A stretch of DNA of 64,000 nucleotides from IMG/VR virus record IMGVR_UViG_3300045988_123906. One strand, 5' to 3'. The stretch's first letter is position 1. The number at the start of each line of letters is the position of its first letter. A program made the translations under genes and the position numbers. Shown one piece after another: positions 1 through 64,000 of this stretch. The notes beneath the pieces were generated by a model. It was not told where the DNA came from, did not search any database, and saw only the letters and a list, made by a program, of their open reading frames with translations. The stretch comes from a virus.

Positions 1-2523
1 ATTTTGTTCGTTTCTGTATGCACGATAGGCAGAAAGTTTTCCATTATTATATTTATTTCTTTCATCTTGAGCTGTTTGAATACTTTCTTGACTCTCTTTT
101 ACACTCTTAGAATCTGCATGACGTAACCGAGTATAATCGACTTCTTTATTTGCATAGCGGAATTTTCTGTCAATATACCATTTATCGCTATCTGTATTTG
201 TGTCGTTTAACAGCTTTACGATTTCATCACGATTTGCTCTTAAATTTTCAAGACACTTTTGAATAGTGCTAACTTCAGCTTCAGAGACATCATCAAGCAA
301 GTTCTTTGTCTCAGCGATTTTTTTATTGACTGTTATTAAGTCACTAATCAAACCACGGCGAGATGTAGAAGTTTTTCTATTAGTAGAAGCTGTTTTAGTA
401 GTATCTTTTGGGTTAGAAGATTTTTCGGATGCATCTCGAATAGCATTAGCAATTTCAGCGTTTTTTAGAATCAGATTACCCTTAACATCAATACCGCCTT
501 CTGGTAACTTGATGTTGTCTTTTGTGACAGTTACTTTGCCATTCATCACTATTGGATCAGGTCGCTCAACATCTTTGTCTTCAAGTTTGATGTGACCTTT
601 CAACTCAATAAGCTCTTGCTTTTCAATATCGTTTTGCGATTTCTTCCTTTTGCCTTTCGTCTCGGTATCAGTAGTTGTTGTGACAATTTTACCTTTAACT
701 TCAACCGGGGTCTTTGGAGGAGTTATATCTGCGGCTTCAAGAGTAACATGGCCTTTGATATCTACTGGTGTTTCGGGTGCGACAACATCATCAGCACTCA
801 AAATAACCTTACCATCAATTGCAGCCGGTTCACCAGTGACCGCGATATTGGAGGTATCGATTTTAATAGAATTAGATTTATCGATATAATTGTTTGTCAG
901 TTCAGAAATGCGAGTAAAATCAGCAATTTGATTCTCTAGTGAATGACTTAAATTATCGACTTCCTGCACTACATACTGGAATGCTGGACCGAGTTCAGCT
1001 ATTTCTGATGCATAGCTATCAGTTTTATTAACGATACTTTGCAATGCTTTTTTTGCAGATGTAATTGAATCGACATTTTTTTGCAATTCTTCTGTATTGC
1101 CAAATTGAACAGCATCAGAATTAACTACAACAATACCAGGAATTTGAACCGGATCTTTGACATCAACAGACACATCTGCATCGGTTATAACGACTTTACC
1201 TTGAATAGAAACAGAAGACAACCCTTCTTCGACTCCTGCTGCGCCATCCTTAGAATCTTCTTGCCCTTTGGAATCAGCAGGAATATTTTTTTGACCATTC
1301 GGTAAGACATCAATTAGAGTCTTTAGCTGTTTTACCTTCTCTTCAATATTGTCAACATGTTTATCAACTTCAACAGTAAGGTTGTTTGAAAAATTTTTAG
1401 ACTTACTCTCTAAACCATCCATTGCGGCACTAACTTCACCAATAGATTGAATGATTTTCTTTGTATTCTCATCGAGAACAGATGAATCAATAGGGATGCC
1501 AGCACCAATAGACTCTTGCTCGGATTTTTTTAGCCCATCTATTTCCTTTTTAGAACGATCGATTGATTGTCCGATTAAATCATTAAGATGAGTGAATGTC
1601 GAAGCATAATCTAATAAGTCTTGATAATCTTCCACTGACTTGGAAAAAACAGAATAATCTCCACCTTGACCTCTGAGATTAGAGATATCTTCAAGGCCAC
1701 CTTTTGCATTATCAATAAAATTTTTCAAGATAGAACCTTTGATGTTAAGATTTTTTAATGCACCAGGAGCATTATACAACTCTTCCAATTGAACAATTGC
1801 ATTTTTTATAGAATCATATGTCTTTTCAAAATCTTTGAATGTGTTATTATAAACAGATTCATCCGCTTCGTCCCATGCTTTGGACATCAAAGAAAGAGAG
1901 TTGCTAAGATTGATCAGCGCCTTACTCATTTGATCAATTGAAGTTATATCACTATCTGCTGAAATCTTGCCCGCTTCTTTTAATTTCGGCATTTCGGAAT
2001 AAATATCATTCAACTGTCGATTTAGTGTTTGCGCTTTTTTAATATCCTTTTTTGAGATTTCATTGAAAATACTATCAACCGTTACATCTCGATTTCCACC
2101 ACCAAAAAGTCCATACGTGGCTTTATTAGCAAGTGCAAGATTAGTTTGCATCTCCTTTAGATAATTAGAAAGAGTGCGATTTACACCACGAAGCTGCTCT
2201 TTTAGTTGCTTTGAAAGGTCATTGCCGAATTCTTTAACGTCTAGTTTGACCTTAATTTGTTGAGCGCCATTTTGTGCGGCAGTAATCTCGTCGTTAATCT
2301 GTTGCGTTAAGTTTTTCTTAAGATTTGGTTCGATATCAACACTATAAGGTCCACCTAATCCTTTTTCAATTTCGTCCTGTAAGTTAGATATATCAGGCGT
2401 AATAGGGACAGCAGGTAATTTTTTTATATTGCTGACTTGCGCCCGTACATCTTCTTCAAGTTTCGCCTTATTGATTTGCGGGTCAACCTTAACTTTGATG
2501 CTCAATTCTGGTTCTCTCGCCAT
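1..2523 (-). CDS. tape-measure-like tail protein (C-terminal part runs off the window)
   Basis: ATG 2523-2521 follows a GGAGGA RBS. By-eye translation stays open for all 841 codons to position 1; it is absent from the ORF track because there is no stop in the window. The product is Lys/Asp/Glu/Asn-rich with recurring I/V-x-G-K/H-V/I-x-L repeats. It lies downstream of the tube and chaperone-like genes and is clearly AT-richer than its neighbours. Confidence 0.55.
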   Translation of the reverse strand, partial: MAREPELSIKVKVDPQINKAKLEEDVRAQVSNIKKLPAVPITPDISNLQDEIEKGLGGPYSVDIEPNLKKNLTQQINDEITAAQNGAQQIKVKLDVKEFGNDLSKQLKEQLRGVNRTLSNYLKEMQTNLALANKATYGLFGGGNRDVTVDSIFNEISKKDIKKAQTLNRQLNDIYSEMPKLKEAGKISADSDITSIDQMSKALINLSNSLSLMSKAWDEADESVYNNTFKDFEKTYDSIKNAIVQLEELYNAPGALKNLNIKGSILKNFIDNAKGGLEDISNLRGQGGDYSVFSKSVEDYQDLLDYASTFTHLNDLIGQSIDRSKKEIDGLKKSEQESIGAGIPIDSSVLDENTKKIIQSIGEVSAAMDGLESKSKNFSNNLTVEVDKHVDNIEEKVKQLKTLIDVLPNGQKNIPADSKGQEDSKDGAAGVEEGLSSVSIQGKVVITDADVSVDVKDPVQIPGIVVVNSDAVQFGNTEELQKNVDSITSAKKALQSIVNKTDSYASEIAELGPAFQYVVQEVDNLSHSLENQIADFTRISELTNNYIDKSNSIKIDTSNIAVTGEPAAIDGKVILSADDVVAPETPVDIKGHVTLEAADITPPKTPVEVKGKIVTTTTDTETKGKRKKSQNDIEKQELIELKGHIKLEDKDVERPDPIVMNGKVTVTKDNIKLPEGGIDVKGNLILKNAEIANAIRDASEKSSNPKDTTKTASTNRKTSTSRRGLISDLITVNKKIAETKNLLDDVSEAEVSTIQKCLENLRANRDEIVKLLNDTNTDSDKWYIDRKFRYANKEVDYTRLRHADSKSVKESQESIQTAQDERNKYNNGKLSAYRAYRNEQN

Positions 2524-2601
2524 GTTTTATTCCTCCTTCTGGAGCAACCAATCTCCGAATCTAAAAAAAGCAGGCTTTAATAAGTCTGCTCATCTTTTTG
2601 A

Positions 2602-3075
2602 TTATTTTGTATTGTCGTGATTGATCCGCTGCTCGACCATATTTACGATATCTTTATTGTGTTTATTGATATCTTTCTGAGTATTCGTCATAAACGGACG
2701 CGGTTTCATCCACCTATAGCGCTTGTGTGTCCATGGATTTCGTATGTTGTCACTTTCAAGCAAGCGGGGGAGTCCATCTGGATTATGATATTCTTTATGG
2801 TTTGCAAGGCGAGGACCTTCAACTTGAGTTTCATTATACACGGTCAAAACGCGACCATGTACAACATCTCTGATATTTGAATCATCCAATAATCCGCCAT
2901 TGGTTTCACGACGTTCATATTCAACAGGGGAATAGGTTGCATAAACATCTTGCTCTACATGAGATTTCATCTTATCTTCCACATAATCTTTAACCTCATT
3001 TTTCAGAGCTTTATTTGCCCGTTTCATAATTTCTCGCTGAAGCCCCTCAACGGTATTGAATGATTTCTTCCCCAT
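2602..3075 (-). CDS. hypothetical protein (tail module)
   Basis: 157-aa ORF with a TAA stop, tightly packed upstream of the tape-measure-like gene. No recognisable motif. Confidence 0.6.
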   Translation of the reverse strand: MGKKSFNTVEGLQREIMKRANKALKNEVKDYVEDKMKSHVEQDVYATYSPVEYERRETNGGLLDDSNIRDVVHGRVLTVYNETQVEGPRLANHKEYHNPDGLPRLLESDNIRNPWTHKRYRWMKPRPFMTNTQKDINKHNKDIVNMVEQRINHDNTK

Positions 3076-3078
3076 AGT

Positions 3079-3627
3079 TTACTCCTTGCTTTCAGCGACT
3101 GCAGAAATAAGCTCTGCCGTATCAATTGAATGGGCACCATCGAGCATTCCTTCAGGAGTTTTAACACTATAGTTATCTTTCTCTACCGGTTTCTTCAGAT
3201 TTTCTTCAGCGATTTTTTCAATCATTTTGTTCATGTCGAACTGATCACCAATGCCGCTCAGTACCTCGGCGGCCAACTGCATCAACTGCTCAAATGGCTG
3301 ATTCTTTGCAGCAGCTTCAAATGCGGCCATATACTGCTGGCGGGCAATCTCGATTTTTTCGCGGCAAGCCTTGTTCAGTGTAGTCAGAATATACTTGCGC
3401 GGAGCCTCGTTCATCAACTTGGTCGTTTCATCAGAGAAAGCCAGTTCACTCATCTGGTCCTGGTCCATCTCACTGGTTTCCAGACCAGTAAACATGATCA
3501 GTGTTGTAATTCGGAAAGCGTAGTCATACAGCGCCGGCTCGTAACGGCCATCGCGCTCAGATAGGCTTACCACGCTGTCAACAAACAAAATTCGTTCAGC
3601 TAAAGTCAGATTATTCTTTGCATCCAT
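3079..3627 (-). CDS. hypothetical acidic protein, possible tail assembly chaperone (position only)
   Basis: 182-aa ORF with a TAA stop. Its size, acidity and position between tube and tape measure fit a chaperone, but no motif proves it. Confidence 0.5.
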   Translation of the reverse strand: MDAKNNLTLAERILFVDSVVSLSERDGRYEPALYDYAFRITTLIMFTGLETSEMDQDQMSELAFSDETTKLMNEAPRKYILTTLNKACREKIEIARQQYMAAFEAAAKNQPFEQLMQLAAEVLSGIGDQFDMNKMIEKIAEENLKKPVEKDNYSVKTPEGMLDGAHSIDTAELISAVAESKE

Positions 3628-3632
3628 AAGTA

Positions 3633-4160
3633 TTAGTCCTCCTGATTTAATTTATTGTTTTCAAGCTCCATCTTTACAGCAGTCGCAATGCACATCGCGT
3701 CAGCTTCATCAGACGAAACATCTTCTCCATAATAGGTTTTCACATAGTCGATGGCCTGCTGTTTTAATTCTGCGCGCTTTACTCGACCCTGTTTAAATCC
3801 TAATATCTTTCGCCACTCGGATGGCTTAATGATCTCATAGGGAATATTGTTTAGCTCACATACCCCCATAATCGCTCCTTGCAGTTGCGCCAGCTGGATC
3901 AATGTTTTTGGCGAGCTTTGCAGTGCAACATCTTCGATCACTACAAGGTCTGGACGATTGTTCTTGATACGGCTCTGGATCATCTGGCGCATCATTGTTG
4001 AGCGTTCCAAGACATCCTTGGTTTTACTCAGGTCGATCAGCGAGTGGTAAACAGTGTCGCCATCAATGGTACAGACACCCGTCTTGCCGAGAGCCTGGTC
4101 AAAAGCAATGATTTTTATAATAAACACTTCCTTTTTCTTTCTGGATGTGGTAAAATTCAA
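3633..4160 (-). CDS. RuvC-like Holliday junction resolvase
   Basis: The RuvC acidic residue pattern is present: IIAFDQALGKTG (N-terminal Asp), LVVIEDVALQ (Glu) and SSDEADAMCIATA (C-terminal Asp pair). Size is about 170 aa. The exact start is uncertain (TTG in the track). Confidence 0.7.
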   Translation of the reverse strand: MNFTTSRKKKEVFIIKIIAFDQALGKTGVCTIDGDTVYHSLIDLSKTKDVLERSTMMRQMIQSRIKNNRPDLVVIEDVALQSSPKTLIQLAQLQGAIMGVCELNNIPYEIIKPSEWRKILGFKQGRVKRAELKQQAIDYVKTYYGEDVSSDEADAMCIATAVKMELENNKLNQED

Positions 4161-4267
4161 ATTTGAAGAACACCTGCGTATCCCTTTTGGGAATTATTAA
4201 AACGGCGAGAATTAGTAGGGGCTTCCCGAAGTCCAGTAGAGAGACTGCTGGCAGAAAGGAGGCCCAT

Positions 4268-4369
4268 ATGATGATTGACTTCGACACCATGTCTAAGTTC
4301 GTTCAATTCGTAGCTGCTTTGGTGACTATCGCCAAGTTTGCTATGGAAGTAAGCCAGCCCCGGGCATAA
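4268..4369 (+). CDS. candidate 33-aa hydrophobic peptide on the opposite strand
   Basis: AAAGGAGG RBS 5 nt before ATGATG. Product is MMIDFDTMSKFVQFVAALVTIAKFAMEVSQPRA. A CCCCG/CGGGG hairpin spans the stop codon. It lies in a 390-nt gap inside the tail module. Confidence 0.35.
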   Translation: MMIDFDTMSKFVQFVAALVTIAKFAMEVSQPRA

Positions 4370-4500
4370 GCGGGGCCAATTGTCCGATTATTCACTGAAG
4401 CTCCTATGCAAATTAGAGAGCGGAAAGTCGCAACGTGGGTGTTCTTCTTATTTGTGAGTTTCCTCATATCAACGCGCAATTGCAATAATTGTGCGCTCAT

Positions 4501-4530
4501 AAAAGGGGCAGAGCCCCGAAAGACTCTGCC
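4501..4530 (-). terminator. rho-independent terminator after the tube gene
   Basis: 7-bp stem GGCAGAG/CTCTGCC (4507-4513 / 4524-4530), followed on the minus strand by CCTTTT. Confidence 0.6.
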
Positions 4531-4548
4531 TCGTGTAAATGCTATGTA

Positions 4549-5286
4549 TCAGCCCTCGTTAGGGAAGATCAAAGAGAACATGTCGCCATTCTCGTCGGCC
4601 AGAACATCGAAGGTCATGGTCAGAGAAACGGGATCGCCGGTGTTCTGCCAGGACAGCTCGAAGCCGGCCTGAGGAGCAGCCTTGTACCAGATGGGATGTG
4701 CCTCGATGATGTCGTCGCTCTCAGTCTTGTAGGGAATGGAACCCTCGACACGATAAGCCTTGGGGAAGTGACGGCTATCCAGGTGCACAACCTGAGCGGC
4801 TGCCTGCTTTGCGTAGTAATAAACAATGTAAGCAGTATTCTCAGTTGCTTCAGCAACGGTAACCTCAGTGCCGCCCTCAGTAACAGTAGCGGTGACCTCG
4901 GTGCCCAGATCGTCATCAGCCTTAAAGACCTGAATGGCGGTGGTGCCAGCAGCAGTAGAAATGGTCAGCTTACCAGCCTCGGTGCAGGTGACCTTCTCGC
5001 GCTTCAAGAAGTTTGCGGTGGTGCCCAGGTCGTTGCCAGACAGCATCTGGAAGACCTTGACGGGGTAAACCTGTGCCTCGATGGTCAGAGTGCCGGTACG
5101 AGAGCCGTCAAACTGCACGCGGTTAGGTGCGCCCTGGCCGCCGGTTGCGAACACGCGGTCACCCTCAAAAGAGGTAGAAGTGACGTTAGCCCAGTCAACA
5201 TTCAGGAACAGCTTCTTGGTGGAGTAGTCGACCAGCATCAGATCGGCGACCTCGCGGTTGGCGAAATTTGCATTCTTGTTAGCCAT
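4549..5286 (-). CDS. major tail (tube) protein
   Basis: 245-aa ORF with strong GC3 codon bias like the capsid gene and its own terminator. It sits after the head-tail joining genes. The sequence character fits tail tube proteins, but no diagnostic motif was seen. Confidence 0.55.
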   Translation of the reverse strand: MANKNANFANREVADLMLVDYSTKKLFLNVDWANVTSTSFEGDRVFATGGQGAPNRVQFDGSRTGTLTIEAQVYPVKVFQMLSGNDLGTTANFLKREKVTCTEAGKLTISTAAGTTAIQVFKADDDLGTEVTATVTEGGTEVTVAEATENTAYIVYYYAKQAAAQVVHLDSRHFPKAYRVEGSIPYKTESDDIIEAHPIWYKAAPQAGFELSWQNTGDPVSLTMTFDVLADENGDMFSLIFPNEG

Positions 5287-5291
5287 AATTG

Positions 5292-6092
5292 TTATCCTCC
5301 TATAGTTTCGTTTTCTTTGTCAATTCGCTCTATCCATTTTGACGGATCGTATTTTCCGCCCCAAACGGAATAGTTCATTTCGGCGATGTTTAGTTGTTTT
5401 GCGCGTAATAGCTGGGAGAACGTATCTCGTATCTGCCCAACTGTCAGCTCAAAGATGTTTGAATAATTCAAACTTGGATGAAAAGTGCATAAAAGAGAAA
5501 TCATGTTCGGCAGCTCGAAATTCGGGTCTGCCTTTTTTGTTTGTTTGAACTTTTTCTTCTTCTTTTGGAACTTCTCATAAAACAAGCGATCTTTTTCGGT
5601 CTTGAATTTTGGAGCTTCTTCAGGGATGTCGCTTTCGTCGATATCAACCATCTGCAAGCAAATCTTTGTTACGGTTGAATAGTTGTTTCTGTCGATATAG
5701 CCACCGATAGAAAATCCTTTTTTGCCGTTATTTTCTTTGTCGATAAAAATTGCTCGATGCTGCTCGTCCCACTCCAATTCCCCAGAAACAAAAAGACCCA
5801 GGGCCGAAATTAGTTCAGCCCTGGATTCATCTGTCGATGTAAGAATATCAAACATCGCAATATTTGCTTTTTGCTCACTTGTCATTTGCTCCCAGATATC
5901 TGGCATTTTCATCATAGTTGCCGCATCGTGGTAGTATTTTTCTGGGGTATATAAAAATAATGTCAGTGCGTATTGATACTGGGTGTATCCTATCTTCAAA
6001 ATGTCTTTCAGAAAAGGGGAGTGGATTCGCCCAACATCTTTTAGCTGCACGCCATATGGGCTCAGATGATCAAGGTACGATATTTTTCTCAT
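5292..6092 (-). CDS. hypothetical protein (neck/tail module)
   Basis: 266-aa ORF. Its ATG overlaps the upstream TGA (TGATG), and an AGGAGG RBS lies inside the upstream gene. Confidence 0.6.
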   Translation of the reverse strand: MRKISYLDHLSPYGVQLKDVGRIHSPFLKDILKIGYTQYQYALTLFLYTPEKYYHDAATMMKMPDIWEQMTSEQKANIAMFDILTSTDESRAELISALGLFVSGELEWDEQHRAIFIDKENNGKKGFSIGGYIDRNNYSTVTKICLQMVDIDESDIPEEAPKFKTEKDRLFYEKFQKKKKKFKQTKKADPNFELPNMISLLCTFHPSLNYSNIFELTVGQIRDTFSQLLRAKQLNIAEMNYSVWGGKYDPSKWIERIDKENETIGG

Positions 6093-6589
6093 CAGCGAGC
6101 CCTCCTAAAAGAGCCAACCTGATAAACAAGTATTCGTCCGTAATAGCATTGCGCTGGCTTATAGATGCTGCTTCCAGCCTATTCAAGCGGTCCAATTCCA
6201 AATTCTTTGTTTCCATTCAGAAGCTTATCAATATCACTGGCCAAAATATCAATGCGTGTCCCAGCCTGTCCTTTCCGATGATATGTCTGCATAAGGTTTT
6301 TACTGCAATATGCAAATACGTAAATGGTCATCATCGTAATAGAATCACCGCTGGTTTGTTCTGGCACGACCTCAACACACAAAAACGTTTTTGAGTTTTC
6401 CTGCGTATCTGGAACATACTCATACTTAAACACGCATCCACCTTCACCCGACCCATTCTTACCAAGCAGAAGAGTTTCGGGATCGTCGATATTATCTGTA
6501 TTGCCCAATAGGACATCAAGGACATTTTCGTCATTGATCAACTTGGAAACGACCCGATTTTTGAATACCCCGATCTCATCGAGATTCAT
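6092..6589 (-). CDS. structural-module protein with in-frame TAG (6179-6181)
   Basis: The track ORF 6179..6589 ends at TAG. The same frame continues 28 codons to a TGA (6092-6094) that overlaps the next ATG by 1 nt. Confidence 0.6.
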
Positions 6590-6590
6590 A

Positions 6591-7631
6591 TCAGATCACC
6601 TCCAATTCGATTTTTTCGGTAAGGCCGGCTGCTTTAACCGTCAGTACCACGACTTGTCCAATCAACTTAGAATCATCCACACAAGTGATCTTGCACTTTG
6701 CACCGGTCGTAGTCGTATTACCGCCTTTGAAACATACTCCCGCAGGAGTACAATCACCGGTAAGCGTCCATTCTGCGCCGTCGTACACTTCGCCATCGAT
6801 TTTTGCAGTAAACAGCTTGCCAAATCCGCCCGTTGGGATGGATGGTTCGCCCGTATACTCTATCGAAAGCACTCTGTCGTCTACGGTGTTATCGTCAGGA
6901 TAGGTGATTTCCACGTTATCGGAAGCATCTTCAGGCACATAATTGCAGATCATTTTCTCTACATTGTCTGTTTCTGCGTTGTAAAGATCCTGTTCAACGT
7001 TAAACGAGAGGAACCCGATCTGGTCATTATCATAGTCAATTCGGCCAGTCATCTGGTCAATCGACGTGATTCGATAGGTCTTTGGTTCTCCATTGACGAT
7101 CTCCAACATCAGCCGTTTTCCAATGTTCAGACGGGCAGAATACTCGTCGAACGGGGTTTGAATGCGGAATTCACGGGTTGAATAACTCATTACCTTATTC
7201 TCACTCAGGTTGGAGTAATACGGCTTTTCCACAGTTGCCCATAGAGATACGATCTTTTTTGTCTGGTCATCCTGCCACACGATTTGTTTCTGGCAGATCT
7301 GAATGCGGCCGCGCACGGTAATCTCATCGTCTGCATCACGTTCTGTAATCAGCCAGTGGCTCTTACCCCAGTACATAATGCTGCCGATCTCAAAATCCTC
7401 ACCAGGTCTTGTGCGGAATATTTTCTGGTTTGTAACAGTAGATGATATAATATTTACCCAGCGGGGTACGTCATCTATCGTTACTTCTTTATAAGAAGGA
7501 TTGACTGGCGCTAAAAAGCGCGTATCATGGAGTGCCTTATTGATCACCCTGTCGCGCTGTGTCTCTCCATCCTGTTTCAGCATGGCTCTATATTGAGATC
7601 TTGTCATATCCCACCGCCTTACTGTGTCCAT
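6591..7631 (-). CDS. neck/head-completion-type protein with a C-terminal Ig-like region
   Basis: 346-aa ORF in the head-tail joining position. The last ~90 aa (GEVYDGAEWTLTGD...KITCVDDSKLIGQVVVLTVKAAG) look like a Big_2-type Ig domain. Confidence 0.45.
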   Translation of the reverse strand: MDTVRRWDMTRSQYRAMLKQDGETQRDRVINKALHDTRFLAPVNPSYKEVTIDDVPRWVNIISSTVTNQKIFRTRPGEDFEIGSIMYWGKSHWLITERDADDEITVRGRIQICQKQIVWQDDQTKKIVSLWATVEKPYYSNLSENKVMSYSTREFRIQTPFDEYSARLNIGKRLMLEIVNGEPKTYRITSIDQMTGRIDYDNDQIGFLSFNVEQDLYNAETDNVEKMICNYVPEDASDNVEITYPDDNTVDDRVLSIEYTGEPSIPTGGFGKLFTAKIDGEVYDGAEWTLTGDCTPAGVCFKGGNTTTTGAKCKITCVDDSKLIGQVVVLTVKAAGLTEKIELEVI

Positions 7632-8053
7632 TCAGAAACACTGTTTGACTTAAAGGAATACAAGTTCATCTCAGCAGTCAATTTACGCTGCGACTGCGCC
7701 AAAAGGTCTTTCATCTGCTCCAGTAGCTTAGCAGGGGAGAAGAAAGAAAAGTCCTTGGTGCTCATAGCGTTCTTCAAAGCGTCAGAGTTGTAAACATACG
7801 GCTCCAGCCAATGCACAATCATGCTCAACGCCAGAATACTCTGTTCCTTGCGGGTCAGAGTAACATTGAACTGCTGCAGCTCATCATCATAGTCAGTCAG
7901 GTCTTGCACGCAAATGTCAGCAAAATCATCAATGGCGGCCTGAAGCAAGTCGCTCTCTGCATCTGCAAACATCTCGTCAGTATATCCTTCCTTGTCATAA
8001 TCTCGAATGCGCCCACGACAGCGGGCATAGATACTTTCAAAAGTGGTTGCCAT
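7619..8053 (-). CDS. head-tail connector/adaptor-like protein
   Basis: 144-aa acidic ORF, two genes after the capsid gene. Call rests on size and position only. Confidence 0.45.
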   Translation of the reverse strand: MATTFESIYARCRGRIRDYDKEGYTDEMFADAESDLLQAAIDDFADICVQDLTDYDDELQQFNVTLTRKEQSILALSMIVHWLEPYVYNSDALKNAMSTKDFSFFSPAKLLEQMKDLLAQSQRKLTAEMNLYSFKSNSVSEWTQ

Positions 8054-8070
8054 GACCCGCCTCCTTTACA

Positions 8071-8586
8071 TCAAATTGTGTCTTCCAACTCAACAGACAG
8101 GGAGTCCTCCAGCGCCTTAATCGCACTGCGGCTGTCCAGCTCACCGGTTTCGATCTTTTTCTTAGCCTCAGATGCAATCGCATCCTTGGTGCCGCCCGGC
8201 AGTGTCGGGACGATCTTCTTAATCTCATCGGCGGGCATTGTAAACACGTCATTGAAGTTGTCGGTGGTCAGACTATTTTTGTAATAGCGCTCAACGCCAA
8301 GCTTCTTGATAATGGCGGGATCATCGATCAAAATCCAATTTTCCTCAAAGAACCGGCGCTGATTACCGCGCATAGAAACCAGCTCGCGATACTCCATTTC
8401 CTGAACATCGCCAAAAGCCTCCCACTCAACGGTATAGCCTGGATTCAAGGTGGACTTATAGATTAGATTACCAGCTGTGCCATTGCGGCACTCCACCATG
8501 GTCTCGTTTGTAATTTCGACTACGGGCTCGGTCGCTACTGGAGCAGCAGCTTTCGCGGCTGTAGTCTTAGTTGTACGTCTTGCCAT
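8071..8586 (-). CDS. hypothetical head-module protein
   Basis: 171-aa ORF with an Ala/Thr-rich N-terminus, immediately downstream of the capsid gene terminator. Confidence 0.6.
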   Translation of the reverse strand: MARRTTKTTAAKAAAPVATEPVVEITNETMVECRNGTAGNLIYKSTLNPGYTVEWEAFGDVQEMEYRELVSMRGNQRRFFEENWILIDDPAIIKKLGVERYYKNSLTTDNFNDVFTMPADEIKKIVPTLPGGTKDAIASEAKKKIETGELDSRSAIKALEDSLSVELEDTI

Positions 8587-8602
8587 TCGTTCCTCCTATT
8601 TA

Positions 8603-8636
8603 ATAAAAGAAGCGGCAGGGTTGTTGCCCCACCGCT
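8603..8636 (-). terminator. terminator after the major capsid gene
   Basis: Hairpin at 8611-8636 (AGCGG..GGG / CCC..CCGCT), followed on the minus strand by TCTTTTAT. Confidence 0.5.
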
Positions 8637-8655
8637 ATTCAACTCAAATTATCGA

Positions 8656-9651
8656 TCAGGCCATCTTATATGCGCCGAAGTCACGATCAAACACAATGGC
8701 AATGCCGGTGCGCTTCATCATCAGGAACTCCTGGCTCATATCGGCGTTGTTCATCGAGGTGCCCATCAGCATAGTGACATCACCCTCGGTAACGCGCTTA
8801 ATGGGCTTGGTGTCGCCAGCAAACACGTACAGGGTCTTGTCATCCAGGATGAAATCGGTGGTGCCGGTGGCGTGACGCTGCTTCACAGCAATCAGCTCAG
8901 TACCATTGAAGCGGCCAAAGTGACCCATTGCGTACATATCTTCCTTGGCGGAATCAGACACAACGGCAGTCTTGATCTGACGCAGAGCCTTACGGGTGCC
9001 AACAATCACAGCGGTCTCGCCAGTAGAAGCCTCAACGTGCTCGATCAGGTCCAGCAGCTTGTCCTCGTCAAAAGAGCCGGTCTCAATGTAGGGAGCATTC
9101 AGCTTGCTGAACATGCCAACGAATGCAGCATATGCAGAATCCAGCTCATCCTTGGTGAAGGACTTGGAAACGATATCAACAAACTTGTTAAAGTCGATAC
9201 GGCCAGCCAGAACACGGTTCAGCTCCTCGTAGATCTTAATAGCGTGCAGCTGAGTATTGACGGTGATGTCAGTACCAGCTTCCAGACGCTGACGGCGCAC
9301 GCCCTGAGTACCCTCGGCGATATCGGCAACAGCAAACAGGCACTCGCGCTCGATGTGGAACTTGGGAGTGTCGCCCAGAGCCAGGTTGCGATCCTCGACC
9401 ATGTTCATAAAGAACTCGTCGCCCTTCAGACCTTCCTCAGAAATAACATTGACCAGCTCCTCAACAATAGCGAACACCTTGGAGCAGCTGCCATCACGCA
9501 GAGCCTTAATGTCCAGCTTGGTGGAACCGCCATTTGCCTCAACCAGAGCCTTGCGCAGAGCCTCCTGGGTGTCGTTCACAGAATAATCACCAGCAACGTG
9601 GCCCTTGTAGCCATCGAGAGCCAGCTTGACCAGATTAGAATCAATAGCCAT
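8656..9651 (-). CDS. major capsid protein (HK97-fold type)
   Basis: 331-aa ORF with very strong codon bias, flanked by terminators. It follows the portal, protease/scaffold and 170-aa genes in order. Confidence 0.7.
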   Translation of the reverse strand: MAIDSNLVKLALDGYKGHVAGDYSVNDTQEALRKALVEANGGSTKLDIKALRDGSCSKVFAIVEELVNVISEEGLKGDEFFMNMVEDRNLALGDTPKFHIERECLFAVADIAEGTQGVRRQRLEAGTDITVNTQLHAIKIYEELNRVLAGRIDFNKFVDIVSKSFTKDELDSAYAAFVGMFSKLNAPYIETGSFDEDKLLDLIEHVEASTGETAVIVGTRKALRQIKTAVVSDSAKEDMYAMGHFGRFNGTELIAVKQRHATGTTDFILDDKTLYVFAGDTKPIKRVTEGDVTMLMGTSMNNADMSQEFLMMKRTGIAIVFDRDFGAYKMA

Positions 9652-9670
9652 GGTATAAACCTCCTATAAT

Positions 9671-9700
9671 AAAAATGGCCGCCCGCTTTAAACGGACGGC
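9671..9700 (-). terminator. rho-independent terminator
   Basis: Stem GCCGCCCG/CGGACGGC (9678-9685 / 9693-9700), followed on the minus strand by CATTTTT. Confidence 0.6.
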
Positions 9701-9728
9701 TTTATGTTGATTTCTTAAAACTTCGGAA

Positions 9729-10241
9729 TCACTTCAGGGTGATCATGTAGTAGGTATAGCGACCATCGCCAAAACCAACAGTCTCAACGAAGTCAATGCA
9801 GCCAAAGGTCTTGTCATCAGCAGCTTCCTGAATCTTGATCTTGGTGTCATCGGCAGCAAAACCGACATACTTGCCCTTTGCGGGGGTGCCGTTAAATGCC
9901 TCGGCAGTAGCAGAGAAGCCACCCTTAGAAACATTCAGAGCATAAACACGCACGGGCTTGCCAGCCTCGTTGACCCACTCGGGCAGATAGTGTGCCACGG
10001 TCTGATCATAGAACAGCTCAACGCCAGCGGTCAGATACAGGTCAGCAACGGTGGAAGTTGCGGTGGGAGCGGTAGCCTTATAGACCTCGCGACCCAGCTT
10101 CTCGCCCAGAACAACCAGCTGAGCGTTATCGATCTCAGCAGCATCGGACTTCTTGTAGAAAATAGCACTCTCCAGCTGAGCACCATCCAGGGTGCCACCC
10201 AGCTTGTCAATGCGCACAACAGCATGCTTATTATTAGCCAT
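9729..10241 (-). CDS. abundant head protein (decoration or scaffold-like)
   Basis: 170-aa ORF, codon-biased, with its own terminator, located between the protease/scaffold and capsid genes. Confidence 0.5.
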   Translation of the reverse strand: MANNKHAVVRIDKLGGTLDGAQLESAIFYKKSDAAEIDNAQLVVLGEKLGREVYKATAPTATSTVADLYLTAGVELFYDQTVAHYLPEWVNEAGKPVRVYALNVSKGGFSATAEAFNGTPAKGKYVGFAADDTKIKIQEAADDKTFGCIDFVETVGFGDGRYTYYMITLK

Positions 10242-10269
10242 AATTATGTACCTCCTAATTTTTGGTAAA

Positions 10270-11898
10270 TTACTTATTGCCGAGATAGTGTTCGATCAGA
10301 CCACCATACGCGACATCTGAACCGTTCTGGGTGCCACCCACGCCAAAGCGGACAGTTCCTTTGTTGTTTTTATTGGGAACATAAGAAAACTCAGCACTCT
10401 TACGGCCAACCAGCGCATAGCACTTAGTCTCCAGATCGGAGTAGCTGATCTCCTTGTTCTCTTTCAGTGCGATATACTCAGCATCTGCGCCAAGCTTCTC
10501 GTCAAAGGTGGCAAACAGAGCGTTGCGCTTTGCTTCCATCTCAGCGGCTTTTGCGTCAGCTTCAGCCTGCTGATATGCTTCTAGCTTTGGTTTGATCTCG
10601 CTAACTTCATTGGCCGCTTTAGTAAAGCTGTCAGACAGTTCAACAAGTTTGTCAGTCAAAGTAGAAAACATAGTGATTAGGCCAGGCATTACGTCGCCAT
10701 TATCCCAGTCCTCATAAATAACTTTTTTGCGTTTAATATTCTCGTACTCCAGAACAACATTGTCACCGTTCATAGAGTAGGGAATACCCATCAGTTGATA
10801 TGTGCCAGAATCGGTTACAATAACTTCGCTGCCCTGAATATCAGTAAGCCAATACTTAGGAATCATGCATTCATTGTCCCAACGAGAAGGAACCTGAACC
10901 TTAAGCAGCGCATTATAAACTTCATCACGAAGCTGATTAGCGGTCAAAGTAAATTCGCTGGACGTAGCGGGTTCGTCTTCTTCGGCTGGCGCAGTATTCT
11001 CAGCGGGAACCTCAGTTGTTGCATTTTCTGCACCTTCTTCAGGTGCGGCGTTTTCGGCAGGAGCAGCCTCAGATTCGGTCTTTGTCGCAGTATTCTCTGC
11101 GGCGGGAGTCTCAATCTCAGGATTCTCCACAGCGCCTTCTGCCACGGCATTTTCAGTCATAGCAGGATTCTTTTCATTTTCATTCATTGGCGTTGTATCT
11201 CCTTTCTCCTCATCGGATGGATTATCATTTTGCGCAGTATAGTTCTGCTGAATTGCTTGATACTCATAGAGCCGATCGCGGATCTGAGCAGTAATATCTT
11301 CAACAGAAAAATTGGCAGTAACGCAGCTGCCTGTCATAGCGGGCTTGATACTCGGATCAGTCGTAGACAGAATGCAGCAACCGTCAAATTTAAAAGACCC
11401 CACAGGAACGTTGCCGTTCTTATCTGCGGGGCCACAAGCCATATCGGTCAGCTCAACACTGTGATTCTTCGTACCATCACGGGTGAAAATATCTACAGGA
11501 TCGCTAAATTTTGTCCAAATCAAACCATCAACACGCAAATACTCCCGTTCAATACCGGTGCCGTCATCCTTAACGATCCAGCGAGGATTACAAGATTCAG
11601 GGATAACACCATAAGCTTGACCAGCATAGACGTACTTCACGTCTTTGTCGGTGATCCGCAGTTCATGTTCATGTCCTTTAAAGTCCTTGTCTTCCTCGTC
11701 AAGTTCATCTACAACGTAGCCCAGGATCGGCGTATTACGGATTGTCGGTACTGCTTTGTTGATCGCGTCTTTTGTGAAACTTGTCTTATTGAGGTTTGCT
11801 CCAGTGTGCATTACATCAATGCTGACATCAATGAAGCGAAAATCAGAAGATTCGTATTCGCCCTTCTTAATAAAAGAAACCGGATATTGTTGATTCAT
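10270..11898 (-). CDS. putative prohead protease / scaffolding fusion protein
   Basis: 542-aa ORF directly after the portal region. It has a globular N-terminal part, a central Ala/Glu/Pro/Thr-rich linker (ENPEIETPAAENTATKTESEAAPAENAAPEEGAEN...) and a coiled-coil C-terminus. Confidence 0.45.
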   Translation of the reverse strand: MNQQYPVSFIKKGEYESSDFRFIDVSIDVMHTGANLNKTSFTKDAINKAVPTIRNTPILGYVVDELDEEDKDFKGHEHELRITDKDVKYVYAGQAYGVIPESCNPRWIVKDDGTGIEREYLRVDGLIWTKFSDPVDIFTRDGTKNHSVELTDMACGPADKNGNVPVGSFKFDGCCILSTTDPSIKPAMTGSCVTANFSVEDITAQIRDRLYEYQAIQQNYTAQNDNPSDEEKGDTTPMNENEKNPAMTENAVAEGAVENPEIETPAAENTATKTESEAAPAENAAPEEGAENATTEVPAENTAPAEEDEPATSSEFTLTANQLRDEVYNALLKVQVPSRWDNECMIPKYWLTDIQGSEVIVTDSGTYQLMGIPYSMNGDNVVLEYENIKRKKVIYEDWDNGDVMPGLITMFSTLTDKLVELSDSFTKAANEVSEIKPKLEAYQQAEADAKAAEMEAKRNALFATFDEKLGADAEYIALKENKEISYSDLETKCYALVGRKSAEFSYVPNKNNKGTVRFGVGGTQNGSDVAYGGLIEHYLGNK

Positions 11899-12110
11899 TC
11901 TGTTTTCACCTCCTCGTCAGCAAAATAAAAGCCCTGGCGAATCGCAACCTGCAACTCAGCCAGAGCATTTTCAAACACAGAATCGTATACAAAAACATAC
12001 TTGTTTGTTGGGTCTATTCGTAGCATCAGAGCGCCACGGTCGGTCAGGAACTTTGCCATCCCGGCGGAGTGTGCTCCGTGTACGATAACTTCATAAATCT
12101 CCTGACTCAT
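11895..12110 (-). CDS. hypothetical protein
   Basis: 71-aa ORF, coupled on both sides (4-nt overlap downstream). Confidence 0.55.
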   Translation of the reverse strand: MSQEIYEVIVHGAHSAGMAKFLTDRGALMLRIDPTNKYVFVYDSVFENALAELQVAIRQGFYFADEEVKTE

Positions 12111-12111
12111 C

Positions 12112-13635
12112 TTATGCCTCCTGTCTATCGGCGCTTACATTGCCAGCATCAGACAGGCCCTCGCCCTTACTTGCATTTGTTGGGCGGCCACCTTCATCCC
12201 CGGCGGAACCGGACTGAGTATTGGAGCTCTTGAGCGGTGTTTCACCAGCACTAAGTCCCAGGATTTCATTTTCAAGATAAGTCATGTTCTCATAATCGCT
12301 ACCCGCATAACCAGTAGTTGCAAGAGCGGCGGTTCGAGTCGGCATACCATAGGTGGCATCCTTGAGATATCTTTCATGCATCTCAGTCACGTTATAATGA
12401 GTGACTGGTAGGAAGTTTAGGCGGAACTTATAAGAACTGGAAACGCTCTTCAGCTTGCGATTGATCCAGCGCTCCAACTGTCGCATCACCGCAAACACGA
12501 TCTCCTGGTCATTCACGGTACACAGCTGCAGGGTAGTAGCAGAAGGATCTTCGCCACCGCCGAACAGATTCTTATTCACGCCAGCGCCTGTAAAGAATGT
12601 GGCCTCAGCATTTGCGACCTCTTTAGAGTCACTGTTCACGCCGCTCTTTTCAAAGTTCCAGCTACTGATCTTCATGGGAGTAAGAATTGCGCCAATATTC
12701 GGCGGAAGTACATTACTCATCATGTCATAGAACTCTTTTGCTGTATCATAGTCGATCAGGAAAGAGCCGTCAGCATCATTCACTGGAATCTCCATTGCCA
12801 GCGCCTTATAGTTATTGGTCTCACTTGCGTTTTTACTGATGGCACGGTAGTCTTCAATATCGGCAAGCGCACTAAACAAACTCACAAATGGGGGAATGGG
12901 GATATAATCGTGCTCGTTTACTTTGATGCAGATGGATTTGGAACTGTCCAGCTCTTGCCACTTGTAGTTCTGCGAGTCAGCCTTATATTGGTTATACATC
13001 GTCTCAAACTCTGGCGGATAGTTGGGCAGCTTGTCTTTGTTGGAATCAAAATAAGAAAAATCAAAAGCAAAATTATAAACGCCGTCTTCAATGCTGCTTA
13101 TTTTACAATAGTCGGCATCAAGATTTTGGAAAGCAAAACTGTCATTTGTCTCCCACGCATAGCCATAGTAAACATCATCGCGGAATGCAATTGTCAGTAT
13201 CTTCGTAGCTTCGTGCGGGATATTCATCAGCTCAACTGCTGTTACAGCGGAATAATATGCTTTCTTAAATTTATTGGCGTTAATTGTCTTAGAGCGATCA
13301 AGTCCATACGGAGAGATCGTGTAAGAGTATGTAGACATATTCGCAAAATACTGAATCAGTCGGCGATAGTAATTTGAAATATTGAATAGATATTTACTCA
13401 TATTTCGTAGCTGCTTCTCATAGTTGGCTGGGTTGCCAAGATAGGTTACGATCTGATTTTTCGTATATTTTGTATATGTTGGATTTGTGTCGGTACTCGA
13501 TGCTAGATTACGGATACCGATATGTGACAGGTTCGCATAAACGCCATTGACAAGATCCTGATATGTTACATAAGAGGTCTTACCATCTTTGGCATTTGTT
13601 ACGCGGACCTTTTTCTGCATTTTATCTTCAGCCAT
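12112..13635 (-). CDS. portal protein
   Basis: 507-aa ORF immediately after the large terminase gene (TAATG overlap). Size and position are typical, and the Gly/Ser-rich charged C-terminus is common in portals. Confidence 0.7.
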   Translation of the reverse strand: MAEDKMQKKVRVTNAKDGKTSYVTYQDLVNGVYANLSHIGIRNLASSTDTNPTYTKYTKNQIVTYLGNPANYEKQLRNMSKYLFNISNYYRRLIQYFANMSTYSYTISPYGLDRSKTINANKFKKAYYSAVTAVELMNIPHEATKILTIAFRDDVYYGYAWETNDSFAFQNLDADYCKISSIEDGVYNFAFDFSYFDSNKDKLPNYPPEFETMYNQYKADSQNYKWQELDSSKSICIKVNEHDYIPIPPFVSLFSALADIEDYRAISKNASETNNYKALAMEIPVNDADGSFLIDYDTAKEFYDMMSNVLPPNIGAILTPMKISSWNFEKSGVNSDSKEVANAEATFFTGAGVNKNLFGGGEDPSATTLQLCTVNDQEIVFAVMRQLERWINRKLKSVSSSYKFRLNFLPVTHYNVTEMHERYLKDATYGMPTRTAALATTGYAGSDYENMTYLENEILGLSAGETPLKSSNTQSGSAGDEGGRPTNASKGEGLSDAGNVSADRQEA

Positions 13636-15392
13636 TACAGTCCTCCCTTCTTTAATACAGGCGCTCTAAAGTTAAACGTGAGCGAAGTTGGCTTTTTATT
13701 CTTCTTCTCCATGCTTCGTTCAACTTGCTGCGCAATGTAATAGTTGTAAGACAGGGAAGAGTAGCGGTCTTTACGGCAGCCGGATTTCTCCTTGACTTTG
13801 ATAACGTTATTCACGGTTTCGTAGCCCAGATTTACAAGCTCGTTTACAGCAAGTCCGGTATTGATATATGGCATCTGTAGTGCGGCTCGTTCAGTAGGCG
13901 ACATTTTATCATAGCCTTTATAGATTTTGCGCAACTGGTCTTCACATCCGTACTCACTCTGAAGCAGATGGATACGTCCTTGCTGGAAACCGCTGCGTAA
14001 TCCAATGGCTACATCGCTATTAAACTGGGAGCTGCCCATAATAGCCTAGATGACCTTGCGAGCATTTTTGTCAGCACAGCGAGATGCGATTTCTTGATTG
14101 TTACAGCAGCTAATCGCAGGATACGTTTCGCCTGTTTCTGGGTCATACATATCGCGCATTAACAGGTCGACCAGAGGTAATCCAACGCCTCTACAGTCAA
14201 CCCCGATATAATCACAGTTGAAGTAATCGAAATACCGTCGCAGTTTTAGTGCCTGGTCTTGCGCACTCATACCCTCAACGTTCTCTGAATAGACAAAGTT
14301 GCTGGTATAGCGCCCTGATTTATTCGGCAGCATACAGTTCAAGAATATACTGGTTGCGTCGTTGTCGTTTTTGCGACTGCTCATCAATGCAATATCGGCA
14401 GTAAGAATTCGCACTTCACCATTTTTCTTTTTCGGCACATCCATAGCAGCTTGATTAAGTAAAAGATTCGGTGCGTAGAACGCCTTTTCAATGACGCGCG
14501 TTTTGTTGATGTCATCAAATTGAAATAAGCCGCCTTCGGTAGCACCAAGCCACTTACATTCGTTCTCCATTGCAAATGTCAAATCAGAAAAACTGGATTC
14601 ACTCATTTCATCTTCTACAGCCTCCTTCAACAGCAAGCCGCTCTTGATTGACATTTGATACGGGAAGGATACGCAGAAATATTTTTTATTAAAGTCGATC
14701 ATATTTACGAAGTAGTCCTGACATTTTTCATAGCTCCAATGGTTTTGGAACCAAGCAGAACTTAGATAGAATTCTTTATTTCGCTCTGCAAGATGTGCAT
14801 ATTGTGGCTTGTCCAAATATCCAGGATGACGAACAATATTCAGGAACTTCTTCAAAATCAAATCAATAACATCTTTAGATAGTAATCTATATTCATCACA
14901 GATAAGAAGTGTAGCTCGACTACCACGACTGCTATCTGTTGCAGTGACAACTTTGATATAGCTACCGTTCCTAAATATAATTTCTGCCTTTTGATTATTG
15001 ATATCGACCTTTTTGATTTCAGATCGTAGAAGGGGACTATTGGGGTAGATCTCCTTCATTATCTTTTCATCCAAAATACTGATAGATTGGCTTCTTACCT
15101 TACAGGCAATACAAACCTTGGAACCAGGCCATAGAATACATGTAATCACACAGAAAACTGCGGTTAGAAATGACTTACCAAGGCCACGAGCAGCAATGAA
15201 GCAGAAGCCGGTACATCTTACCATCAAAAACAATAGTAGCTCTTGGAATGGCTTCAATGTCAGGTTTAAATAGTCTTTTGCAAACCGCTGAGGATTCGCC
15301 CTATAAAATGACGCCCTCAGGGCAACTGCGTTCATTATTTTTTCTGATTTTGTATTCGCTACTTCCTTATCTGTTAATTTCTCTTTACTCAT
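13635..15392 (-). CDS. terL: terminase large subunit, with in-frame TAG (14046-14048)
   Basis: Walker A is AARGLGKS and Walker B is LLICDEY. The track splits it into 448 aa and 134 aa. Both pieces are in one frame, separated by TAG plus 2 codons. The joined protein is 585 aa and ends in a TAATG overlap with the portal start. Confidence 0.85.
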
Positions 15393-16387
15393 GCGGAACC
15401 ACCGCCTTCGCCAATACCGAAAATAGTTTCGCGGAGGCTAGTATCTGTGGCATCGTCCTCATTTGTCTCTGGTTTATGAGCAGTATATCGTTCAAACTCT
15501 TCGTCAAATTCGTCTTGATATGGATTCTTTAAGTTGAACATCTTAAGCAACGTGCCCAACACCCATACTCTGAAATACTTACCGATACCATCAACGTCCT
15601 GCCACTCTGGCGACGGCTCTGGAATCGGTTCTTCCTCTTCCTATTTCTGAATCAGCGTGCCAAAAGTATTCGTCTCAGCCAGTGCGTTATCGTTCGTCTG
15701 GTTCGGCTTGATTTGGGCAGAACCCATTAGGTTTTGTAGGTTATCGTTTGCCTCTTTGATCTTTTTGGTATCACCAGTGGCATCAGCCTTATCGCAATTA
15801 AGTTCTGCCTTTGCAATGCGTTTGAACAGAATTTCTTGTGCGGCCGTCTTACATTCATGTCTAGTGATAAGATTTTGATAGTGCTCATCAAGGAATAAAT
15901 AATCTTTTTCATCCAGACCAGTACCCCAGAATTTTCTCATCTTCAGAGTGACCTTTGTCCCCTTTGTATCACCGGCAGCCAAAGCGTCTTTTTTCTTCTG
16001 GTCGATCACATCGTCATAAGATTTATCTGCATACTGACGTATATTAAGCCGTCCCATATAGGTGTTAATTTTTAAAGCAGATGCCACAGAATGTTCTGAA
16101 GCGTCAAGCAATTTATCATTTACATAGGTATCGAACATCATAGCCAGACGGTCAATCGCTTCATCTTCATCGTTATACTTCTTAACATAAAACTCAAACA
16201 TCTTCTCACGGCACTCATTGCACCACGGGAGGTATCCGTCGTTACCAATAAACCATTGACTCTTCGTTTTTGAGAAATTACCTTTGCGCACGTCATAGAT
16301 TTTTCCGCAACACATACATTTACCACCACTCCAAGAGGGCGGAACCTTGATACGAGGCGGTTTCTTATCTGCGGCAACTCTGGCCAT
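15389..16387 (-). CDS. terS: terminase small subunit candidate, with in-frame TAG (15641-15643)
   Basis: Lies directly upstream of terL and has a CxxC...CxxC zinc ribbon (CMCCGK...WCNEC). The frame continues 83 codons past TAG to a TGA inside an ATGA overlap with the terL start. The start is probably ATG 16387 (TTG 16393 in the track). Confidence 0.6.
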
Positions 16388-16628
16388 AGCCAATCACCAC
16401 CGTTCCATCGTCCATCATATCATCGAAGCGATATTTGATCTGATCCTATAGTTTTAAAACTTCATTCAGTTTTTTCGTCTTGCGGAATTTTGTATATACA
16501 GAGCCGGTTACCGGGTGCTCTCCAATCTCTTCGTAAAAAATTCCCATAGCGCGAACAAACAGCGCTGTCCGTCTGGAATAGCAGTAGAAGTAATCGCCTC
16601 CTAAATCTTTGTGATATTTTTCTTCCAT
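16365..16628 (-). CDS. hypothetical protein (60 aa if TAG 16446-16448 stops, 87 aa if read through)
   Basis: Track ORF 16446..16628. The read-through version would overlap the terS start by 23 nt, so this TAG is ambiguous. Confidence 0.45.
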
Positions 16629-16745
16629 CTCTAATTTGGAACCCTCCTTTTTAACTTATTTTTGTGGGTACAGGTATGCGAGTTGAACGCATCCAAACAC
16701 AGCTTATGAGGCTGGTCAGCACACCGGCGCTGTCACCTGCGACAT

Positions 16746-16777
16746 ATAAAAATGCCCCAGGCCGTAGCCCAGGGCAT
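16746..16777 (-). terminator. rho-independent terminator
   Basis: Hairpin TGCCC..GGC / GCC..GGGCA (16753-16776), followed on the minus strand by TTTTT. Confidence 0.55.
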
Positions 16778-16788
16778 CAAAATCTCTA

Positions 16789-17973
16789 TTAAATTACTAT
16801 CTTTGCTGGCTTCTCCAGCTTGACATCGTACAGACATTCTAGGCCGCTGTCATCGATTACAGCCACTGCCTGTTGCGGCACATCATTCTTGCGCAGTCCA
16901 ATTGCGTAGGAATCGCTGCCACAAACGCAGCCGCTCTCAATAACCTTCGCACCATGCACCGTTGTCATGCCGTTTGTGTGGCGGTGACCAAGGAACGCCA
17001 TGTCAATTGGCTGCTTCACCATCAGTGTCAGGTGCTCAACGACGTTAGCAGGGGAGTCTTTATCTCCATGTGCGTACATCACAAGACTATTCCTAGCTTT
17101 AAAGCCACCAAAGGTCGGATCGAGCTTCTCTGTTTTAATATCAATGCCAGCCAGATTTTGCAGCCGTGCCTTCATATAGAACGGGATCAGTGCCTCAAGT
17201 TCATCGCCTGCTACCTGATCCTCTTTGCTGGGGAATACTCGTGAATGATTGCCACTCACAGAATACACGTCAATATGCTGGCATACCTCGTACAGTGTAG
17301 CAACAAAATTACTTACCAGCTCTGCAGCCGTCATAACCTGCTCAATGCTGTTTTCATTGTTCTGCACGCGGGTATTAACATGGATATGCCCATTGATCAG
17401 GTCGCCCAACAGCAGCACATGAATCTTTTCGGCTGTATGTCGCGCTACGATATTGAACACCTGTGCAGCATAACTCTCAAGCCTAGCTTTCAAGATATCT
17501 TTGTTGAACTTATTCCACGCCGAATCAATACCCGCGCCAGCATGTAAATCAGACAAACACACAATCACATCGTGACCGCTGTCTTCGTATTGCACAACAT
17601 TCAGAAAGTTGTCAGGGTTATACGGAGCAACGTTCTTCAGAATCAATTCCTTAACGGATTCGGCACGGGCAACATCGCGATACACTTTGTTTGCTGCATT
17701 GCGTTCATCTTGTAATTTGATCTTTTCAATCTTCAGTCGCTGTAGTTCATCCTGGATTGTTTCTTCGTTGGCGTGATCAATAGCGTAGTCATAACCATCT
17801 TTCCACGACTTATAGGTCTTGCGGTATCTGCATTCGCCATAGTCTGAGCCGGTTGCTTCATTCAGCAGTTCTGCTGCCTGATTCTAAGTCAGCTTACGTT
17901 CGCTGCATGCCTCACCAATCCGCATCATATATTCATCAAAGGTCTCGCCGTCCGCTTTCTTAAATTCGTCCAT
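16789..17973 (-). CDS. calcineurin-like metallophosphoesterase, with in-frame TAG (17884-17886)
   Basis: Motifs present: LSDLHAG, GDLINGH, SGNH and GHRH. The track ORF starts at an internal GTG. The same frame runs up to ATG 17973, 8 nt from the upstream stop, through one TAG at codon 30. Confidence 0.8.
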
Positions 17974-17981
17974 GCGCCACC

Positions 17982-18179
17982 TCAGATCTCAAAATTGGTG
18001 TTGGTACGCTGGGTGCGGTTCAGTTCGCGTAGCGCCTCTTCTGCCTCGGGATTGCCAGGCAGCTGAGTCAGCACAGACTTGATTTCCTCCGCATACCAGT
18101 GATGAACGGTACGAGTGATATGGACACCGGGAATAACCTTACGCAGATACTCTGCCTCACGCTTAGTAATTTCAACCAT
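17982..18179 (-). CDS. hypothetical protein
   Basis: 65-aa ORF with a TGA stop, tightly packed. Confidence 0.55.
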   Translation of the reverse strand: MVEITKREAEYLRKVIPGVHITRTVHHWYAEEIKSVLTQLPGNPEAEEALRELNRTQRTNTNFEI

Positions 18180-18255
18180 TATAATAAATCTCCTTTGTAA
18201 TTTATAATCGAAAGGGAAATATACAACACCCTTTCATATATTAAGAACTTAAAGT

Positions 18256-19068
18256 TCATTTCGGTCGTTTGTTTCGATTCGCATTCTTTTTCGCTAGACG
18301 TGCCTGTTCTTTCTTTGCCGCACATCCTTTGCAATATCTGCTGGCATTTGGCTTTTCTGAGTGATACTGTTCGCCACACACGATGCAATAACATTCCTTC
18401 GGGTCAAACAACTCTCGCACTATGGCGCTTAGATTCAGCCGATTGTTTTCAAGCATCACATTGAACGTGTACGCAATCGTGTCATTCTTATCAAGGGCAA
18501 AATTTGGGTACTGGTATAAGCATCCAATGTCGTCAGTGCCGGTTCTGTTCAGCAGGTGATAGTCGTCAGAGATCTCTTTCATGCCCCGCACTGTATTATA
18601 GCCGTCGTCCTAGTTCTTCCCAGCGCAATACATGATCTCTGTCTGCTCTTCAAAGCAGCCACCAAAACGTTTCATCTTAAACTCAGTATCCAAGGCAAAG
18701 GTATCACTTCCATACAGTCGGCAGAAGAATATTACCCCAAACAGAACACGTAATTGTGCGTAGTTGATATGATACTTTTGGCGCGCCTCTGTGATATAGT
18801 CCAGATCTTTCTGATAAAGCACAACTTGATGTACGTCAAGTATGGGCGCGTTATTTTTACGGCCTCTGCTGAACGTCTGGATCAAGTGGCTACGGTCATA
18901 GCTGACAGACTCAGGATTTTTCATCCGCTCATAATAAATGGTGGCGCATTCAATAGGGGAGAGGGAGGTTCGCTTCAGCAGATTTCGCAGCATCAGATTT
19001 GACTCGTGATAGTCCTGCCAATGATCGAGCAGCATATTCTCATTACAGTAGAAAGTTGTATATGCCAT
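18256..19068 (-). CDS. hypothetical protein with C-terminal zinc ribbon, with in-frame TAG (18610-18612)
   Basis: Track ORFs 18610..19068 and 18256..18591 are in the same frame, separated only by TAG and 6 codons. The C-terminus contains CIVCGE...YCKGCAAKK. Confidence 0.6.
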
Positions 19069-19077
19069 TTAACCTCC

Positions 19078-19362
19078 TTACTCGATTGGTATAATTTCGC
19101 CATCAATATAGCGGCAAAGTTGTCCATGTGCATTATAGTATGGAGACATATATCCACTATGTAGCCAATAATATATAACTCTTGTATTCTCATCATAGAT
19201 AAGTTTCGTATTAGAAATACTATACAAAGAACTTCCATTATAAACAGCTTTATCGCCTACATTGTTTTTACGCGGAATAGATGCCCAAATTCCAATACCT
19301 AAACATAAACATATTATAGCTATCAAAGTAATTATTGTTATTTTAAAACACCGATAACTCAT
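19078..19362 (-). CDS. membrane-anchored small protein
   Basis: 94-aa ORF with an N-terminal TM helix (ITIITLIAIICLCLGIGIWA). AT-rich. Confidence 0.55.
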   Translation of the reverse strand: MSYRCFKITIITLIAIICLCLGIGIWASIPRKNNVGDKAVYNGSSLYSISNTKLIYDENTRVIYYWLHSGYMSPYYNAHGQLCRYIDGEIIPIE

Positions 19363-19607
19363 TCTGTTTCATCCTTCTCATCAACTGCTTCGTGAACATA
19401 ATTTGAAATACGCTCGAATTCGGTATAATCAAAATACATCTCGCCACAATCACCGCATACCATCGCCGTGATATCCGGCACATGAACCATCTGATTTTTA
19501 TAAGTAAATTCGTGCTCCAGTCCAGTCTGCTTTGTCAACAAGCCGCCACATGTAGGACACTTGGTTATTTTCTGCAGTTTCTTTATTTTCTTCTCAAACC
19601 AACCCAT
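19359..19607 (-). CDS. zinc-ribbon protein (YgiT/MqsA-type zinc-finger pattern)
   Basis: 82-aa ORF with CPTCGG...CGDCGE. Confidence 0.55.
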   Translation of the reverse strand: MGWFEKKIKKLQKITKCPTCGGLLTKQTGLEHEFTYKNQMVHVPDITAMVCGDCGEMYFDYTEFERISNYVHEAVDEKDETE

Positions 19608-19608
19608 A

Positions 19609-22152
19609 TTATTTCACCATCGCTTCATATATTTTCGGTTCAGCCAGACTATATCGCTGGCCAAGATATTCGTACTCGCCGTTCGGATCGTGAACTGGCA
19701 GCTGAACAGGAACCGGCTTGATATTTTCGACCACACCAGCGCCGGCCATGTGCCACAAGAACTTCTTGAATTTATTGGGATACTTCTCATAGCAAAGCAC
19801 TACAAGAATATTCGCCAGCTCTCTCACATCAGGACACACCAGCTTGCACTTGTTACGGTAGACATTGTAGATCGCCTGCCAGTTCGTTTCATATGTCTTG
19901 GCCTCTTCTTTGGTAATACGCGACTCAATGTCCTTATGATATAATTGCCAGTTGCGGCATTTCTTTTCGAACTCAAGTTGTTCCTTACGGCATTTGTTGA
20001 AGTCCAAGAAAATGGCCTCGATCTCGTCAAAGACTGCCTGGTCATAGGAGACCTCTGGGTCGTACATGATATGCCAATCAAAGCTGCCTGCGGGCTCTTT
20101 GCGCCACCGTACACCGCGCTCCCAACGCTCCAGACTCATGCAAAGCAGGTTCATATTGCTATGTGCCTTGCTGAGATTATGTAAACGTGCGTAGTAAGGA
20201 CCTGCATACTTCATAAAGTAGGGTAGGGGACGACCATAAGCTGCTACATTACGCGGGATCGGATACAGAACACCGGTTTTAGCATAATCGATAGCTTTTC
20301 CGTTGCAGATGCTCAAAAGCGAAATATTATCGTGATAAAGCTTCTTGGTCTTTTCCATGGTCGGAACCTTATTATGGTATGCAGTTGCGTAATTTGAAAT
20401 CTCGCCAATAGAACTCTTCAATCCGCGAATGGTGCAGGCGACTTTGTTCTTCACAATATCACATTCTGCTAACGCAGTGATCTTATCTTCAACATCGAGT
20501 GTAATAGGGATATTATCAGGAACACCACTCATCATCAGTGGATTATCGATGATTAGAACCAGGTCGCCGTCAAAATCAGAACCATTGAGTCTGGAAGCCA
20601 CGATGGATTTGATATTTACCATAGCAACATTCTGAAGATGGCTGCAGTATTTGCGGGTGTATTCGTTGTCTACAGCCTTGGCCTTTACATGCTCGGCAAC
20701 AGAAATATGGGGATTGCGCTCAATTAAGCGGTTTCCCTCCATCACACCACGACGATCAAAGCTGTAGAATTCACCGTCTTCAAGGCAGCCAGTCACAGGA
20801 AGGCCACCAATATGCTGTAACAGTGCAATAAGGTCAGGGGCCCAGAACTTAAAAGTAGCATTCATCCAAAGCCGACCGCACTTCATCTCATTGCGATATT
20901 TATCAAGCAGCGAGTGAATATAATCTTTGATTGCCGGCTCTTTTACCATCACTGGGTTGCGCAGGGCAGCAGCCATGTAATGATTCATTGGGTCGTTGTT
21001 CTCAGCAAGTAAACCAAGGAAGCAGTATGTATAAATCGGGTCGCCTTTGACAATATTCTGATACCAGGTAATGCTGTCATCAGCTAGATGCTTAAAAGAC
21101 TCATTGTCGAGCTGTAGATCTTGAATAACCTGATAGTTACTACGGGTGGAAAGCGGTTCTTGTTCAAGCGTAAAGTTCCATTTAGCCACACCAAGGCAGT
21201 TATCGTACTTCTTGAAAAGTTCCCAGTATCTCTCCCAGTCAGAATAGGTACCAGTTTTCTTGAAATATTTGAGACCCTTGTACATTGAAGCAGTAATAAT
21301 AATCATTGGTTCGCTGCCAGGTGTTACATCATATTCCATGCCCCAGATGTCCTTGATTTTTGTAACGCCGTTCTCTTCAAAAAAACGCTCGTAATCAATC
21401 TCGTGTAAACAACCCTTGATATATGGAGCACGCAGAATCAAACTGTTCATCCGTTCAGAAGTGCCGATACGCTTTTCAAATTCGCGCATGATACTTGGGT
21501 GGCAGATTCCAGCACCATCAAATGCGTTGATATCAATGTCGACTGTTTTTGTGGCGATATCTTTCTGAGTCCAAGTACGTTCTTTACCTGTTTTGCGGTC
21601 ATTAAACGTCACAGTCTTGTCTACCAGATACTCGATCCACTGATTTTTGATCGTTGTCATATAGTCTGGAACAACAATCATTTTGGGGTACCAGTTCTCC
21701 AGGCAGTGGCAGCTGCTCAGCATCAAACCACGATAAGCATAATACTTACTCAGGACGGTTGGTGTTTCAGAAAAATCTAGTTCCATGCTTACACGGCGGT
21801 CGAGTTCAGGGTAGATATGTCGCTCAACAAAACTTAACATGCTCTGACGGACCATACTTGCACTACGTTCACAGAACAGATATTTTTGGCCATTAAATTT
21901 GAATCCATGCTCTACTAAATGATCGATAGCATCAGGGTGGTTCTGGCCGCCTGTTGCATCAACAAAGATAATAAAGCGCTGGAATTTATTCTAATCATCG
22001 GAAATGAGCCGAATCTGTCTAAACAGCATATCGTCACCCTGCAAGACCTTATACTGCTCCATCTCTTCTGGTGTCAGTTTGAAATTATAGTTATGAGAAA
22101 CGATATAATTCAAGTTAAATTTTAGTACGCTATATAATGGTGGACTAAACAA
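19609..22152 (-). CDS. single-subunit double-psi-beta-barrel RNA polymerase (YonO / cellular RdRP-like), with in-frame TAG (21991-21993)
   Basis: Contains NGSDFDGD, which matches the universal beta-prime NADFDGD / DxDGD catalytic loop. The track ORF gives 748 aa. The frame continues upstream through one TAG to a TTG at 22152, 9 nt after GGAG, giving about 847 aa, the size I recall for YonO. Confidence 0.7.
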
Positions 22153-22165
22153 ATAATATCACTCC

Positions 22166-22528
22166 TCAATGAATCAAATTATTCCAGTGGTCGTTAAAGT
22201 GGTCATCGCCGTCATCTTCACCATCGCCGCCACCCATATCATCGTCGCCATACATGATCTCATCGTAGGCCGCCAGACACTTACTGATAAACACAACTAA
22301 AATGGGCGTAACCACCAGGGCAGTAAAGAGCACACGTCCTAGAATCTGATATGTAAGCACAAATACAACAAGCATTTCTGCGATAGTAAACATCCAATCA
22401 ACAAAGTCAACGGAACTTAAAACACCAGCGATAAGTACCATCAGCGGAATAGAGTTAACGCGGATCTCCTGAATATCGTCTCGCTCTGTATCGTTCTCTC
22501 TGCCCGGCTTCTTAGGCTCTTTGTCCAT
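22166..22528 (-). CDS. membrane protein (3 TM segments, acidic C-terminus; holin-like topology)
   Basis: Start taken at MDKEPKK after a GGAGG RBS. Has three hydrophobic helices and a DDDMGGGDGEDDGDD tail. Confidence 0.5.
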   Translation of the reverse strand: MDKEPKKPGRENDTERDDIQEIRVNSIPLMVLIAGVLSSVDFVDWMFTIAEMLVVFVLTYQILGRVLFTALVVTPILVVFISKCLAAYDEIMYGDDDMGGGDGEDDGDDHFNDHWNNLIH

Positions 22529-22544
22529 ACTATTGTGTACCTCC

Positions 22545-22727
22545 TTAGTCCTCGTCGTCGTCGTCCCACATTGTGCGCCGCTTCCGCCGCTCTGATTGCC
22601 GCTGGCGTTCGCCGCTTTCCTGAGCCTTCTCAACTTCCTGCAAAAACTGATTCTCGATCATACGCTGTTTGCGGGCGTTACGCATATAGCTGCTCTTAGA
22701 TACCTTATCACGCTTGCGATCACTCAT
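22545..22727 (-). CDS. small highly charged protein
   Basis: Start MSDRKRDK after a GAGGAGG RBS. Arg/Lys/Glu-rich, ending in DDDDED. Confidence 0.5.
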   Translation of the reverse strand: MSDRKRDKVSKSSYMRNARKQRMIENQFLQEVEKAQESGERQRQSERRKRRTMWDDDDED

Positions 22728-22995
22728 CGTCGCCGTCCTCCTCATCATAACCATAATCATCTGGGCAGTACATCTCATGGAACAAATATCGTGTCAAAGA
22801 AGGGGACATAGGTGTACCATCTTCCATCCACAACGTATCATAAAGCGATGCATTGCCGATCAGTTCCTGCTATTCTGCATATACCTGAATCGCGTCAAGG
22901 ATATCCTCGTAAGTTACATCATAATCGCGCACAGCATCAGCTACGGCAAATCCAATATTATAAATATCCTGTTTTGAAAAGTCGTTTTCTTTCAT
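22720..22995 (-). CDS. hypothetical protein with in-frame TAG (22870-22872)
   Basis: ATG 22995 follows a GGAGGAAC RBS. It has 41 codons, TAG, then 49 codons to a TGA inside an ATGAGTGA overlap with the next gene. It is invisible in the standard-code track. Confidence 0.55.
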
Positions 22996-23006
22996 ATAGT
23001 TCCTCC

Positions 23007-23276
23007 TTATATCAGCGGCTCACAAATACATGGTCCTGTCAGTAAATCTATTTTATGTTCAAGTTCTGCGATCCGAGCTTGTAATTGATCAATCGCAGTT
23101 TGATACGAGGTTGTTGTTGCTCTTATAGTATCTATACGTTCTACTGCAAAATGCGACAGAGTATTTGCTTCATCGACTTTGATAATCGCATGGTTTACTG
23201 TATCGTGCATAGAAAATAAATGATTATCTATTTCTTCAACTCTTACAGTTAGCTCTTGTTCATCCAATATTTTCAT
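23007..23276 (-). CDS. CxC-tail family member M7 (coiled-coil body; tail GPCICEPLI)
   Basis: 89-aa ORF with a degenerate version of the shared C-terminal tail. Confidence 0.6.
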   Translation of the reverse strand: MKILDEQELTVRVEEIDNHLFSMHDTVNHAIIKVDEANTLSHFAVERIDTIRATTTSYQTAIDQLQARIAELEHKIDLLTGPCICEPLI

Positions 23277-23281
23277 CTCCT

Positions 23282-23596
23282 TTACAATAGACTTTCACAA
23301 TAATATTCACTATTTGTATTGATATCTCCATTTATCAGTTTAAGATATCGTCTGTACATCTGTTCAGCATAAGGCCCAGCAATTTCGAATTCAAATCCGT
23401 TATTTAATAAGAAAAGTCTTACTTTCCTTTTAACTACAAACGTTTCATCTGGTTCTCCATAGCGGCAAACCGTCATATCGTCTTCGTCTATTTGAAATCT
23501 GAAATTATCAAATTCTATTTTACAATCATTTTCAATTTCGATATGTAATTGTAGGGCTGCTTGTTGTTGTACTTCTTCACTGATATATTTTTTCAT
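23282..23596 (-). CDS. CxC-tail family member M6 (tail SEYYCESLL)
   Basis: 104-aa ORF. ATGA overlap with the upstream gene. Confidence 0.65.
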   Translation of the reverse strand: MKKYISEEVQQQAALQLHIEIENDCKIEFDNFRFQIDEDDMTVCRYGEPDETFVVKRKVRLFLLNNGFEFEIAGPYAEQMYRRYLKLINGDINTNSEYYCESLL

Positions 23597-23886
23597 AATA
23601 GACTCTCACAGTAACACTCATTGTGAATAGATACATTGTATTCTTCTTTTGGAAAATTTTTCGATATATAGTCTTTGATAAGCTTTTGTAAAGTTTCATC
23701 AGTAACTATGGTGTTATAATCAACCCATTTGTCGAATTGAATAGTGTGATGTGAATTGCCATGATTTACAGTGTCTATGGTCGATCCATTTTCAAATTGA
23801 ATTCGTACAGGCTGCTTCCAATCTGATGGATATATGTATATCTTATCATCGGGTATCAATAATTGATTGTTCATATCGTGCCTCAT
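23593..23886 (-). CDS. CxC-tail family member M5 (tail NECYCESLL)
   Basis: Start taken at the ATGA overlap with the upstream stop (MRHDMNNQ...). Confidence 0.65.
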   Translation of the reverse strand: MRHDMNNQLLIPDDKIYIYPSDWKQPVRIQFENGSTIDTVNHGNSHHTIQFDKWVDYNTIVTDETLQKLIKDYISKNFPKEEYNVSIHNECYCESLL

Positions 23887-24209
23887 AATAGTGATTCGCA
23901 GACACACTCGTTTTCTGCCTCGACAACATTAGGAATTGCAATCGTCCACAGTGTGTCGTGTCCCATTCCATAGTATTTTACTTCCGCTTGAACTTCACGC
24001 TGGTTACCATTTGCGTCAATGTAAGATACGATTTCGTTTGTGGTTCGCAGTGGTTTATCGCTTGGCAGAGCCCATGTGAATCCATCTTTCGCCCAGTCAA
24101 AAGTAAACTCGCCACTGTTGATATCATCGGGATATCTGTACTTACACCATCGCAACGTGCGATCATCATGCAGCGTATCAAATCTATTCATTGTTGGCAC
24201 CTCTGTCAT
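23883..24209 (-). CDS. CxC-tail family member M4 (tail NECVCESLL)
   Basis: 108-aa ORF. ATGA overlap upstream. Confidence 0.65.
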   Translation of the reverse strand: MTEVPTMNRFDTLHDDRTLRWCKYRYPDDINSGEFTFDWAKDGFTWALPSDKPLRTTNEIVSYIDANGNQREVQAEVKYYGMGHDTLWTIAIPNVVEAENECVCESLL

Positions 24210-24670
24210 ACCAAGCTGTCACACACGCATTCATCCCGCTGCACTTCTTTAGGCGCAGTTGGCGGTGTAAACTCAACCTCGCTCGGATCGTATGTCATCA
24301 AAGAACAGGCATCGATTCGCACATTCGGGAAGCACATGAACTTAAAGCATCGGTCAATATCATCAACAACAAGTGGCTTATCCTCTAAGTGCAATCCACG
24401 ATAATTATCGGGAGGACAAGTAGTTGTTATCACGTGAATACTGTATTCTCCGCGAGCTCTGCTTTGTAAATCCACTATAAGGCATTGATGATCAACCCTA
24501 TACCCCTAATATTGAATATCAAGGTTCCTTGCGATTTCCTTGATATAGTCCTGTGCACATAATATAGCCGTCCCGCCCATCGGCACCAAGATGTTACAGT
24601 TGTTCTTAACAGCGTATTCGCAGATCGCATATGTACGTCCACCGCCTCGTGGCGCTAATATTCTTTCCAT
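24206..24670 (-). CDS. CxC-tail family member M3 (tail DECVCDSLV), with in-frame TAG (24506-24508)
   Basis: ATG 24670 follows a GGAGGGTG RBS. It has 54 codons, TAG, then 100 codons. The N-terminus begins MERILAPRGGGRTYA. Confidence 0.6.
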
Positions 24671-24682
24671 ATTTCACCCTCC

Positions 24683-25255
24683 TTACAATAGCGGTCTGCA
24701 CACACATTCGCACTGTTGATCAGCCAGAGCATCACGGATTACATCGTCCAGACATTCTGGTGTGATGGAGAACTGCTGGAACAAGTCAAACTGATTGTTG
24801 TTCATCAAATAGTTCATGGTGATCCGCCGCATTTTGTTCTCTGAAATATACTTCGCATCCTCTTCACCATACAGCCGCACGATCTCCTTGAAAAATTCAA
24901 AAGTATCGGTCAGCGCCAGCCTATCGTCAAAATAGAATGTCGTATATTGTGCGCCGAATTTATCTTTATTGAATATATTCCAAAAATCTTCGGGTGATTT
25001 ACAGATTGCGGTCTCCTTGCGATGCTTTTGCACAGTATCCATGCGTTCATACCAGTCACACACTGTGTCATAGATCGATGGCCTTACGAATAAAACGCGC
25101 ATTATTTCTTCTCCTTCAAAAACTGTTTTTGAGTTATGATATTGCGCTCCATATTTCAACGTCCTGAGTTGGTTCCTTTTCTTATGGAGTCTAGCACCAG
25201 ATGCATTTGCTAAGGCTCTATATGTGTTAATCAAATTATTTATTCTGTCTGTCAT
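24683..25255 (-). CDS. CxC-tail family member M2 (tail QCECVCRPLL)
   Basis: Start taken at the ATGA overlap (MTDRINN...). The body is 190 aa. Confidence 0.65.
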   Translation of the reverse strand: MTDRINNLINTYRALANASGARLHKKRNQLRTLKYGAQYHNSKTVFEGEEIMRVLFVRPSIYDTVCDWYERMDTVQKHRKETAICKSPEDFWNIFNKDKFGAQYTTFYFDDRLALTDTFEFFKEIVRLYGEEDAKYISENKMRRITMNYLMNNNQFDLFQQFSITPECLDDVIRDALADQQCECVCRPLL

Positions 25256-25488
25256 AATAAGCTCTCGCATATACATTCGTTTTCTGATTCTGGATAGTAG
25301 GGGATTGGATAACTGTATTGAGCCGCACGTCGATCTTCAGAGCAATTTCCTGGACGAAGTATATGTCGCGGATGAAAAGATAAGTCATGACCAAGCTCCC
25401 AGCGAAATCCTTGATAATCGAACCAGGTAGTATCTTGATTTTTGCTTAGAGTATCATAGAGATTGTTCATCACTTTATCGATTGTCAT
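25252..25488 (-). CDS. CxC-tail family member M1 (tail NECICESLL)
   Basis: 78-aa ORF. ATGA overlap upstream. Confidence 0.65.
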   Translation of the reverse strand: MTIDKVMNNLYDTLSKNQDTTWFDYQGFRWELGHDLSFHPRHILRPGNCSEDRRAAQYSYPIPYYPESENECICESLL

Positions 25489-25589
25489 ATACTGTACCCT
25501 TTGTTACTCATACGACCTTCGGTATCATCAGGTTTGCGCCGCGCTCTTTTACGAACTTGTCGATGAAATACTGCTGACCCTTCTGTCAT
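25485..25589 (-). CDS. small basic protein (34 aa)
   Basis: Product is MTEGSAVFHRQVRKRARRKPDD... ATGA overlaps on both sides. Below the ORF-track size cutoff. Confidence 0.4.
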   Translation of the reverse strand: MTEGSAVFHRQVRKRARRKPDDTEGRMSNKGYSI

Positions 25590-25759
25590 GTTTGTTCTCC
25601 TATGTATTTCTTGAATAACTCTACTATTTGTTCGAATTCCGCTTCTTTGTAACGGTCATACAAAGCTTTCGCCAAACCGTCAATCGCTTCATAGTTCCAG
25701 TCGCCAGTAGGAGAGATGTAATCCATTAGTCGTAAGCCGTCTATTCTTACTTTTATCAT
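25586..25759 (-). CDS. hypothetical protein (57 aa)
   Basis: Product is MIKVRIDGLRLMDY... AAGGGG RBS. ATGA overlap downstream. Confidence 0.45.
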   Translation of the reverse strand: MIKVRIDGLRLMDYISPTGDWNYEAIDGLAKALYDRYKEAEFEQIVELFKKYIGEQT

Positions 25760-25772
25760 TCTGCTGCACCCC

Positions 25773-27164
25773 TTAGTCTAACAGGTCAGCCAGTTGTGCT
25801 GTCTCGCTGCGTTCCGTCTTGTTCAGGTAGACATATCCAAAGTGCGGGTTACCAGCCAGACACTGAATTGCTTTACGCATTCCGCTGTTATTTTCAAACA
25901 CGGCCTCGTCAGTCTGCTTCAGGTCACCATCAAGCCACAGCATAGATCCCTCACCAACACGGCCGAGTAACAGCTGTACATGCTCTTTGGTCAGATTCTC
26001 AGCCTCTGAAACCATAATAATTGCATTCTTGTAGTCGCGGCCACGAATAAATCCAAGGTGAGCTACTTCTACCTGCCCATTATTGATCCAGTATTCCAAA
26101 CCAGCCTTGCCGCCCAAGTGATCAGCCAGAGGGCCAGCAAAAGAAGCAGCGCCGAGCTTCTCTAGTAGGGTACCGGGTAGTGCGCCCAGCTCCTTGGTAT
26201 TCTTGACTTCGATGTTATTGCGAATCCAGATCAGCTTCTCAACTTTGTGCTTCTCGATCATATCAATAGCAGAGGACACCATAAGCATTGTCTTGCCGCT
26301 GCCGAATGTTCCAGCCAGCATTTTAACGGTAATATCGTCGTTCTGCAGCATATCAAATGCGAGCTTCTGTTGATCATTGAGTGGTTTTACGTCGCCAGTG
26401 AAGCGATTACTGATCTTTTTGTATTTGAGTGGTACATATTTCTTGCCATTCCATCGTAGCCAGCCTACCGCATTACCTGCCGGCATATCATCGTCTACTG
26501 TGTCTGGATCACGAACAATCAGATAGCCATTCACTGGAGTGTCAAACAGATTCTGATATGTATAGCCTTCATCGTGGGTCTGATATGCCATCGCCATGGC
26601 TTCCTCGCCGCCTTCATCAAGAGTGACTTCGGTCTAGCCAGTGTAGTTATTGTTGGCGCTTACTGCTGCATCGGGATAGGTGAATTCGATCGGCAGGTAA
26701 AGAATGCCGCTGGCAATATTGGCGCAACTTAGGTCGCTGGTAACGAACTTGAAAGAATCAATGTTGGCCTGGATCTGTCGCTGTGCTTCCGGGAGCCCGG
26801 CTTCAATCGCGTCATCCAGGTTGCGCTGCATCTCGTCCAGATACCAGCGGGCGGTTGCCATGATTGTCGCGTCGTTGTTGTCACTAATCGGTTTGCCATC
26901 CAGAATATAGAACAGGGAAGACATTGGGACTGCCACTACCATAAAGGTGTTGTCGTCGTGATGCTCGGCCAGCAGGCGGGTTACAGTACGGGCCTTATAG
27001 CGGATCTCTTCGCTCTTCTTGCCGCTTGTTTTGATCTCTTCCAGCTCATGCAGTGTCATATCGGCAATCAGAAACGGCTCTGTTGCACCAGAGGCTGTTG
27101 CACTGGCAGGTTCGAAAGCGGCGGCTCCCAAATCAAGAAGCGCGGAGGTGTCATAAAACTTCAT
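25773..27164 (-). CDS. phoH: PIN-PhoH (PhoH2/YlaK-like) ATPase, with in-frame TAG (26634-26636)
   Basis: The N-terminal ORF has PIN features (FYDTSALLDLG, LHELEEIK). The C-terminal ORF has P-loop GTFGSGKT and Walker B-like VSEAENLT. The two are in one frame, joined by TAG and 12 codons, reproducing the known fused PIN-PhoH architecture. Confidence 0.8.
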
Positions 27165-27225
27165 TAACGGGTTATCCTCCTTTAATAATGATATTGTAAA
27201 GTGTGATTGACTACTGAAAAGATAA

Positions 27226-27260
27226 GCTCGCAGCTGTGGAGAGAACTGCGGGCTTTTTCT
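27226..27260 (+). terminator. terminator-like hairpin in the control region
   Basis: 8-bp stem GCTCGCAG/CTGCGGGC with a 12-nt loop, followed by TTTTTCTTT. No annotated plus-strand gene lies upstream, so it may end a short RNA. Confidence 0.35.
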
Positions 27261-27495
27261 TTATACCTTATTATACACCAATGACGTGGTAAAAGCAATA
27301 GTTTTGTGCAAAATACCGGAATAAAATAATCTGTTGTAAAAATAAATAAAATATAGTAAAAATGGCAGAAAAATTATTAAAATTAAGCAAAAATGAGCAA
27401 AAATAATGCATTTTAAGCGTTTCTGCGGCGCTTTTGGGGCGCTGTTACGCGGCGATCAAGATACAACTGCGTGAAGATTGGGGTGAAAAACATTA

Positions 27496-27525
27496 TTGAC
27501 GCGGAGCGTTTTATAACGATAATAC
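27496..27525 (+). promoter_or_regulatory. sigma-70/sigma-A-like promoter candidate
   Basis: TTGACG, 18 nt, TAATAC. The -10 hexamer is the same as in the candidate at 39147. It points into the G-rich block. Confidence 0.35.
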
Positions 27526-27530
27526 GTTGT

Positions 27531-27800
27531 TTACCGGAGACAAAATCGGGGGTTAAATATGGGCGTTTTACGGGTGCGCAGATAGGGGAGATGACGGAAG
27601 ATTATGGGGTGATCAACAGGTGATTTTGGGTGCTGGTGACTGCGAATGAGGGGCGAATGTGGATGGATGATTGTTGCGTGGAGGAGGTGAGTGAGAGGCG
27701 GGTGAGGTGCGAAAACCGGGTGATTTGGTACGGGCTGGGGAGATGGAATAACTGGTACGCACGACCCAAACTCGACCCCTTTTCCAATTTTTAACATCCC
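27531..27800. repeat. G-rich, C-poor block with GGTGA iteron-like repeats
   Basis: Top strand is strongly G+T-rich. GGTGA recurs at least 6 times (GGGGTGATC, CAGGTGATT, CTGGTGACT, GAGGTGAGTGAG, GGGTGAGGTG, CGGGTGATT), and there are many G3-G5 runs. The minus-strand ORFs here are low-complexity artefacts. Confidence 0.5.
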
Positions 27801-28425
27801 CCCGGTATGGCCCGAAAAGTCTAGGACTCATGCGGGTTTTCGGTGAATGCTACCTTCCGTTATTAGGTAGTATTCGAGTGCTGGAAATCTGGAATTTTCT
27901 TTTATACCTTATCTATATATAGGGGAAATCCTTGCATGGATGTTTCGTGCAAAAAATTTAATATGCTATTATGTAGTCACTCCAAGGGGCTACGGAAACA
28001 AGGCCCCGGGGAGTAGTCGCACCTTGAAAATTGCAAAGTTTGGATTTTCCCATGTGGGCGGTTTATACCGTGCCGGGTTTTCCGGTCAAGTGGTTATCCC
28101 TTGCCATTCCAAAACATGGGTCTCCTATCTGAGCAATTAGTGCGCCCAAACCCCCGATGGCCAAACATTACTGGCATAATTCCCAAGAACGTGGGAGAAG
28201 TTGCGGGGATGGTGTACCTTGACAACAGAATACAGGCAGTTCCGAGAACAACACAATAGGAATTGTTGCAACAAGGTCAGAGCTACTGTTGTAGAGCATG
28301 GAAAACGCCAAGGTCAGAGCTGGCGACAATTAACAAGCTCCAGAGAAATAAGTGTTTGATGGGTTTGGAACCCTAGAGGAGAAAGAAACCTTACTTGGTT
28401 ACAATTGTAGCCATTTTACATAAAG

Positions 28426-28463
28426 CCGGGCGCTTGGTAGTACCGGGGGAGACGTAACTACCA
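28426..28463 (+). ncRNA. pseudoknot motif copy 1
   Basis: CCGG-GCGCT-[TGGTAGT]-A-CCGG-GGGAGACGTA-[ACTACCA]. The stem is 7 bp. The 5' CCGG pairs with the loop CCGG. It lies 59 nt upstream of ATG 28522. Confidence 0.6.
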
Positions 28464-28521
28464 CCAACGGCAAAACGCCGTGTCCGATATACACCAACTG
28501 AGAAAACAAGAGGTAATAACT

Positions 28522-29373
28522 ATGCTGAAAGTTTATGCTGACTACGATGCAATCGCCAAGGCTGGCAAGCTGAACGAGCTGACCATCCCCGAGCTGGTGA
28601 AGTTCCTGAACGAGCAGAAAACTGTTCTGACCGCTGAGCAGTCTCAGAACGTCACCACCACGCTCAACAAGGCTGTTGAGAACAACAACAAGGCCGCTTG
28701 CGACAACAAGTGCGCTGAGTTCTGCGCCATGGAACGTTCTGAAATGTGGCGTTCCTACGCTCCGAACCCCTACTACATGGGTATCAAGATTACCACTGAC
28801 CCCAAGAGCGGTACTCTGTCCACCCAAGATGCCAAGATGCTCATCAAGTTCAAGGCACTGGAGAAGTATTACCAGACCCTGAACGCTGTCGAGACCAACG
28901 ACAAAGGGGAGCCTATGCCCAACAAGAGCGTAACTCTCTGCCGTGATGGTCACTATGAGAAACTGGTTATGCTGTTCAACGGTATGCTTTCTGAAGAGAC
29001 CGCAAGCGAGCTTGGTGCTGACAAACTGACCCGTAGCGCCAAGGTGGAAGAAACCCTCAAAGATATGGGGCTGGATTGCTTTGTCGGTCATGTCAACAAG
29101 GGCAAGCGCCTTGCTCAGCTCCAGGCTATCTGGAACGCCATGCTTCCTGAAGAGCTGGCAGCGGCCTGCACTGCGCTGTCCTGCGATATTAAGTATCTCA
29201 AGATTGCGGCCAATCGGGCAAAACAGGGCTCTGTCAAGGGTCTCGGTGATAAGGCCATGATTGACGAGATTGTTGTCACTATCTCCAAGGGCCTCTCTTT
29301 CGATGGCAAGACACGTTCTTCCAAGTACGACTTTGCAAGCAAGAGCAAGTTCTTTGCCAAAGCCGAGCAGTAA
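28522..29373 (+). CDS. hypothetical protein (first gene of the plus arm, strongly codon-biased)
   Basis: ATG follows an AAGAGG RBS. 283 aa with a TAA stop. The long antisense ORF 28399..29478 is a shadow. Confidence 0.7.
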   Translation: MLKVYADYDAIAKAGKLNELTIPELVKFLNEQKTVLTAEQSQNVTTTLNKAVENNNKAACDNKCAEFCAMERSEMWRSYAPNPYYMGIKITTDPKSGTLSTQDAKMLIKFKALEKYYQTLNAVETNDKGEPMPNKSVTLCRDGHYEKLVMLFNGMLSEETASELGADKLTRSAKVEETLKDMGLDCFVGHVNKGKRLAQLQAIWNAMLPEELAAACTALSCDIKYLKIAANRAKQGSVKGLGDKAMIDEIVVTISKGLSFDGKTRSSKYDFASKSKFFAKAEQ

Positions 29374-29496
29374 CACGCAATAGTCGGATACCCTTTCGGG
29401 GTCGCACCGTTCAAAGCGGCCCCTTTCCAGCTCCGCAATAGGGGCGTAGCGCCTTAGAGTGTGGCGCATTGTAGACACTCAGAAAAGAGGTTCACT

Positions 29497-30069
29497 ATGG
29501 ATTGTCCTTACATCATTCGTGAGAACATTGGCTTCGGCCGTGTTCGTGAGCATGGTTACTATCAGCTCGATGAGATGGCCTATGACCTGACCCACGACTT
29601 TGCAAACGCAGATGTCGAGGTCATCACTCGCACTCTGTACAACGTCACCATGGAGAGCGGCGAAGAGCTTTCCCAACTGGATGACGACACGGTGTTCAAG
29701 ATGTTGAGTGCCGGTCTGCCTGTCAAGTACATTGAGAACGCAAGGGATGGGTACATCATGTACTCTCGTCCTGAGAGCAAGCCAGCTGTCGAGGTTAAGA
29801 GAGTCGGCGGTATCACTCGTGCAAGCGCAAGTCGTGAACAGTACGATGATGCAATCATTATCCCCATGGCAAAAGAGTGGGCGGTTCTTGACCGTGCAGA
29901 CATTGGCGACCATTACCGCGTTATGGAATTCAAAGACAACGCCATCAATATGTTTGAACAGAAGACCGAACGTAAATGGTGCAATCGTCCGTTCTATGAT
30001 GAAGTCCGCCTGTATCACAATGGGATGCTTGTGCGGCTTTCTGTAAACGGACACGAGTTCATTTTTTAA
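29497..30069 (+). CDS. hypothetical protein
   Basis: ATG 29497 follows AAAGAGG. 190 aa. Confidence 0.65.
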   Translation: MDCPYIIRENIGFGRVREHGYYQLDEMAYDLTHDFANADVEVITRTLYNVTMESGEELSQLDDDTVFKMLSAGLPVKYIENARDGYIMYSRPESKPAVEVKRVGGITRASASREQYDDAIIIPMAKEWAVLDRADIGDHYRVMEFKDNAINMFEQKTERKWCNRPFYDEVRLYHNGMLVRLSVNGHEFIF

Positions 30070-30189
30070 CATCGTCGTTTTCGTCCCGGGCATGACGTTA
30101 AACTACCTACCCCTACAATCGGAACGCCTTGACGTGGCGCAGGGGCTTTAAACTAAGAGTCCGAAAGAAAGAGAAAGGAGCTATCTTTG

Positions 30190-30783
30190 ATGTACAAGGA
30201 CAAAAACGGAATAGTCATTCAGTGTGTCAACCGCAAGGGTATGACGTACAACGGATGCAAAGTGCCGTACATGGGATTGTATGGCACTTTTGGCCACTAT
30301 GAATTTGTCGCAGAGCCGCGTTTTAACCCTCAGACGAAAGAAATGCGACTCAAGCATCGTGATATGAAAACGAAAACCAGATGGGACGATATGCCCAGCA
30401 AGGAAATCGTTTCGCATATCATCGATGCAGCACGAGTCAAGTGTGTCAAACTTTACAAGTGGGAAACCAAAATGGTAAACCCAGACCGGGATGAAATGAA
30501 AAAAGATTTCGAGATTTGGCGCAAAGAAGCATCCAATCCCGACTGCATTCGTCGTAAAAAATTCAAAATGAAATACCGTCAATCGTCCATGAGTGGTCAT
30601 GGATATTCTGAACTTAGCTGTACTCTTTATGGTGAATCCATTGAGATGAACGGAAAGCAGAAAAAATTGAATCGCTCTATGCAGACATATATGGACGGTA
30701 CCGGAATGGGTTCACGTTTCGATAATAGTGACCGTAGACCACTTGAACCGCAATTTCCAGTTAAATCTGGTAAACGCAAGTAA
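30190..30783 (+). CDS. hypothetical basic protein
   Basis: ATG 30190 follows AAAGGAG. 197 aa. Confidence 0.65.
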   Translation: MYKDKNGIVIQCVNRKGMTYNGCKVPYMGLYGTFGHYEFVAEPRFNPQTKEMRLKHRDMKTKTRWDDMPSKEIVSHIIDAARVKCVKLYKWETKMVNPDRDEMKKDFEIWRKEASNPDCIRRKKFKMKYRQSSMSGHGYSELSCTLYGESIEMNGKQKKLNRSMQTYMDGTGMGSRFDNSDRRPLEPQFPVKSGKRK

Positions 30784-31035
30784 TTATTTATTGTTCCTAT
30801 GATTCCATTGTCCATCTGGGCCAATTTTGGAATCAGAATTTAAGCCAAGATTTGAATTCAAACAAGCTATTTTGTCTGAATTTTTAAGTTCTTTCTTTGA
30901 AAATTTTGTTTTGATAAAGATACCCTCACGCTTGTTTAGGGCACGTCTTTTTCGGCACAAATGTTTATAACAAAGTCCATCCTGAAAAACAGGTTCATTA
31001 CATTTTGGCTTAGAACAAGTTAATTTTGGCTTCAA
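30784..31035 (-). CDS. orphan opposite-strand zinc-binding protein (C-x4-C-x9-C-x2-H)
   Basis: TTG start 7 nt after AGGAGG. Contains CSKPKCNEPVFQDGLCYKHLCRKRR, a pattern I recognise from N-termini of phage HNH-type proteins. AT-rich. Confidence 0.5.
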   Translation of the reverse strand: MKPKLTCSKPKCNEPVFQDGLCYKHLCRKRRALNKREGIFIKTKFSKKELKNSDKIACLNSNLGLNSDSKIGPDGQWNHRNNK

Positions 31036-31156
31036 AGTTATCGCCTCCTATTGGTATTATAAACGAAAACAATTCTATAATCAATTAGCGTACTCGTCAC
31101 ACCAAAAATGTGGCGTTTTCTTTTTACCTCTTTTCTCTGCTCCGCAAGGAGCGATA

Positions 31157-31194
31157 CTGGGCGATTTACGGTACCAGGGCAGACGTAACCGTAA
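31157..31194 (+). ncRNA. pseudoknot motif copy 2
   Basis: CTGG-GCGAT-[TTACGGT]-A-CCAG-GGCAGACGTA-[ACCGTAA]. The 5' CTGG pairs with the loop CCAG. It lies 37 nt upstream of ATG 31231. Confidence 0.6.
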
Positions 31195-31230
31195 CCACAA
31201 CCAAACAAAAATTGAAAGGAGCTTAGCAAA

Positions 31231-31419
31231 ATGAAATTCGTCAGAATCAACGGCGAAAACCACGCCGGTTACGCTCTGCTTGATATCGTCGAGCACAAAA
31301 CCACGAGCATGACTGTTGCAGAGCTGATGGAAGCTCTGTCCAAGTGCAGCCCGGACGCATACGTTACGTTCGGCAATAATTACGATGATTATGTCATCGA
31401 AACCGTAAACCAGATTTGA
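31231..31419 (+). CDS. hypothetical protein
   Basis: 62-aa ORF with an AAAGGAG RBS. Confidence 0.6.
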   Translation: MKFVRINGENHAGYALLDIVEHKTTSMTVAELMEALSKCSPDAYVTFGNNYDDYVIETVNQI

Positions 31420-31444
31420 GTATCAAACGAAAAGGAGAATCATC

Positions 31445-31561
31445 ATGGATTACTTTAGCACTGAATTCATTTTCGCTTGCGGCATCATCGTTGGCATTGC
31501 TTTGGCAATCGTAGCGCAGTCTATCTGGCATGATTTCCGCCGGGCAGCACGGCACCACTAA
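31445..31561 (+). CDS. small single-TM protein (38 aa)
   Basis: AAAGGAG RBS. Product is MDYFSTEFIFACGIIVGIALAIVAQSIWHDFRRAARHH. Confidence 0.45.
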   Translation: MDYFSTEFIFACGIIVGIALAIVAQSIWHDFRRAARHH

Positions 31562-31643
31562 GCGCCGCTGTCACTAAGCGATGCAGTCGTAGTAAGCGTC
31601 GCTGTTCGAATCTAAACCACAAAAAAGAAAGAGGTATATCGTT

Positions 31644-32054
31644 ATGAAATCCATTTTGAAATCGCTGAAGTCCATGGCAGTGACAATCGCCGCTGTCTTT
31701 CTGATGGCCGCAATCTTTGCTCTGCCTGTTCCCACTACAAGCGCCGCAACTCCGCGTGATGTGGGTCTCCGTGGGCGCTACGTCCTCAGCGCAACCGTCT
31801 CTCAGCAGAATCTCCTTCATACGATGGATTCGAAAGGGATTTATCGGGATGTTCTGTACTGTTTCTTTGACGACGAAAACGGTGATGCCTGGTGTTATGC
31901 CTACGAATGCGCCGACGAAACTGTTGTTGTTCCTCCCATGAATCAGAGTGTTACGCTCATCATGAATTCGAATGGCACTCCTGATGATATCTTCGATGAT
32001 ATCATCGAAGATATTCTGTGGTGCAACTGTGAAAACGCCGCTGAGGAAGATTGA
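31644..32054 (+). CDS. exported protein (signal-peptide-like N-terminus)
   Basis: N-terminus is MKSILKSLKSMAVTIAAVFLMAAIFALPVPTTSAA. 136 aa. Confidence 0.6.
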   Translation: MKSILKSLKSMAVTIAAVFLMAAIFALPVPTTSAATPRDVGLRGRYVLSATVSQQNLLHTMDSKGIYRDVLYCFFDDENGDAWCYAYECADETVVVPPMNQSVTLIMNSNGTPDDIFDDIIEDILWCNCENAAEED

Positions 32055-32103
32055 AATGGCATTTGCTGCCATTTAATAAAACAAAAAAGAGAGGTAAAAC
32101 AAA

Positions 32104-32613
32104 ATGGATAACATGAAACTGCTCAGATACGCTCGCGCCGCCGCCGTCGACAAGTGGTGGTGCTATGACAAGATTGCTACTCAGTATGCAGGTCACCGCG
32201 CTGAAAGCCTGGCTCGTAAGCTGGCTGATGAAGCAAAGGCGGATGTGAATGCAATCGCCGAGATGATTCGCGCCGAAGAAGCCAAGCGGCGTCTGAATGC
32301 CGATGTGATTGCAGAGCTGAAGAATCTGGTCAAAGAGCAGGTCAAGCCGCAGCAGTCTCCCAAAGCACCGCAGACCGGGGCCCAGCGCATGAAACAGGCC
32401 ATCAAAGAAGCTCCCTACGTCCTTGTTGTCAAGTGGAATAATCCTATCATGGGCGAAATGGAATACCCCTGCAAGAGTTACGCCGATGCTGAGAAAAACT
32501 TTGAAACCGCCAAGCGTGAAGTTCACAATGGCAACGTAACCGAAGCCCATGTGTACGAACAGAGCGAAGGTCAGCGTGTTCCCGTGATGGGCATTTTGAG
32601 TGGCAAGCTGTAA
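32104..32613 (+). CDS. hypothetical protein
   Basis: 169-aa ORF with an AGAGAGG RBS. Confidence 0.65.
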   Translation: MDNMKLLRYARAAAVDKWWCYDKIATQYAGHRAESLARKLADEAKADVNAIAEMIRAEEAKRRLNADVIAELKNLVKEQVKPQQSPKAPQTGAQRMKQAIKEAPYVLVVKWNNPIMGEMEYPCKSYADAEKNFETAKREVHNGNVTEAHVYEQSEGQRVPVMGILSGKL

Positions 32614-32647
32614 GAGTGTCGCTCCACAAGAGAGGAAATGAAATCGA

Positions 32648-33130
32648 ATGCTGACTGTGAAACAAGTTTTTGAATTCGCTCGTGATGGTGCGTTCGAGAC
32701 GTATAAGTTTGCAACTAAGTGCGAGAATTTTGACGCAGCACATGCGCTTGCCCAGATTATCAAAGAAATTCAGAATGTCATTGACAACCTCGACAAAAAA
32801 GAAAACTATATCGCCAGCTCGAATCCAGGCACTGAAACCGCTGTTCTCTTTGCTCTGAATCTGAAAGAAGGCGATGTACAGAAGCTCAAAGCGGCAAAAC
32901 GTCCACAACCAGTGCAGCTGTATCAAGTTCGCGTCACCCATTTGACGGGCGACGAACAGGTGTTGCGATTTCCGATTCTGGCCGCAGCCAGTTCTACGCT
33001 CGAGCTGCTCAAATATGAGTTGGAAGTCGGGCGAATCCGTGGGGCAAAAATCGTCAGGGTAATTCCCAGTGTCGGCATGAAAGAAACTTTGGTAAGCATT
33101 GGCGAAACTGAAGGGGAGGACACTTTCTAA
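32648..33130 (+). CDS. hypothetical protein
   Basis: 160-aa ORF with an AGAGAGG RBS. Confidence 0.65.
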   Translation: MLTVKQVFEFARDGAFETYKFATKCENFDAAHALAQIIKEIQNVIDNLDKKENYIASSNPGTETAVLFALNLKEGDVQKLKAAKRPQPVQLYQVRVTHLTGDEQVLRFPILAAASSTLELLKYELEVGRIRGAKIVRVIPSVGMKETLVSIGETEGEDTF

Positions 33131-33507
33131 TGATTTTGTCAGAGATCTATCAGATGCATGACAGATTGTGCGCCGTTGTGCTGGACCCGGAAAGCGAAAC
33201 TCTTACGCCGATTCGTGTCGTAAATTTGGATACGAAAGAGCTGACCCCGCAGTTTTTCAGTGATGCGAGGGCTGGATTTCCTGATGCGAAACCATTCCGA
33301 CCGTACAATCCCAGCAGCCTGAACTGGCTCATCATTGAAAAATATGGTCTGCTGGTTGCATCTATCAATAATCGGGGCGGATTTATCGTGTTTGAAAGTC
33401 CTGATATGTCTTCGCTGACAAAATCTCTATTCAGTAAGAAAGCGAGATTGAATTATGAGAGACGTTTTTCCTCCAGAGAAACATGCAATCGCCGTGTATC
33501 CGCTTAA
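33130..33507 (+). CDS. hypothetical protein
   Basis: 125-aa ORF with a TAATG overlap upstream. Its 3' end overlaps the next ORF by about 50 nt. Confidence 0.55.
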   Translation: MILSEIYQMHDRLCAVVLDPESETLTPIRVVNLDTKELTPQFFSDARAGFPDAKPFRPYNPSSLNWLIIEKYGLLVASINNRGGFIVFESPDMSSLTKSLFSKKARLNYERRFSSRETCNRRVSA

Positions 33508-33685
33508 CAACTGGGGCGGGCTTGAGATCACAGCGATTGAAGAGGCGTGTGTTGAAGTCACAATCAACAATGGTGAGCGCCGCAAGCAGGCTGGCCGCCA
33601 CAAAATCTATCAGACGAACAAGGGCCATGCGTACTTCATTATGCATGGCTCTCGTTATTATCTGGACGAATTCACAAGAGTATAA
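33455..33685 (+). CDS. hypothetical protein
   Basis: 76-aa ORF. Confidence 0.5.
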   Translation: MRDVFPPEKHAIAVYPLNNWGGLEITAIEEACVEVTINNGERRKQAGRHKIYQTNKGHAYFIMHGSRYYLDEFTRV

Positions 33686-33744
33686 GCGCCGCAGCAGCCG
33701 TAAGAAGCGCCGCAGCGCAGCAGTCGAAAGGAGCAATATGAATT

Positions 33745-33933
33745 ATGTTCGCAACATACCTTAGTGATACGGATTCCACCTGGATGCAAGAGCGCCGTCA
33801 TAAGCGCCGCATCGAATTGGCTGACCCGTACTTCCTGCCCTATAGCAGACTCCGGCCGCGTGTTCAAATCGAATTGCAGTTTCACATTCTGACTCTGCCA
33901 TTCACAGTAAAGGAGGGTGATTTGATTGTCTGA
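33745..33933 (+). CDS. hypothetical protein
   Basis: 62-aa ORF. Confidence 0.45.
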   Translation: MFATYLSDTDSTWMQERRHKRRIELADPYFLPYSRLRPRVQIELQFHILTLPFTVKEGDLIV

Positions 33934-34159
33934 GCATCCTATTGTCTGGGTGTTCGCCGCCATGTTGCTTCTGGTGGGCGCACTCCAGCAAATCGGAACC
34001 GGCCTGTATTATCTGGGGTGTTTCCGCCGCTACAATCAGGTGATCGACACCCTGGCACGCTGGTTTGATACCGTAGATCCGATCGAAATGACGGAAACGA
34101 TTCGCAATTTCTTCCTCATCTCGATTGCCCTGACTCTGTTGATTGCTGTGGTCGTCTAA
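33926..34159 (+). CDS. membrane protein (2 TM)
   Basis: TTG start 8 nt after AAGGAGGG. The 77-aa product contains hydrophobic helices. Confidence 0.5.
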   Translation: MSEHPIVWVFAAMLLLVGALQQIGTGLYYLGCFRRYNQVIDTLARWFDTVDPIEMTETIRNFFLISIALTLLIAVVV

Positions 34160-34371
34160 GCGGCACGCAGTAATACATAAACGCAAAAAAGTGAAAGAGG
34201 TAATAAAATGCTGTACTATCGTACCAAAAATGAAGCCAACAACAAGCCCATGTATATGGGAAAGAGGCGGGACCGCAGATGATATAATCTATGAAATTTT
34301 GGTGTGATTCAAAATAATGCTTTGCAGTGGCGCTCTGGTAAAAATCGGAGCAAAAAACTGCGGAGCCCATG

Positions 34372-34409
34372 TCGGGCGACTGGTGGTACCGAGGCAGACG
34401 TAACCACAT
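34372..34409 (+). ncRNA. pseudoknot motif copy 3
   Basis: TCGG-GCGAC-TG[GTGGT]-A-CCGA-GGCAGACGTA-[ACCAC]AT. The 5' TCGG pairs with the loop CCGA. It lies 96 nt upstream of ATG 34505. Confidence 0.55.
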
Positions 34410-34504
34410 CCAATACAATAACATAATAAAATGTGCAAAAACGCGTGCCAATTCAATTATAGACTGCACGAAAAATTGCACAAACAGGAAAGGAAAACGC
34501 GGTC

Positions 34505-34807
34505 ATGGATATCTATATTGTCATGCAGAACGTCAAAGTCAATGATTCTGAATTTAATAGATGGCGCGACAATGGTACTTGTCCACTATCTGCTCATCGT
34601 AGTTTTGACGTGGCATTTGATACTATCTTCAAAGAATATTGTTCTATCAGAAAGCATAAAAACGTTTCGGATGTGAATTACAAAGACGGCGATGATGCTA
34701 GTCTTGAGTATACTTTTACAGACCCTATGTTTGGAGTTCAATACAAATTCGAACAGTGGGTTAGTTGTATTGAGTTAAAAGACGAGGAGGCTCTGCAGCA
34801 TGACTGA
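34505..34807 (+). CDS. hypothetical protein
   Basis: 100-aa ORF. Confidence 0.6.
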   Translation: MDIYIVMQNVKVNDSEFNRWRDNGTCPLSAHRSFDVAFDTIFKEYCSIRKHKNVSDVNYKDGDDASLEYTFTDPMFGVQYKFEQWVSCIELKDEEALQHD

Positions 34808-34991
34808 CTATGCAGACGCTGGCTATCAGCTCCAGCATTACAAGATCACATTCTATGCCGACAATAATGGCAAAATCCCGCTCAAGGTGGTTCGCCGTGC
34901 ATTCGCCAGTTACGATTGTGCCAAAATGTGGGAAGCTAATGTGATGTATCAAACCCCTGAATATAACAGTGTCACGATCGAAATGGAATGA
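34800..34991 (+). CDS. hypothetical protein
   Basis: 63-aa ORF with an 8-nt overlap upstream. Confidence 0.55.
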   Translation: MTDYADAGYQLQHYKITFYADNNGKIPLKVVRRAFASYDCAKMWEANVMYQTPEYNSVTIEME

Positions 34992-35007
34992 AAGGAGGCG
35001 GCGCAGT

Positions 35008-35352
35008 ATGTTCGTTTGGGGAATTTTTATGTCCCATGAAGACCGTGACGAAACTATTCACGACGACAAGTTTCATTACGATCTTTTTGCTACTGAAGAA
35101 CGAGCACTTGAGTATCTTAAAGAACAAGAAAAATGGTGGCATAACATCTACAATGATCCTTGTATCACAGATGCGGCTAAGAAGGAAATCTTTGGTGGTA
35201 AAAAGCCAGACGAATCCATTCGCTTATTCAAAGAGCCTGCCGAAATCTGCGGCGAAGAAGATGTATGGGTTCTTACTCGCGATTACATTTCCTCAACTGG
35301 AGCCGAAATGCGCGAAAGAATCATGGCAAAAGAACTATCAGTAAAAGAATAA
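35008..35352 (+). CDS. hypothetical protein
   Basis: ATG 35008 follows AAAGGAGG. 114 aa. Confidence 0.6.
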   Translation: MFVWGIFMSHEDRDETIHDDKFHYDLFATEERALEYLKEQEKWWHNIYNDPCITDAAKKEIFGGKKPDESIRLFKEPAEICGEEDVWVLTRDYISSTGAEMRERIMAKELSVKE

Positions 35353-35368
35353 GGGGGCAAACGTAGCA

Positions 35369-35683
35369 ATGGTTCTCAACATGACTGAACTTTCTATCGC
35401 CCAATGGTCCAATACCCAGCTCGATGCAGCTCGCAAGCTGTGTACAGATGGCACTCTTCATGATTGTGCGCTACCTATTATCGTGCCGACTGATTCCTCT
35501 GTCCGAGTCAGAGTTCTTGCATGGGATACGGCTGATACAGTTATGACCATGAAACCGGAAGCTGTAATTCTTCAGGGCGAACCTGTTTTTGTAAACGCAT
35601 TCCTTGAGCGATACGGTACAAGAATTCAGTGTTACTCTCCTTGCTACGCTGATGGCAAGTTCGTGCAGTTCAGGAGGTTCTGA
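35369..35683 (+). CDS. hypothetical protein
   Basis: 104-aa ORF. Confidence 0.6.
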   Translation: MVLNMTELSIAQWSNTQLDAARKLCTDGTLHDCALPIIVPTDSSVRVRVLAWDTADTVMTMKPEAVILQGEPVFVNAFLERYGTRIQCYSPCYADGKFVQFRRF

Positions 35684-35684
35684 T

Positions 35685-35912
35685 ATGTGTCAAAAATGCA
35701 GTTGGACATTAAATAACCATATTCTCTGGAACAGTAAGGGAAAATGGCTGTTCACATCAAAGAAAAACTATCTAGCAGAAGACATTGATATGAGTTTGGT
35801 TGAAAATTTTGGCACTGATTATACTGCTGCATTACTTAGTATTATTGATAAGCACGGATTCGATGTATTCAATGATACCTGCGTTATGAGTGGTAATACG
35901 CCACAGGTATAA
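35685..35912 (+). CDS. hypothetical protein
   Basis: ATG 35685 follows CAGGAGG. The 75-aa product begins MCQKCSW... Confidence 0.55.
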   Translation: MCQKCSWTLNNHILWNSKGKWLFTSKKNYLAEDIDMSLVENFGTDYTAALLSIIDKHGFDVFNDTCVMSGNTPQV

Positions 35913-35943
35913 GTGCCGTTGGCGCAGAAAGGAGACCCGCAAG

Positions 35944-36210
35944 ATGTCTGACTGGAAACTCGGTAAGGATATGATTCCCAGCGATACGATTCTTGATCCT
36001 GTCACATTTGATGACTTGATCCTGGCTCTGAAATGCAACTGTGAGCGCATCACGCCGGATACGGTCATTATTCAGGCGACGGAGATTATCAATCAGCGGC
36101 TGGAAGATTGGAAGTATCTGCTCGAAAATAACATGGAAGAAATCATTGCGCTGGCAACGGATGAACCGCTTGAAGACGCTGGCCACGATGATATCACACT
36201 CGAAGAGTAA
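35944..36210 (+). CDS. hypothetical acidic protein
   Basis: ATG 35944 follows AAAGGAG. 88 aa. Confidence 0.55.
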   Translation: MSDWKLGKDMIPSDTILDPVTFDDLILALKCNCERITPDTVIIQATEIINQRLEDWKYLLENNMEEIIALATDEPLEDAGHDDITLEE

Positions 36211-36231
36211 CAGGAGAGGAGGTTTTGCCAG

Positions 36232-36567
36232 ATGACATTCAATGAAGCAGTCGGTGTTCATTTTTGTGATATTGACAACGAAACCGATAAGCGGCTTACG
36301 TTCCGCGAACTCAACATTCGTTATATCAATCATCTTGGAGGTTTGGATGCGGTCAAACCGTACATCCCGTTCGAACTTGACTACTTGATTCCGAAATATC
36401 AACAAGATCGTCATCTTAACAATACCTCTTTAAGAATCTGGGATGATGCTGCGAATGGAATTAAAGATCTTTGCTATCAACACCATGTCACATGCACAAG
36501 TCAGGCCGAACGAGTTAGTGTGCTGAAAGAAGCGGCCGCGATTCTGTGTGAACGAGTGGCGCAATAA
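36232..36567 (+). CDS. hypothetical protein
   Basis: 111-aa ORF with a GGAGAGGAGG RBS. Confidence 0.6.
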   Translation: MTFNEAVGVHFCDIDNETDKRLTFRELNIRYINHLGGLDAVKPYIPFELDYLIPKYQQDRHLNNTSLRIWDDAANGIKDLCYQHHVTCTSQAERVSVLKEAAAILCERVAQ

Positions 36568-36580
36568 GAGGAGTGTTAAT

Positions 36581-36862
36581 TTGTATACGATCAAAGTAAC
36601 ATATCGTGCGGCAATCGCAACAAGCACGCGGCTCGATTATAAGAAGGCTACTTACCAGTTCGAATCTGTGCCGAATGATGTGGTCGATACGCTGTGTGCT
36701 GCCATTGATACAGAGTATAAGAAGCGATCAAAAGATCAGCATAGTGTGATGATTCACCTTGAGGCAGCGCTTGAGACCATGGAACGATTCAGAAAGCGCA
36801 TGTACGTGCCGAACTCCATCGAGAGCGTTGAGATCGTTGACGCAGAAGAAAATGGCGACTAA
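36581..36862 (+). CDS. hypothetical protein (paralog of 36927..37190)
   Basis: TTG start follows AAGAGGAG. The 93-aa product shares the outline I-x-V-T-Y ... F/Y-I/V-P-x-S-I with the next gene. Confidence 0.5.
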   Translation: MYTIKVTYRAAIATSTRLDYKKATYQFESVPNDVVDTLCAAIDTEYKKRSKDQHSVMIHLEAALETMERFRKRMYVPNSIESVEIVDAEENGD

Positions 36863-36926
36863 TCAACGCCTGTTAGTTGTTGAGCAAAACTCCAAACGGT
36901 TGTATAATGAAAAGGAGCGTAACAGT

Positions 36927-37190
36927 ATGAAGTCAGTACAGATTACATACGATGCAAAAGTTAAGATCGGAACCAGCTATGAGCGCGGCGAAGCATGTAC
37001 GCAGCTCGATTTCCTTGACGATAAGGTTGTGGAGAGCCTGATCGCTGATGTGAATGCGGCACCTGCTGAACAGAGTTCGCACTGGTTCGATCTGCTTCAG
37101 ACGCTTACCTTTATGAACATGCTGCAAGGACGAATCTTCATTCCGACTTCAATCAAGATGATTCAGGTCGTTGCTGAGATTCCGAATTAA
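36927..37190 (+). CDS. hypothetical protein (paralog of 36581..36862)
   Basis: ATG 36927 follows AAAGGAG. 87 aa. Confidence 0.55.
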   Translation: MKSVQITYDAKVKIGTSYERGEACTQLDFLDDKVVESLIADVNAAPAEQSSHWFDLLQTLTFMNMLQGRIFIPTSIKMIQVVAEIPN

Positions 37191-37450
37191 GTCATAAAAG
37201 AACGAGTGATACTACAAGATTGTTGAAAACTCACTTGTTCAAAATGTTGAAAACTTAATCGCTGATTCATTCTTTCGCTTGCAACAATAATTCATTCCTA
37301 TTTCGAACTCAAACTCAATTACGCAATCGCCAATGAACAAGCGACGCGAAAATAAAATTGATGATTAAGTTTAAGAGGATTATAGGAGATAAAGGAGATT
37401 GTTAAGGGGAAAAAGAACCATCAGGGAGAAAAAGAGAAAGAAGGGTTTTT

Positions 37451-37807
37451 ATGGCGAGCTTAGATCTTGGCGTACACGAATTCAAACCGGAGGACTTCCT
37501 CAAGCTGGTCCAGCAGCACGATGACTTCACGATTGTGTGCGGCTCGAAATCTTATCTGCAGATCCATGTGCCTACAAAGTGGGTTCAGCTGGGCAAGACC
37601 ACTCGTGGGACGGATTACCTGACCTGCCGCAACAAACGCAAGAGAGACGGTCATCTGTTCAAAATTTACGGAAGTAAGTTTGTTTTCGAGATCACTGACA
37701 CCGTACATGGATTGAGCGGAGTTTTGAAAACTGATCGAAGCGACGATGAATTTGTTGTTTCGATGTGGAAGGCAGAAGGTTTTGTCTTTGACAGTGATGA
37801 CGAATAA
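37451..37807 (+). CDS. hypothetical protein
   Basis: 118-aa ORF, the first gene after a 260-nt gap. Confidence 0.6.
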   Translation: MASLDLGVHEFKPEDFLKLVQQHDDFTIVCGSKSYLQIHVPTKWVQLGKTTRGTDYLTCRNKRKRDGHLFKIYGSKFVFEITDTVHGLSGVLKTDRSDDEFVVSMWKAEGFVFDSDDE

Positions 37808-37820
37808 GGAGCGATAAATC

Positions 37821-38201
37821 GTGGAAGAAATCATAATGAAAGCCATTCCTGAGCATGGCGGCGTTTCGATGTCCCGGGCTGAGCAGGAGACCATCATCAC
37901 CATTGGCGCTCTGGATAAGACGGCCGATGTGTGCACCAACGATCCTGTTTACTGGCGCAAGCTTGATGCCATGTGCGAGAAGCATCCTGACGAGTACAAG
38001 CTCACCAAGATCCATCGCACGAAAGACGGGTTGATCCTGTGTAAGTGGTATTCGGTGCCGCGTAAGCTGGTTCGGTTCGGAACGCCGATAGCGCCTCGCG
38101 AACTGACCGATGAACAGCGTGCAGAACTTCGTGAGCGAATGAAAAAGGTACAAGCGGCTCGACAGAATAAGGCCAGCATCGATTCTCAGCCGAATTCATA
38201 A
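37821..38201 (+). CDS. hypothetical protein
   Basis: GTG 37821 lies 8 nt after AAGGAG; ATG 37836 is an alternative start. About 125 aa. Confidence 0.6.
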   Translation: MEEIIMKAIPEHGGVSMSRAEQETIITIGALDKTADVCTNDPVYWRKLDAMCEKHPDEYKLTKIHRTKDGLILCKWYSVPRKLVRFGTPIAPRELTDEQRAELRERMKKVQAARQNKASIDSQPNS

Positions 38202-38418
38202 AGAGTTTGACTGTATTCTAAACATACATCATGGTTCGGTAATGAAATTACTCTACTGAGATGTGTTAGGTGTTTTTGCCTTGTAATTCTATTAAAGAAA
38301 ACAGCAAGGTTTGAATCAGGAGGTGAATGAGATGAACGCAATGCCCTTCGACGATTCCGCATAGCGCAAGCAGAGTCGCCGCGAAACAGATTGAGATGAA
38401 TAGCAAGTCGAAAGGTTT

Positions 38419-38681
38419 GCACGTTTAGGCCAAGCCGAACGGAACGAATTGTTAGAGTGAGATACCCCCACCCGTGGCTGCCACTGGAGGACCGAGGAGC
38501 TCAGCAGGTGACCCTACAGGGAGGAACTCACGGTACTTACGGTAGAGCCCAAATAGAAATACAGCGATGATGCGTCACTCCGAAATCCCGAACTGCGCTC
38601 GCAGCTCAACCGCAGCTCATCAACGCTGCCGGCTGCAGCGATCGCATGTGAGGCACAGGACTCCACAGATATTTAGATCTC
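38419..38681 (+). ncRNA. repeated noncoding element A
   Basis: The 5' box is GCACGTTTAGGCCAAGCCGAACGGAACGAATTGTTAGAG and the 3' box is ATTTAGATCTC. It has a GC-rich structured interior and no convincing ORF. Confidence 0.45.
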
Positions 38682-38815
38682 AATTTGAAACAAAAGTACA
38701 TAATCAAATAAGAAAGCGAGTTGAAAACTATGTTGAAAACCGGTCCTCCCATGTGAGGAATCTCGTATTTTACGAGCAGATTTGTGATGAATTGTTATCT
38801 GGTTTTACCATGATA

Positions 38816-39058
38816 GCACGTTTAGGCCAAGCCGAACGGAACGAATTGTTAGACTGAGGGGACACCCCCGAGGAAGGCGGAAGACGCGTCGACTGCAGGT
38901 ACCAGACATCGCTGGCCACACCGAACGGTGCCATCAGGGGGTCAAATGAAACTTAAAACACCCCAACCGACGCATCCAACAACCAAATTTGGGCCACAAC
39001 CCCTGGTTCATGAAAGATCTCCATCTCCAGCTAGTAGCTTCAGACAGATTTAGATCAC
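38816..39058 (+). ncRNA. repeated noncoding element B
   Basis: Its 5' box matches that of A over 37 nt. This is followed by a GGGG-ACA-CCCC hairpin. The 3' box is ATTTAGATCAC. Confidence 0.45.
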
Positions 39059-39146
39059 AAATCGCCTATATTATAATAATGAAGGTTGTGATAAGAGCAA
39101 CAAATACAAACAAAATGTAATGCTGTCATTTGTGAATATTTTCCAA

Positions 39147-39174
39147 TTGACAACGATACGTTTTTGTGTAATAC
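39147..39174 (+). promoter_or_regulatory. sigma-70/sigma-A-like promoter candidate
   Basis: TTGACA, 16 nt, TAATAC, with a TGTG just upstream of the -10. It lies about 55 nt before ATG 39229. Confidence 0.45.
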
Positions 39175-39228
39175 TTGTTTCAAGCGAAACACACTTTACA
39201 ATACCAAACGAAAAGGATGAGGTAAAAA

Positions 39229-40629
39229 ATGAATGCGAATGTAGTAATGCAAGTAGCCACCACCAAGCAGTTCGGTGACATGGAGATTCAGGTCTATGAG
39301 AATCCGGCGGTCGATCACACCAGAGCTCAGGATGATTTCTATATGACCCGTGAGCAGATTGGCACGGCGTTGGGATATAAGAATCCTTCAATTTCGATTG
39401 GAACGATTCACAAGCGCAATGCGGCTCGTCTCGACCCGCTTTCAGGGTTAATCAATTTGATTAACCCTTGTGGAAAACAGCAGACCTACGTATATAATAT
39501 GCGTGGTGTCATGGAGATCTGCCGTTACAGCACTCAACCCAAAGCGAATGCTTTCATTGATTTCTGCTGGGATGTGATCGCCGCTCTGATGCGGGGTGAA
39601 ACCGTATCGCTGAATGCCAATCAGACTGAGCTCAAGCGGCAGGAGCGATTCGACAAGATGACTCAGACGCTGACGGAGATTCATTCTAAGATGGACGCTC
39701 TCGAAGCCGCACGCCAGCAGGACCGCAACGCTCTCGACAATGTGTTGTTCGTCTGTAAGCAGCTGGAACGAAAGCTTATCTCGATGGGTCAGCCGCAGAA
39801 GCAGCCTGAGCAGACCGCCACAACTGCCACAGTCACCGCAAAGGAAACCCACACCACTACATACAAAGGACGCAGCGAATGGCGGACTGAGATTTACAAG
39901 CTCGGCAACTCTATCGCTCGCATGACTGGTCTGACGCTGAATGCGGTTCTGAAACAGGCTTATGATTATATCGGTCGCAACTATGGCTGGTATTTCAAAG
40001 ACGAACGCAAGGCGTATGTTGAGCGGGTCGGCTACATGGGTGACATCAAGAACCTCAGCGGCTTGGACATTATCGAGGACAGCGAAACGTGGAAGTCGAT
40101 CTTTATGTCGATCATGAAGGATCGGTATGATAACGAAAAGCATGACGCTGAGGTCCGAAAGGGGATTAAGTCTGCACTCACCAAGAAGCCGCCTATGATC
40201 CCTGCTGATATGATTCCTACTCGCCACAGAGTAGAACCTGCTCCCGAGGTCGTTGCTGAAGAACCCGCACCGGTCGTTGTGGCCGAGGCTCACGCGGTCG
40301 AGATTGAAACACCGGCGGCTGAAACACCGGCAGTCGAAGCTCCTGCGGTCGAAGAGCCGAAAAAGAAATATTATTACTACAAGCCGAGTATTACGCTTCC
40401 GATCGTTGAACCCATTGCAAAAAAGCTGGGCGATAAGACGCTTGGGTATTGGGTTACCTATGCAAAGATCTATGACGCAATCGGCACTGCAAAGATGGAC
40501 CGAATGCGTAAAGCGTATGTACGTTCTCACAATAAGCCGCCCAAGTCTACTCCTGATATCTTCCAGAATTCTGATAAGAACATGAAAGTGTTTAAGGAGG
40601 CTGCAAAGATCGTGGCGGCAGCTATCTAA
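39229..40629 (+). CDS. Bro-N/antirepressor-like protein with Ala/Glu/Pro/Val repeat linker
   Basis: 466-aa ORF. The N-terminus (FGDMEIQVYENP...FYMTREQIGTALGY) resembles Bro-N-type domains. The linker is VEPAPEVVAEEPAPVVVAEAHAVEIETPAAETPAVEAPAVEEP. Confidence 0.5.
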   Translation: MNANVVMQVATTKQFGDMEIQVYENPAVDHTRAQDDFYMTREQIGTALGYKNPSISIGTIHKRNAARLDPLSGLINLINPCGKQQTYVYNMRGVMEICRYSTQPKANAFIDFCWDVIAALMRGETVSLNANQTELKRQERFDKMTQTLTEIHSKMDALEAARQQDRNALDNVLFVCKQLERKLISMGQPQKQPEQTATTATVTAKETHTTTYKGRSEWRTEIYKLGNSIARMTGLTLNAVLKQAYDYIGRNYGWYFKDERKAYVERVGYMGDIKNLSGLDIIEDSETWKSIFMSIMKDRYDNEKHDAEVRKGIKSALTKKPPMIPADMIPTRHRVEPAPEVVAEEPAPVVVAEAHAVEIETPAAETPAVEAPAVEEPKKKYYYYKPSITLPIVEPIAKKLGDKTLGYWVTYAKIYDAIGTAKMDRMRKAYVRSHNKPPKSTPDIFQNSDKNMKVFKEAAKIVAAAI

Positions 40630-40687
40630 GCTATCTACTTCCTCCATTAGCCTTTGAGGCTGGCAGCCGGGAAAGACCGGCATATAA

Positions 40688-40766
40688 CCGGGTGTGGCGA
40701 AGTTGGTATCGCGCTAGGTTTGGGACCTAGAGATTTTCGCCCGTTCGAGTCGGGTCACCCGGACCA
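40688..40766 (+). tRNA. tRNA-Pro (anticodon TGG)
   Basis: Cloverleaf by eye: acceptor CCGGGTG/CACCCGG, D arm GCGA-AGTTGGTA-TCGC, anticodon arm CTAGG-TTTGGGA-CCTAG, T arm GCCCG-TTCGAGT-CGGGT, encoded CCA. The variable region is unusually long at about 8 nt. Confidence 0.65.
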
Positions 40767-40789
40767 CAGCATAGGGCTTTATCCTTTCT

Positions 40790-41319
40790 CCCTGTGCAAA
40801 AAAAGCGAAGTTTTTTCTCTTTCACTTTTCCTTTTTCTTCGCTCGTGGCTGAAAATGCCGGGCAGGTACGATAATCCTGCTTTGATATGGAGCTGATGGT
40901 CGTACAACAGTTCGATTCTGTTGGGCTCCAGCTAGGTTCGATGCAGCGGCGTAGTGTAGTACAAAGCTGCTGGGGTGGCGCAATTCCACCGTGGGTGATC
41001 ATACTCCCCCTCTGACACACCCATAACGCTCTGACCGAAAATAATATCCATGATGCAACGGGAGTAGCTACCCGCCACAGTGGATGTGCATGGCTCTATT
41101 ATGAGTAGGCGAATTTGGCACTGCCTGCGAAAGTGGCATAGATGCTCGGTGCCCAGAGTATCGGAGAGTGATTTAAAAGGGCAGCCTTTGAGGATGGACA
41201 CCATAAGAGACCAATTCGCTTATGTGTTGTATCCGCTGACGCGACTGAGTATTGCGCAAACTTTGTAAGCCGCTTGCTCCTCGCCGATGCCGTTACATGG
41301 TTAAATCCTCCTCTCTTAT
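40790..41319 (+). ncRNA. candidate large structured noncoding region between tRNAs (class unknown)
   Basis: About 530 nt with no credible ORF. It contains an acceptor+T-arm minihelix (GGAGCTG...AACAG-TTCGATT-CTGTT-GGGCTCCA, about 40891-40933). It also has nested helices such as GGCAC-TGCC-TGCGAAAG-TGGCA...GTGCC (41117-41153). Confidence 0.3.
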
Positions 41320-41410
41320 GCCGGTATCGCTCAGCGGCTAGAGCACTGGGTTTATACCCCTTGGTCCAGATAAGACAGAGGCGCGGGTTCGAGTCCTGCT
41401 ACCGGCACCA
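41320..41410 (+). tRNA. tRNA-like gene with aberrant anticodon region
   Basis: The acceptor (GCCGGTA/TACCGGC), D arm (GCTC-AGCGGCTA-GAGC), T arm (GCGGG-TTCGAGT-CCTGC) and CCA are all good. The 37 nt between the D and T arms cannot be folded into a 5-bp/7-nt anticodon arm. Confidence 0.45.
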
Positions 41411-41443
41411 TTTTTAGTAACATTTTGAAAGAAGGTATGAATC

Positions 41444-41698
41444 ATGGCAAATCTGAATATCAAAGAAATCGTTGAATGGATGATCGAAGAAGCGAAAAAT
41501 AAGGCTTCCGATAGCATCGCAATCATTGATGAAGGAGAAATCGTTAAAAAGTTCGGAGTGGAGTCTGGATGGCTTCAGAGCCATGGTCCAGAAATTTATC
41601 ACGAGTGCGATCAGCACTCAGAAGTTTTGGACTCTTTGATTTACACTGGAAATGATAGAGATTATTGGTCTATTCAGCTTACTATTAACAAGGAGTAA
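41444..41698 (+). CDS. hypothetical protein
   Basis: 84-aa ORF. Confidence 0.6.
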   Translation: MANLNIKEIVEWMIEEAKNKASDSIAIIDEGEIVKKFGVESGWLQSHGPEIYHECDQHSEVLDSLIYTGNDRDYWSIQLTINKE

Positions 41699-41704
41699 AT
41701 CAAA

Positions 41705-42376
41705 ATGGCTGATAAATATCTCAGTATTATCACGAACTTCGGGTGCCACTACAGCTGCCCTGAGTGTATCGTCCGCAATAATAAGCTCAAGATGACGCCG
41801 ACAGGGGAGTATTCTTCTTACGCTCCGCTGTGGCAAGTTCTTCATAACGAATGCAAAGACTGCAACTGGGTATCTGTGTCTGGTGGCGGCGATCCGTTGT
41901 ATCACTGGTGGGAGCATCAGGCATGGTGGCTTGGCTTTTTCGAGATGTGCCAACGCTCTGGACGCAGGACCGAACTGCATACCAGTTACTTCGACGCAGA
42001 AAACAATCACGAGATTATGTTGTTTCCGTTTGGTAAGTTCGACCGTGTTGTATATCACCTGCATACGACAGATGAGATGGACAATGTTTGTCGTCGAGGC
42101 AACGAAATCGTTCGTGTGGTCTTTGTTGTGGACGACGATATGACTGAGGACGAAATCAATGGAATCGCTGATTATGTCGAAACGTCTAACGAGATCGACG
42201 AGCTTACCTTCCGGCAGCGTGTGGACGAGCACTACAAAGAAACTTACCATCTGCACGACTTCCTACTGGCTGGTCATCAGAAACGCTGGTGGTATGTCAC
42301 CCAGTGCGATTACAATACCTACTTCCATAACGGTAAGCTGTATACCAAGTATACTGATATCTTTGATAAGGAGTGA
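41705..42376 (+). CDS. small radical SAM enzyme
   Basis: The CX3CX2C cluster motif is present near the N-terminus (NFGCHYSCPEC), plus a GGE-like SAM motif (VSVSGGGDPLY). The 223-aa size is that of an activase or QueE-class enzyme, with no SPASM-type extension. Confidence 0.65.
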   Translation: MADKYLSIITNFGCHYSCPECIVRNNKLKMTPTGEYSSYAPLWQVLHNECKDCNWVSVSGGGDPLYHWWEHQAWWLGFFEMCQRSGRRTELHTSYFDAENNHEIMLFPFGKFDRVVYHLHTTDEMDNVCRRGNEIVRVVFVVDDDMTEDEINGIADYVETSNEIDELTFRQRVDEHYKETYHLHDFLLAGHQKRWWYVTQCDYNTYFHNGKLYTKYTDIFDKE

Positions 42377-42690
42377 TTCAGATGTACATCGTCGTAAGCG
42401 ATTACACCAACGAGAAAGCTGATATCTACAAGTCGGTAAGTATCGATAAAGCATTCAAATCAAGAGACGATGCGATTGCTTTTGCCGCTGTCAGCTTTCA
42501 GTGTTTTCTCAATGGGATGCCTGAAGATGAGGCCGCTCGGTATGAAGATGCAGTGAAAGTTGACACTGAATCATACGCTGATTTTTGCGGATGCGAGTTG
42601 AACCCATATCCTGAGTATGTTATCGGTGCGGCAGTCGGCGATGGTGAAGATAATCACATGTACTACATGGTGTTTGAAGTAGAGGAGTGA
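42373..42690 (+). CDS. hypothetical acidic protein
   Basis: 105-aa ORF with a 4-nt overlap with the radical SAM gene. Confidence 0.6.
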   Translation: MIQMYIVVSDYTNEKADIYKSVSIDKAFKSRDDAIAFAAVSFQCFLNGMPEDEAARYEDAVKVDTESYADFCGCELNPYPEYVIGAAVGDGEDNHMYYMVFEVEE

Positions 42691-42730
42691 CCTGCGCAAG
42701 CAGTGGCGGCTCGGAAAGACGAGCGTATAT

Positions 42731-42810
42731 GGCCCCATGGCGAAATTGGCACACGCGGCAAGTTCAAACCTTGCTTATTGTTCCCGGTTCAAATCCGGGT
42801 GGGGCTACCA
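42731..42810 (+). tRNA. tRNA with anticodon CAA (Leu codon UUG) but a short variable region
   Basis: Acceptor GGCCCCA/TGGGGCT, anticodon arm GCAAG-TTCAAAC-CTTGC, T arm CCCGG-TTCAAAT-CCGGG, encoded CCA. The variable region is about 8 nt rather than a class II arm. Confidence 0.55.
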
Positions 42811-42897
42811 CCGGCTCGATCGAGTCGGGAGCTTATTGGGTGAAACGGTTTGGCAAATCGGAAAGACGGTTGACTGCTGGACAGACAGCTTTGATAT

Positions 42898-42986
42898 GCC
42901 GCTATGGTGAAATCAGGCTAGACACATCGAACTTAAGATTCGACGGTAGTAATATCATCTGGGTTCGAATCCCAGTAGCGGTACCA
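42898..42986 (+). tRNA. tRNA-Leu (anticodon TAA), class II
   Basis: Acceptor GCCGCTA/TAGCGGT, 3-bp D stem, anticodon arm TCGAA-CTTAAGA-TTCGA, about 15-nt variable arm, T arm CTGGG-TTCGAAT-CCCAG, encoded CCA. Confidence 0.7.
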
Positions 42987-43074
42987 CCCCGAAAGGGGTA
43001 ACATAATAACTCTTGTCAATTATTCTCGGCTCGCTCGAAAGGGTGCAATTGGCCTTGTAAGCCGAGTATCTTAT

Positions 43075-43146
43075 GCGATTGTAGCTCAGTTGGTAGAGCA
43101 GCAGGCTGAATGCGCGTCGGTGGTTCAAGTCCATCCAATCGCACCA
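43075..43146 (+). tRNA. tRNA-like gene, Phe(GAA)-like but with a 4-nt-short anticodon arm
   Basis: The acceptor (GCGATTG/CAATCGC), D arm (GCTC-AGTTGGTA-GAGC), T arm and CCA are all good. The anticodon region GCAGGCTGAATGC looks like GCAGG-CTGAAAA-CCTGC with 4 nt missing. It may be a pseudogene. Confidence 0.4.
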
Positions 43147-43279
43147 GGGTTCCTGTCTTTTTGGTATGTTACTCAGCAGGGACCTTTTACCTCATTCTTG
43201 TTATTCCCGGCTCTTTTAATACGATGCTTCGGTCTATATCGTATCGAAAGCAACAAGGCTTTGTAAGCCGGGTTTATAT

Positions 43280-43354
43280 GCAGCGGTCGTATAACGGTGA
43301 ATGTGCCAGCCTTCCAAGCTGGAGATGTGGGTTCGACTCCCATTCGCTGCTCCA
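43280..43354 (+). tRNA. tRNA-Gly (anticodon TCC)
   Basis: Acceptor GCAGCGG/TCGCTGC, anticodon arm CCAGC-CTTCCAA-GCTGG, T arm GTGGG-TTCGACT-CCCAT, encoded CCA. Confidence 0.7.
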
Positions 43355-43543
43355 TGCCGCAAGGCAAGACAGCTTTGCCCATTAGGTCTCTAACAAAATG
43401 GGGAATAGGTACATGGTGGTAAAAGTACGATCAATAAAATAGCCACGACTTCCTTGTTGCGCCCTAATGTTTCGGATATTGTGGTCCGAAATGGAAGTTG
43501 TCCTGCTTGGAGAATCGGGAGAGCAGGTGTACCTAATTTATAT

Positions 43544-43624
43544 GCGGCTATGGTGGAATAGGCAGACACGCCAAATTTAGGATCTGGTCTTCGGGTGAGG
43601 GTTCAAGTCCCTCTAGCCGCACCA
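43544..43624 (+). tRNA. tRNA with anticodon TAG (Leu codon CUA), 9-nt variable region
   Basis: Acceptor GCGGCTA/TAGCCGC, anticodon arm CCAAA-TTTAGGA-TCTGG (one A-C mismatch), T arm GAGGG-TTCAAGT-CCCTC, encoded CCA. This is not a CUA suppressor. Confidence 0.55.
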
Positions 43625-43661
43625 TGTTCGAATATCAACACACAAAAAGAAGGAACGCAAA

Positions 43662-44024
43662 ATGATTTATCTTTATAAAAGTGATTTGACAAGAGCAAAA
43701 GAAATGAACCAAAAATGCCGGGAGGCTGGTGTGATTGCTCTGGATTGTGAGGGCAATGATTCCGACATGTATGGATGGCCTGATACTTTTTACCTGTATT
43801 TCCCCACAGAGGAATCTATCAAGCTATTCAACGATCTTTCTGATTACCTTCACATTGAGCGGACTGGCTTGTATATTATCCATAACGATAGTGGCGTGTT
43901 TTGTATTCCGGTTGACTATTATGCAGCCCAGTTTAAGGCTTTTACGCAAAACAATAATCGAGGAAAAACGAAACAGCTTATGAGGGTTGAGAATTTCAAA
44001 GAAGAGGAGGGCACAGCCGTATGA
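43662..44024 (+). CDS. hypothetical protein
   Basis: 120-aa ORF. Confidence 0.6.
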   Translation: MIYLYKSDLTRAKEMNQKCREAGVIALDCEGNDSDMYGWPDTFYLYFPTEESIKLFNDLSDYLHIERTGLYIIHNDSGVFCIPVDYYAAQFKAFTQNNNRGKTKQLMRVENFKEEEGTAV

Positions 44025-44395
44025 ACTCCATTATCAATCCTTGGGTGTTCTACTGGATTGGCATCGTAGATAGTGTCAGAACACTACTAATCGTCATTCT
44101 AACCGTGCTTATGATCGGAGGAGCGATTATGTTCATATGTACTATGAGCGATGCAGACGATCGTGGCTTTAAAGACAAAGATGTAGCCGAGGAAGTAAAA
44201 CTCTGCATCAAGGTTGCAATTGCAACTTTTGTTGTCGCGGTTCTGGTTTGTGTGGTTCCTTCTGAAGATACCTGCTATAAGATGCTCGCCGCTGATATGT
44301 TTACGCAGGATAACATCAACAACGCCACTGAGTATGTCACTGACGTGATCGATTATGCGGTCGACAAGGTCAAAGAAATGGATAGAAAGGACTGA
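44021..44395 (+). CDS. membrane protein (3 TM)
   Basis: 124-aa ORF with hydrophobic helices and a 4-nt overlap upstream. Confidence 0.6.
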   Translation: MNSIINPWVFYWIGIVDSVRTLLIVILTVLMIGGAIMFICTMSDADDRGFKDKDVAEEVKLCIKVAIATFVVAVLVCVVPSEDTCYKMLAADMFTQDNINNATEYVTDVIDYAVDKVKEMDRKD

Positions 44396-44400
44396 GTAAC

Positions 44401-44649
44401 ATGGACGAGAGAAAATTCTGTATCGGTGATCGCGTAAGGCTTGAGTCTCCGTGGGGTCCTGATGATCCCAATGAGGGTAAAGAGGGAATTGTTGTTGGGT
44501 ATACAGAAGATACCGATTGTCTTCAAGTGCAGCTCTGCGATGGGTACACATGGAGCAAGCCAGAATTTCGCCTGATCGAGCACCTGCATGATGATTGGTG
44601 GGCACCTGTAGAGTCAACCAGTGAATGCCGCTGCGAGTCTCTGCTTTAA
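44401..44649 (+). CDS. CxC-tail family member P8 (SH3-like-looking body; tail SECRCESLL)
   Basis: 82-aa ORF, a solitary copy far from both arrays. Confidence 0.65.
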   Translation: MDERKFCIGDRVRLESPWGPDDPNEGKEGIVVGYTEDTDCLQVQLCDGYTWSKPEFRLIEHLHDDWWAPVESTSECRCESLL

Positions 44650-44702
44650 TTTTTTTCGCCATCCAAACACACTTTACACTGTCAAATGAAAGGAGAAAAC
44701 GG

Positions 44703-44831
44703 ATGCATATCAAGTATGTGGACGGCCATTATGAAATCGTGTCGGCGGATAATGGCCAGTTCATTCAGTCGGCCGACACATGGGACGAGGCTCTTGACGA
44801 TATGAAAGAGCTGCTAACAACAACGGTATAA
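44703..44831 (+). CDS. small hypothetical protein (42 aa)
   Basis: ATG 44703 follows AAAGGAG. Product begins MHIKYVDGHYEIVSADNGQF... Confidence 0.45.
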   Translation: MHIKYVDGHYEIVSADNGQFIQSADTWDEALDDMKELLTTTV

Positions 44832-44886
44832 CGAGCAAACCGGCTCGTTTACATAACATTTTTTTATTATAAAGGAGATCAATATT

Positions 44887-45318
44887 ATGAAGGCAACTGT
44901 TAAGTACAACAACGTTTTCGTCACTTCCGCTTACGACATCGAGACCCTGAAGAAGGTCAAGAAGTTCCGTCCCGAGGCTCTGGTTCTGTACAAGGGCGAG
45001 GGCAAGGAGAAGGAGCCTGTCTGCGCTATCGGTGTCAGCGGTTCTGCTTCTGCCAATGAGATGGGCGTGACTTTCGCAAAGAATTCTGTCACCACTCCCA
45101 AGGTCGCTACCATGAGCATCGAGCTGCCCAACGGCAAGACCACCGTCGAGGAGATTAACGAGTTCGTTCGTGAGAAGCTGGGTCTGGCCATCGTGAACTG
45201 CACCAAGATCGAGGAGCAGATCGCCGAGGCTATGAGCTCTATCGCTGCTGATGAGGCCGCTATGAACGCTGCTATCACCATCGAGAACGACGCTGAGCCT
45301 GAGGCCGCCGCTGAGTAA
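44887..45318 (+). CDS. abundant hypothetical protein (possible PRTRC-E-like position)
   Basis: 143-aa ORF with capsid-like GC3 codon bias and an acidic Ala-rich C-terminus. Confidence 0.65.
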   Translation: MKATVKYNNVFVTSAYDIETLKKVKKFRPEALVLYKGEGKEKEPVCAIGVSGSASANEMGVTFAKNSVTTPKVATMSIELPNGKTTVEEINEFVREKLGLAIVNCTKIEEQIAEAMSSIAADEAAMNAAITIENDAEPEAAAE

Positions 45319-45361
45319 GAGCGCCGCCTGGTAAGAGCGCCGCCTGGTAAGAGCGCCACTG
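45315..45361. repeat. 16-nt tandem repeat x3 at the stop codon
   Basis: GTAAGAGCGCCGCCTG, GTAAGAGCGCCGCCTG, GTAAGAGCGCCACTG. The first unit contains the TAA stop of the 44887 gene. Confidence 0.8.
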
Positions 45362-45470
45362 TGGTTCCACGCCGGATGTTCCAGCGCAATACGTCCGGCA
45401 TTCGTTTTAGATGATTCGTCAATCCGACGTTTCAACAATAAATTTTTCAAATTAAAAAGGAGTACATATT

Positions 45471-45701
45471 ATGCTGAAGATCACTGTGGGTACCAACACC
45501 AACCGTAAGACTGTCATGGCTACTGAGGACACTACCCTGCGTCAGTGCCTGGAGGAGAACGATATCAACTACTCTGCTGGTCAGACCTCTCTGGATGGCT
45601 GTGTTCTGCAGCCTGGCGACATGGATAAGACCTTTGCCGATATGCACGTTACCGAGAAGGCTTATCTGGTCTGTGTTCAGAAGATGGACAACGCCCGTTA
45701 A
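45471..45701 (+). CDS. ubiquitin-like (beta-grasp) small protein candidate
   Basis: Its 76 aa equal ubiquitin in length, and the strand-helix-strand outline is compatible (MLKITVGT..RKTVMATEDTTLRQCLEEN..). It is codon-biased and lies two genes upstream of the JAB and E1-like genes. It has no C-terminal GG (ends KMDNAR). Confidence 0.45.
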   Translation: MLKITVGTNTNRKTVMATEDTTLRQCLEENDINYSAGQTSLDGCVLQPGDMDKTFADMHVTEKAYLVCVQKMDNAR

Positions 45702-45887
45702 GGAATTAACGGAGTCTGATCCTGAATCTGTTCGAGCGAATCTCGAATAAAGTCCGAATGTAAATCTGTTCTGGTTACAACAGATAAATAGCATTGCAGC
45801 CGCTGGCAGGCCGGTTAAAGTCTGCCTTATATGTGTCCAGTATCTGGGCTTTTAAATGCAAGATATGAATTTAAGGAGGAAGTAACT

Positions 45888-47363
45888 ATGGCATTCACTG
45901 GTTTGCTGACGAAGCTCGGCTCGAACGAATGCAACGAATTTTTCTCTGACATCAAGAGCAGGAACAAATTCGAAACCGAAGATAACACTGTCCTGACCGT
46001 TCTCCGGGCAGTGATGAACGAGGAGCGGCTGGCGACCTTTACCGTTGATCCCGAGAACAAGGGCATCATGCAGTCTCTGGTGGTCGAGAACGAGATCCGG
46101 CTTCCGGACGATGAGAAGCTGACAGCAGCCTATTACGCTGGTGAGCGTGGTCCGTTCACAAAGATCAAGCTCGGTCTGTATTTCCATTTCATCCCCAACA
46201 AGAAAGCAGCCGATTACATCAAGCAGGTGAAAATGTTCGACGAGGACTATAAGAAGGCGGGCTGGGTTCGTCTTGAGGATGTCTCTCTGTATGTCGATCG
46301 CAGCGGTGACGCTCTGGTCTATCAGAACGAAACCAAGCAGGCGACTATGGTGTTCGCTCCTTCGCCCAAGAGAATCCAGGTCATGCAGATGATGATGAGC
46401 TGTCTGCCTCGTCTGCTTCCGTGGGCATTCAAGGATCACCCGGCAACCAGGGATGAACTCGATCTGCTGAAGATGCTGGCTGAGCAGAAGTATGACAAGT
46501 TCAATGCGGCAATCGACAAGATCTGTGCAGCTTATGACTTCTACGGCAAGAAAGTCGAAAGCATGCTCAAGGGATTCTGCAGTCAGAACTTCACCCGCTC
46601 GATCCACGATCAGGAAGAACGTGTCCGCCGGGCAGAGAACAACGTCAACGATTATATGAGCAGCGCCCGCAATGCCATGAAGCAGGTGGATGAAGAGCAG
46701 ATGAAGCTTCTGGTGCTCCGGAATCGTGCCTGCAACTCTGGAGACGATGAGAAGGAGCTGGTCGATTTCTTCAAGGCGAACAAATCTCTTATCGCTCTGG
46801 ATAAGTCCGGCAATCAGCTGTGGGTCGGCGTGAACTGCTATCTGAATGACTACAACGAAGATATCTTTAAGCAGTATGTCGAAAAGCAGGATAAGATGTC
46901 CAGCTACATCTACGAGGAGAGCCCGTATGATATGGATCTCACCAAGAAGCTGTTCCTGGCTATCTGGAAAGAGCACCGGTTCAATCTGCGTGTCTACTGC
47001 GAGTGGATTGTCTATGATGACTGCCGCGTCGAAGCCGTCAGAAGCACTAACATGAATCACCGAGAAGACCTGATGAAGAATCGTTTTCCTCAGCCGCATA
47101 TCGACCGGTTTACCTGTTACGGCGGCTATCGCGGTATGCTTCAGGATCTGGCTCTCCGCCGTGATTACATCGGCGTTTTGTCTACTCTGGTGACTTCTTC
47201 TTCCTATATCAACTGGACGGATTCTACGGTCGTCGAATGGATGATGGAAAAGCTGTTCGGCGATTATAGTAATCGGAAGTGTCTGGAAGATAAGGATGGT
47301 AATCTCTACACCATCAAACAGGTGGTTGAGATCCTGGAAAACGAAAGCAGAGAAACGGCATAA
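45888..47363 (+). CDS. large hypothetical protein of the Ubl-JAB-E1 cassette
   Basis: ATG 45888 follows AAGGAGG. 491 aa with no motif recognised by eye. The antisense ORF 45852..47099 is a shadow. Confidence 0.65.
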   Translation: MAFTGLLTKLGSNECNEFFSDIKSRNKFETEDNTVLTVLRAVMNEERLATFTVDPENKGIMQSLVVENEIRLPDDEKLTAAYYAGERGPFTKIKLGLYFHFIPNKKAADYIKQVKMFDEDYKKAGWVRLEDVSLYVDRSGDALVYQNETKQATMVFAPSPKRIQVMQMMMSCLPRLLPWAFKDHPATRDELDLLKMLAEQKYDKFNAAIDKICAAYDFYGKKVESMLKGFCSQNFTRSIHDQEERVRRAENNVNDYMSSARNAMKQVDEEQMKLLVLRNRACNSGDDEKELVDFFKANKSLIALDKSGNQLWVGVNCYLNDYNEDIFKQYVEKQDKMSSYIYEESPYDMDLTKKLFLAIWKEHRFNLRVYCEWIVYDDCRVEAVRSTNMNHREDLMKNRFPQPHIDRFTCYGGYRGMLQDLALRRDYIGVLSTLVTSSSYINWTDSTVVEWMMEKLFGDYSNRKCLEDKDGNLYTIKQVVEILENESRETA

Positions 47364-47376
47364 GGAGGTTTGAAGT

Positions 47377-48354
47377 ATGCAGCCGGTTAAGATGAATGAC
47401 GAACTGATCCAGGGAATTTTGCAGGAGTTCTATGCACAGGCTTCTGCGTTGGGTAATCTGCAGGCGGATAAGTTCTCCTTTAACAAGAATTTTTCCAAGC
47501 CTGCCAAGGACGCAGTCGAGGTGAATTTCACTCTGGAAGCTTATCACGAGATGTGTGCCCTGATCGATCACTTCAGTACCGAGGTCGCCTGGCACGGTCT
47601 GGTGAATCGCATTGATAAGACTCACTTCCAAATCACCAAGATCCTGGTTTATCCGCAGCAGGTCACGGGCGCAACAGTGAATACGGACCAGGAAAAGTAT
47701 ACGACCTGGCTGTATGAGCTGGACGATGAATCCTTTAATACGCTGCGGTTCCAGGGCCACAGTCATGTGAACATGAGCACTTCTCCCAGCGGTGTGGATA
47801 TGCAGAATCAGTGGGATCTCATTGATACTCTGAGCTCTGAGGATTACTACGTCTTTATGATCTGGAACAAGCGGCGGGAGTATAACGTCCGTGTTGTGGA
47901 CATGGCGGACAATGTCATCTACAGCGGCGATGATGTCAAGGTGACGATTGGAGAGGCCGATACGAAAGGGTTTCTCGAACAGGCGGAAGCGCTCGTCCAA
48001 AAGCCGGTCACAACCACATACAGCGGCTACAACAATGGCTACAGCGGCAACTACAATGGTGCAGCTTACTCCGGCAACTACAGCGCGGGTACAGCAGCTT
48101 ATCAGGGAGGCGCGTTCGTTGGTAACACAAGCTCCGCAGCCGCGTCCACGAAAACAAAAGCAGAAACGAAACCGGCAGCCACGACGAACCCGGCGCTGAA
48201 AACTGTCACGGGTGGAGCCGCCCCTAAGATCGATTCAGCCAAGAGCAAGGGAAGCGAATCCAATCTGATGAAGTATTATCAGGAGAATCCGAACGACCTG
48301 ATGAACAATTGGAATTCGAGCTGCTATCCCTACGCTGACGCATTCCAGGACTAA
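47377..48354 (+). CDS. JAB/MPN (JAMM) metalloprotease with Tyr/Gly/Asn-rich C-terminal region
   Basis: The JAMM motif H-x-H-x7-S-x2-D is present as HSHVNMSTSPSGVD, with an upstream Glu (EVAWHG). The C-terminus is low complexity (YSGYNNGYSGNYNGAAYSGNYSAG). Confidence 0.7.
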   Translation: MQPVKMNDELIQGILQEFYAQASALGNLQADKFSFNKNFSKPAKDAVEVNFTLEAYHEMCALIDHFSTEVAWHGLVNRIDKTHFQITKILVYPQQVTGATVNTDQEKYTTWLYELDDESFNTLRFQGHSHVNMSTSPSGVDMQNQWDLIDTLSSEDYYVFMIWNKRREYNVRVVDMADNVIYSGDDVKVTIGEADTKGFLEQAEALVQKPVTTTYSGYNNGYSGNYNGAAYSGNYSAGTAAYQGGAFVGNTSSAAASTKTKAETKPAATTNPALKTVTGGAAPKIDSAKSKGSESNLMKYYQENPNDLMNNWNSSCYPYADAFQD

Positions 48355-48368
48355 GAAAGGAAACAACA

Positions 48369-49049
48369 ATGGATCTGAGCAAAATCGAAATGGTGTTTGA
48401 CCCTGCGTCTGTTAAGGGTCGCATTCATATCATCGGCTGTGGTTCGGTCGGCTCTACTGTGGCTGAACTGCTGGCACGATACGGTCTGACCAAGTTCACT
48501 CTGTGGGATATGGACTTTGTCGAACCCAAGAATATCGTCAACCAGATGTTCTTCCAGCAGGATATCGCCCATCCCAAGGTGGAAGCTGTGGGGAACATTC
48601 TGTGCAATGTGAATCCTGATATCAAAGAGGATCTGGTTCTGATGCCCAATGGCTGGCAGGGCGAAACCGTCAAGGGTTATGTGTTCCTGGCCGTGGACAG
48701 CATCGAGATCCGCAAGCAGTTCCTGGAGAAGAATAAGTACAATCCTGAGCTGCTCGGTGTGTTCGATATCCGCACTGGCCTGTATGATGCACAGTGCTGG
48801 TCGGCCGATTGGAAGGATCGCAAGCAGATCGACAATCTGAAGAACTCCATGAACTTCACTCACGAGGAAGCAAAGGTAAGTACGCCGGTGTCTGCATGTG
48901 GCATTGTTCAGGGTGTTGCACCGACCGTTCGTTTCATCTGCTGTCTGGCGGTTACGAACTTTATCAATTTCGTGGGAGGCAACCAGCTGAAGAAGCAGAT
49001 CGTTGCAACCCCGTTCATTCTGGGTGAAGAGAGCGTCATGGCGTTCTGA
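48369..49049 (+). CDS. ThiF/E1-like adenylyltransferase
   Basis: Rossmann motif IIGCGSVGS followed by WDMDFVEPKN (the E1 D-x-D-x-V-x3-N pattern). 226 aa. Confidence 0.7.
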   Translation: MDLSKIEMVFDPASVKGRIHIIGCGSVGSTVAELLARYGLTKFTLWDMDFVEPKNIVNQMFFQQDIAHPKVEAVGNILCNVNPDIKEDLVLMPNGWQGETVKGYVFLAVDSIEIRKQFLEKNKYNPELLGVFDIRTGLYDAQCWSADWKDRKQIDNLKNSMNFTHEEAKVSTPVSACGIVQGVAPTVRFICCLAVTNFINFVGGNQLKKQIVATPFILGEESVMAF

Positions 49050-49097
49050 TAAAATCGTAAATAAAAAAATCGTGATGAATAGTTGTTTTTATAAACA

Positions 49098-49329
49098 GCG
49101 CACTTAGGCCAAGCCAAGTGTATCGAATTGTTAAGAAGAGGGGGTCCTCCCCCTGTGGCATCAACATTGCAAAACTAAACGCGTGCCGCCGGATGACGGT
49201 GCTACCACAGGGTTCGAAACGATCTTCCTGGGTCACCCGAATGCGGTTATATAGCCAATTTCAGCATCCAATCATGATCGGGACCTCCTACAGCATGCAT
49301 TATAGCCTCAAGAAACCCATTTAGATCAC
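49098..49329 (+). ncRNA. repeated noncoding element C (immediately upstream of the RT gene)
   Basis: The 5' box is GCGCACTTAGGCCAAGCC..TCGAATTGTTAAGA. This is followed by a GGGGG-TCCT-CCCCC hairpin. The 3' box ATTTAGATCAC lies 23 nt before the RT ATG. Confidence 0.45.
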
Positions 49330-49352
49330 GATGAAATCATAAAGGAGAAACA

Positions 49353-50585
49353 ATGTACATTACATATCTGAATCCTCCTAAGACTCGGCAGATCACTTTT
49401 GATGAGATCCTTGCCGGTGTCCAGAATGTAGAAGCACTGCACTATGGCGGCAGCAACACATCTACAATGACCGTGTGCCGCAATGACTTAACCGCCAAAC
49501 TTCGCGCTATCACAAATGTTCCTGAGATGATCGAGAAGTTGGTGGACTACAACGTGAAATATGCGACGCTTGAATCCAGCGATATCCCGAGTCACTATTC
49601 TCACTTTGAGATTCCAAAGAAATCTGGTGGCTGGCGACCCATTGATGCGCCAGATGAAACTCTTTCTGATGCACTGATCGAGCTGCGGGAACTGCTGAAG
49701 AGCTTTATGATCGCAGATTATCACACGAATGCTTTCGCATATATTCCCAATCGCAGCTTTATCGATGCGGTCCGTAAGCATCAGGCAGGTCACAATAAAA
49801 CCGTCGTTGATGAGGCGACCGGCATGAAAAAGGTCGTCAATTATCAGAATCATTGGGCGGTCAAGTTCGACTTCCATGGTTTCTTTCCCAGTACGACACC
49901 GGATTTTCTGCTCGGCATGATGAGTGTGATCTATCCATTTGCTCTGATCATGCGGGATGCACATGGCCGAGATGAACTGGCAAAGGCGGTCAACCTGTGC
50001 TTTCTTCGCAACGGCCTGCCGCAGGGAACTCCCATCAGTCCGTGGCTTACCAATGTGATGATGATTCCGTTTGACCACTGTATCACTCGCAAGCTGTGCT
50101 ATGGCTACAAAGCAAAGGACGGCATCGATCGCGAGTTTACTTTCACACGATATGCAGATGATATCCTCATCAGCTGTTATCATCACTTTGACCCGATGGA
50201 AATTCAGCAGATCATCATTGATGCGTTGAACTTCTTTCATGCGCCGTTTACTCTGAACGAAACGAAAACGCATTACGGCAACCGGCACTCCAGCAAGAAC
50301 TGGTGTCTCGGCTTGATGTGGAATAAGGACAATCAGATCACGGTTGGCTGGCGCAATCTTAAAATGTTCCGTTCGGCTATGACGAACTATATCGATACAA
50401 AGCAGCATGGCAGGACCTGGGAGCTGGAAGATCTGCAAAAGTTCAATGGCAAGCTCAACTATTATCACATGGTCGAGCCTGAGGTGATCGACGAGCTGGT
50501 TCGTCGTTACAATGCAAAGTTCGGCACTGATATTATTGCGATGCTCAAAGAAGATCTTCGTCCCAAAGAGGGCGTTGTTGCATAA
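49353..50585 (+). CDS. reverse transcriptase (retron/UG/Abi-like, not DGR-like)
   Basis: RT motifs present: IPKKSGGWRPIDAP, KFDFHGFFPS, GLPQGTPISPWLTN, YADDILIS and NETKT. 410 aa with no endonuclease domain seen. Confidence 0.85.
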   Translation: MYITYLNPPKTRQITFDEILAGVQNVEALHYGGSNTSTMTVCRNDLTAKLRAITNVPEMIEKLVDYNVKYATLESSDIPSHYSHFEIPKKSGGWRPIDAPDETLSDALIELRELLKSFMIADYHTNAFAYIPNRSFIDAVRKHQAGHNKTVVDEATGMKKVVNYQNHWAVKFDFHGFFPSTTPDFLLGMMSVIYPFALIMRDAHGRDELAKAVNLCFLRNGLPQGTPISPWLTNVMMIPFDHCITRKLCYGYKAKDGIDREFTFTRYADDILISCYHHFDPMEIQQIIIDALNFFHAPFTLNETKTHYGNRHSSKNWCLGLMWNKDNQITVGWRNLKMFRSAMTNYIDTKQHGRTWELEDLQKFNGKLNYYHMVEPEVIDELVRRYNAKFGTDIIAMLKEDLRPKEGVVA

Positions 50586-50617
50586 AAAATGGAGACATAC
50601 ACAAGGAGTGATGATCT

Positions 50618-50965
50618 ATGATTGAAATTATGTGCCGGGATGGAAAGGTCCCATCGAAGGAGCTCGAAAAGGTCGCGGATATGATCTACTATTCCACGGG
50701 CATCGAAACAGAGGTGGTCTACGAAGAGGATCGGAGAGCCCTAGTGTTCTGGGGCCCTGAGGATGTCAAAGAGATCGTGGAAAGTTTGAATCTGAAATCG
50801 ATCAACACAGACGATACCAATTTCTGCGATACCATTGTGGCCGCCGCAGAGCCGCGCATTCACCAGGCAATGCTGGAAGCCGGCAGAGATGTCCTGTTTG
50901 ATGAAGTCTGTGAAACGGCTGCATCCATGGGCGAACAAATCGAATTCGATGAGCCCAATCAGTAA
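50618..50965 (+). CDS. hypothetical acidic protein
   Basis: 115-aa ORF directly after the RT gene. Confidence 0.6.
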   Translation: MIEIMCRDGKVPSKELEKVADMIYYSTGIETEVVYEEDRRALVFWGPEDVKEIVESLNLKSINTDDTNFCDTIVAAAEPRIHQAMLEAGRDVLFDEVCETAASMGEQIEFDEPNQ

Positions 50966-51017
50966 TCAGTAAACAAAAAATCACTTTGCATATCGTTCCA
51001 AAAGAGCGAGCATCACG

Positions 51018-51218
51018 CCCAAGGCGGATGTTAAGAAGAATACCCCAGCAATCGGCCGCTGCACTCCGCCATAGGCCCCTGATCGTGCAGCTGGCCTCAA
51101 ACAATCCTTGTCAAGAAACACTCGTCCTTCGATCCGGGACGAAAGTCACGCGCCAGGTCGCGTGACAGAAGTCCCTGATCGTGCGTCCTCCCGTTTCCAG
51201 AGCATCGGATTTAGAAAG
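51018..51218 (+). ncRNA. repeated noncoding element D (divergent copy, downstream of the RT unit)
   Basis: Partial 5' box CCCAAGGCGGATGTTAAGAAGAA. Internal direct repeat CCCTGATCGTGC x2. Hairpin GTCACGCG-CCAG-GTCGCGTGAC. Partial 3' box GATTTAGAAAG. Confidence 0.35.
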
Positions 51219-51250
51219 TGATTTTGATAAAAAGAAAATGAGGTAGAAAT

Positions 51251-51517
51251 ATGGAATTGATGTATAAGCCAGGCGATAAAGTAATGATTCGCCCGGATCT
51301 GAACTGCCGTGAAATTTATTGCATGAGATCAGGTCGCCACAATGGGGACTATACCTACAATGTGGTTGATCAAATGGTAGATCAGGCTGGAAAGGTTTTT
51401 ACGATTCAGGGTCCTCGCCACGGAGGAGCTGGATATACTCTGGAAGAGTCTGATTATGGCTGGACCGACGAGATGTTTATTTCTATCAATGAGTGTTGCT
51501 GTGATAGCATTCTGTGA
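51251..51517 (+). CDS. CxC-tail family member P1 (tail NECCCDSIL)
   Basis: The 88-aa body shows Y-x-P-GD-x-V-x-I-R-P-DL ... M-R-S-G ... W-T-D-E-M-F. Confidence 0.7.
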   Translation: MELMYKPGDKVMIRPDLNCREIYCMRSGRHNGDYTYNVVDQMVDQAGKVFTIQGPRHGGAGYTLEESDYGWTDEMFISINECCCDSIL

Positions 51518-51525
51518 GGTGAACT

Positions 51526-51801
51526 ATGAAATACAGATACGATGTCGGTGACGCAGTGGTCGTAAAGCGAGATCTCAGAAAGAATTGCAGCTACTTTATG
51601 ATGTTCGGCCCCAATCCCAAAACATACAACACTGTTGTCGACGAAATGAAAGAGCTCGAAGGCAAGACCGTTCATATCGCAGAACATATTGATGGTCAAT
51701 ACTTCATTGAAGAAGACAATAAATCATATGCCTGGACGGATCAGATGTTCCTGACGCAGGACAAATACAGCGCTGCTTGTGTTTGCGAAAGTTTACTATG
51801 A
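51526..51801 (+). CDS. CxC-tail family member P2 (tail AACVCESLL)
   Basis: 91 aa, same body family (WTDQMF). Confidence 0.7.
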   Translation: MKYRYDVGDAVVVKRDLRKNCSYFMMFGPNPKTYNTVVDEMKELEGKTVHIAEHIDGQYFIEEDNKSYAWTDQMFLTQDKYSAACVCESLL

Positions 51802-51817
51802 TTGGAATGATTTGAAA

Positions 51818-52021
51818 ATGCAGAATCCCTGCCATTATTGTGTGGCTCCCAAGCGTTATCCCGGGTGTCACGATCACTGTCAGGAGCGCCAGCAGTACGT
51901 CGAAACTGAGCTGACACAGCAGCACCAATACAAAGAAAAGTGCCGCATGATCAACGATTTTGATAATGAGCTATACACTCATAACCTGCGTTACAGAGAA
52001 AAATATCAACACAGATATTGA
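51818..52021 (+). CDS. small Cys/His-rich protein
   Basis: Begins MQNPCHYCVAPKRYPGCHDHCQERQ. The start is uncertain (the track ORF begins at 51779). Confidence 0.5.
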   Translation: MQNPCHYCVAPKRYPGCHDHCQERQQYVETELTQQHQYKEKCRMINDFDNELYTHNLRYREKYQHRY

Positions 52022-52045
52022 TTTACATAGAAAGGATGAAGATCA

Positions 52046-52867
52046 ATGGCAGAACCGGCACGTAAGCGCAAGGATCGCGTAGTTCAGTTCCCGCAACAGC
52101 CTGGTTCCGAAGCTCACATCACCATGAGCGAAGCCGAGCTGAAGGAAATGATTTGGGACATCGTGGCTGCCGCTCGCAAGAAAAAGCGCAAGACAAAGCC
52201 AACCAACAGCCTTTATACAAAGGATGGCCGCATCAAACCTTCGCCTGCTGATCCGATTCGTTCCAAAGAGGATTTCCAGAAACTGGCGAATTATCTCGCT
52301 TCCAACGGCGACCCCAAGTTTCGTCTACGCAACAAGGCGATTTTCGTGTTCGGGTGCAGTCTGGGTATTCGTTGTGGCGATCTTCTCAGTCTGAAAACGG
52401 CCGATGTTTACGAACAGGATGGCAGTGTGAAAGAGCATGTCGAACTGATCGAAGAAAAGACCCGTAAGCGCAATGTGTGCAAGATCCCTAAGATGGCAGC
52501 TGACATTCTTGAGGATTATTTCGATGAACAGAATTTCGAGATTAGTCAATCTGATTATCTGTTTCGCAGTCGCAAGGGTGGTCCTCTGACAGTGCGCGGA
52601 TTTTATCGGATCTTGAAAGAAGCAGGGAAAGCGTGTGAGCTAGATATCGATCTGTCCACTCATACCATGCGCAAAACCTATGCAATGGCTGCACTTCAGA
52701 CAGCGAAAAAAGCTGGTACATCTGGGCAAACGATCGAGATGCTTCAAGAAAAGTTTAAGCATAGCAGCCAGCGTGTCACGATGCATTATGTCAAGGCAGA
52801 CCAGGATAAGATGGACGAAATGTCTGATCGTGTGTCGGACTGGTTCGATGATGGAGGAACGGAATGA
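52046..52867 (+). CDS. int: tyrosine recombinase / integrase
   Basis: Catalytic pattern present: GIRCGDLLSL (Arg), HTMRKTYA (H-x-x-R) and HSSQRVTMHYV (His...Tyr). 273 aa. Confidence 0.8.
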   Translation: MAEPARKRKDRVVQFPQQPGSEAHITMSEAELKEMIWDIVAAARKKKRKTKPTNSLYTKDGRIKPSPADPIRSKEDFQKLANYLASNGDPKFRLRNKAIFVFGCSLGIRCGDLLSLKTADVYEQDGSVKEHVELIEEKTRKRNVCKIPKMAADILEDYFDEQNFEISQSDYLFRSRKGGPLTVRGFYRILKEAGKACELDIDLSTHTMRKTYAMAALQTAKKAGTSGQTIEMLQEKFKHSSQRVTMHYVKADQDKMDEMSDRVSDWFDDGGTE

Positions 52868-53139
52868 CTGATTACATGTATCACCCAGGCGACAGAGTCC
52901 GCGTTCGACTTGATCTTTCGGAACATGAAGAATATAAAATGTTGTCTGGCGAAAATAAAGGTCAACGCTGGGTGATTTTTGACTGGATGAAAAAATACGC
53001 AGGACAAGAGATCGTCATTCAAAAGATCGCACAAACTAGTGGTGTTTACAGAGCACAAGGAATCGATGGCTGCATCTGGGCTGATGAGATGTTTGAGCCG
53101 CTTGTCGTGGACGAGTGCGTTTGTGATTCATTGCTGTAA
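52864..53139 (+). CDS. CxC-tail family member P3 (tail DECVCDSLL)
   Basis: 91 aa with WADEMF. It has a 4-nt overlap with the integrase stop. Confidence 0.7.
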   Translation: MTDYMYHPGDRVRVRLDLSEHEEYKMLSGENKGQRWVIFDWMKKYAGQEIVIQKIAQTSGVYRAQGIDGCIWADEMFEPLVVDECVCDSLL

Positions 53140-53160
53140 TGGAATGGAGGAAGTAGAGCA

Positions 53161-53433
53161 ATGTCAAGATATTATCAGTATAAAAACGGAGAGGAAGTGT
53201 TTGTTCGACCTGATCTGGAGCGCGGTGTTCAGTATTATATGCGTTCCGGTTACCGAGCAAATGATGTCAGTGTCACCCTTACTTATTCTCAGGCGCAGCG
53301 GCTTGGCACTGTGGTTCATATTGCCGGCAAGCGCAATGGCCGCTATTACATCGATGAAGATTATGGGTGCGATCGGTGGACGGACGAGATGTTCGCAGCA
53401 CCCAACGAATGTATCTGTACGCCGCTGCTGTGA
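53161..53433 (+). CDS. CxC-tail family member P4 (tail NECICTPLL)
   Basis: 90 aa with WTDEMF. Confidence 0.7.
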   Translation: MSRYYQYKNGEEVFVRPDLERGVQYYMRSGYRANDVSVTLTYSQAQRLGTVVHIAGKRNGRYYIDEDYGCDRWTDEMFAAPNECICTPLL

Positions 53434-53441
53434 GGTGAATT

Positions 53442-53705
53442 ATGGAAGGGAAATACCTGTACGAAATTGGCGACCTCGTAAAAGTTCGCGACGATATTGA
53501 TCGAAACATGTAGTATCGTATGCGTTCCGGTCCCAAAGCTGGACGCGAACCCGGGACTGTATATAATATCGGAAAATATAAGGGGTCAGTCCACAAAATC
53601 ATTTCTTATGAGCAGGGTTATTACAAAATCGATAATGACCCTGATCATCTGTACTGGTCTGATGAAATGTTTGAGCCGATGTCGGTAAACGAAAGCCAAC
53701 AGTAA
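53442..53705 (+). CDS. tail-less paralog P5 with in-frame TAG (53511-53513)
   Basis: Same body family (GDLVKVRDDI..[TAG]YRMRSG..WSDEMF) but ends MSVNESQQ without the Cys tail. The TAG aligns with Gln in paralog P4 (GVQYYMRSG). Confidence 0.55.
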
Positions 53706-53721
53706 CATTGTGACATTGGAT

Positions 53722-53871
53722 ATGTCGGAACTTCATGGGCAGTTGGTTCATATTAAAGATTATTCTTCTCACGGGCACTATATCGTAGAAGAAACATATG
53801 ATTTTAGATGGACTGATGACATGTTTTCTGGTTTGGCAAACAATGAGTGCTGCTGCGAATCTCTGTTATAA
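53722..53871 (+). CDS. half-length paralog P6 (tail NECCCESLL)
   Basis: The 49-aa product matches only the C-terminal half of the family (GQLVHIKD...RWTDDMF) plus the tail. It is below the ORF-track cutoff; GTG 53710 is an alternative start. Confidence 0.45.
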   Translation: MSELHGQLVHIKDYSSHGHYIVEETYDFRWTDDMFSGLANNECCCESLL

Positions 53872-53882
53872 GGAGGCACAAG

Positions 53883-54173
53883 TTGCAAGATACAAAATAT
53901 CATGTAGGCGATGTCGTTATTGTCCGCCAGGATTTAGATTTTAGAAAATGTTATTGGATGCGATCAGGTGGAAAAGAAAACGCTCCTTGGAGGAACGTTG
54001 TTTCAGATGTTGTAACTGAAGACATGATAGAGCTTTGTGGACAGACTATCGAAATCGAAGAAATAGTCGATACGGTCGATGGTAAAAAATACAGAGCAAG
54101 AGGTCGCTACTGGACAGACGACATGTTTTCTGACCAAATCGGCAATGAATGTTACTGTGAATCACTTCTGTAA
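53883..54173 (+). CDS. CxC-tail family member P7 (tail NECYCESLL)
   Basis: TTG start 6 nt after AGGAGG. 96 aa with YWTDDMF. Confidence 0.65.
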   Translation: MQDTKYHVGDVVIVRQDLDFRKCYWMRSGGKENAPWRNVVSDVVTEDMIELCGQTIEIEEIVDTVDGKKYRARGRYWTDDMFSDQIGNECYCESLL

Positions 54174-54193
54174 ATTTGAAAGGAGAAATTATC

Positions 54194-54577
54194 ATGGAAA
54201 AGAATCTGTTTGAAATCGCAACTCGTAATCGCTATCGCTTTAACTACAAGGGCGTTATGACCGTAGAGGATCTGTGGAGTCTGCGGGTCGAGGATCTGGA
54301 TGCCATCTTCAAGATGCTGAACCGTCAGAAGAAGACCGCCGATGAGGATTCTCTGCTGGCCACCAAGAGCGCCGAGGATCAGGATCTGGCCAATAAGATC
54401 GATATCGTCAGGTATATCGTGTCTGTCAAGCTGGCTGAGGCAGCGGAGCGTGTGTCTGCCGCAGAGAAGAAGGCACAGCGCGATAAGATCATGGAGATCG
54501 TGGCAAAGAAAAAGGATAAGGCGCTGGAAGACATGGGCATCGAGGATCTGATGAAGAAGCTGGAAGAGCTGAACTGA
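54194..54577 (+). CDS. hypothetical coiled-coil protein
   Basis: ATG 54194 follows AAAGGAG. 127 aa. Confidence 0.6.
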   Translation: MEKNLFEIATRNRYRFNYKGVMTVEDLWSLRVEDLDAIFKMLNRQKKTADEDSLLATKSAEDQDLANKIDIVRYIVSVKLAEAAERVSAAEKKAQRDKIMEIVAKKKDKALEDMGIEDLMKKLEELN

Positions 54578-54594
54578 GAAGGGGAGTATCAAAA

Positions 54595-55698
54595 ATGAAA
54601 GTTGTTGAAAGCGCAAGCAATCTGTTCCTGTATGGCGACGATATGAAGGCGTATGACAAGATCCCGGCGGGTACCTATGATATCCACTGTTCTGAGATGA
54701 CCGGTTTCTATCTGTCCCGCCGCCCTGATATGGTCATCAACGAAAAGGTGTATGGTGTCCAGAGCAGCAAGGTTGCCAAAGTGCTGAATTCGTTCAAAGT
54801 GTTCAACCGCAACCTGGGTGTCATCCTCAGCGGCAACAAAGGCATCGGCAAATCTCTGATCGCTAAGATGATTGCAATCGAGGCCGTCAAGCAGGGCTAT
54901 CCTGTCATTCTGGCTAACCGCTATATCGGCGGTATCGCCAATTTCATTGAATCCATCGATCAGGAAGTTATGATCCTGTTTGACGAGTTTGATAAAACCT
55001 TCAAGTCCCGGGATAATGAAAATCCGCAGGATACGATGCTGAGTCTGTTCGATGGCACCAGCGCGGGCAAAAAGCTCTTCGTTGTCACCTGTAACCAGCT
55101 CAATGGTCTGAACGATTATCTGGTCAACCGTCCCGGCCGCTTCCACTATCACTTCCGCTTCGATTACCCGGGCGCTGATGAGGTCGAAACCTACCTCAAG
55201 GATAAGCTCGAAGAGAAGTATTACGATCAGATCCCAGCTGTGGTCGATTTTTCTGGCAAGATCGATCTGAACTATGACTGCCTGCGGTCTATCGCCTTTG
55301 AATTGAATCTGGGCACTCCATTCGCAGAGGCCATCAAGGATCTGAATATCATCAATATGAACGAGACCAGCTACAAGCTCACTGTTATCTTCAAGGATGG
55401 TTACCGTGCGTCCAGCACCAAGCGTTTTGATATGTTCAATGGTGCACAGCGTATCTGTTTTGATGTCAAGCTGAAAGATGGCTACTGGCCTGATTTCTAT
55501 ATCAATACTGAGGATATCCAGTATAACCCCGCCAACGGTGAGCAGTTCATTGATGGAAAGAAGATTGATGTGGATAATCCGTATTCCAAGAGTGATGACG
55601 ATGAAAAGGATCGTTATGAAGCTTTTGAAAAGGACAACGGTGTGGTCAAAGTCATCATCTCTCGTACTCGTGAAAGAGACATTCACTACATGGTCTAA
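54595..55698 (+). CDS. AAA+ ATPase
   Basis: Walker A is GNKGIGKS, Walker B is MILFDEFD, and the sensor/Arg region is NRPGRFHYHF. 367 aa. Confidence 0.75.
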   Translation: MKVVESASNLFLYGDDMKAYDKIPAGTYDIHCSEMTGFYLSRRPDMVINEKVYGVQSSKVAKVLNSFKVFNRNLGVILSGNKGIGKSLIAKMIAIEAVKQGYPVILANRYIGGIANFIESIDQEVMILFDEFDKTFKSRDNENPQDTMLSLFDGTSAGKKLFVVTCNQLNGLNDYLVNRPGRFHYHFRFDYPGADEVETYLKDKLEEKYYDQIPAVVDFSGKIDLNYDCLRSIAFELNLGTPFAEAIKDLNIINMNETSYKLTVIFKDGYRASSTKRFDMFNGAQRICFDVKLKDGYWPDFYINTEDIQYNPANGEQFIDGKKIDVDNPYSKSDDDEKDRYEAFEKDNGVVKVIISRTRERDIHYMV

Positions 55699-55709
55699 GG
55701 AGGCTCAAT

Positions 55710-56537
55710 ATGGTTAAAGCAAATCATTATAAAATCAGTTCTTTTCCTGACGGTACTCCGCTGATCAAGAAGGATCTGACCATCAATTATCTCAACGTGA
55801 TCAGTATCGTCTGGACGTTTGAATCTATGGCCGAGCTTCCAACGGTCATTATGATCGCAAAGGATGCAAAGGATAACGGTGCAGAAGTTGAGCTGTTCAT
55901 GCCGTATATCCCGAACGCTCGTATGGATCGCGCCTATCACGACGAAGATGTGTTCACCCTCAAGTGGTTCGCTGACGAGATCAATCGGTGCGGATTCAGC
56001 TGCGTTACCGTGTTTGACCCTCACAGTGATGTGGCCCCGGCATTGATCAATCGGTGCGAAGTACATACTCCGATTCGTGAAATCTGTCAGGTAATCGAGG
56101 AGAGCAAGCCAGATGTGATCTATTTTCCGGATACCGGCGCAATGAAACGATATGAAGGGACTGTTCACTGGGCACTGGATCGAGCAAAGTGCAGTGCCTA
56201 TATCATCCATGGCGATAAAAAGCGGGACTGGGCAACGGGCAAAATTCTCGGTTTGGATGTTGTTGGTGAAGTGAAGCCTGGTGAAAAGGTTTTGATGATC
56301 GATGATATCTGTTCTTACGGTGGCACTATGTTCTATTCGGCCAAGAAGCTGAAGGAACTGGGTGCTGGTGATATCGATATGTATGTCAGCCACTGCGAAA
56401 ACAGCATTCTGGATTCTGAGCGTGGCCATCTGTTTGATGATCCAGAACTGATTCACAAGGTTTATACCACAGACAGTATCTTCACCGGCCATCACGACAA
56501 GATCACTGTTTTAGAGCGTCATTGGGGCGAGGACTGA
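55710..56537 (+). CDS. ribose-phosphate pyrophosphokinase (Prs) homolog; candidate ADPR-pyrophosphate synthetase (Adps) of an NARP1-type pathway
   Basis: PRPP-binding loop VLMIDDICSYGGT. N-terminus is Prs-like (SSFPDGTP). It is adjacent to the NAMPT homolog. Confidence 0.65.
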   Translation: MVKANHYKISSFPDGTPLIKKDLTINYLNVISIVWTFESMAELPTVIMIAKDAKDNGAEVELFMPYIPNARMDRAYHDEDVFTLKWFADEINRCGFSCVTVFDPHSDVAPALINRCEVHTPIREICQVIEESKPDVIYFPDTGAMKRYEGTVHWALDRAKCSAYIIHGDKKRDWATGKILGLDVVGEVKPGEKVLMIDDICSYGGTMFYSAKKLKELGAGDIDMYVSHCENSILDSERGHLFDDPELIHKVYTTDSIFTGHHDKITVLERHWGED

Positions 56538-56538
56538 T

Positions 56539-56796
56539 ATGAAGTATGCAAAAGGTGAAATCCTTAGTGCATATCAGCGCTTAACGAAAAGTATCAAATA
56601 TGGAGATGCATACTGGTCTGAAAAAGCAATGATAAGTGATGTTCTGAGTGATTACTTCAATCGGATCGAGAGCAAGAAAGTTGTAATCGATCCAAAATAT
56701 GAAAGCTATAGATGTCCAAAGTGCAATACAACGTTAATTGGTCAATATGATCACTATTGCGGACAATGTGGTCAGAAATTGGACTGGAGGATTTGA
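56539..56796 (+). CDS. small zinc-ribbon protein
   Basis: Contains CPKCNT...CGQCGQ. 85 aa. Confidence 0.55.
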   Translation: MKYAKGEILSAYQRLTKSIKYGDAYWSEKAMISDVLSDYFNRIESKKVVIDPKYESYRCPKCNTTLIGQYDHYCGQCGQKLDWRI

Positions 56797-56797
56797 A

Positions 56798-58276
56798 ATG
56801 ATCAATATCAACCCGATGCTGCTGTGCGATTTCTACAAGACGACTCACAGTAAGCAGTTTCCGGCCGGCACTACCAAGCTGGTCAGTTATTTTACTCCAC
56901 GCATGAGCCGACTGGATGGCGTGGATGAAGTCGTTGTGTTCGGCATTCAGGCGTTCTGCAAGGATTATCTGGTACGATATTTCAACGACAATTTCTTCGA
57001 CGAACCAAAGTGTATTGTAGTTCCTCAGTACAAGCGTGTCCTGGATGCGACCATTGGTAAGGATGCTTACGATCTAAGCAAGATTGCAGCGCTACATGAT
57101 CTGGGATATCTTCCTGTTGAAATCAAGGCACTGCCAGAAGGTACTCGTTGCCCAATCCATGTGCCGTTTCTGGAGATGAGCAATACGCATCCTGATTTCG
57201 CATGGGTTCCGCAGTTCCTCGAATCTTTTATGAGTTCTGAGCTGTGGCATCCAATGATTTCTGCAACGGTCGGAACTCTGTATCGCGATATTGTGGACAA
57301 GTATTACGATGAAACCGTTGAGGATGGCGTGCCTCATGCTCGTGCTTTGGGTGATTTCAGTTTCCGTGGTCAGGAGTGTATGCAGTCGGCAGTTAAGTCA
57401 AGCGCCGGTTGGTGTCTGAGTTTTCTGAATACGGCTACTGTCCCTGCGATTCCGTATCTGGAAGAAATGTATCGCTGCAATTGCGAAGAAGAGCCCGTTG
57501 CGTTTGGCGCTGTCAGTACCGAGCATAGTGTGATGTGTTCTAACTTCGCTGTCGATGGCGACGAGATCACTTTCATCCGCCGGGCGCTGACGGAGCTGTA
57601 TCCCAATATGAGCTTCAGTATGGTGTCTGATTCCTACGACTACTGGAATCTGGTCGATAATATCCTGCCGCAGCTCAAGGATGAAATCATGGCTCATAAT
57701 GGTACGCTGCTGATCCGTGGCGACTCTGGCGAACCGGTCGAAATCGTCACGCAGACGGTCTATCATCTGTGGGATATCTTCGGCGGCACAGTCAACAGTA
57801 AGGGCTACAAGGTGCTCGATCCTCATGTGAAGGCTCTGTACGGCGATTCCATCACTGTGCAGCGCTGCGAAAAGATTTATGCCGAACTCAAAGCACACGG
57901 TTTCGCCTGCAACAATGTCAGCCTGGGTGTTGGCTCTTTCTCTATGCAGTGCATCGAGCAGAATGGCCAGTTGAAGCCGTTCACTCGCGATACGTTCGGC
58001 ATGGCAGTCAAGGCAACTTATGGCGTGGTCAACGGCAAAGAGATTCAGATCTTCAAGGACCCCAAGACCGACACCGATCATTTTAAGAAGAGTCTGAAGG
58101 GTATGTGTTATGTCACTAAGGATGATTCTGGAAAGCTGGTTTGTACTGATGGTCTGATGGATCACGCTGCTCATTCGGATGGTAACCTGTTGCAAACCGT
58201 ATTCCGTAATGGCGCGATGGTCAAGGAGTACAGTTTAAAGGAAGTTCGTGAGCGACTGTGGGGAGGGAAGTTCTAA
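56798..58276 (+). CDS. nicotinamide phosphoribosyltransferase (NAMPT/NadV) homolog; candidate Namat of an NARP1-type pathway
   Basis: The N-terminus NPMLLCDFYKTTH is typical of the NAMPT/NAPRT family. About 492 aa from ATG 56798. Confidence 0.7.
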   Translation: MININPMLLCDFYKTTHSKQFPAGTTKLVSYFTPRMSRLDGVDEVVVFGIQAFCKDYLVRYFNDNFFDEPKCIVVPQYKRVLDATIGKDAYDLSKIAALHDLGYLPVEIKALPEGTRCPIHVPFLEMSNTHPDFAWVPQFLESFMSSELWHPMISATVGTLYRDIVDKYYDETVEDGVPHARALGDFSFRGQECMQSAVKSSAGWCLSFLNTATVPAIPYLEEMYRCNCEEEPVAFGAVSTEHSVMCSNFAVDGDEITFIRRALTELYPNMSFSMVSDSYDYWNLVDNILPQLKDEIMAHNGTLLIRGDSGEPVEIVTQTVYHLWDIFGGTVNSKGYKVLDPHVKALYGDSITVQRCEKIYAELKAHGFACNNVSLGVGSFSMQCIEQNGQLKPFTRDTFGMAVKATYGVVNGKEIQIFKDPKTDTDHFKKSLKGMCYVTKDDSGKLVCTDGLMDHAAHSDGNLLQTVFRNGAMVKEYSLKEVRERLWGGKF

Positions 58277-58749
58277 TGGCTGTTGTAATCAAAGAAGGTA
58301 ATGTGTTTGATTCTGACGCTAAGATCATCTGTCATCAGGTGAATTGTCAGGGCGTTATGGGGTCTGGTGTTGCCAAAGAAGTTCGTGAGCGGTATCCAAA
58401 GGTGTACGAGAAATATCACACTTACTGCGAAAGCAACAAGGATTGTCCTGAACGAATGCTGGGTGTCGCTCAGATGGTTCCAGTTGATGAAAAAGGTTCT
58501 CGATGGATCGTCAATTGCTTCGGTCAGAACAGTTATGGATATGACGGAAAGCAGTACACGTCTGTTGGCGCACTGTTTGAAGCATTCAAAGAAGTGGCCA
58601 AAATCGCCAAGGCATCAGGAGTTAAAGTAGCTATGCCGTATGGAATCGGCTGTGTTCGTGGCGGCGCAAAATGGCTGCTTGTGAAAGAAATTATCGATTT
58701 TACATTTAAAGACGTTGACGTGGAACTGTGGAAACTGGAGGGTAAATAA
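58276..58749 (+). CDS. macro domain protein (ADP-ribose binding/hydrolase type)
   Basis: Contains KEGNVFDSDAKIICHQVNCQGVMGSGVAKEV, typical of macro domains. TAATG overlap upstream. Confidence 0.65.
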   Translation: MAVVIKEGNVFDSDAKIICHQVNCQGVMGSGVAKEVRERYPKVYEKYHTYCESNKDCPERMLGVAQMVPVDEKGSRWIVNCFGQNSYGYDGKQYTSVGALFEAFKEVAKIAKASGVKVAMPYGIGCVRGGAKWLLVKEIIDFTFKDVDVELWKLEGK

Positions 58750-58750
58750 T

Positions 58751-59515
58751 ATGCGCAAGTATGAATTTGACGCAGCAAAAACCAAGGATGAAATCGTCGA
58801 GTGGATTCGGAACTATTTCCGCAAGAATGGCCCCGACTGTAATGCGGTGATCGGTATCTCTGGTGGCAAGGATTCCAGTATCGTGGCTGCTCTGTGCTGT
58901 GAAGCGCTGGGCAATGGCCGTGTAATCGGTGTTTTGATGCCCCAGGGTGCTCAGAGTGATATCGATGTGGCACGGGAACTGGTCGCCCATCTGGGTATCA
59001 AGTCCTTCGAGATCAATATTGCGGAAACTGTGAATGCGCTGCTGGCCAATGGACGGGCAGCTGGTCTGTGCGATTCCAAGCAGGCTCGTGTGAATCTGCC
59101 GGCACGAATTCGTATGGCGACTTTGTTCATGGTGAGTCAGAGTATGAATGGGCGAGTAGCTAACACTTGCAACGCTTCAGAAAATTTCGTCGGATGGCAA
59201 ACTGTGGGAGGGGATGGATTTGGTCAGTTCAGTCCTCTCAGTAAGCTGACTGTCACTGAGGTAAAAGCCGTTGGTCGTGAGTTGGGTCTTCCTGAAAAGT
59301 TCATCGAGAAAGCGCCTGCAGATGGACTGACTGGCAAAACCGACGAGGATAATTTCGGCTTTACCTATGACTTCCTCGACAAGTACATTCGCACTGGTGA
59401 TTTCGGCGGTGACACTGCAACTGCAGCCAAGATCGATCGAATGCACGATGCGAACGCATTCAAACTGTTGCCGATGCCTGTGTATAAATCTAATTTTTAC
59501 AAGGTTGAGTGGTAA
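58751..59515 (+). CDS. nadE: NH3-dependent NAD+ synthetase
   Basis: The PP-loop is GISGGKDSS. At 254 aa it is the size of NadE. Confidence 0.75.
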   Translation: MRKYEFDAAKTKDEIVEWIRNYFRKNGPDCNAVIGISGGKDSSIVAALCCEALGNGRVIGVLMPQGAQSDIDVARELVAHLGIKSFEINIAETVNALLANGRAAGLCDSKQARVNLPARIRMATLFMVSQSMNGRVANTCNASENFVGWQTVGGDGFGQFSPLSKLTVTEVKAVGRELGLPEKFIEKAPADGLTGKTDEDNFGFTYDFLDKYIRTGDFGGDTATAAKIDRMHDANAFKLLPMPVYKSNFYKVEW

Positions 59516-59527
59516 GGGAGAGTTTTT

Positions 59528-60094
59528 ATGGGAAAAGAAAAAGTTGATGTTCTGATCGTTGTCGATATGCAGAACGATTTTGTCACCGGTCCGCTGGGTA
59601 CTCCTGAAGCGCAGGCCATTGTGCCGAAGGTTGTGGAGAAGATCAAGAACTGGAAGGGTGAAATTCTGTATACCAGAGATACTCACCATGAAAACTATCT
59701 CGAAACGCAGGAAGGCAAGCATCTTCCAGTGAAGCATTGTTTGTTCGGGACAAGTGGCTGGCAGCTTGTGAATGAAGTTGATGAAACGATTTCTGACGAG
59801 CAATGGTGTGAAGATAACCCGATTTATGATAAACACACTTTTGGATCGGCTGGGCTGGCGGATGATCTTGTATTTTTCAACAACAAAGAAAACTGCGAAA
59901 TCACTTCCATCACGTTGGTCGGCCTCTGCACTGATATCTGCGTTATCTCGAATGCGCTTCTGCTCAAGGCCGCACTTCCCGAAGTCCCTATCATTGTGGA
60001 TGCAAGTTGCTGTGCCGGTGTGACTCCTGAGTCCCACAAGAATGCACTGGCAGCTATGAAGATGTGCCAGATTGAGATCGTGAACGAGGAATAA
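59528..60094 (+). CDS. pncA: nicotinamidase / isochorismatase-family hydrolase
   Basis: Contains VVDMQNDF and LVGLCTDICV (catalytic Cys context). 188 aa. Confidence 0.7.
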   Translation: MGKEKVDVLIVVDMQNDFVTGPLGTPEAQAIVPKVVEKIKNWKGEILYTRDTHHENYLETQEGKHLPVKHCLFGTSGWQLVNEVDETISDEQWCEDNPIYDKHTFGSAGLADDLVFFNNKENCEITSITLVGLCTDICVISNALLLKAALPEVPIIVDASCCAGVTPESHKNALAAMKMCQIEIVNEE

Positions 60095-60095
60095 A

Positions 60096-60284
60096 ATGCA
60101 CTACGTTAATAGCGATATTATTTTGGACGCAGACGAAGCAAGACGGTTTCAGTATCTTCTAAGGCATCCAAACGTAGAGGAAATACAAAGGAAGTTAAAG
60201 GCTTGTAACGATGCTCTCGCTGAAATGAATTATCGAGAGAACGAAGACGGGACCGCTTCTTTTGATATTGATCTTGAGGTGTAA
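60096..60284 (+). CDS. hypothetical protein
   Basis: 62-aa ORF. Confidence 0.5.
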   Translation: MHYVNSDIILDADEARRFQYLLRHPNVEEIQRKLKACNDALAEMNYRENEDGTASFDIDLEV

Positions 60285-60287
60285 ATC

Positions 60288-60443
60288 ATGCGCTGCCGAG
60301 TAGATGTGAAAGTCGAAGGATACATTCTGGTTGAAGCAAACGATCCTTTTGAAGCTCATAAAATCGCAGACATGCACCAAGAAGATATCGTTTGGGACAA
60401 CTGGATGACATCCACAAGCTGTAAAAAGATTCAAGGAGCTTAA
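60288..60443 (+). CDS. small hypothetical protein (51 aa)
   Basis: Product begins MRCRVDVKVEGYILVEANDPFEAHKIADMH... Below the track cutoff. Confidence 0.4.
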   Translation: MRCRVDVKVEGYILVEANDPFEAHKIADMHQEDIVWDNWMTSTSCKKIQGA

Positions 60444-60481
60444 TATGGAAGAGATTATTATTTTCGCTTAAAGTCTGAATG

Positions 60482-60519
60482 CCAGGTGATTGGCGGTACT
60501 GGGGCAGACATAACCGCCG
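60482..60519 (+). ncRNA. pseudoknot motif copy 4
   Basis: CCAG-GTGAT-[TGGCGGT]-A-CTGG-GGCAGACATA-[ACCGCCG]. The 5' CCAG pairs with the loop CTGG. It lies 23 nt upstream of ATG 60542. Confidence 0.6.
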
Positions 60520-60541
60520 CCAGAATAATTTGCAAAGGAGA

Positions 60542-61108
60542 ATGGATATGAACGAAGAAATCAAAAAGAAACAGGACGAGCTCAAGGGCGAGATCTATGA
60601 AGACTTGAAGAAATATCTGCCGTGGGGTGATTATCTCAAACTCACACAATGGCTGAACGAACATGAGTTTTGGTTGGCTCCTGCGTCTACAAAATATCAT
60701 GGCTCTCATCCATGTGGTTTGGCCGAGCATAGCATTGCCGTTGTAAAGGCTCTTGTTTTGTTGACAGATAAATTAGGACTGAAATGGGAAAATCCACGCT
60801 CTCCGTATCTAATTGGGCTGCTGCATGACGTTTGCAAAACAGATCAGTATCTTTTTATTCCGGATAAAGGAACATATGAGTATCTGAATGACTCTATTTT
60901 CAGTCATCACGGTGAGAAGTCGATCTGTATGCTGGCAAGCATCATCACTCTGACTGAGGAAGAAGTCGCGTGTATCCGCTGGCACATGGGCGCATATGAA
61001 ACCGACACCAATGAGTGGAAGTATTACGGCAATGCCATTGCAAAGTACCCCAATGTACTGTGGACGCACACTGCCGATATGATGGCCAGCCATATTGATG
61101 GTGTATAA
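60542..61108 (+). CDS. HD-domain phosphohydrolase
   Basis: Shows the H...HD pattern (AEHSIAV, GLLHDVCK) with later His residues. 188 aa from ATG 60542. Confidence 0.65.
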   Translation: MDMNEEIKKKQDELKGEIYEDLKKYLPWGDYLKLTQWLNEHEFWLAPASTKYHGSHPCGLAEHSIAVVKALVLLTDKLGLKWENPRSPYLIGLLHDVCKTDQYLFIPDKGTYEYLNDSIFSHHGEKSICMLASIITLTEEEVACIRWHMGAYETDTNEWKYYGNAIAKYPNVLWTHTADMMASHIDGV

Positions 61109-61120
61109 GGAGGAATTACA

Positions 61121-61399
61121 ATGTCGCCCTGTTTGATGTGCGCCGAAAAGAACTGTCACAACTGTCCATGTGCAATCTGTGAGGTCGTCAATGGCAAGCT
61201 GCAGGATAATTTTGTAATGCAGACAGCAATGAAGAATAAAGCGGACTGCAAGAAATTCATGGTGCGTCTTTCAGTAGAGCTTCAGCAAATCGGCCAGATG
61301 AAATCCAGGAGCTGGACGGATAAAAACAACTGGCGCGGGTTCCCGGCGGGCTGGTTCAAGCATGATGATCTGGTTTCGTGGTTGCTCTGTCATTGTTAA
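61121..61399 (+). CDS. Cys-rich small protein
   Basis: Begins MSPCLMCAEKNCHNCPCAIC... 92 aa. Confidence 0.55.
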   Translation: MSPCLMCAEKNCHNCPCAICEVVNGKLQDNFVMQTAMKNKADCKKFMVRLSVELQQIGQMKSRSWTDKNNWRGFPAGWFKHDDLVSWLLCHC

Positions 61400-61413
61400 A
61401 AGGAGATGGCAAG

Positions 61414-61584
61414 ATGGGATACACAGTATATATTACAGCAAATCGCTATTACGAAGTACATATCAAGGATGCAAAAGATACAGACGATGCAATGCAGCAG
61501 GCTTTGGAAAAGTATGATAACGGAGAGCTCGAAAGCTATGAGGACGAGTTTGAATCAGCGTTCGCGGAATCGGAGGATGATTGA
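61414..61584 (+). CDS. small acidic protein
   Basis: ATG 61414 follows AAAGGAG. 56 aa. Confidence 0.5.
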   Translation: MGYTVYITANRYYEVHIKDAKDTDDAMQQALEKYDNGELESYEDEFESAFAESEDD

Positions 61585-61899
61585 TTGGCAAGCAAGTGGC
61601 AAACCTGTCGGCTATCAGAAACTCAGGATCGTCGGGTGAAGTTGACCAAGGCCAAAAAGGAAGAAATCGCCCGTAAGTTTGAAACCGGTGAATACTCACT
61701 CCGGGGTCTAGCGCGGGAGTATAACGTCTCGCACAAAACGATTTCGCTCATTGTCGATCAGCGGGCAAAACGAAAGAACGATGAATACAACAGAACACAC
61801 TGGATGTATTATCGTCCGGATGTAGAAACAATGCGGGAAGCGCACCGAAGATCAAAAGAATATAAAAAGCGACTGTACGAAAGAGGAGAGTTGAAATAA
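61585..61899 (+). CDS. helix-turn-helix DNA-binding protein
   Basis: TTG start follows GGAGGA. Contains YSLRGLAREYNVSHKTISLIV, which is HTH-like. 104 aa. Confidence 0.55.
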   Translation: MASKWQTCRLSETQDRRVKLTKAKKEEIARKFETGEYSLRGLAREYNVSHKTISLIVDQRAKRKNDEYNRTHWMYYRPDVETMREAHRRSKEYKKRLYERGELK

Positions 61900-62477
61900 T
61901 GGGACAGCGGTTGGTGATTACGGTCCATGCGTTTGACGAGGATATCGCCACGATCTATTATCACTGGTCTGCATATACAACCAGCGCACTGGACGAAGCT
62001 CAGAAGATCCTTAAAAATGTCAAATGGGAAGATACCACGTCAAAGGATGAATTGATCCTGCGTATCGTTCGCTTCATGGAATCCAATGGAGGCTGTATCG
62101 ATTTTGAGGATAAGCCGGAGTTCAATAAGCGTTTCCCGAATGTTGAGTTTAAGGACGATGGCTCCCGCAACGATGGTCTTGTTGCAATCTCTGAGCAGGT
62201 AATGGACAAGCAAAAATACTGGTCTGAGGGCGATTTGACCATTGATTTTGATAACGAAATGATTTGTAACTCGGTTTTCTGGTGGTATGATTCGGACGAC
62301 TCTCTTCGAGATGAACTTGGCGAGGATTGCGATATTGATTTTGACACTATTCCAGAGCTCGAGATCGATCCTGGCGAATTCTCGTTCGATGATCTTACAT
62401 ATATGATTAAGACGTTTACAGATGGCTATAGTTATCATCGCTATCATGGGGAAATCTGGGAAAGTATTGATGGTTGA
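61899..62477 (+). CDS. hypothetical protein
   Basis: 192-aa ORF with a TAATG overlap. Confidence 0.65.
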   Translation: MGQRLVITVHAFDEDIATIYYHWSAYTTSALDEAQKILKNVKWEDTTSKDELILRIVRFMESNGGCIDFEDKPEFNKRFPNVEFKDDGSRNDGLVAISEQVMDKQKYWSEGDLTIDFDNEMICNSVFWWYDSDDSLRDELGEDCDIDFDTIPELEIDPGEFSFDDLTYMIKTFTDGYSYHRYHGEIWESIDG

Positions 62478-62489
62478 GTGAGGTGAGTT

Positions 62490-63005
62490 ATGATTACAAT
62501 GTATCGCGGTAAATGGAAGTTTTCTGTGATGAGCGCCGACGAAGCAGAAGACTTTATTCGGCAGCCACATTCTGAACGAATCCGATTTATCTCTATCACT
62601 GAAGCTAATGGCTATCATATTGATTTTCAGAAATGCGAAGGAAACATCACGTTCTTGCCACTGAAGTTTGATGATTGCACCACTGATCTGGAGGGTACAT
62701 GTATTACGGGTGTTCAAGCTAGGAATATTGTGAAATTTGTCTTGGATAACCACGAAGCAGATAAGACCGATTGGTTCTGTGTGAATTGCGCTGCTGGCGT
62801 ATCGAGATCTGCCGCTGTGTGCGCTGCTATCATGAGGATTCTGTGTAATGACGATATGCCGGTATTCACCAACAGTCATTTTTGTCCGAATATGACAGTG
62901 TATCGTGAAGTGCTCAATGCTTGGATCGATAAATTGTCGGATGATGGCGAAAATACATCTCAAGAAATTTGGAATTCAACGAATCCGAATCTGATTGGAG
63001 AATAA
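62490..63005 (+). CDS. dual-specificity/Cys-based protein phosphatase-like
   Basis: The CX5R(S/T) signature is present as VNCAAGVSRSAAV. 171 aa. Confidence 0.6.
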   Translation: MITMYRGKWKFSVMSADEAEDFIRQPHSERIRFISITEANGYHIDFQKCEGNITFLPLKFDDCTTDLEGTCITGVQARNIVKFVLDNHEADKTDWFCVNCAAGVSRSAAVCAAIMRILCNDDMPVFTNSHFCPNMTVYREVLNAWIDKLSDDGENTSQEIWNSTNPNLIGE

Positions 63006-63007
63006 AT

Positions 63008-63853
63008 ATGACACACGAATGGGTTGAACAAGAAAAGAAACGGCTGGCTGAGAAGTTTAATAACTATCCACAGCGACTTCTCGATGAATGGTATGCAATC
63101 CCTGAAGAGTATCGGGATGTTCGCTTAAAGAAATATAATCTCTGGCCAGAAATCGCTAACATTGAAGCATCTATCAGAGAGGGAAGTCCTGTAAAACCAG
63201 TTGTTATCCACCTGCTTTTCACATATACAGATGAAGATTTCCTTGATTTTTACTTCAAAGATCGCGAGGAGTTTATTCCTGCTGCGGCAAAGTATTACGC
63301 TCATTTTCATAAAAATCTAGGGCAATATTATGAGTATCTGGAGTACGGCACAGTGTCGGTTGAAGAGGTCGAAGACAAAGTTATGGAGTTCAACGGCGAT
63401 ATTATCATTACAGATCCGTGTTATCTGTCTGTAAATATGACGAACGAAGAACGTCGCAACTTTGATTGTACTTGTATGATCAATTATGGAATTATCGGTA
63501 TTGAATCTGATACCTATTATGGCGATTGGGATTGCTCAACGTTTGACCGGCTTTCTTTTGACGAAAACGATTGCCCGAAACTAATCGGCAAATTTTGCGC
63601 AGATAGTGGCATGGTCTGTGTGGCGGATTTGCGGTCGGTCTTAAGGTTTAATCCGAAGTATGATTATCACATCAAGAAGGATTGGACTGCTACGTTAATC
63701 AGAAATTTCAAAGGTACGGTTCGTATCAAGATTGACCTGGCCAATGGTGGCAATGAAATCTATCCTGCTTATAACGCTAGTGTAATTGGCCATGGTGTCA
63801 ATATTAAAACTGGGGAACCAATCGAATTTTATACGAGGCAAACGGGACTATGA
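63008..63853 (+). CDS. hypothetical protein
   Basis: ATG 63008. 281 aa. Confidence 0.65.
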   Translation: MTHEWVEQEKKRLAEKFNNYPQRLLDEWYAIPEEYRDVRLKKYNLWPEIANIEASIREGSPVKPVVIHLLFTYTDEDFLDFYFKDREEFIPAAAKYYAHFHKNLGQYYEYLEYGTVSVEEVEDKVMEFNGDIIITDPCYLSVNMTNEERRNFDCTCMINYGIIGIESDTYYGDWDCSTFDRLSFDENDCPKLIGKFCADSGMVCVADLRSVLRFNPKYDYHIKKDWTATLIRNFKGTVRIKIDLANGGNEIYPAYNASVIGHGVNIKTGEPIEFYTRQTGL

Positions 63854-63981
63854 TGGACTATATTTTGAGATTATTATCTCGATTTGTTGATTTTTATCTT
63901 GAGTGGGCATGGTTTATTCTCCCGTTATGGGCATTTTATTTTATTGCAGTGATGTTGATAATCTCTAGTGTAAAGAGGTGA
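63853..63981 (+). CDS. small membrane protein (42 aa)
   Basis: Product is MDYILRLLSRFVDFYLEWAWFILPLWAFYFIAVMLIISSVKR. 1-nt overlap upstream. Confidence 0.4.
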   Translation: MDYILRLLSRFVDFYLEWAWFILPLWAFYFIAVMLIISSVKR

Positions 63982-63987
63982 TAAAAA

Positions 63988-64000
63988 ATGACACGAGAAG
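63988..64000 (+). CDS. start of next gene (truncated by the window)
   Basis: ATG 63988 follows AAAGAGG. Only 4 codons are visible. Confidence 0.3.

Follow-up and report, generated by a model that had tools for sequence, protein, structure and literature searches.

In-frame TAG codons in a gene block of an SPbeta-like phage probably specify tryptophan

TAG is a sense codon in a block of phage genes

Why do essential phage genes contain a single TAG and then continue in the same frame, and if this codon is translated, which amino acid does it specify? In the 64-kb window analysed here (the whole stretch of DNA), eleven genes carry one in-frame TAG each and read on in frame, ten of them on the minus strand and one, a small gene, on the plus strand. 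The nine minus-strand coordinates listed in a preliminary description of this DNA (6179, 14046, 15641, 17884, 18610, 21991, 22870, 24506 and 26634) are without exception in-frame TAGs (CTA on the plus strand) in minus-strand open-reading frames, and the site at 16446, offered there only as a possibility, is likewise a sense codon; 29 relatives have TGG there and 47 have TAG. The TAG-bearing minus-strand genes lie within 2.6–29.5 kb of the window. Downstream of TAG the frames stay open for 26–793 codons before closing at TAA or TGA, and since these two triplets make up ~4–5% of all triplets in the non-coding frames of the window, open runs of this length are not explicable by chance.

A single HMM alignment crosses the TAG in five minus-strand genes. 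In the terminase large subunit (TerL, 13635..15392, 585 codons), a homologue of SPbeta YonF with 39% identity, the match to phrog_26582 covers residues 236–566 and the TAG (14046-14048) is codon 449, whilst in the gene upstream of terL (15389..16393) the match to phrog_3314 covers residues 25–300 and the TAG (15641-15643) is codon 251; phrog_3314 is without an assigned function, and the label terS for this gene is putative, taken from its small-terminase position. The other three are a YonJ-like metallophosphoesterase/exonuclease (16789..17973, 394 codons, TAG 17884-17886 at codon 30, phrog_284 match over residues 23–387), a YonO-like single-subunit RNA polymerase (19609..22062, 817 codons from MEQYK, TAG 21991-21993 at codon 24, phrog_8308 match over residues 11–813) with a DFDGD motif and a Pfam RdRP match, and a PIN-PhoH gene of the PhoH2/YlaK type (25773..27164, 463 codons, TAG 26634-26636 at codon 177), where the phrog_2765 match covers residues 28–461 and Pfam places PIN_4 at 5–113 and PhoH at 259–450.

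The remaining minus-strand genes are a YomW-like virion gene (6092..6589, 165 codons, TAG 6179-6181 at codon 137), of which a near-identical ENA gene bears Pfam YomW, a small ORF (16365..16628, 87 codons, TAG 16446-16448 at codon 61), two hypothetical genes (18256..19068, 270 codons, TAG 18610-18612 at codon 153; 24206..24670, 154 codons, TAG 24506-24508 at codon 55) and a gene for a small acidic protein (22720..22995, 91 codons, TAG 22870-22872 at codon 42). The plus-strand block has a sole TAG-bearing gene (53442..53705, TAG 53511-53513 at codon 24), a real gene as previously described, which belongs to a family of small proteins present in five copies. Recoded codons are thus concentrated in the minus-strand block, which holds the terminase, virion proteins, the YonO-like RNA polymerase and PhoH2 (10/36 genes, vs. 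1/52 in the plus-strand block, P = 4 × 10−4).

The gene junctions of the preliminary description also match the coordinates: base 13635 is common to the terL stop and the portal start, the start of terL (15392) and the end of its upstream neighbour (15389) overlap by 4 bases, and the stop at 6092 overlaps the start of the next gene by one base. Uninterrupted orthologues of the TAG-bearing genes are present in relatives, and with the in-frame TAGs and the TAG-spanning profile alignments they bear out the proposal that TAG is a sense codon. True stops, be they truncations, pseudogenes, assembly errors or leaky readthrough without a dedicated tRNA, would fit the absence of a suppressor gene from the window, but the affected genes are essential, their downstream parts are conserved and profile-aligned, and dozens of assemblies, made independently from different samples, show the same TAGs; we regard this reading, together with that of tyrosine (see below), as barely credible.

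TAG is avoided as a terminator

The 88 genes that could be delimited end in TAA (54) or TGA (34) and none needs TAG as its stop, in keeping with the avoidance noted previously; at 10–15% usage the probability of finding no TAG stop is <10−4. The TGA stops that close recoded genes are themselves stable, that at 15389 being kept in 79/79 aligned relatives and that at 22720 in every relative aligned from either clade (47 and 23), carriers of TGG included. Three small plus-strand ORFs, none with a PHROG match, meet TAG first and an in-frame TGA 0, 0 and 5 codons after: the ORF at 33483-33767, which ends in TAG and at once TGA (33762..33767) and whose TAG is kept in 34/34 aligned relatives, a small ORF ending in the same way at 937-942, and another with TAG at 49322 and TGA at 49340. 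We read the TAG-TGA pairs as back-up stops under TAG suppression.

Tryptophan codons face TAG in related genomes

We compared orthologous codons across >100 related IMG/VR genomes. At the ten minus-strand TAG sites the codon of the relatives is TGG at eight and TAY (TAT/TAC) at two (21991 and 24506), and CAG or CAA is found at none of the ten among these orthologues. Beside 16446, the TGG sites are 6179 (TGG in 48–49 relatives, TAG in 20), 14046 in TerL (37 and 42), 15641 (21–29 and 49), 18610 (26 and 47), 26634 in PhoH2 (15 and 45), 17884 in the YonJ-like gene (TGG in 19–25) and 22870 (TGG in 23–32). Against a pool of one-step neighbour codons this pattern has a probability of P = 7 × 10−9, and against transitions only of P = 8 × 10−5. 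Reciprocally, ~17 further TAG sites in relatives lie opposite TGG in the window, and family-wide the partners of TAG comprise ~25 Trp-type, 5 Tyr-type, 4–5 Gln-type and 1 Phe-type sites, even though CAG outnumbers TGG 2.2-fold.

Protein alignments lead to the same residue. The TAG column of TerL in 105 full-length homologues, down to ~50% identity, contains W in 101, Y in 3 and F in 1, and W449 is invariant in a 24-sequence alignment (51–88% identity), whilst the YonJ column contains W in 49 and Y in 7 (homologues with <75% identity). Even between genomes that share 96% identity or more, TAG and TGG replace one another freely where Trp is conserved, which argues for Trp as the dominant product. 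Close YonJ homologues in a public collection do show Q, which is the code-15 translation of TAG, and the database RNA polymerase protein P0149 has Q at site 21991 where the underlying DNA is TAG; public pipelines already put Gln for these TAGs in columns where Trp is conserved.

Tyrosine would account for 21991 and 24506 and for three sites in relatives opposite TAT/TAC. The codon at 24506 is TAT in 10–17 relatives and TAG in 20–28, and that at 21991 is TAC or GAC in relatives, in a column that is variable in distant homologues. Tyr codons are, however, 4.7 times as common as TGG, yet have five times fewer TAG sites, and the suppressor of the relatives does not have the long variable arm that marks tRNA-Tyr in bacteria.

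The preliminary description had proposed Gln (code 15) for TAG, its sole evidence being an alignment of the paralogs at 53 kb. The four paralogs differ in this column (E, Q, C and I) and the sole aligning relative has CAG, so site 53511 is weak on the assignment. With TGG or TAY and never CAG or CAA facing the ten minus-strand sites, and with Trp in the TerL and YonJ columns, the Gln assignment does not hold, and it is further contradicted by the suppressor of the relatives, which derives from tRNA-Trp and not tRNA-Gln.

A suppressor tRNA resembling tRNA-Trp

The window contains a first tRNA array on the plus strand (40688..43624: Pro-UGG, Ile-UAU, Leu-CAA, Leu-UAA, an odd tRNA at 43075-43146, Gly-UCC and Leu-UAG), and ARAGORN and Rfam searches found no tRNA with a CUA anticodon in the 64 kb, as had been stated from the sequence alone. 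In relatives a second array lies 6.5–10.5 kb beyond the 3′ end of the window (past 64000), with tRNA(CUA) ~7.7–9.2 kb past the last gene of the window. This tRNA(CUA) is present in the second array of 29/29 TAG-using contigs of relatives and in 0/12 standard-code relatives (Fisher P = 1 × 10−10), in seven of which the array contains tRNA-Trp(CCA). The closest relative to the window (97.6% nucleotide identity) has the suppressor, and the genome of the window, though not the window itself, probably carries it too. No RF or aaRS gene was found in the sequence searched, ~40 kb of the genome lying outside that search.

The suppressor is similar to the phage tRNA-Trp(CCA), changed from C to U at position 35. 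It has U72, G73 and the loop CUC-N-AAA in common with phage tRNA-Trp; its own loop is CUCUAAA, where C32, A37 and A38 are Trp-like. A Gln-derived suppressor would be expected to have the loop UUCUAAU (cf. E. coli tRNA-Gln), unlike CUCUAAA. Among 219 tRNAs its closest non-suppressor is tRNA-Trp(CCA), at 0.70–0.77 identity, and it scores 57–61 bits on the Rfam tRNA model. Two types exist which are only 70% identical and occupy different places in the array. For type A, tRNA-Trp is nearest by a modest margin (0.70 vs. 0.67) and there was no GenBank phage match, whilst type B folds as a cloverleaf and 27 of its 28 annotated GenBank phage matches are tRNA-Trp.

Position 35 (C in CCA), the base altered here, is a major TrpRS determinant. 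A pure glutamine code, as in crAss-like, Lak and Phassvirus phages and as chosen by public pipelines, could invoke U35, which is a GlnRS determinant, and the CAG or CAA codons opposite a few private TAGs (18256 codon 186, 16789 codon 128, 7619 codon 120, 28399 codon 221 and 53511). The literature examined moreover describes no phage TAG reassignment other than code 15, and in an E. coli extract, which loads Gln onto most phage tRNA(CUA), 28 of 29 inserted Gln (PMC12636597). We nevertheless consider it very unlikely: none of the ten minus-strand sites has a Gln orthologue, TAG occupies an invariant Trp in TerL and YonJ, the Q of database proteins is translated TAG, and the suppressor is Trp-like at C32, A37, A38, U72 and G73 and stands in for tRNA-Trp(CCA).

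Somewhat less improbable, though still unlikely, is ambiguous decoding, in which TrpRS and GlnRS both act on a tRNA(CUA) of Trp origin and a Trp/Gln mixture arises at TAG, with enough Trp product at conserved sites and Gln tolerated at variable ones. The weak G1-U72 pair, G73 and U35 overlap GlnRS determinants, E. coli su+7 provides a precedent, and the partners of TAG are mixed, Trp far above Tyr and Tyr about equal to Gln; but only a few Gln-type sites exist, most of them confined to between one and three genomes, and the free TAG/TGG exchanges noted above also speak against a mixture.

Origin of the recoding

Taken together, this sequence comparison indicates that the window probably comes from a phage or prophage of the SPbeta type, hosted by gut Bacillota, whose TAG codon has passed from stop to tryptophan. 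Among the points against Trp are the 4–5 rare, mostly private TAG sites facing CAG/CAA (53511 included) and the two window sites facing Tyr. TAG recoding is itself of a known kind, but a TAG-to-Trp assignment is not reported in the literature examined on recoded phages. Host TrpRS would charge the suppressor with Trp, and the charged suppressor would out-compete RF1 at UAG. The suppressor is on the plus strand and TAG occurs almost only in the minus-strand block, so the full-length proteins of this block would depend on suppressor expression; by analogy with what has been proposed for other recoded phages, this may gate translation so that the proteins are not made prematurely or during lysogeny.

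It seems probable that a natural TAG-to-Trp code arose here in a virus of bacteria, by C35U in a phage-borne tRNA-Trp, and possibly twice, given that the two suppressor types are so dissimilar and differently placed in the array. In a sister clade tRNA-Trp(CCA) has been retained and the corresponding genes have already lost their TAG stops. Together with the continuing turnover of TGG and TAG between genomes of 96% identity or more, this clade would, if the reading is true, make the lineage a living record of the intermediate stages of a codon reassignment.

Comparison with known systems

With SPbeta-like phages the window has in common a TerL homologous to YonF and a YonO-type RNA polymerase, and Pfam matches to YonD, YonB, YomW, YomV, YomU, YomN and YonJ follow the SPbeta gene order in near-identical contigs; genomes of the group are 108–150 kb and the relatives are prophages in Bacillota. 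SPbeta itself follows the standard code and is not known to have tRNA arrays of such kind.

The code-15 gut phages (crAss-like, Lak, Garnet; Borges et al., Yutin et al., Peters et al.) likewise read through TAG in structural and other essential genes, encode their own tRNA(CUA), show recoding in one gene block and TAG stops backed by a second stop, and include recoded lineages whose standard-code sisters are close in evolutionary terms. In those phages TAG lies opposite Gln, confirmed by proteomics in two crAss-like phages, whereas here it lies opposite Trp and the suppressor comes from tRNA-Trp; only TAG-to-Gln and TGA-to-Trp were observed by Borges et al. Phassvirus (phAss-1, 136 kb), which its authors compared with the Spbetavirus genus, is likewise a large gut phage with many tRNAs, with TAG in ~41 ORFs including TerL and portal, and with tRNA-Sup-CTA genes (PMC10607447). 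Its authors describe TAG opposite conserved Gln and a Gln-type suppressor by tRNAscan-SE (PMC10607447), in contrast to Trp here, and its TerL was absent from our nucleotide search results.

In TGA-to-Trp phages (code 4; Agate, Jade and zeta crAss-like) a stop codon is likewise captured for Trp by a Trp-type tRNA with a changed anticodon, and interchanges with TGG, but there the codon is UGA, the anticodon UCA and the change at position 34, and here they are UAG, CUA and position 35. The plastid code of Balanophoraceae (NCBI table 32), in which TAG is Trp, presumably makes the same assignment as here and is, to our knowledge, the only catalogued TAG-to-Trp code; it belongs to the extremely AT-biased plastid of a holoparasitic plant, and its mechanism and history are unrelated to the phage. 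The E. coli amber suppressor su+7 (supU) is a tRNA-Trp changed from CCA to CUA and is largely charged with Gln. It took the same single-base route from tRNA-Trp to amber suppressor, although as a laboratory mutant, and in contrast to su+7 the substitution pattern here suggests that Trp function has been kept.

TAG is translated in the minus-strand gene block

The positions at which the preliminary description had placed TAG codons within otherwise intact genes all hold in-frame TAGs, ten of them in minus-strand ORFs (6179, 14046, 15641, 16446, 17884, 18610, 21991, 22870, 24506 and 26634), and the gene-junction overlaps it described agree with the coordinates. Position 16446, which it had listed as merely possible, is a sense codon with TGG in relatives, whilst 53511 lies within a genuine member of a five-copy small-protein family. 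Across the 88 genes that could be delimited, 54 end in TAA and 34 in TGA, leaving none that needs TAG as its stop, and the window lacks a tRNA(CUA), both as previously described. Past each TAG another 26–793 codons follow in frame before a TAA or TGA, triplets that together make up ~4–5% of the window's non-coding frames. In five genes one profile alignment crosses the TAG: TerL, the gene upstream of terL (phrog_3314, a putative terS only), the YonJ-like phosphoesterase (phrog_284), the RNA polymerase (phrog_8308) and PhoH2 (phrog_2765; Pfam PIN_4 and PhoH). In an alternative-code test, reading TAG as sense lengthened key ORFs from 448 to 585 and from 748 to 847 codons. We regard it as close to certain that TAG is translated.

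Coding density and coverage were rejected as diagnostics: reading TGA or TAA as sense raised crude coverage even more, because of long antisense ORFs. The base 3′ of TAG is a purine at nine of the ten minus-strand sites and T at 53511, which we judged to carry no information, since purines prevail at codon position 1 in any case. TAGs in the TerL genes of two distant prophages (L263 and L266) appeared to be local insertions and were left out of the analysis. Three small plus-strand ORFs meet a TAG first, with an in-frame TGA 0, 0 and 5 codons further on; at 937 and 33762 TAG and TGA stand in tandem, apparently as a fail-safe stop, and the same arrangement of TAG and then a second stop has been described for zeta crAss-like phages. 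No PHROG match was obtained for the small ORFs that carry a TAG or end in one. The TAG at 53511 belongs to one of five or six small paralogues encoded in tandem (51251–54173, plus strand) with the motifs Y.MRSG ... W(T/S)D(E/D)MF.

The residue at TAG

The orthologous codon was read for each TAG in relatives' DNA from IMG/VR, at 80 loci around TerL and 64 loci around PhoH. The partner is TGG at eight sites (6179, 14046, 15641, 16446, 17884, 18610, 22870 and 26634), TAC (or GAC) at 21991 and TAT at 24506, with neither CAG nor CAA in any relative at the ten minus-strand sites. The earlier interpretation, a sense codon read as Gln under code 15, thus holds for the sense codon and fails for the amino acid, the partners being TGG and TAY. 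In a sister clade using the standard code (~75% nucleotide identity), all eight Trp-type sites are TGG and there is no in-frame TAG that can be relied on, and even among genomes of the recoded (TAG-using) clade that are at least 96% identical, TAG and TGG flip at five sites. At ~17 further positions, including some in the portal, TerL, RNA polymerase and virion genes, relatives carry TAG where the window has TGG. Family-wide, with misalignments discarded, the distinct sites comprise ~25 of Trp type, five of Tyr type, four or five of Gln type (mostly private variants), one of Phe type and two others. These genes use CAG 2.2 times as often as TGG, and the surplus of TGG partners (P = 7e-9 in the window, 4e-9 family-wide) is therefore far above mutational expectation.

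Alignment columns from distant homologues, an independent check, show a similar pattern. At the TerL TAG (...ARKVI[W/Q]AIMGSSQFNSDVAIGLR), 105 full-length homologues of 50–92% identity have W in 101, Y in three and F in one, and the column is invariant W in a 24-sequence alignment; at the YonJ TAG (...KLT[W/Q]NQAAELLNEATGSDYGECR), homologues below 75% identity have W in 49 and Y in seven. The column at the Tyr-type site of the RNA polymerase is variable in homologues, and YonJ codon 356, another Tyr-type site, is Y or F in all of them. Codon partners and homologue columns point to an aromatic residue, specifically Trp, with which Gln is hard to reconcile.

A suppressor tRNA in relatives, beyond the window

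No CUA tRNA is present in the first tRNA array (40.7–43.6 kb) or in the corresponding arrays of 38 relatives. Walking outwards from the window's last gene in relatives led to a second array, 6.5–10.5 kb past the window's 3′ end, where TAG-using relatives encode a tRNA with anticodon CUA that scores 57–61 bits on the Rfam tRNA model. Following the addition of 62 more loci, 41 contigs spanned both the TerL region and the second array: the tRNA(CUA) is present in 29 of 29 TAG-using contigs versus none of 12 standard-code contigs (Fisher P = 1e-10), seven of the latter encoding a tRNA-Trp(CCA) and five neither tRNA. Contig 141099, the window's nearest relative (97.6% nucleotide identity), has the suppressor.

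Two types of suppressor, A and B, are only 70% identical and sit at separate places within the array. For type B the fold is a canonical cloverleaf; the anticodon stem of type A, read from the sequence, has only four Watson-Crick pairs, and type A had no match among GenBank phages. U72, G73 and the anticodon loop CUC-N-AAA are common to the suppressors and the phage tRNA-Trp(CCA), which is also their nearest non-suppressor neighbour among 219 distinct family tRNAs, and 27 of the 28 annotated GenBank phage matches to type B are tRNA-Trp. From these three lines of evidence we infer that the suppressor is a tRNA-Trp in which C35 has changed to U.

A tRNA-like gene within the first array (43075–43146, plus strand; 49.3 bits on the Rfam tRNA model, missed by ARAGORN at default settings) was considered as the suppressor and rejected, because its loop has the reverse of the expected pattern, with CUA in the standard-code clade and CUG in the recoded one. 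Its acceptor and T stems vary in a compensatory manner across the 44 relatives that keep the gene, its anticodon stem is just 3 bp long (GCA/UGC), and its 7-nt loop reads GGCUGAA in the recoded versus AGCUAAC in the standard-code clade; work on bacterial tRNAs with short anticodon stems (PMC13092985) is possibly relevant here. In the same array, a 91-nt tRNA-Ile(UAU) (41320–41410, plus strand) has ~17 nt inserted behind its anticodon arm, and two pairs of its anticodon stem are mismatched; the anticodon at this locus is CAU (Met or Ile2) in many relatives. Several relatives (L094–L105, L121 and L127) encode a phage tmRNA between tRNA-Pro and tRNA-Met, corresponding to ~40.8–41.3 kb of the window, which has no tmRNA; the tag peptide is ANNNSYRCAA or ANYNSYRCAA.

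Expression and charging

In the mechanism we propose, the window's own genome would carry the suppressor, host TrpRS would still charge it, and the charged tRNA would outcompete RF1. Of the 36 minus-block genes 10 contain a TAG, versus one of the 52 in the plus block (P = 4e-4), and the suppressor gene lies on the plus strand, a split which would fit the proposal by Borges et al. that full translation of recoded genes has to await expression of the code-change machinery. No release factor or aminoacyl-tRNA synthetase gene was found among the large window proteins compared with profile libraries or in ~30 kb of flanks (~10 kb left of gene 2602–3075 and ~20 kb right of the window). Charging is the chief caveat. 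The E. coli su+7 tRNA-Trp(CUA) is reportedly largely glutaminylated. In E. coli extract, Gln was put on 28 of 29 phage tRNA(CUA) (PMC12636597). Because CUA tRNAs receive Gln in both cases, TAG may yield a mixture of Trp and Gln, which would account for the few Gln-type sites. A product that is mainly Trp, made through the phage tRNA-Trp(CUA), is the reading we hold to be likely.

An SPbeta-like phage of gut Bacillota

The window has a G+C content of 45.5% and consists of a minus-strand block (~2.6 to 29.5 kb) and a plus-strand block (~29.5 to 64 kb). Its TerL is 39% identical to SPbeta YonF, its 817-residue polymerase combines a Pfam RdRP match (PF05183) with the DFDGD motif of YonO-type two-barrel polymerases, and neighbouring genes on near-identical ENA/Logan contigs match the YonD_N, YonB, YomW, YomV, YomU_Tube, YomN and YonJ_N families in SPbeta order. 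A search of bacterial genomes for close TerL patterns gave no match, and the host can be placed only to Bacillota/Clostridia because the profile search returned only relatives at ≤65% identity; these come mostly from Clostridia and Bacilli genomes or MAGs (Lachnospiraceae, Christensenellaceae, Ruthenibacterium, Robinsoniella, Bacillus and Paenibacillus), with a few Bacteroidota and Absconditabacterales MAGs. A GenBank phage nucleotide search with terL gave a single match, an unannotated 14-kb fragment. Close relatives in IMG/VR are contigs of 108–150 kb, and some ENA scaffolds carrying the element, among them ERZ28616636 scaffold_3, reach 200–500 kb. We conclude that this is an SPbeta-like phage of gut Bacillota, probably temperate, of whose genome the window is roughly half.

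Several other features were recorded. In about a dozen relatives (L043, L045, L047, L054, L060–L062, L064, L073 and L078; TerL match 10001–~11600) terL has ~255 extra bases across its N-terminal 448 codons, without counterpart in the window, which suggests an intron or other insertion. A match to the RAGATH-5 ribozyme class of Rfam (29384–29436, plus strand; 52.1 bits, gathering score 50) sits at the junction of the divergent blocks, within the 5′ end of the minus-strand ORF 28399–29478. Two 43-nt direct repeats (38419–38461 and 38816–38858, plus strand; 98% identical, 397 nt apart) occupy an apparently non-coding stretch upstream of a 466-codon gene at 39229. The plus strand also encodes a reverse-transcriptase-like gene (49353–50585; phrog_2825/phrog_1423), near which no template or variable repeats of a diversity-generating retroelement were found, a tyrosine-integrase-like gene (52046–52867; phrog_216), and a cluster with PHROG matches to ribose-phosphate pyrophosphokinase, nicotinamide phosphoribosyltransferase and NAD synthetase (55710–59515), which may be an NAD-replenishing counter-defence module. 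MazF/PemK-type toxin genes flank the window on both sides (in relatives, L161:14176–14655 and L243:17729–18412), and an ABC-transporter permease, a PspA-like gene and an OmpA-domain gene lie just past the second tRNA array.

Evolution of the assignment and public records

In the standard-code sister clade, no TAG was found at the ~30 orthologous stop positions examined (loci L028–L038, L046–L053 and others; orthologues of window 4.5–24 kb), and the removal of TAG from the gene block seems to have preceded its capture for Trp or to have been independent of it. In that clade's gene block TAG is effectively unassigned, even without a suppressor. The lineage includes genomes with tRNA-Trp(CCA) and no TAG, with tRNA(CUA) and 3–4 TAGs, and with tRNA(CUA) and 8–11 TAGs per 21 kb; stages so closely spaced make codon capture versus an ambiguous intermediate directly testable. 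The temperate, SPbeta-like look of the phage likewise makes testable the idea that recoding silences virion genes in the lysogen. A tRNA-Trp(CUA) still recognised by the host as Trp would interest those working on genetic-code expansion.

Public pipelines already treat TAG in this lineage as sense, but translate it as Gln. In the public protein P0149 (RNA polymerase, 1061 member sequences) Q stands where its own DNA has TAG, and 20 close YonJ homologues have Q where the family has Trp, although for YonJ the Q was traced to a DNA TAG on contig L325 only, whose code-15 translation best matches the YonJ-like family P0269. The current practice of applying table 15 wherever TAG recoding is detected would, on a Trp assignment, put Gln where TerL-family, YonJ and RNA polymerase proteins have a conserved Trp; sequences of this kind are public already, with hundreds of members in P0149 and P0269, and would degrade alignments, structure predictions and family profiles.

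Comparison with known recoding

It is well established that gut phages recode stop codons with suppressor tRNAs of their own. The phage reassignments in Borges, Yutin and Cook are only TAG-to-Gln and TGA-to-Trp, and Peters et al. report proteomic confirmation of TAG-to-Gln. The Phassvirus group, which its authors compare with the genus Spbetavirus, is also described as TAG-to-Gln. Phrase searches of the literature found no report of TAG/UAG-to-Trp in phages or bacteria; if true, UAG = Trp would be a new stop-to-sense assignment for phages, beside UAG = Gln and UGA = Trp. To our knowledge, the only catalogued code with TAG = Trp is that of Balanophoraceae plastids (table 32). Because TAG is a sense codon but the partner evidence is for Trp, we file the phage among recoded phages and not under code 15, from which it differs in the amino acid, and its UAG = Trp assignment is best described as table-32-like.

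Follow-up and report, generated by a model that had tools for sequence, protein, structure and literature searches.

The ∼75-kb genome of a human gut phage encodes 14 or more small proteins, otherwise unrelated, that finish in a common eight-residue tail; the window analyzed here is the whole 64,000-nucleotide stretch of its DNA. On the basis of sequence comparisons, we put at about even the probability that this tail serves as a disordered tag at the C terminus for docking on a common, co-evolving, and most likely phage-encoded partner. The tails suggest an undescribed tag system that is probably linked to the ubiquitin-like enzyme module of the phage.

ECxC[ED]SLL-like tails end all seven of the consecutive minus-strand genes at positions 25488 to 23007, as the original prediction had claimed. 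Gene 1 (25252..25488; 78 aa; NECICESLL) belongs to body family 5, in which the tail is present in all 27 unique orthologs. Gene 2 (24683..25255; 190 aa; CECVCRPLL) was listed as an ORF at 24683-25276, but translation probably starts at the ATGA-coupled ATG at 25255 and yields 190 aa, and 118 of its 120 homologs carry a tail. These are followed by gene 3 (24206..24670; 153 aa; DECVCDSLV), gene 4 (23883..24209; 108 aa; NECVCESLL; body family 7), gene 5 (23593..23886, or 97 aa from its ATGA-coupled start, with the listed ORF at 23593-23907; NECYCESLL; family 6), gene 6 (23282..23596; 104 aa; SEYYCESLL, with Tyr in place of Cys at position -7; family 8), and gene 7 (23007..23276; 89 aa; GPCICEPLI), which has a coiled-coil-like body of family 4. 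ATGA stop/start overlaps were found at four of the six junctions, in keeping with the claim that most stops overlap the next start, and each of the remaining two contains a Shine-Dalgarno sequence with a short spacer. The bodies were also correctly described as unrelated: the seven genes represent seven body families, and an all-against-all hhalign comparison of 21 tailed body families linked none of the seven to another. Wherever a pair reached 50% probability, one member was a window family and the other was a non-window family or the SH3-like group, and the best pair below that level was at 37%. A Pfam search of the tailed proteins gave no match on any of them. The AF2 model of gene 2 has an alpha/beta core (pLDDT about 90; only weak, CheY/flavodoxin-like Foldseek matches), whereas residues 183 to 190 are coil and the final 10-residue block has a mean pLDDT of 50, so that the model predicts the tail to be an unstructured extension on a folded core.

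The tail is strongly enriched over shuffled sequence, strictly C-terminal, and under selection as protein. A degenerate DNA pattern for the motif matched the window six times, compared with 0.00 matches expected from shuffles, and each of the 11 six-frame matches to C.C[EDR][SP]L[LIV] was directly followed by a stop codon. Related gut-phage contigs yielded 1582 tailed ORFs (648 unique) from at least 12 unrelated body families, and more than 100 independent contigs share these tails. Among 463 unique 3′ ends, conservation rises sharply at position -8, from less than 1 bit upstream to 2 to 4.3 bits at -8 to -1, with a sequence logo of N-E-C-x-C-[ED]-[SP]-L-L and without a Gln anchor. The variation in synonymous Ser and Leu codons noted in the original prediction was borne out at the seven tails, and the 463 ends make use of every one of the six Ser codons and the six Leu codons, with either TGA or TAA as the stop; this codon freedom indicates that selection acts at the protein level. 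No DNA repeat was found across the tails. When 596 Gb of GTDB bacterial genomes was searched, the DNA pattern matched seven times, a yield in line with the roughly four matches that chance would give, and only two of the seven were real, both on phage-like MAG contigs. This distribution points to a tail that is specific to a phage clade.

The original prediction was right about the seven-gene cluster but overlooked seven further tailed genes on the plus strand, at 44.4 kb and 51.2 to 54.2 kb (stop codons at 44647, 51515, 51799, 53137, 53431, 53869, and 54171), together with the enzyme module that neighbors them. The first of these (44401..44649; 82 aa; ECRCESLL) has an SH3-like body, its family 2 being joined by hhalign to the SH3-like family 0. 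Two SH3-like paralogs lie at 51251-51517 (ECCCDSIL) and 51526-51801 (ACVCESLL), and an array at 52864..54173 holds four more tailed copies, at 52864-53139 (ECVCDSLL), 53161-53433 (ECICTPLL), 53722-53871 (ECCCESLL; N-terminally truncated), and 53847-54173 (ECYCESLL), plus one copy without the tail at 53520-53705. Pfam matches to SH3_15 and SH3_12, both weak, come from multi-domain relatives of this family. The family is by far the largest carrier of the tail, accounting for 317 of the 648 unique proteins. Also within the SH3-like genes, on the plus strand at 52046..52867, is a tyrosine recombinase (Pfam Phage_integrase, 9.2e-18). The tail carriers are small accessory genes located among anti-defense-like genes, and none of the structural proteins in the window has the tail.

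Comparison with related phages showed that tail variants differ between lineages, whereas each genome is uniform in its tail. On orthologous genes, sister phages carry KP[LF]xC[KRH]SLL or the Cys-free xFxSLL, and distant relatives end in FHGFF, SFEELF, RKNNYY/W, LPDIWEYI, and others. On syntenic arrays of a single SH3-like family we distinguished at least nine lineage tails: ECxCESLL, KP[LF]xC[KRH]SLL, xFxSLL, [LM]FH[GP]FF, S[IL]x[FYL]xxL[LV], [KNP]L[LF]F[DEW]D, SF[ED][ED]LF (lineage B, in which the motif is followed by zero to five variable residues), [RK]KNN[YF][YW], and LPDIW[ED]YI(K). The differences include a charge reversal at -4 and, at -5, replacement of Cys by Phe. The CxC type accounts for 760 of the 764 lineage-A tails, and contig 127729 has xFxSLL on 14 + 7 genes. 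The uniformity extends to a second array on the PhoH side, about 20 kb away and composed of non-SH3 bodies, whose variant matches that of the module-side array in seven of the seven genomes with both loci. Among close relatives that differ in tail, about 20 genes have changed in concert.

The largest tail-gene arrays adjoin a conserved plus-strand block with the order p143, ubiquitin-like protein (Ubl), p510, JAMM peptidase, E1-like ThiF, retron-type reverse transcriptase (RT), and p115. The p143 protein (44887..45318) is fused at its C terminus to the Ubl in some lineages, and its profile found no relative in the PDB. The Ubl candidate (45471..45701; 76 aa) has a conserved C terminus, K-x-D-[NGSC]-[AG] plus zero to three extra residues, and this small-residue end (K-x-D-N-A or GG; DNA/DGG) is kept in every lineage; the best PDB matches of its profile were SAMP2 (weak, E = 0.02), PF1061, and ubiquilins. 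Next is p510 (45888..47363; about 490 aa), the fastest-evolving protein of the module, with an invariant P403-H404...C410. Its AF2 model has a pLDDT of 89, and searches of Pfam, PDB sequences, and Foldseek gave no match, a lone homolog in BFVD being an uncharacterized phage protein; apart from the invariant PH....C motif, p510 has no recognizable fold and no signature of an E2 or E3 component. The JAMM/MPN+ metallopeptidase (47377..48354; PADLOC JAB, 1.2e-4) contains a Y/G/N/S-rich linker; its residues E69, H128-S-H130, S138, and D141 do not vary over 12 lineages, and the best PDB matches of its profile were all RPN11 (E = 0.12). The E1-like adenylating enzyme of the ThiF family (48369..49049; 226 aa; Pfam ThiF, 3.3e-19; PADLOC E1-E2, 1.3e-17) has PDB relatives that include UBA5, MccB, TcdA, and MoeB, and it is the most conserved protein of the module, at 45 to 54% identity where p510 is at 16 to 25%. 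The RT (49353..50585; Pfam RVT_1, 1.5e-15; PADLOC RT_II-A, 2.5e-37) and p115 (50618..50965), which lies between the RT and the tail arrays, complete the block. The E1-like gene was adjacent to tail arrays in nine of the nine tail lineages sampled. In module lineages L173-L179, the 10 kb flanking the module on each side lacks tail arrays, indicating that the module can work without them. We found no description of a phage Ubl/E1/JAMM module of this sort in the literature searched.

Tail type follows the alleles of this Ubl, p510, JAMM, E1-like, and RT block. The identity of p510 is 60 to 63% among tail-A genomes versus 40 to 45% between tail types, and the corresponding values are 62 to 69% versus 46 to 52% for the JAB protein, 56 to 84% versus 31 to 41% for the Ubl, and 63 to 67% versus 43 to 52% for p115; the alleles of p115 and of the tyrosine recombinase co-vary with tail type. 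In contrast, tail type does not track the head genes, PhoH/PIN, RNA polymerase, or AAA ATPase. The major capsid protein is about 80 to 87% identical across all tail types, the head proteins (major capsid, scaffold-like, and portal-like) are 66 to 98% identical to those of the window without grouping by tail type, RNA polymerase is 93% identical between lineages A′ and A″, and PIN is discordant with tail type. Even in L358, which has a wholly different tail, p133 is still 86% identical and the AAA protein is 92% identical over the aligned 23% of its length. The co-segregation reflects few independent changes of tail type, about three among close relatives plus six distant lineages. The block and the module-side arrays are in physical linkage, and all module-side loci were retrieved by means of module genes, which introduces ascertainment bias. 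The same pattern of co-variation could also arise from a host target that evolves fast.

Of the functions suggested in the original prediction, the one that agrees best with these results is a short linear motif for docking on a shared hub; such a hub would co-evolve with the tail and is probably encoded by the phage. The eight-residue ending would serve as an exposed, disordered C-terminal address tag of the general shape hydrophobic/Cys-x-x-hydrophobic-hydrophobic-COOH, which here takes the form E-C-x-C-[ED]-[SP]-L-[LVI]. Through it, the 14 tagged proteins of the window, and about 17 to 21 in the sampled parts of relatives' genomes, would dock on one partner; many of the tagged proteins are small SH3-like binder domains and the remainder have unrelated folds. 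Co-evolution of the partner with the tag would place each lineage's own variant on all tagged genes at once, and a partner that co-evolves in this way is most likely phage-encoded. Its gene most likely lies within the hypervariable block from p143 to p115, where p510 is the lead receptor candidate. The tag may then recruit a set of small accessory proteins to the ubiquitin-like machine, as adaptors or as substrates. A more elaborate and rather doubtful proposal, drawn by analogy, is that small, rapidly diversifying binders, SH3-like and other, plug into a minimal phage Ubl machine through a lineage-private tag, in the manner of F-box or PRANC substrate adaptors, and that tag and receptor co-evolve so fast that co-infecting relatives stay orthogonal. 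The poxvirus Ank/PRANC proteins (with a C-terminal F-box-like element) and the BC-box/SOCS-box families likewise combine a variable body with a conserved short C-terminal element, have many paralogs per genome, and are found with a ubiquitin-type machine. The likeness is one of logic only, without a relation in sequence or fold (no F-box or BC-box match was among the Pfam results for the tailed proteins), and the machine considered here differs in being phage-encoded and minimal, consisting of Ubl, E1-like, JAMM, and p510.

If the tail is a docking signal, a simple rule would gather many unannotated phage proteins into one functional class, comprising at least 14 genes of the window (about 15% of its genes, roughly counted from ORFs) and protein families in metagenomes by the hundred, and would tie these small proteins to a phage-encoded ubiquitin-like/E1/JAMM module. 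The eight-residue peptide is a ready bait for a receptor search. Concerted switching of lineage-private tags would be a clean natural case of peptide-receptor co-evolution, and the variants are a possible source of orthogonal peptide-tag/receptor pairs.

Several other explanations were weighed against docking on a phage-encoded partner. The E1-like and JAMM enzymes are unlikely to act on the tailed proteins directly as substrates, a scheme in which the E1 would adenylate their C-terminal carboxylates, the C termini would be ligated or cyclized, and JAMM would trim or reverse the product. The two enzymes are encoded beside the arrays, the motif is strictly C-terminal, and the zero to five extra residues of lineage B resemble the trimmed extension of the Ubl; the placement of an E1-like enzyme and JAMM beside conserved C-terminal tails also recalls CBASS Cap2/Cap3-CD-NTase, MccB-MccA, and SAMP/UbaA/JAMM1, and the phage Ubl, E1, and JAMM resemble the E2-less set of archaeal sampylation. 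However, a cognate Ubl with a small-residue end is already part of the module in every lineage, whereas the tails have bulky endings (LL, LV, LI, FF, YY/YW, LFDD) rather than ending in Gly, Ala, or Asn, and the E1-like protein is the slowest to evolve while the tails are hypervariable, the opposite of what is expected of their receptor. No nucleophile is common to all tail variants, which also disfavors the suggested Cys/Ser modification tag as a conserved function. We judge similarly improbable that the tails dock on a host hub (sliding clamp, SSB partners, RNA polymerase, or a Clp/Lon unfoldase) for host takeover or as a degron. Known hub-docking C-terminal motifs, such as clamp-binding, PIP-like, and SSB-tip sequences, have a similar shape: the β-clamp motif QL[SD]LF, the T4 gp45-binding tails of gp43, gp33, and gp55, and the SSB tip DDDIPF are short disordered C-terminal peptides with a terminal hydrophobic pair, by which unrelated folds share one partner, as docking would have it here. 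ssrA-type degrons are likewise portable tags with nonpolar C-terminal residues, and the carriers are small genes in an anti-defense-like setting. The phage tails differ in their consensus, in their concerted switching between lineages, and in having about 14 to 21 carriers per genome; neither QL[SD]LF nor Qxx[LIM]xx[FY][FY] is matched beyond the terminal hydrophobic pair, and the consensus is equally unlike LAA. A degron read by a conserved host protease should be constant, whereas the variants number at least nine, with three occurring among backbones of 80 to 97% identity, and the tails differ (CxC, single Cys, or Phe) despite head genes of that identity and RNA polymerases of 93% identity. 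Docking on a conserved host hub would not account for a concerted switch over about 20 genes in close relatives, and this weakens the suggestion of degradation or clamp binding through a constant host motif.

We consider it quite improbable that the tail is a packaging or cargo-loading signal for co-injection from the capsid. A short terminal peptide on unrelated cargo, recognized by one surface, is the defining logic of encapsulin cargo peptides and of the T4 capsid-targeting sequence, and the gene map places an HK97-type head module upstream. The packaging suggestion is nevertheless weakened by head proteins that do not co-vary with the tail, by the lack of the tail on any structural protein of the window, and by the location of the arrays, which adjoin the Ubl module in all nine tail lineages sampled and lie among accessory and anti-defense-like genes rather than beside head genes. 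Very unlikely, too, is that the SH3-like bodies are themselves the receptors, with tails binding the grooves of paralogs, chaining assemblies, and recruiting the non-SH3 proteins. SH3-like domains typically bind short peptides, and here they form the largest carrier family; against this, the body columns have no lineage signature (residues kept within and differing between lineages), which only the tail columns possess, and paralogs within one genome are only about 35% identical. Cysteine chemistry is highly unlikely to be the conserved function, be it a redox or metal switch, one half of an intermolecular Zn(Cys)4 site, or a thiolactone between Cys -5 and the C terminus. Cys occupies -7 and -5 in 463 of 463 unique CxC-type ends, which follows from how the type was constructed, and the ring size of Cys-x4-COOH equals that of staphylococcal autoinducing peptides. 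The cysteines are nonetheless dispensable: sister orthologs have a single Cys (97 unique ends) or Phe at -5 (25 unique ends, lineage A″), Tyr replaces one Cys in 29 lineage-A ends, and the distant lineages are Cys-free. The metal site, with a Cys pair invariant in this lineage only, is disfavored, as is the thiolactone, for which the Pfam scans of the proteins submitted revealed no AgrB-like gene; a role for Cys would be at most a lineage-specific extra. An origin at the nucleic acid level, through a site of recombination, a signal for translational coupling, or an artifact of frameshifting or assembly, has a negligible chance of explaining the tails. The ATGA overlaps do fix the last codon as NTA at four junctions, but this origin is effectively refuted by the free choice of synonymous codons (AGY and TCN for Ser, six for Leu) and of stops, the absence of a repeat over the tails, their occurrence in more than 100 contigs, and the entirely different nucleotides at the same place in other lineages.

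The original description of seven separate genes holds, except that its gene 3 is the C-terminal part (ORF 24206-24475) of the 153-aa gene, which is interrupted in the window by an in-frame TAG at 24506-24508. Among 19 related contigs, this position is TAG in 13 and Tyr in 6. Intact orthologs of gene 3 are present in L210, L254, L255, and L264, each with the tail of its own lineage.

Each of the seven ORFs on the minus strand from 25488 to 23007 carries the C-terminal ending described in the original prediction, which reads, from gene 1 to gene 7, NECICESLL, CECVCRPLL, DECVCDSLV, NECVCESLL, NECYCESLL, SEYYCESLL, and GPCICEPLI. The accompanying claim that most stops overlap the next start was borne out at four of the six junctions (ATGA), and the remaining two each contain a Shine-Dalgarno sequence plus a short spacer. 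Scanning the window in all six frames revealed seven further tailed genes on the plus strand, with stops at 44647, 51515, 51799, 53137, 53431, 53869, and 54171. When C.C[EDR][SP]L[LIV] was searched in any frame across the whole window, 11 of 11 matches lay directly before a stop codon, and a degenerate DNA pattern gave six matches in the window versus 0.00 expected from shuffles. Gene 3 is the tailed 3' portion of a longer, 153-aa gene that is split by an in-frame TAG (24506-24508, minus strand), with the 3' part and the tail intact; among 19 related contigs, this site is TAG in 13 and Tyr in 6. Recoding of this TAG was rejected, since elsewhere TAG serves as an ordinary stop and a suppressor tRNA was not found. 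The seven bodies, as claimed, are unrelated: they form seven groups with no mutual relation detectable by hhalign. In each pair at ≥50% probability, a window family was matched with the SH3-like group or with a non-window family, and no other pair exceeded 37%. Pfam and PHROG families were not found for the seven cluster genes, and the tailed proteins overall matched no informative family in Pfam, PHROGs, or PADLOC, the sole PHROG matches being phrog_7488/phrog_17705 (function unassigned) on one SH3-like paralog. The AF2 model of the 190-aa gene 2 product shows an alpha/beta core (pLDDT about 90) for which Foldseek returned weak CheY/flavodoxin-like matches only. Its last helix stops at residue 182, and residues 183-190, the tail, are coil of low confidence, so that the tail is an exposed extension.

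The plus-strand carriers belong to an SH3-like family that is also the largest tailed family (317 unique proteins). Each is a single beta-barrel domain of about 90 aa, and YKPGDxVxV and W[TS]D[ED]MF are shared motifs. A tail-less profile of this body matched 2824 cluster representatives across the protein universe; many were tandem repeats within larger proteins, where weak Pfam SH3_15 and SH3_12 matches were obtained. At 53520-53871 (plus strand), one SH3-like paralog is untailed and the following one is missing the N-terminal half; the same place in a relative (locus L198) holds further paralogs and a DUF8224 gene of 688 aa, and given these extra genes the window array seems to carry a deletion here.

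The DNA pattern matched at least 118 contig stretches in IMG/VR, nearly all from human-gut samples; among the matches listed, the contigs were about 70-150 kb and often had several matches apiece. Over all fetched loci, we counted 1582 tailed ORFs, of which 648 are unique, and these form 21 BLAST families that merge by hhalign into at least 12 unrelated groups. For the 463 unique 3' ends of the window type, the information content was under about 1 bit upstream of position -9, and reached 3.5, 4.3, 4.3, 2.4, 3.7, 4.2, and 3.9 bits at positions -8 (E), -7 (C), -5 (C), -4 (E/D), -3 (S/P), -2 (L), and -1 (L/V/I), respectively. In the same ends, Ser and Leu each appear in all six of their codons, and both TGA and TAA occur as stops, confirming that conservation is at the protein level; synonymous codon variation was seen in every lineage whose nucleotide sequences were checked (those of the window clade and of A', B, C, and D, the letters denoting the tail types defined below). 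A diversity-generating (DGR) variable region/template repeat or an integron-like DNA repeat was considered as the source of the shared ends, and no such repeats were found. In 596 Gb of bacterial and archaeal genomes, seven DNA matches were found versus about four calculated by chance, and only two of the seven are tail-ending ORFs, both on phage-like contigs binned into Firmicutes MAGs. We conclude that the tail belongs to one phage group. Several ways in which the original prediction might have failed were not borne out: the 596 Gb scan is at the level of chance and its real instances are phage-like, orthologs keep the tail (118 of 120 gene 2 homologs, for example), and the shared ends are not a sequencing artifact.

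To compare related phages, loci were fetched around homologs of the window ThiF-like gene and of p510, a neighboring protein, and the PhoH region was fetched independently; a related-locus search with P0131 found no relatives. Syntenic SH3-like arrays in these relatives end in other shared tails. The window clade and loci L160-162 (type A) share ECxCxSLL, L163-165 (A') share KP[LF]xC[KRH]SLL, and L209 (A'') has xFxSLL, without Cys. The more distant relatives have [LM]FH[GP]FF in L360, S[IL]x[FYL]xxL[LV] in L359, [KNP]L[LF]F[DEW]D in L358, SF[ED][ED]LF followed by 0-5 residues in L168-172 (B), [RK]KNN[YF][YW] in L180-189 (C; 19 genes in 20 kb), and LPDIW[ED]YI(K) in L190-197 (D). All variants lie at the C-terminus or no more than a few residues away from it, and they share the shape hydrophobic/Cys-x-x-hydrophobic-hydrophobic; at position -5, Cys is interchangeable with Phe, and position -4 changes from acidic in A to basic in A'. 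The PhoH-side array, about 20 kb from the module-side array of SH3-like genes, is made up of orthologs of the seven cluster genes, which have non-SH3 bodies, and its tail variant agrees with that of the module side in seven of seven genomes with both loci (CxC in three, single Cys in three, and Phe in one). The CxC type accounts for 760 of the 764 tails in lineage A. Orthologous bodies change tail with lineage (BLAST clusters 1, 3, and 15), and in the SH3-like proteins only tail columns, and no body columns, are conserved within lineages yet different between them. In sum, each lineage has a tail of its own, which is used uniformly across a genome. Locus L359, from a related phage, also contains ArdA and an IS605 OrfB/TnpB-like gene (1552-2169 and 17168-18271), the latter gene inserted inside its tailed SH3-like array.

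Beside the plus-strand arrays lies a conserved block of genes encoding p143 (function unassigned), a 76-aa candidate ubiquitin-like protein (Ubl), p510, a JAMM peptidase, a 226-aa ThiF/E1-like enzyme, a retron-type reverse transcriptase (RT; PADLOC RT_II-A, 2.5e-37), and p115. In profile searches, the best matches to the Ubl are beta-grasp proteins, among them SAMP2, and the conserved Ubl C-terminus reads K-x-D-N-A (or GG, SA, CA) followed by 0-3 variable residues. Two Ubl copies (6272 and 7190) are present in L180, and in L173-L175 and L178 (at about 7.0-7.7 kb) the Ubl is fused N-terminally to p143, recalling ubiquitin-ribosomal-protein fusions. The p143 profile had no match in the PDB. No support was obtained for a MoaE/MoaD/MoeB-like trio of p143, Ubl, and E1. 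The p510 protein (AF2 pLDDT 89) has an invariant PH....C motif; nothing significant was obtained against Pfam, PDB sequence profiles, or the PDB by Foldseek, and BFVD holds one uncharacterized phage homolog only. The JAMM motif E...HSH...S..D is invariant in 12 lineages; the protein (47377-48354, plus strand) also has a long low-complexity linker rich in Tyr/Gly/Asn/Ser (residues about 195-300) and a conserved C-terminal peptide, NSSC[YWL]PY. In the RT region (49050-50585, plus strand), a 303-nt gene-free stretch 5' of the RT is closed by the inverted repeat AUCGUGAU...AUCACGAU and may be a retron ncRNA, its fold z-score being only -1.6. E1 evolves slowest and p510 fastest within the module.

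On the basis of identity matrices, Ubl, p510, JAMM, RT, p115, and Int group the three sampled genomes of the window tail type, and the same block genes separate A' and A'' from these genomes and from one another; the grouping is less clear for p143 and ThiF. For p510, identity was 60-63% within this tail type versus 40-45% between types. PhoH identity stays near 80% whichever genomes are compared, with no grouping by tail type, and PIN is discordant (83% for window versus A', yet 48% for window versus L160). Major capsid proteins share 80-87% identity across the comparisons, and the other head proteins are likewise not grouped by tail type. As receptors for the tail, the AAA ATPase (54595-55698) and p133 were rejected, being 92% (over 23% of the protein) and 86% identical, respectively, in L358 despite its wholly different tail, as was the YonO-like RNA polymerase, which is 93% identical between A' and A'' with unlike tails. 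The anti-repressor-like p466 was set aside too: its presence near arrays in several lineages comes only from the common Bro-N/Ant domain. The module adjoins arrays in nine of nine tail lineages sampled, a figure subject to ascertainment bias because module-side loci were reached via module genes, and some module lineages have no arrays within 10 kb.

A concerted tail swap across about 17-21 sampled genes of unrelated fold, in two distant arrays, is expected of a single changing trans-acting receptor. The most economical reading of these sequence comparisons is that the tail would be a docking tag read by one such receptor; its gene would lie in the hypervariable Ubl/p510/JAMM/E1/RT block, p510 being the lead candidate. 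The small tailed proteins may then serve a phage ubiquitin-like machine as adaptors or substrates, as suggested by the neighborhood in the nine lineages and by the co-segregation of tail type with the block over few independent events. Reading of the tail by a conserved host hub, or its action as a degron, is argued against by the different tails of phages with nearly identical backbones, and targeting to the capsid by head genes that do not follow tail type; the degradation and packaging roles originally proposed are weakened by these observations. The Cys-based proposals, Zn binding or modification, fare no better as a conserved function, since Cys is replaceable by Phe or absent in relatives. 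Free codon variation argues against a nucleic-acid-level element behind the shared ends. Were the tailed proteins direct E1 substrates, the bulky tail ends, the cognate Ubl already present, and the conservation of E1 would all be at odds with that role.

Compared with known systems, the tail resembles in logic the C-terminal motifs that dock on hubs (clamp-binding motifs, T4 gp45-binding tails, and the SSB tip), cargo-loading peptides, and the conserved boxes at the C-termini of viral ligase adaptors (poxvirus PRANC), but it matches none of these in sequence and fails those of their defining tests that were run. The module resembles E2-less archaeal sampylation (SAMP, UbaA, and JAMM1) and also CBASS with respect to E1 and JAB; in addition, it has two unassigned proteins and a retron-type RT. 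Full-text literature searches gave no account of the tail, the CESLL matches being only typos of "cells," and nothing relevant was found for a phage Ubl/E1/JAB/RT module or phage ubiquitin-like system.

Several other loci of the window were noted. Directly downstream of the tailed cluster, a 748-aa protein (19609-21855, minus strand) has a DFDGD motif and matches Pfam RdRP PF05183 (2.9e-13); it is a YonO/QDE-1-like two-barrel RNA polymerase. Adjoining the AAA/nSTAND3 ATPase, the region 55710-58749 (plus strand) encodes a PRPP-synthetase-like protein (55710-56537), NAMPT (56738-58276), and a Macro domain protein (58258-58749), which together look like an NAD+ reconstitution counter-defense kit. 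A RAGATH-5 RNA was detected at 29384-29436 (plus strand; Rfam, 52.1 bits versus a gathering score of 50). Seven clustered tRNA genes (40688-43621, plus strand) comprise those for Pro, Ile-UAU, and Gly, three for Leu, and a probable Phe tRNA detected by Rfam alone at 43075-43143. A 223-aa protein (41705-42376, plus strand) with no Pfam match at E≤0.01 has a CxxxCxxC radical-SAM-like motif and is 79-91% identical across lineages.

What the first reader, a model, noticed from the sequence alone, without database searches (positions are those of the whole stretch)
28426..60519. Four copies of a ~38-nt H-type pseudoknot motif with compensatory changes in both helices
The copies lie at 28426-28463, 31157-31194, 34372-34409 and 60482-60519. 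All are in plus-strand leaders, 23-96 nt before a start codon.

The layout is a 5' tetranucleotide, the linker G-Y-G-M-Y, a 5-7-bp stem, a 15-nt loop (A + tetranucleotide + GG(C/G)AGAC(G/A)TA), and the return strand of the stem.

- The outer stem covaries: TGGTAGT/ACTACCA, TTACGGT/ACCGTAA, GTGGT/ACCAC and TGGCGGT/ACCGCCG.
- The 5' tetranucleotide is always complementary to loop positions 2-5: CCGG/CCGG, CTGG/CCAG, TCGG/CCGA and CCAG/CTGG.

Covariation in two helices is strong evidence for a folded RNA, or possibly single-stranded DNA. From memory, the architecture (5' strand pairing into an ACC-GG-containing loop of a 7-bp hairpin, with a CAG-GAC-like 3' loop half) recalls the guanidine-III (ykkC-III) riboswitch, but the sequence differs. 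The downstream genes are phage hypotheticals and an HD hydrolase. Alternatives are a transcript-start or antitermination element, or a recognition element for the phage-encoded RNA polymerase.
Basis: seen in the sequence. Interest (0 to 1): 0.85.

Follow-up and report, generated by a model that had tools for sequence, protein, structure and literature searches.

The report
New pseudoknot RNA in phage leaders
Four copies of a ~40-base sequence in this SPbeta-like gut phage fold into a compact, previously uncatalogued RNA pseudoknot that sits just upstream of many unrelated small early genes, and it most likely marks and protects the start of their messages rather than sensing guanidine.

Summary
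The four copies lie exactly where stated, and a structure-only scan finds no others (0.06 expected by chance).

I found the motif in 211 related loci, in 195 distinct contexts, from human-gut phage contigs.

- **Structure:** Among 58 distinct 38-nt cores, 96% of cells pair. All 4 pairs of the short helix and 4 of 7 pairs of the long helix show compensatory changes.
- **Third contact:** L1 position 2 pairs with the purine three bases before the 3' strand (U-A 29, C-G 27, other 2). This gives an ABCABC order of helices.
- **Folded strand:** G.U outnumbers A.C 17 to 3 among distinct helix types, so the sense strand folds.
- **Position:** The motif ends 20-65 nt before an SD plus start codon in 168 of 183 contexts. 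It precedes at least 31 unrelated small gene families, and both flanks are mosaic.
- **Missing features:** There is no expression platform and no enrichment of sigma-A-type promoters upstream.
- **Known families:** No Rfam family matches. The layout resembles the guanidine-III riboswitch, but that family's defining ACGR core with an unpaired C6 is not met.

Best reading, at about 0.35: a constitutive leader module that defines or protects the 5' end of the downstream mRNA. The rivals are a protein-binding element, a new ribozyme, a ligand sensor, or a DNA-level signal.

The parts
28423..28466 (+). Motif copy 1 with its conserved flanks. A(-3)AG 28423-25; S1a CCGG 28426-29; L1 GCGCT 28430-34; S2a TGGTAGT 28435-41; A 28442; S1b CCGG 28443-46; L3 GGGAGACGTA 28447-56; S2b ACTACCA 28457-63; CCA 28464-66.
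   Evidence: (57.5 bits). Orthologs are in L067, L111, L115, L180, L212 and L221.
31154..31197 (+). Motif copy 2. ATA, CTGG, GCGAT, TTACGGT, A, CCAG, GGCAGACGTA, ACCGTAA, CCA.
   Evidence: (64.7 bits).
34369..34412 (+). Motif copy 3. ATG, TCGG, GCGAC, TGGTGGT, A, CCGA, GGCAGACGTA, ACCACAT, CCA. S2 has only 5 pairs here.
   Evidence: 61.5 bits. Orthologs carry TCGG/CCGA or CCGG/CCGG, a double compensatory change.
60479..60522 (+). Motif copy 4. ATG, CCAG, GTGAT, TGGCGGT, A, CTGG, GGCAGACATA, ACCGCCG, CCA.
   Evidence: (69.5 bits).
28467..28481 (+). Optional short hairpin directly after the CCA of copy 1: ACGGC-AAAAC-GCCGT.
   Evidence: A hairpin of this kind follows the CCA in 77 of 163 distinct contexts against 6 in shuffled controls. 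GAAA is the commonest loop.
28522..29373 (+). Gene downstream of copy 1: 283 aa, no Pfam hit.
31231..31419 (+). Gene downstream of copy 2: 62 aa, no Pfam hit.
34505..34807 (+). Gene downstream of copy 3: 100 aa, no Pfam hit.
60542..61108 (+). Gene downstream of copy 4: an HD-domain protein.
   Evidence: (PF01966, 5.7e-06).
34280..34288 (+). Extended -10 promoter-like site TGATATAAT, about 85 nt upstream of copy 3. It would place copy 3 inside a host-RNA-polymerase 5' UTR.
   Evidence: The site is conserved in orthologs L036, L068 and L090.
31095..31125 (+). Terminator-like hairpin plus T-run, about 30 nt upstream of copy 2.
   Evidence: The T-rich box GGCGTTTTCTTTTTACCTC is conserved in orthologs.
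60445..60471 (+). Conserved 8-codon mini-ORF (MEEIIIFA*) with a strong SD, ending 10 nt before copy 4.

Best explanation
The element is a cis-acting RNA that forms on the sense transcript. It is a compact pseudoknot of about 44 nt.

**Structure (shown)**
- Positions 1-4 pair with 18-21 (S1).
- Positions 10/11-16 pair with 32-37/38 (S2).
- Positions 5-7 contact 28-30, with 6-29 the firm pair.
- An invariant unpaired GGNAGA closes the loop.
- An A lies three bases upstream, and a CCA lies directly downstream.

**Proposed function (inferred)**
The element has no alternative fold or expression platform. It sits at a fixed short distance upstream of the ribosome-binding sites of many unrelated small early or accessory genes, whether or not a promoter is nearby. 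It most likely acts constitutively as a portable leader module.

In the polycistronic early transcripts of this SPbeta-like Clostridia phage, the module would mark a processing point at or near its sharp 5' boundary. The tightly knotted fold would then cap the 5' end of the downstream message. This would shield it from 5'-end-dependent decay by RNase J or RNase Y in Firmicutes. Each small gene would keep its own stable, translatable mRNA.

Shown: the fold, the strand, the position and the generic gene context. Inferred: the processing and protection step.
For: **Structure**
- Among 58 distinct cores, 96.1% of cells pair. Nine of 14 pairs have changes on both sides. Slid controls give 24-50%. 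Earlier sets agree.
- A structure-blind mutual-information scan ranks 3-19, 13-35, 2-20, 6-29, 11-37 and 12-36 on top.
- The tertiary pair 6-29 is Watson-Crick in 58 of 60 cores; 0 of 10,000 shuffles reach this. Both states occur in 13 and 18 different S1/S2 backgrounds.

**Strand**
- There are 17 G.U against 3 A.C among distinct helix types.

**Position**
- The motif's 3' end lies 20-65 nt before an SD plus start codon in 168 of 183 contexts, with a median of 42 nt. The distance to the previous ORF end ranges from 10 to 643 nt.
- The commonest type starts 10-13 nt after a stop codon, so it is intercistronic.

**Generic use**
- At least 31 unrelated downstream families occur. The same motif type precedes different genes, and the same gene follows different motif types.

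**No switch**
- No terminator or SD-sequestering partner follows the motif.
- An A-rich spacer follows it, and in 47% of contexts a small, often GAAA-capped hairpin.
- Sigma-A-like promoters are not enriched upstream: 27 of 177 contexts against a 17% background.

**Boundary and host**
- Conservation drops sharply beyond A(-3) and beyond the CCA.
- The host lineage is Clostridia, which are Firmicutes. That Firmicutes use RNase J/Y-type decay is my own knowledge, not a tool result.

**Precedent**
- Flaviviral xrRNAs also stall bacterial RNase J1, by my recollection of PMC5760640; only listed that paper, and I did not open it.
- From my own knowledge: repeated structured processing and stabiliser sites occur in T7 and SP82 early mRNAs.
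Against: - No transcript ends were observed, so nothing shows cleavage or exonuclease stalling.
- A simple stabiliser would not need about 20 invariant unpaired or tertiary nucleotides. That degree of conservation fits specific recognition by a protein, a ligand or catalysis equally well.
- Nested folding energies are unremarkable, with z near 0. The pseudoknot cannot be scored with the tools at hand.
- The conserved A(-3) means the functional unit extends upstream of the first helix, so the 5' end is not simply at position 1.
- Copies 1 and 2 lie just after terminator-like hairpins with no visible promoter between. A promoter-like role would also explain this.
Confidence: 0.35

Rival explanations
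1. The pseudoknot is an RNA binding site for a phage or host protein, or for the transcribing RNA polymerase. It would act like nut/put antitermination sites or a translational activator site, and would switch whole sets of early genes on or off together.
For: - Several copies per genome lie ahead of diverse early genes.
- The unpaired GGNAGA, A17, A31 and CCA are invariant, which suits sequence-specific recognition.
- The fold is static, with no expression platform.
- Copy 2 lies next to a terminator-like hairpin.
Against: - No candidate partner was identified.
- The motif's 3' edge is a median 42 nt from the start codon, outside a ribosome footprint. Direct occlusion of the ribosome-binding site is therefore unlikely.
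- Antitermination sites are usually few and promoter-proximal. Here most copies have no promoter within 200 nt.
Confidence: 0.2
2. The motif is a new class of small self-cleaving ribozyme that cuts the polycistronic early RNA next to each gene.
For: - The fold is compact and multi-helix, with about 20 conserved core nucleotides in about 40 nt.
- The location is intergenic, the orientation is sense-only, and the boundaries are sharp.
- The same phage region carries RAGATH-5 (29384-29436). A relative carries a twister ribozyme about 390 nt from a motif copy.
Against: - No known ribozyme model matches.
- No conserved dinucleotide stands out as a cleavage site.
- Association with ribozyme-rich contexts is only circumstantial. 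From memory, most RAGATH candidates did not cleave.
Confidence: 0.12
3. The motif is a ligand-sensing aptamer with a guanidine-III-like fold. It would couple early gene expression to a host metabolite or ion through RNA stability or Rho, rather than through a classical platform.
For: - The H-type pseudoknot has the same size and layout as the T. fusca guanidine-III aptamer. Shared strings are CCGG, CGA, GUAC, CAG(G)AC and A-C.
- Some family members even carry ACGA in L1.
- In both RNAs, the first nucleotides of L1 contact the last nucleotides of L3.
Against: - There is no ykkC-III hit at E<=10.
- Position 6, the ligand-contacting unpaired C in guanidine-III, is U in half of the copies and covaries as a Watson-Crick pair.
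- The triplex-forming GGU of L1 is missing.
- At least 31 unrelated downstream gene families occur, none linked to guanidine.
- There is no alternative pairing or terminator.
Confidence: 0.12
4. The motif is a DNA-level signal. Options are a promoter for a non-sigma-A polymerase (for example the YonO-like enzyme acting on folded single-stranded DNA), an operator like SPBRE, or a site for cassette recombination.
For: - The distance to start codons (22-65 nt) is promoter-like.
- Copies 1 and 2 follow terminator-like hairpins with no sigma-A promoter between.
- Both flanks are mosaic, and some recombinants have breakpoints inside the motif.
- SPBRE occupies the same niche in SPbeta.
- RdRP-like phage polymerases prefer single-stranded DNA.
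Against: - Interleaved compensatory changes in three sets of pairs are not explained by duplex DNA recognition.
- The 17:3 G.U versus A.C bias puts the fold on the sense strand, not the template strand.
- A 15-nt loop and a pseudoknot are poor candidates for cruciform extrusion.
- SPBRE is an unrelated AT-rich dyad.
- In SPbeta, YonO transcribes the late operon. Here that operon lies on the opposite strand and has no motif copy.
- Copy 3 lies downstream of a conserved extended -10 site.
Confidence: 0.07

Closest known systems
Guanidine-III riboswitch (ykkC-III, Rfam RF01763; T. fusca aptamer, PDB 5NWQ)
   Same: - Both are H-type pseudoknots of about 40 nt.
- Both have a 4-bp first helix; it is CCGG/CCGG in both T. 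fusca and copy 1.
- Both have a 6-7-bp second helix.
- L1 starts N-C-G-A. GUAC sits at the S2a/L2/S1b junction. CAG(G)AC lies in L3.
- In both, the start of L1 contacts the end of L3.
   Different: - The covariance model gives no match.
- L1 is 5 nt rather than 7, and lacks the triplex-forming GGU.
- L2 is 1 nt rather than 2-3.
- Position 5 is mostly G. Position 6 is C or U and is Watson-Crick paired, instead of an unpaired ligand-contacting C.
- There is no SD-linked platform.
- The motif occurs in several copies in phages, ahead of unrelated genes.
RNase III processing and stabiliser sites of phage early mRNAs (T7 R0.3-R1.3; SP82 sites in Bacillus)
   Same: Both are repeated, conserved, structured elements in leaders and intercistronic spacers of early operons. 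Both lie a few tens of nucleotides before start codons, are independent of gene identity, and lie at mosaic boundaries.
   Different: The known sites are long double-stranded hairpins cut by RNase III. This element is a 4+7-bp pseudoknot with a third contact, and no nuclease has been identified for it. The comparison rests on my own knowledge, not on a tool result.
Exoribonuclease-resistant RNAs (xrRNAs) of flaviviruses and plant viruses
   Same: Both are small, protein-independent, multiply pseudoknotted folds. In both, the 5' strand pairs with both sides of a loop that a helix closes. Position in the RNA is what matters. Flaviviral xrRNAs also stall bacterial RNase J1 (my recollection of PMC5760640, which one search listed and I did not open).
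   Different: There is no sequence or size similarity and no three-way-junction scaffold of the flaviviral type. The ring topology and the stalling are untested here. No phage or bacterial xrRNA turned up in the one literature search run; that search was not exhaustive.
RAGATH-5 RNA (RF02685)
   Same: RAGATH-5 is present in the same early region (29384-29436). Its layout is similar: a 5' CGG, then a hairpin whose loop begins A-CCG, then a CCA a few bases 3' of the stem. It also shares the phage and ribozyme-associated context.
   Different: The two share no detectable sequence or model similarity. The linkers and loop differ. RAGATH-5 occurs once per genome. A pseudoknot in RAGATH-5 was not tested.
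tRNA-like acceptor pseudoknot (TYMV type)
   Same: Both have the topology S1a-L1-S2a-S1b-L3-S2b followed by (N)CCA. U10 is invariant while its partner N38 varies like a discriminator base.
   Different: The CCA here is internal, not a 3' end. There is no T-loop or elbow. L3 is long and conserved. The tRNA models do not hit it.
SPBRE, the MrpR operator of SPbeta
   Same: Both are repeated elements in intergenic regions ahead of early genes of an SPbeta-type genome, often after terminators.
   Different: SPBRE is an AT-rich duplex-DNA dyad, AAATACAAAWAATATGTATA. It shows no covariation and no similarity to this motif.

Membership tests
Guanidine-III riboswitch (ykkC-III, RF01763) | Match to the Rfam covariance model | tested here: not met
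   No ykkC-III hit at E<=10 in short windows around copies 1, 2 and 4, or around an ACGA-containing variant. There was none at the gathering threshold either.
Guanidine-III riboswitch (ykkC-III, RF01763) | H-type pseudoknot of about 40 nt with a short P1 and a 6-7-bp P2 | tested here: met
   S1 is 4 bp and S2 is 6-7 bp. 96% of cells pair, with compensatory changes in 8 of the 11 S1/S2 pairs.
Guanidine-III riboswitch (ykkC-III, RF01763) | Conserved C6-G7 dimer flanked by conserved A residues, with C6 not Watson-Crick paired, plus conserved G17 (PMC7736828) | tested here: not met
   Position 5 is G in 46 of the 58 cores (from the pair types). Position 6 is U in 29 and C in 29, and pairs with position 29 (U-A 29, C-G 27, other 2).
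Guanidine-III riboswitch (ykkC-III, RF01763) | Association with guanidine export or metabolism genes, and an SD-proximal platform | tested here: not met
   At least 31 unrelated small hypothetical gene families lie downstream. The SD lies 10-45 nt beyond the motif, with no complementary partner.
Guanidine-III riboswitch (ykkC-III, RF01763) | Binds guanidinium | not testable with these tools
   This needs in-line probing or isothermal titration calorimetry.
Known self-cleaving ribozyme classes (hammerhead, twister, twister-sister, pistol, hatchet, HDV-like) and RAGATH-5 | Match to the family covariance model | tested here: not met
   No such hit falls on any motif copy. RAGATH-5 hits only 29384-29436.
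Known self-cleaving ribozyme classes (hammerhead, twister, twister-sister, pistol, hatchet, HDV-like) and RAGATH-5 | Site-specific self-cleavage | not testable with these tools
   This needs in vitro transcription and cleavage assays.
Exoribonuclease-resistant RNA (xrRNA) | Ring-like fold around the 5' strand, and stalling of a 5'-3' exonuclease without proteins | not testable with these tools
   The pairing order ABCABC is compatible with such a fold. The 3D topology and resistance to RNase J1 or Xrn1 need experiments or modelling.
tRNA-like structure / RNase P substrate | Acceptor-like helix followed by N-CCA | tested here: inconclusive
   CCA is present in 44 of 45 unique copies of the first set. 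N38 varies without covarying with the invariant U10. The helix stack is only 10-11 layers, and the CCA is internal.
tRNA-like structure / RNase P substrate | T-loop or elbow, or recognition by tRNA models | tested here: not met
   The Rfam tRNA model hits only the seven tRNA genes at 40688-43621.
SPBRE / MrpR operator of SPbeta-type phages | AT-rich 15-bp dyad bound as duplex DNA | tested here: not met
   The SPBRE copies read from SPbeta share nothing with the motif. Covariation of intra-strand pairs is not expected for an operator.
Structured single-strand DNA promoter (N4 virion RNA polymerase type) | Hairpin formed on the template strand, recognised by the phage polymerase | tested here: not met
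   There are 17 G.U against 3 A.C on the sense strand, which would be mismatches on the template strand. The loop of 15 nt plus a pseudoknot is unlike the 3-nt-loop hairpins of N4 (own knowledge).

The most novel reading that the evidence does not exclude
The motif is the founding member of a new class of very small functional RNA of about 40 nt. It has a rare ABCABC (three mutually crossing contacts) pseudoknot topology, and SPbeta-like gut phages use it as a portable cassette. It would be one of three things: the first phage or bacterial exonuclease-blocking RNA (an xrRNA analogue acting on RNase J); a new self-cleaving ribozyme; or a guanidine-III-derived aptamer with a new ligand.
Probability: 0.35. 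Interest if true: 0.85.

Novelty: new variant of a known kind. Interest (0 to 1): 0.68.

Why it matters
If the fold is confirmed, it adds an uncatalogued, very small and densely structured RNA family, seen in 211 loci from human-gut metagenomes and virus collections.

- It would show how a large group of temperate Clostridia phages organises expression of its fast-evolving small early genes. Many of these are probably host-takeover or anti-defence genes.
- It would give a 40-nt portable module for use in Firmicutes: an mRNA stabiliser, a processing site, a possible ribozyme or an aptamer scaffold.
- Its relation to the guanidine-III fold offers a test case for how a riboswitch-like architecture can be reused with the ligand pocket replaced by a base pair.

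Tried and rejected
- **Rfam.** A gathering-threshold search of the whole window, and permissive scans of copies 1, 2 and 4, an ACGA variant and the 1.26-kb spacer, found no relevant family.
- **Protein-coding reading.** An ATG precedes most copies, and in copy 4 it is in frame with the HD gene. I rejected this because the commonest type reads ATG CTA GGT GAT TAG, and copies 1 and 2 lack the ATG.
- **Sigma-A promoter inside or just upstream.** The hexamers within the motif are poor. Upstream sites are no more frequent than background, 27 of 177 against 17%.
- **TACATA box upstream.** It is not enriched in the window: 6 found against 5.9 expected.
- **Intrinsic terminator or attenuator after the motif.** The hairpins there have no U-run.
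- **SPBRE analogue.** The sequence is unrelated. The window's 273-aa integrase-family protein gave only weak matches to Xer and integrase chains, with no MrpR/YopR entry among the 8 PDB sequences matched.
- **attC-like recombination site.** The motif is too short, has a different structure, and is tied to start codons.
- **Priming signal.** There are too few copies, and they are tied to genes.
- **Nested folding energy.** It is uninformative, with z near 0.
- **More distant YonO-phage relatives (56-58% identity).** No motif lies within 10 kb of their polymerase gene, but the gene order differs there, so this says little.
- **Literature.** Searches for the sequence strings and for RAGATH-5 found nothing useful.

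Full report
**1. The observation**

| Copy | Sequence (S1a L1 S2a A S1b L3 S2b) | Coordinates |
|---|---|---|
| 1 | CCGG GCGCT TGGTAGT A CCGG GGGAGACGTA ACTACCA | 28426-28463 |
| 2 | CTGG GCGAT TTACGGT A CCAG GGCAGACGTA ACCGTAA | 31157-31194 |
| 3 | TCGG GCGAC TGGTGGT A CCGA GGCAGACGTA ACCACAT | 34372-34409 |
| 4 | CCAG GTGAT TGGCGGT A CTGG GGCAGACATA ACCGCCG | 60482-60519 |

- A degenerate sequence pattern hits only these sites, against 0.63 expected.
- A descriptor that asks only for GGNRGA plus complementarity recovers copies 1, 2 and 4 and nothing else, against 0.055 expected. Copy 3, with 5 S2 pairs, falls below its S2 cut-off.
- The family is the top direct repeat of the window.
- Each copy is followed at once by CCA and preceded by A-N-N, mostly ATG.

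**2. The genome around it**

- Genes at 1-27.1 kb are on the minus strand. They include a portal protein, a large terminase and a 748-aa ORF that matches Pfam RdRP (PF05183, 2.9e-13). This is a YonO-like two-barrel RNA polymerase.
- In more distant relatives, homologues of YonJ, YonG, terminase, YonD and YonB follow this polymerase gene. That is the late operon of Bacillus phage SPbeta. Prophage copies occur in Clostridia such as Anaerolentibacter and Gehongia.
- A 1.35-kb non-coding spacer (27165-28520) separates this block from a plus-strand block of small genes, tRNAs, a retron-type reverse transcriptase, an integrase-family gene and NAD-salvage genes. SPbeta has the same divergent layout.
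- All four motif copies lie in the plus-strand (early or accessory) block. None lies in the late block.

**3. Relatives and structure**

About 95 of these came from 70-150-kb human-gut contigs and had 4/4 and 5-7/7 pairs. About 25 unrelated hits paired at chance level and serve as an internal negative control. A covariance model, protein-anchored loci and one metagenome scan added more divergent members. In all, 211 loci and 195 distinct contexts carry the motif. Only one hit was found in one genome per 185,579 bacterial and archaeal species. It is a 12-kb contig of a Peptococcaceae metagenome-assembled genome.

*Pair counts on 58 distinct 38-nt cores.*
- 96.1% of cells form standard pairs, against 24-50% when partners are slid.
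- All four S1 pairs and four of seven S2 pairs have changes on both sides.
- The two S2 pairs next to the junction never vary.
- Earlier sets agree.
- Ten fully complementary S1 types occur, among them CCGG/CCGG, CTAG/CTAG, CCGT/ACGG, TTCG/CGAA and CCCA/TGGG. Fourteen fully complementary S2 types occur.

*Caveat.* Members of the large sets were selected partly by pairing in S1 and S2. The pattern-only scan and the structure-blind mutual-information scan are free of that bias. The top pairs of the blind scan are 3-19, 13-35, 2-20, 6-29, 11-37 and 12-36.

**4. A third contact**

- L1 position 2 (C or U) pairs with the purine three bases before S2b. The counts are U-A 29, C-G 27 and other 2.
- This pair is Watson-Crick in 58 of 60 cores, and 0 of 10,000 shuffles reach that value. 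Each state occurs in 13 or 18 different S1/S2 backgrounds. The contact was not used for selection.
- The two exceptions look like recombinants with a breakpoint inside the motif.
- The neighbouring contacts are mostly compatible. For 5-30: G.U 41, A-U 7, G-C 5, other 5. For 7-28: G-C 49, G.U 3, other 6.
- The order of strands is therefore S1a, Ha, S2a, S1b, Hb, S2b, written ABCABC. From my own knowledge this is a rare pseudoknot topology.
- What stays unpaired and invariant is GGNAGA (22-27), A17, A31 and U10, whose partner N38 does not covary. A(-3) and the 3' CCA are also invariant.

**5. Which strand, and RNA or DNA**

Among distinct helix types there are 17 G.U pairs against 3 A.C. Transitions should give both equally if either strand could fold, so the sense strand is the folded one.

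Copy 3 lies about 85 nt downstream of a perfect extended -10 site (TGATATAAT, 34280-34288) that is conserved in orthologs. The commonest type begins 10-13 nt after the stop codon of a conserved upstream gene. Both facts place the motif inside transcripts. Folding on sense-strand single-stranded DNA cannot be excluded formally, but nothing favours it.

**6. Context**

- The 3' end of the motif lies 20-65 nt before an SD-preceded start codon on the same strand in 168 of 183 contexts, with a median of 42 nt. The distance to the previous ORF end runs from 10 to 643 nt.
- Downstream genes fall into at least 31 unrelated families, mostly of 45-283 aa and without Pfam hits among those scanned. One motif type precedes different genes, and one gene family follows different motif types.
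- Both flanks are mosaic among phages.
- Sigma-A-like promoters are no more frequent upstream than in random windows: 27 of 177 against 17%.
- After the CCA comes an A-rich stretch (44% A). In 77 of 163 contexts a short hairpin also follows, most often with a GAAA loop, against 6 in shuffles. This hairpin has no U-run.
- Nothing can pair alternatively with the motif, so I see no expression platform.

**7. What it most likely does**

A static, densely structured RNA sits at a fixed short distance ahead of ribosome-binding sites of arbitrary genes. It does so within operons as well as in 5' UTRs. This fits a generic expression module better than a metabolite switch.

My best reading, at about 0.35, is an early-mRNA processing and 5'-end-protection module. 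Cleavage at or near the sharp 5' boundary would be carried out by a host RNase, or possibly by the RNA itself. The knotted fold would then cap the downstream message against 5'-end-dependent decay. That decay route is a major one in Firmicutes (RNase J and RNase Y; own knowledge).

Two precedents exist. One is the repeated RNase III and stabiliser sites of T7 and SP82 early RNAs (own knowledge). The other is that flaviviral xrRNAs also stall bacterial RNase J1 (my recollection of PMC5760640; only listed the paper). The processing and protection steps are inferred. No transcript ends were available.

Rivals:
- A binding site for a protein or the polymerase (0.2).
- A new self-cleaving ribozyme (0.12). 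RAGATH-5 lies 920 nt downstream of copy 1, and a twister ribozyme lies 390 nt from a copy in L050.
- A ligand sensor with a guanidine-III-like fold (0.12).
- A DNA-level signal (0.07).

**8. Comparison with known families**

*Guanidine-III.* This is the closest architecture. The T. fusca aptamer (sequence) shares the following with the motif: helix lengths, CCGG/CCGG, N-C-G-A in L1, GUAC at the junction, CAG(G)AC in L3, and a contact between the first nucleotide of L1 and the end of L3.

Membership fails on four counts.
- The covariance model gives no hit.
- The defining ACGR core with an unpaired C6 is absent.
- The gene context does not fit.
- There is no expression platform.

The motif works on a similar fold, but where guanidine-III has its ligand-contacting C6 this motif has a Watson-Crick pair.

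*SPBRE.* The repeated element that fills the same niche in SPbeta is an unrelated AT-rich duplex operator for MrpR.

*Promoters on template-strand hairpins, as in N4.* The G.U bias argues against these.

*A tRNA-like, TYMV-type acceptor pseudoknot with CCA.* This remains an open resemblance.

**9. Verdict**

The motif is a new, phage-restricted RNA family that is absent from Rfam. It is best filed as a new variant of the H-type pseudoknot cis-acting RNAs, with a guanidine-III-like scaffold and an extra crossing contact. Its function is not established. The experiments listed under next steps would separate the five readings quickly.

Noticed in passing
window 29384-29436 (+): RAGATH-5 RNA (RF02685), 52.1 bits against a gathering score of 50. 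It lies in the spacer between the first two genes after motif copy 1 and is conserved at the same place in L067, L111, L115 and L207. Its layout loosely parallels the motif: a 5' CGG, a hairpin whose loop starts A-CCG, and a CCA 3' of the stem.
   Followed up: partly
L050 3466-3547 (-): A related phage carries a type-P5 twister ribozyme (48.7 bits) about 390 nt upstream of a copy-3-type motif. This phage group therefore places self-cleaving ribozymes in the same early region.
   Followed up: no
window 47377-50585 (+); repeats at 38419-38461, 38816-38858, 49098-49140: A retron-type reverse transcriptase (49353-50585; PADLOC RT_II-A 2.5e-37, Pfam RVT_1) sits next to a ThiF/E1-like gene (48369-49049) and a weakly JAB-like gene (47377-48354). 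A 43-nt repeat has three copies, the third just upstream of the reverse transcriptase, and may be part of its non-coding RNA.
   Followed up: partly
window 19609-21855 (-): A YonO-like single-chain two-barrel RNA polymerase (Pfam RdRP, 2.9e-13). Database homologues are 810-860 aa, so the true start may lie upstream. Together with portal and terminase genes, it marks the phage as a distant SPbeta-like phage of gut Clostridia.
   Followed up: partly
window 27165-28520: A 1.35-kb non-coding spacer between the divergent gene blocks, with AT-rich and G-rich stretches. The box TTTTCTTT(T)A(TA)CCT recurs at about 27246, 27897 and 31116. Rfam gives no hit.
   Followed up: partly
window 60445-60471 (+) and 34209-34283 (+): A conserved 8-codon mini-ORF (MEEIIIF[AGS]*) with a strong SD ends 10 nt before copy 4. 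A 24-codon ORF ends in the extended -10 site upstream of copy 3. These may be leader peptides or remnants.
   Followed up: no
window 40688-43621 (+): A cluster of seven tRNA genes found by the Rfam tRNA model.
   Followed up: no
window 55710-59515 (+): An NAD-salvage set: a phosphoribosyltransferase-like gene (55710-56537), nicotinamide phosphoribosyltransferase (56738-58276) and NAD synthase (58715-59515).
   Followed up: no
L109, L341 and L016 (motif copies): These motif copies have a 5' half of one type and a 3' half of another. The result is mismatches at 6-29 and 13-35. This indicates recombination breakpoints inside the 38-nt element.
   Followed up: partly
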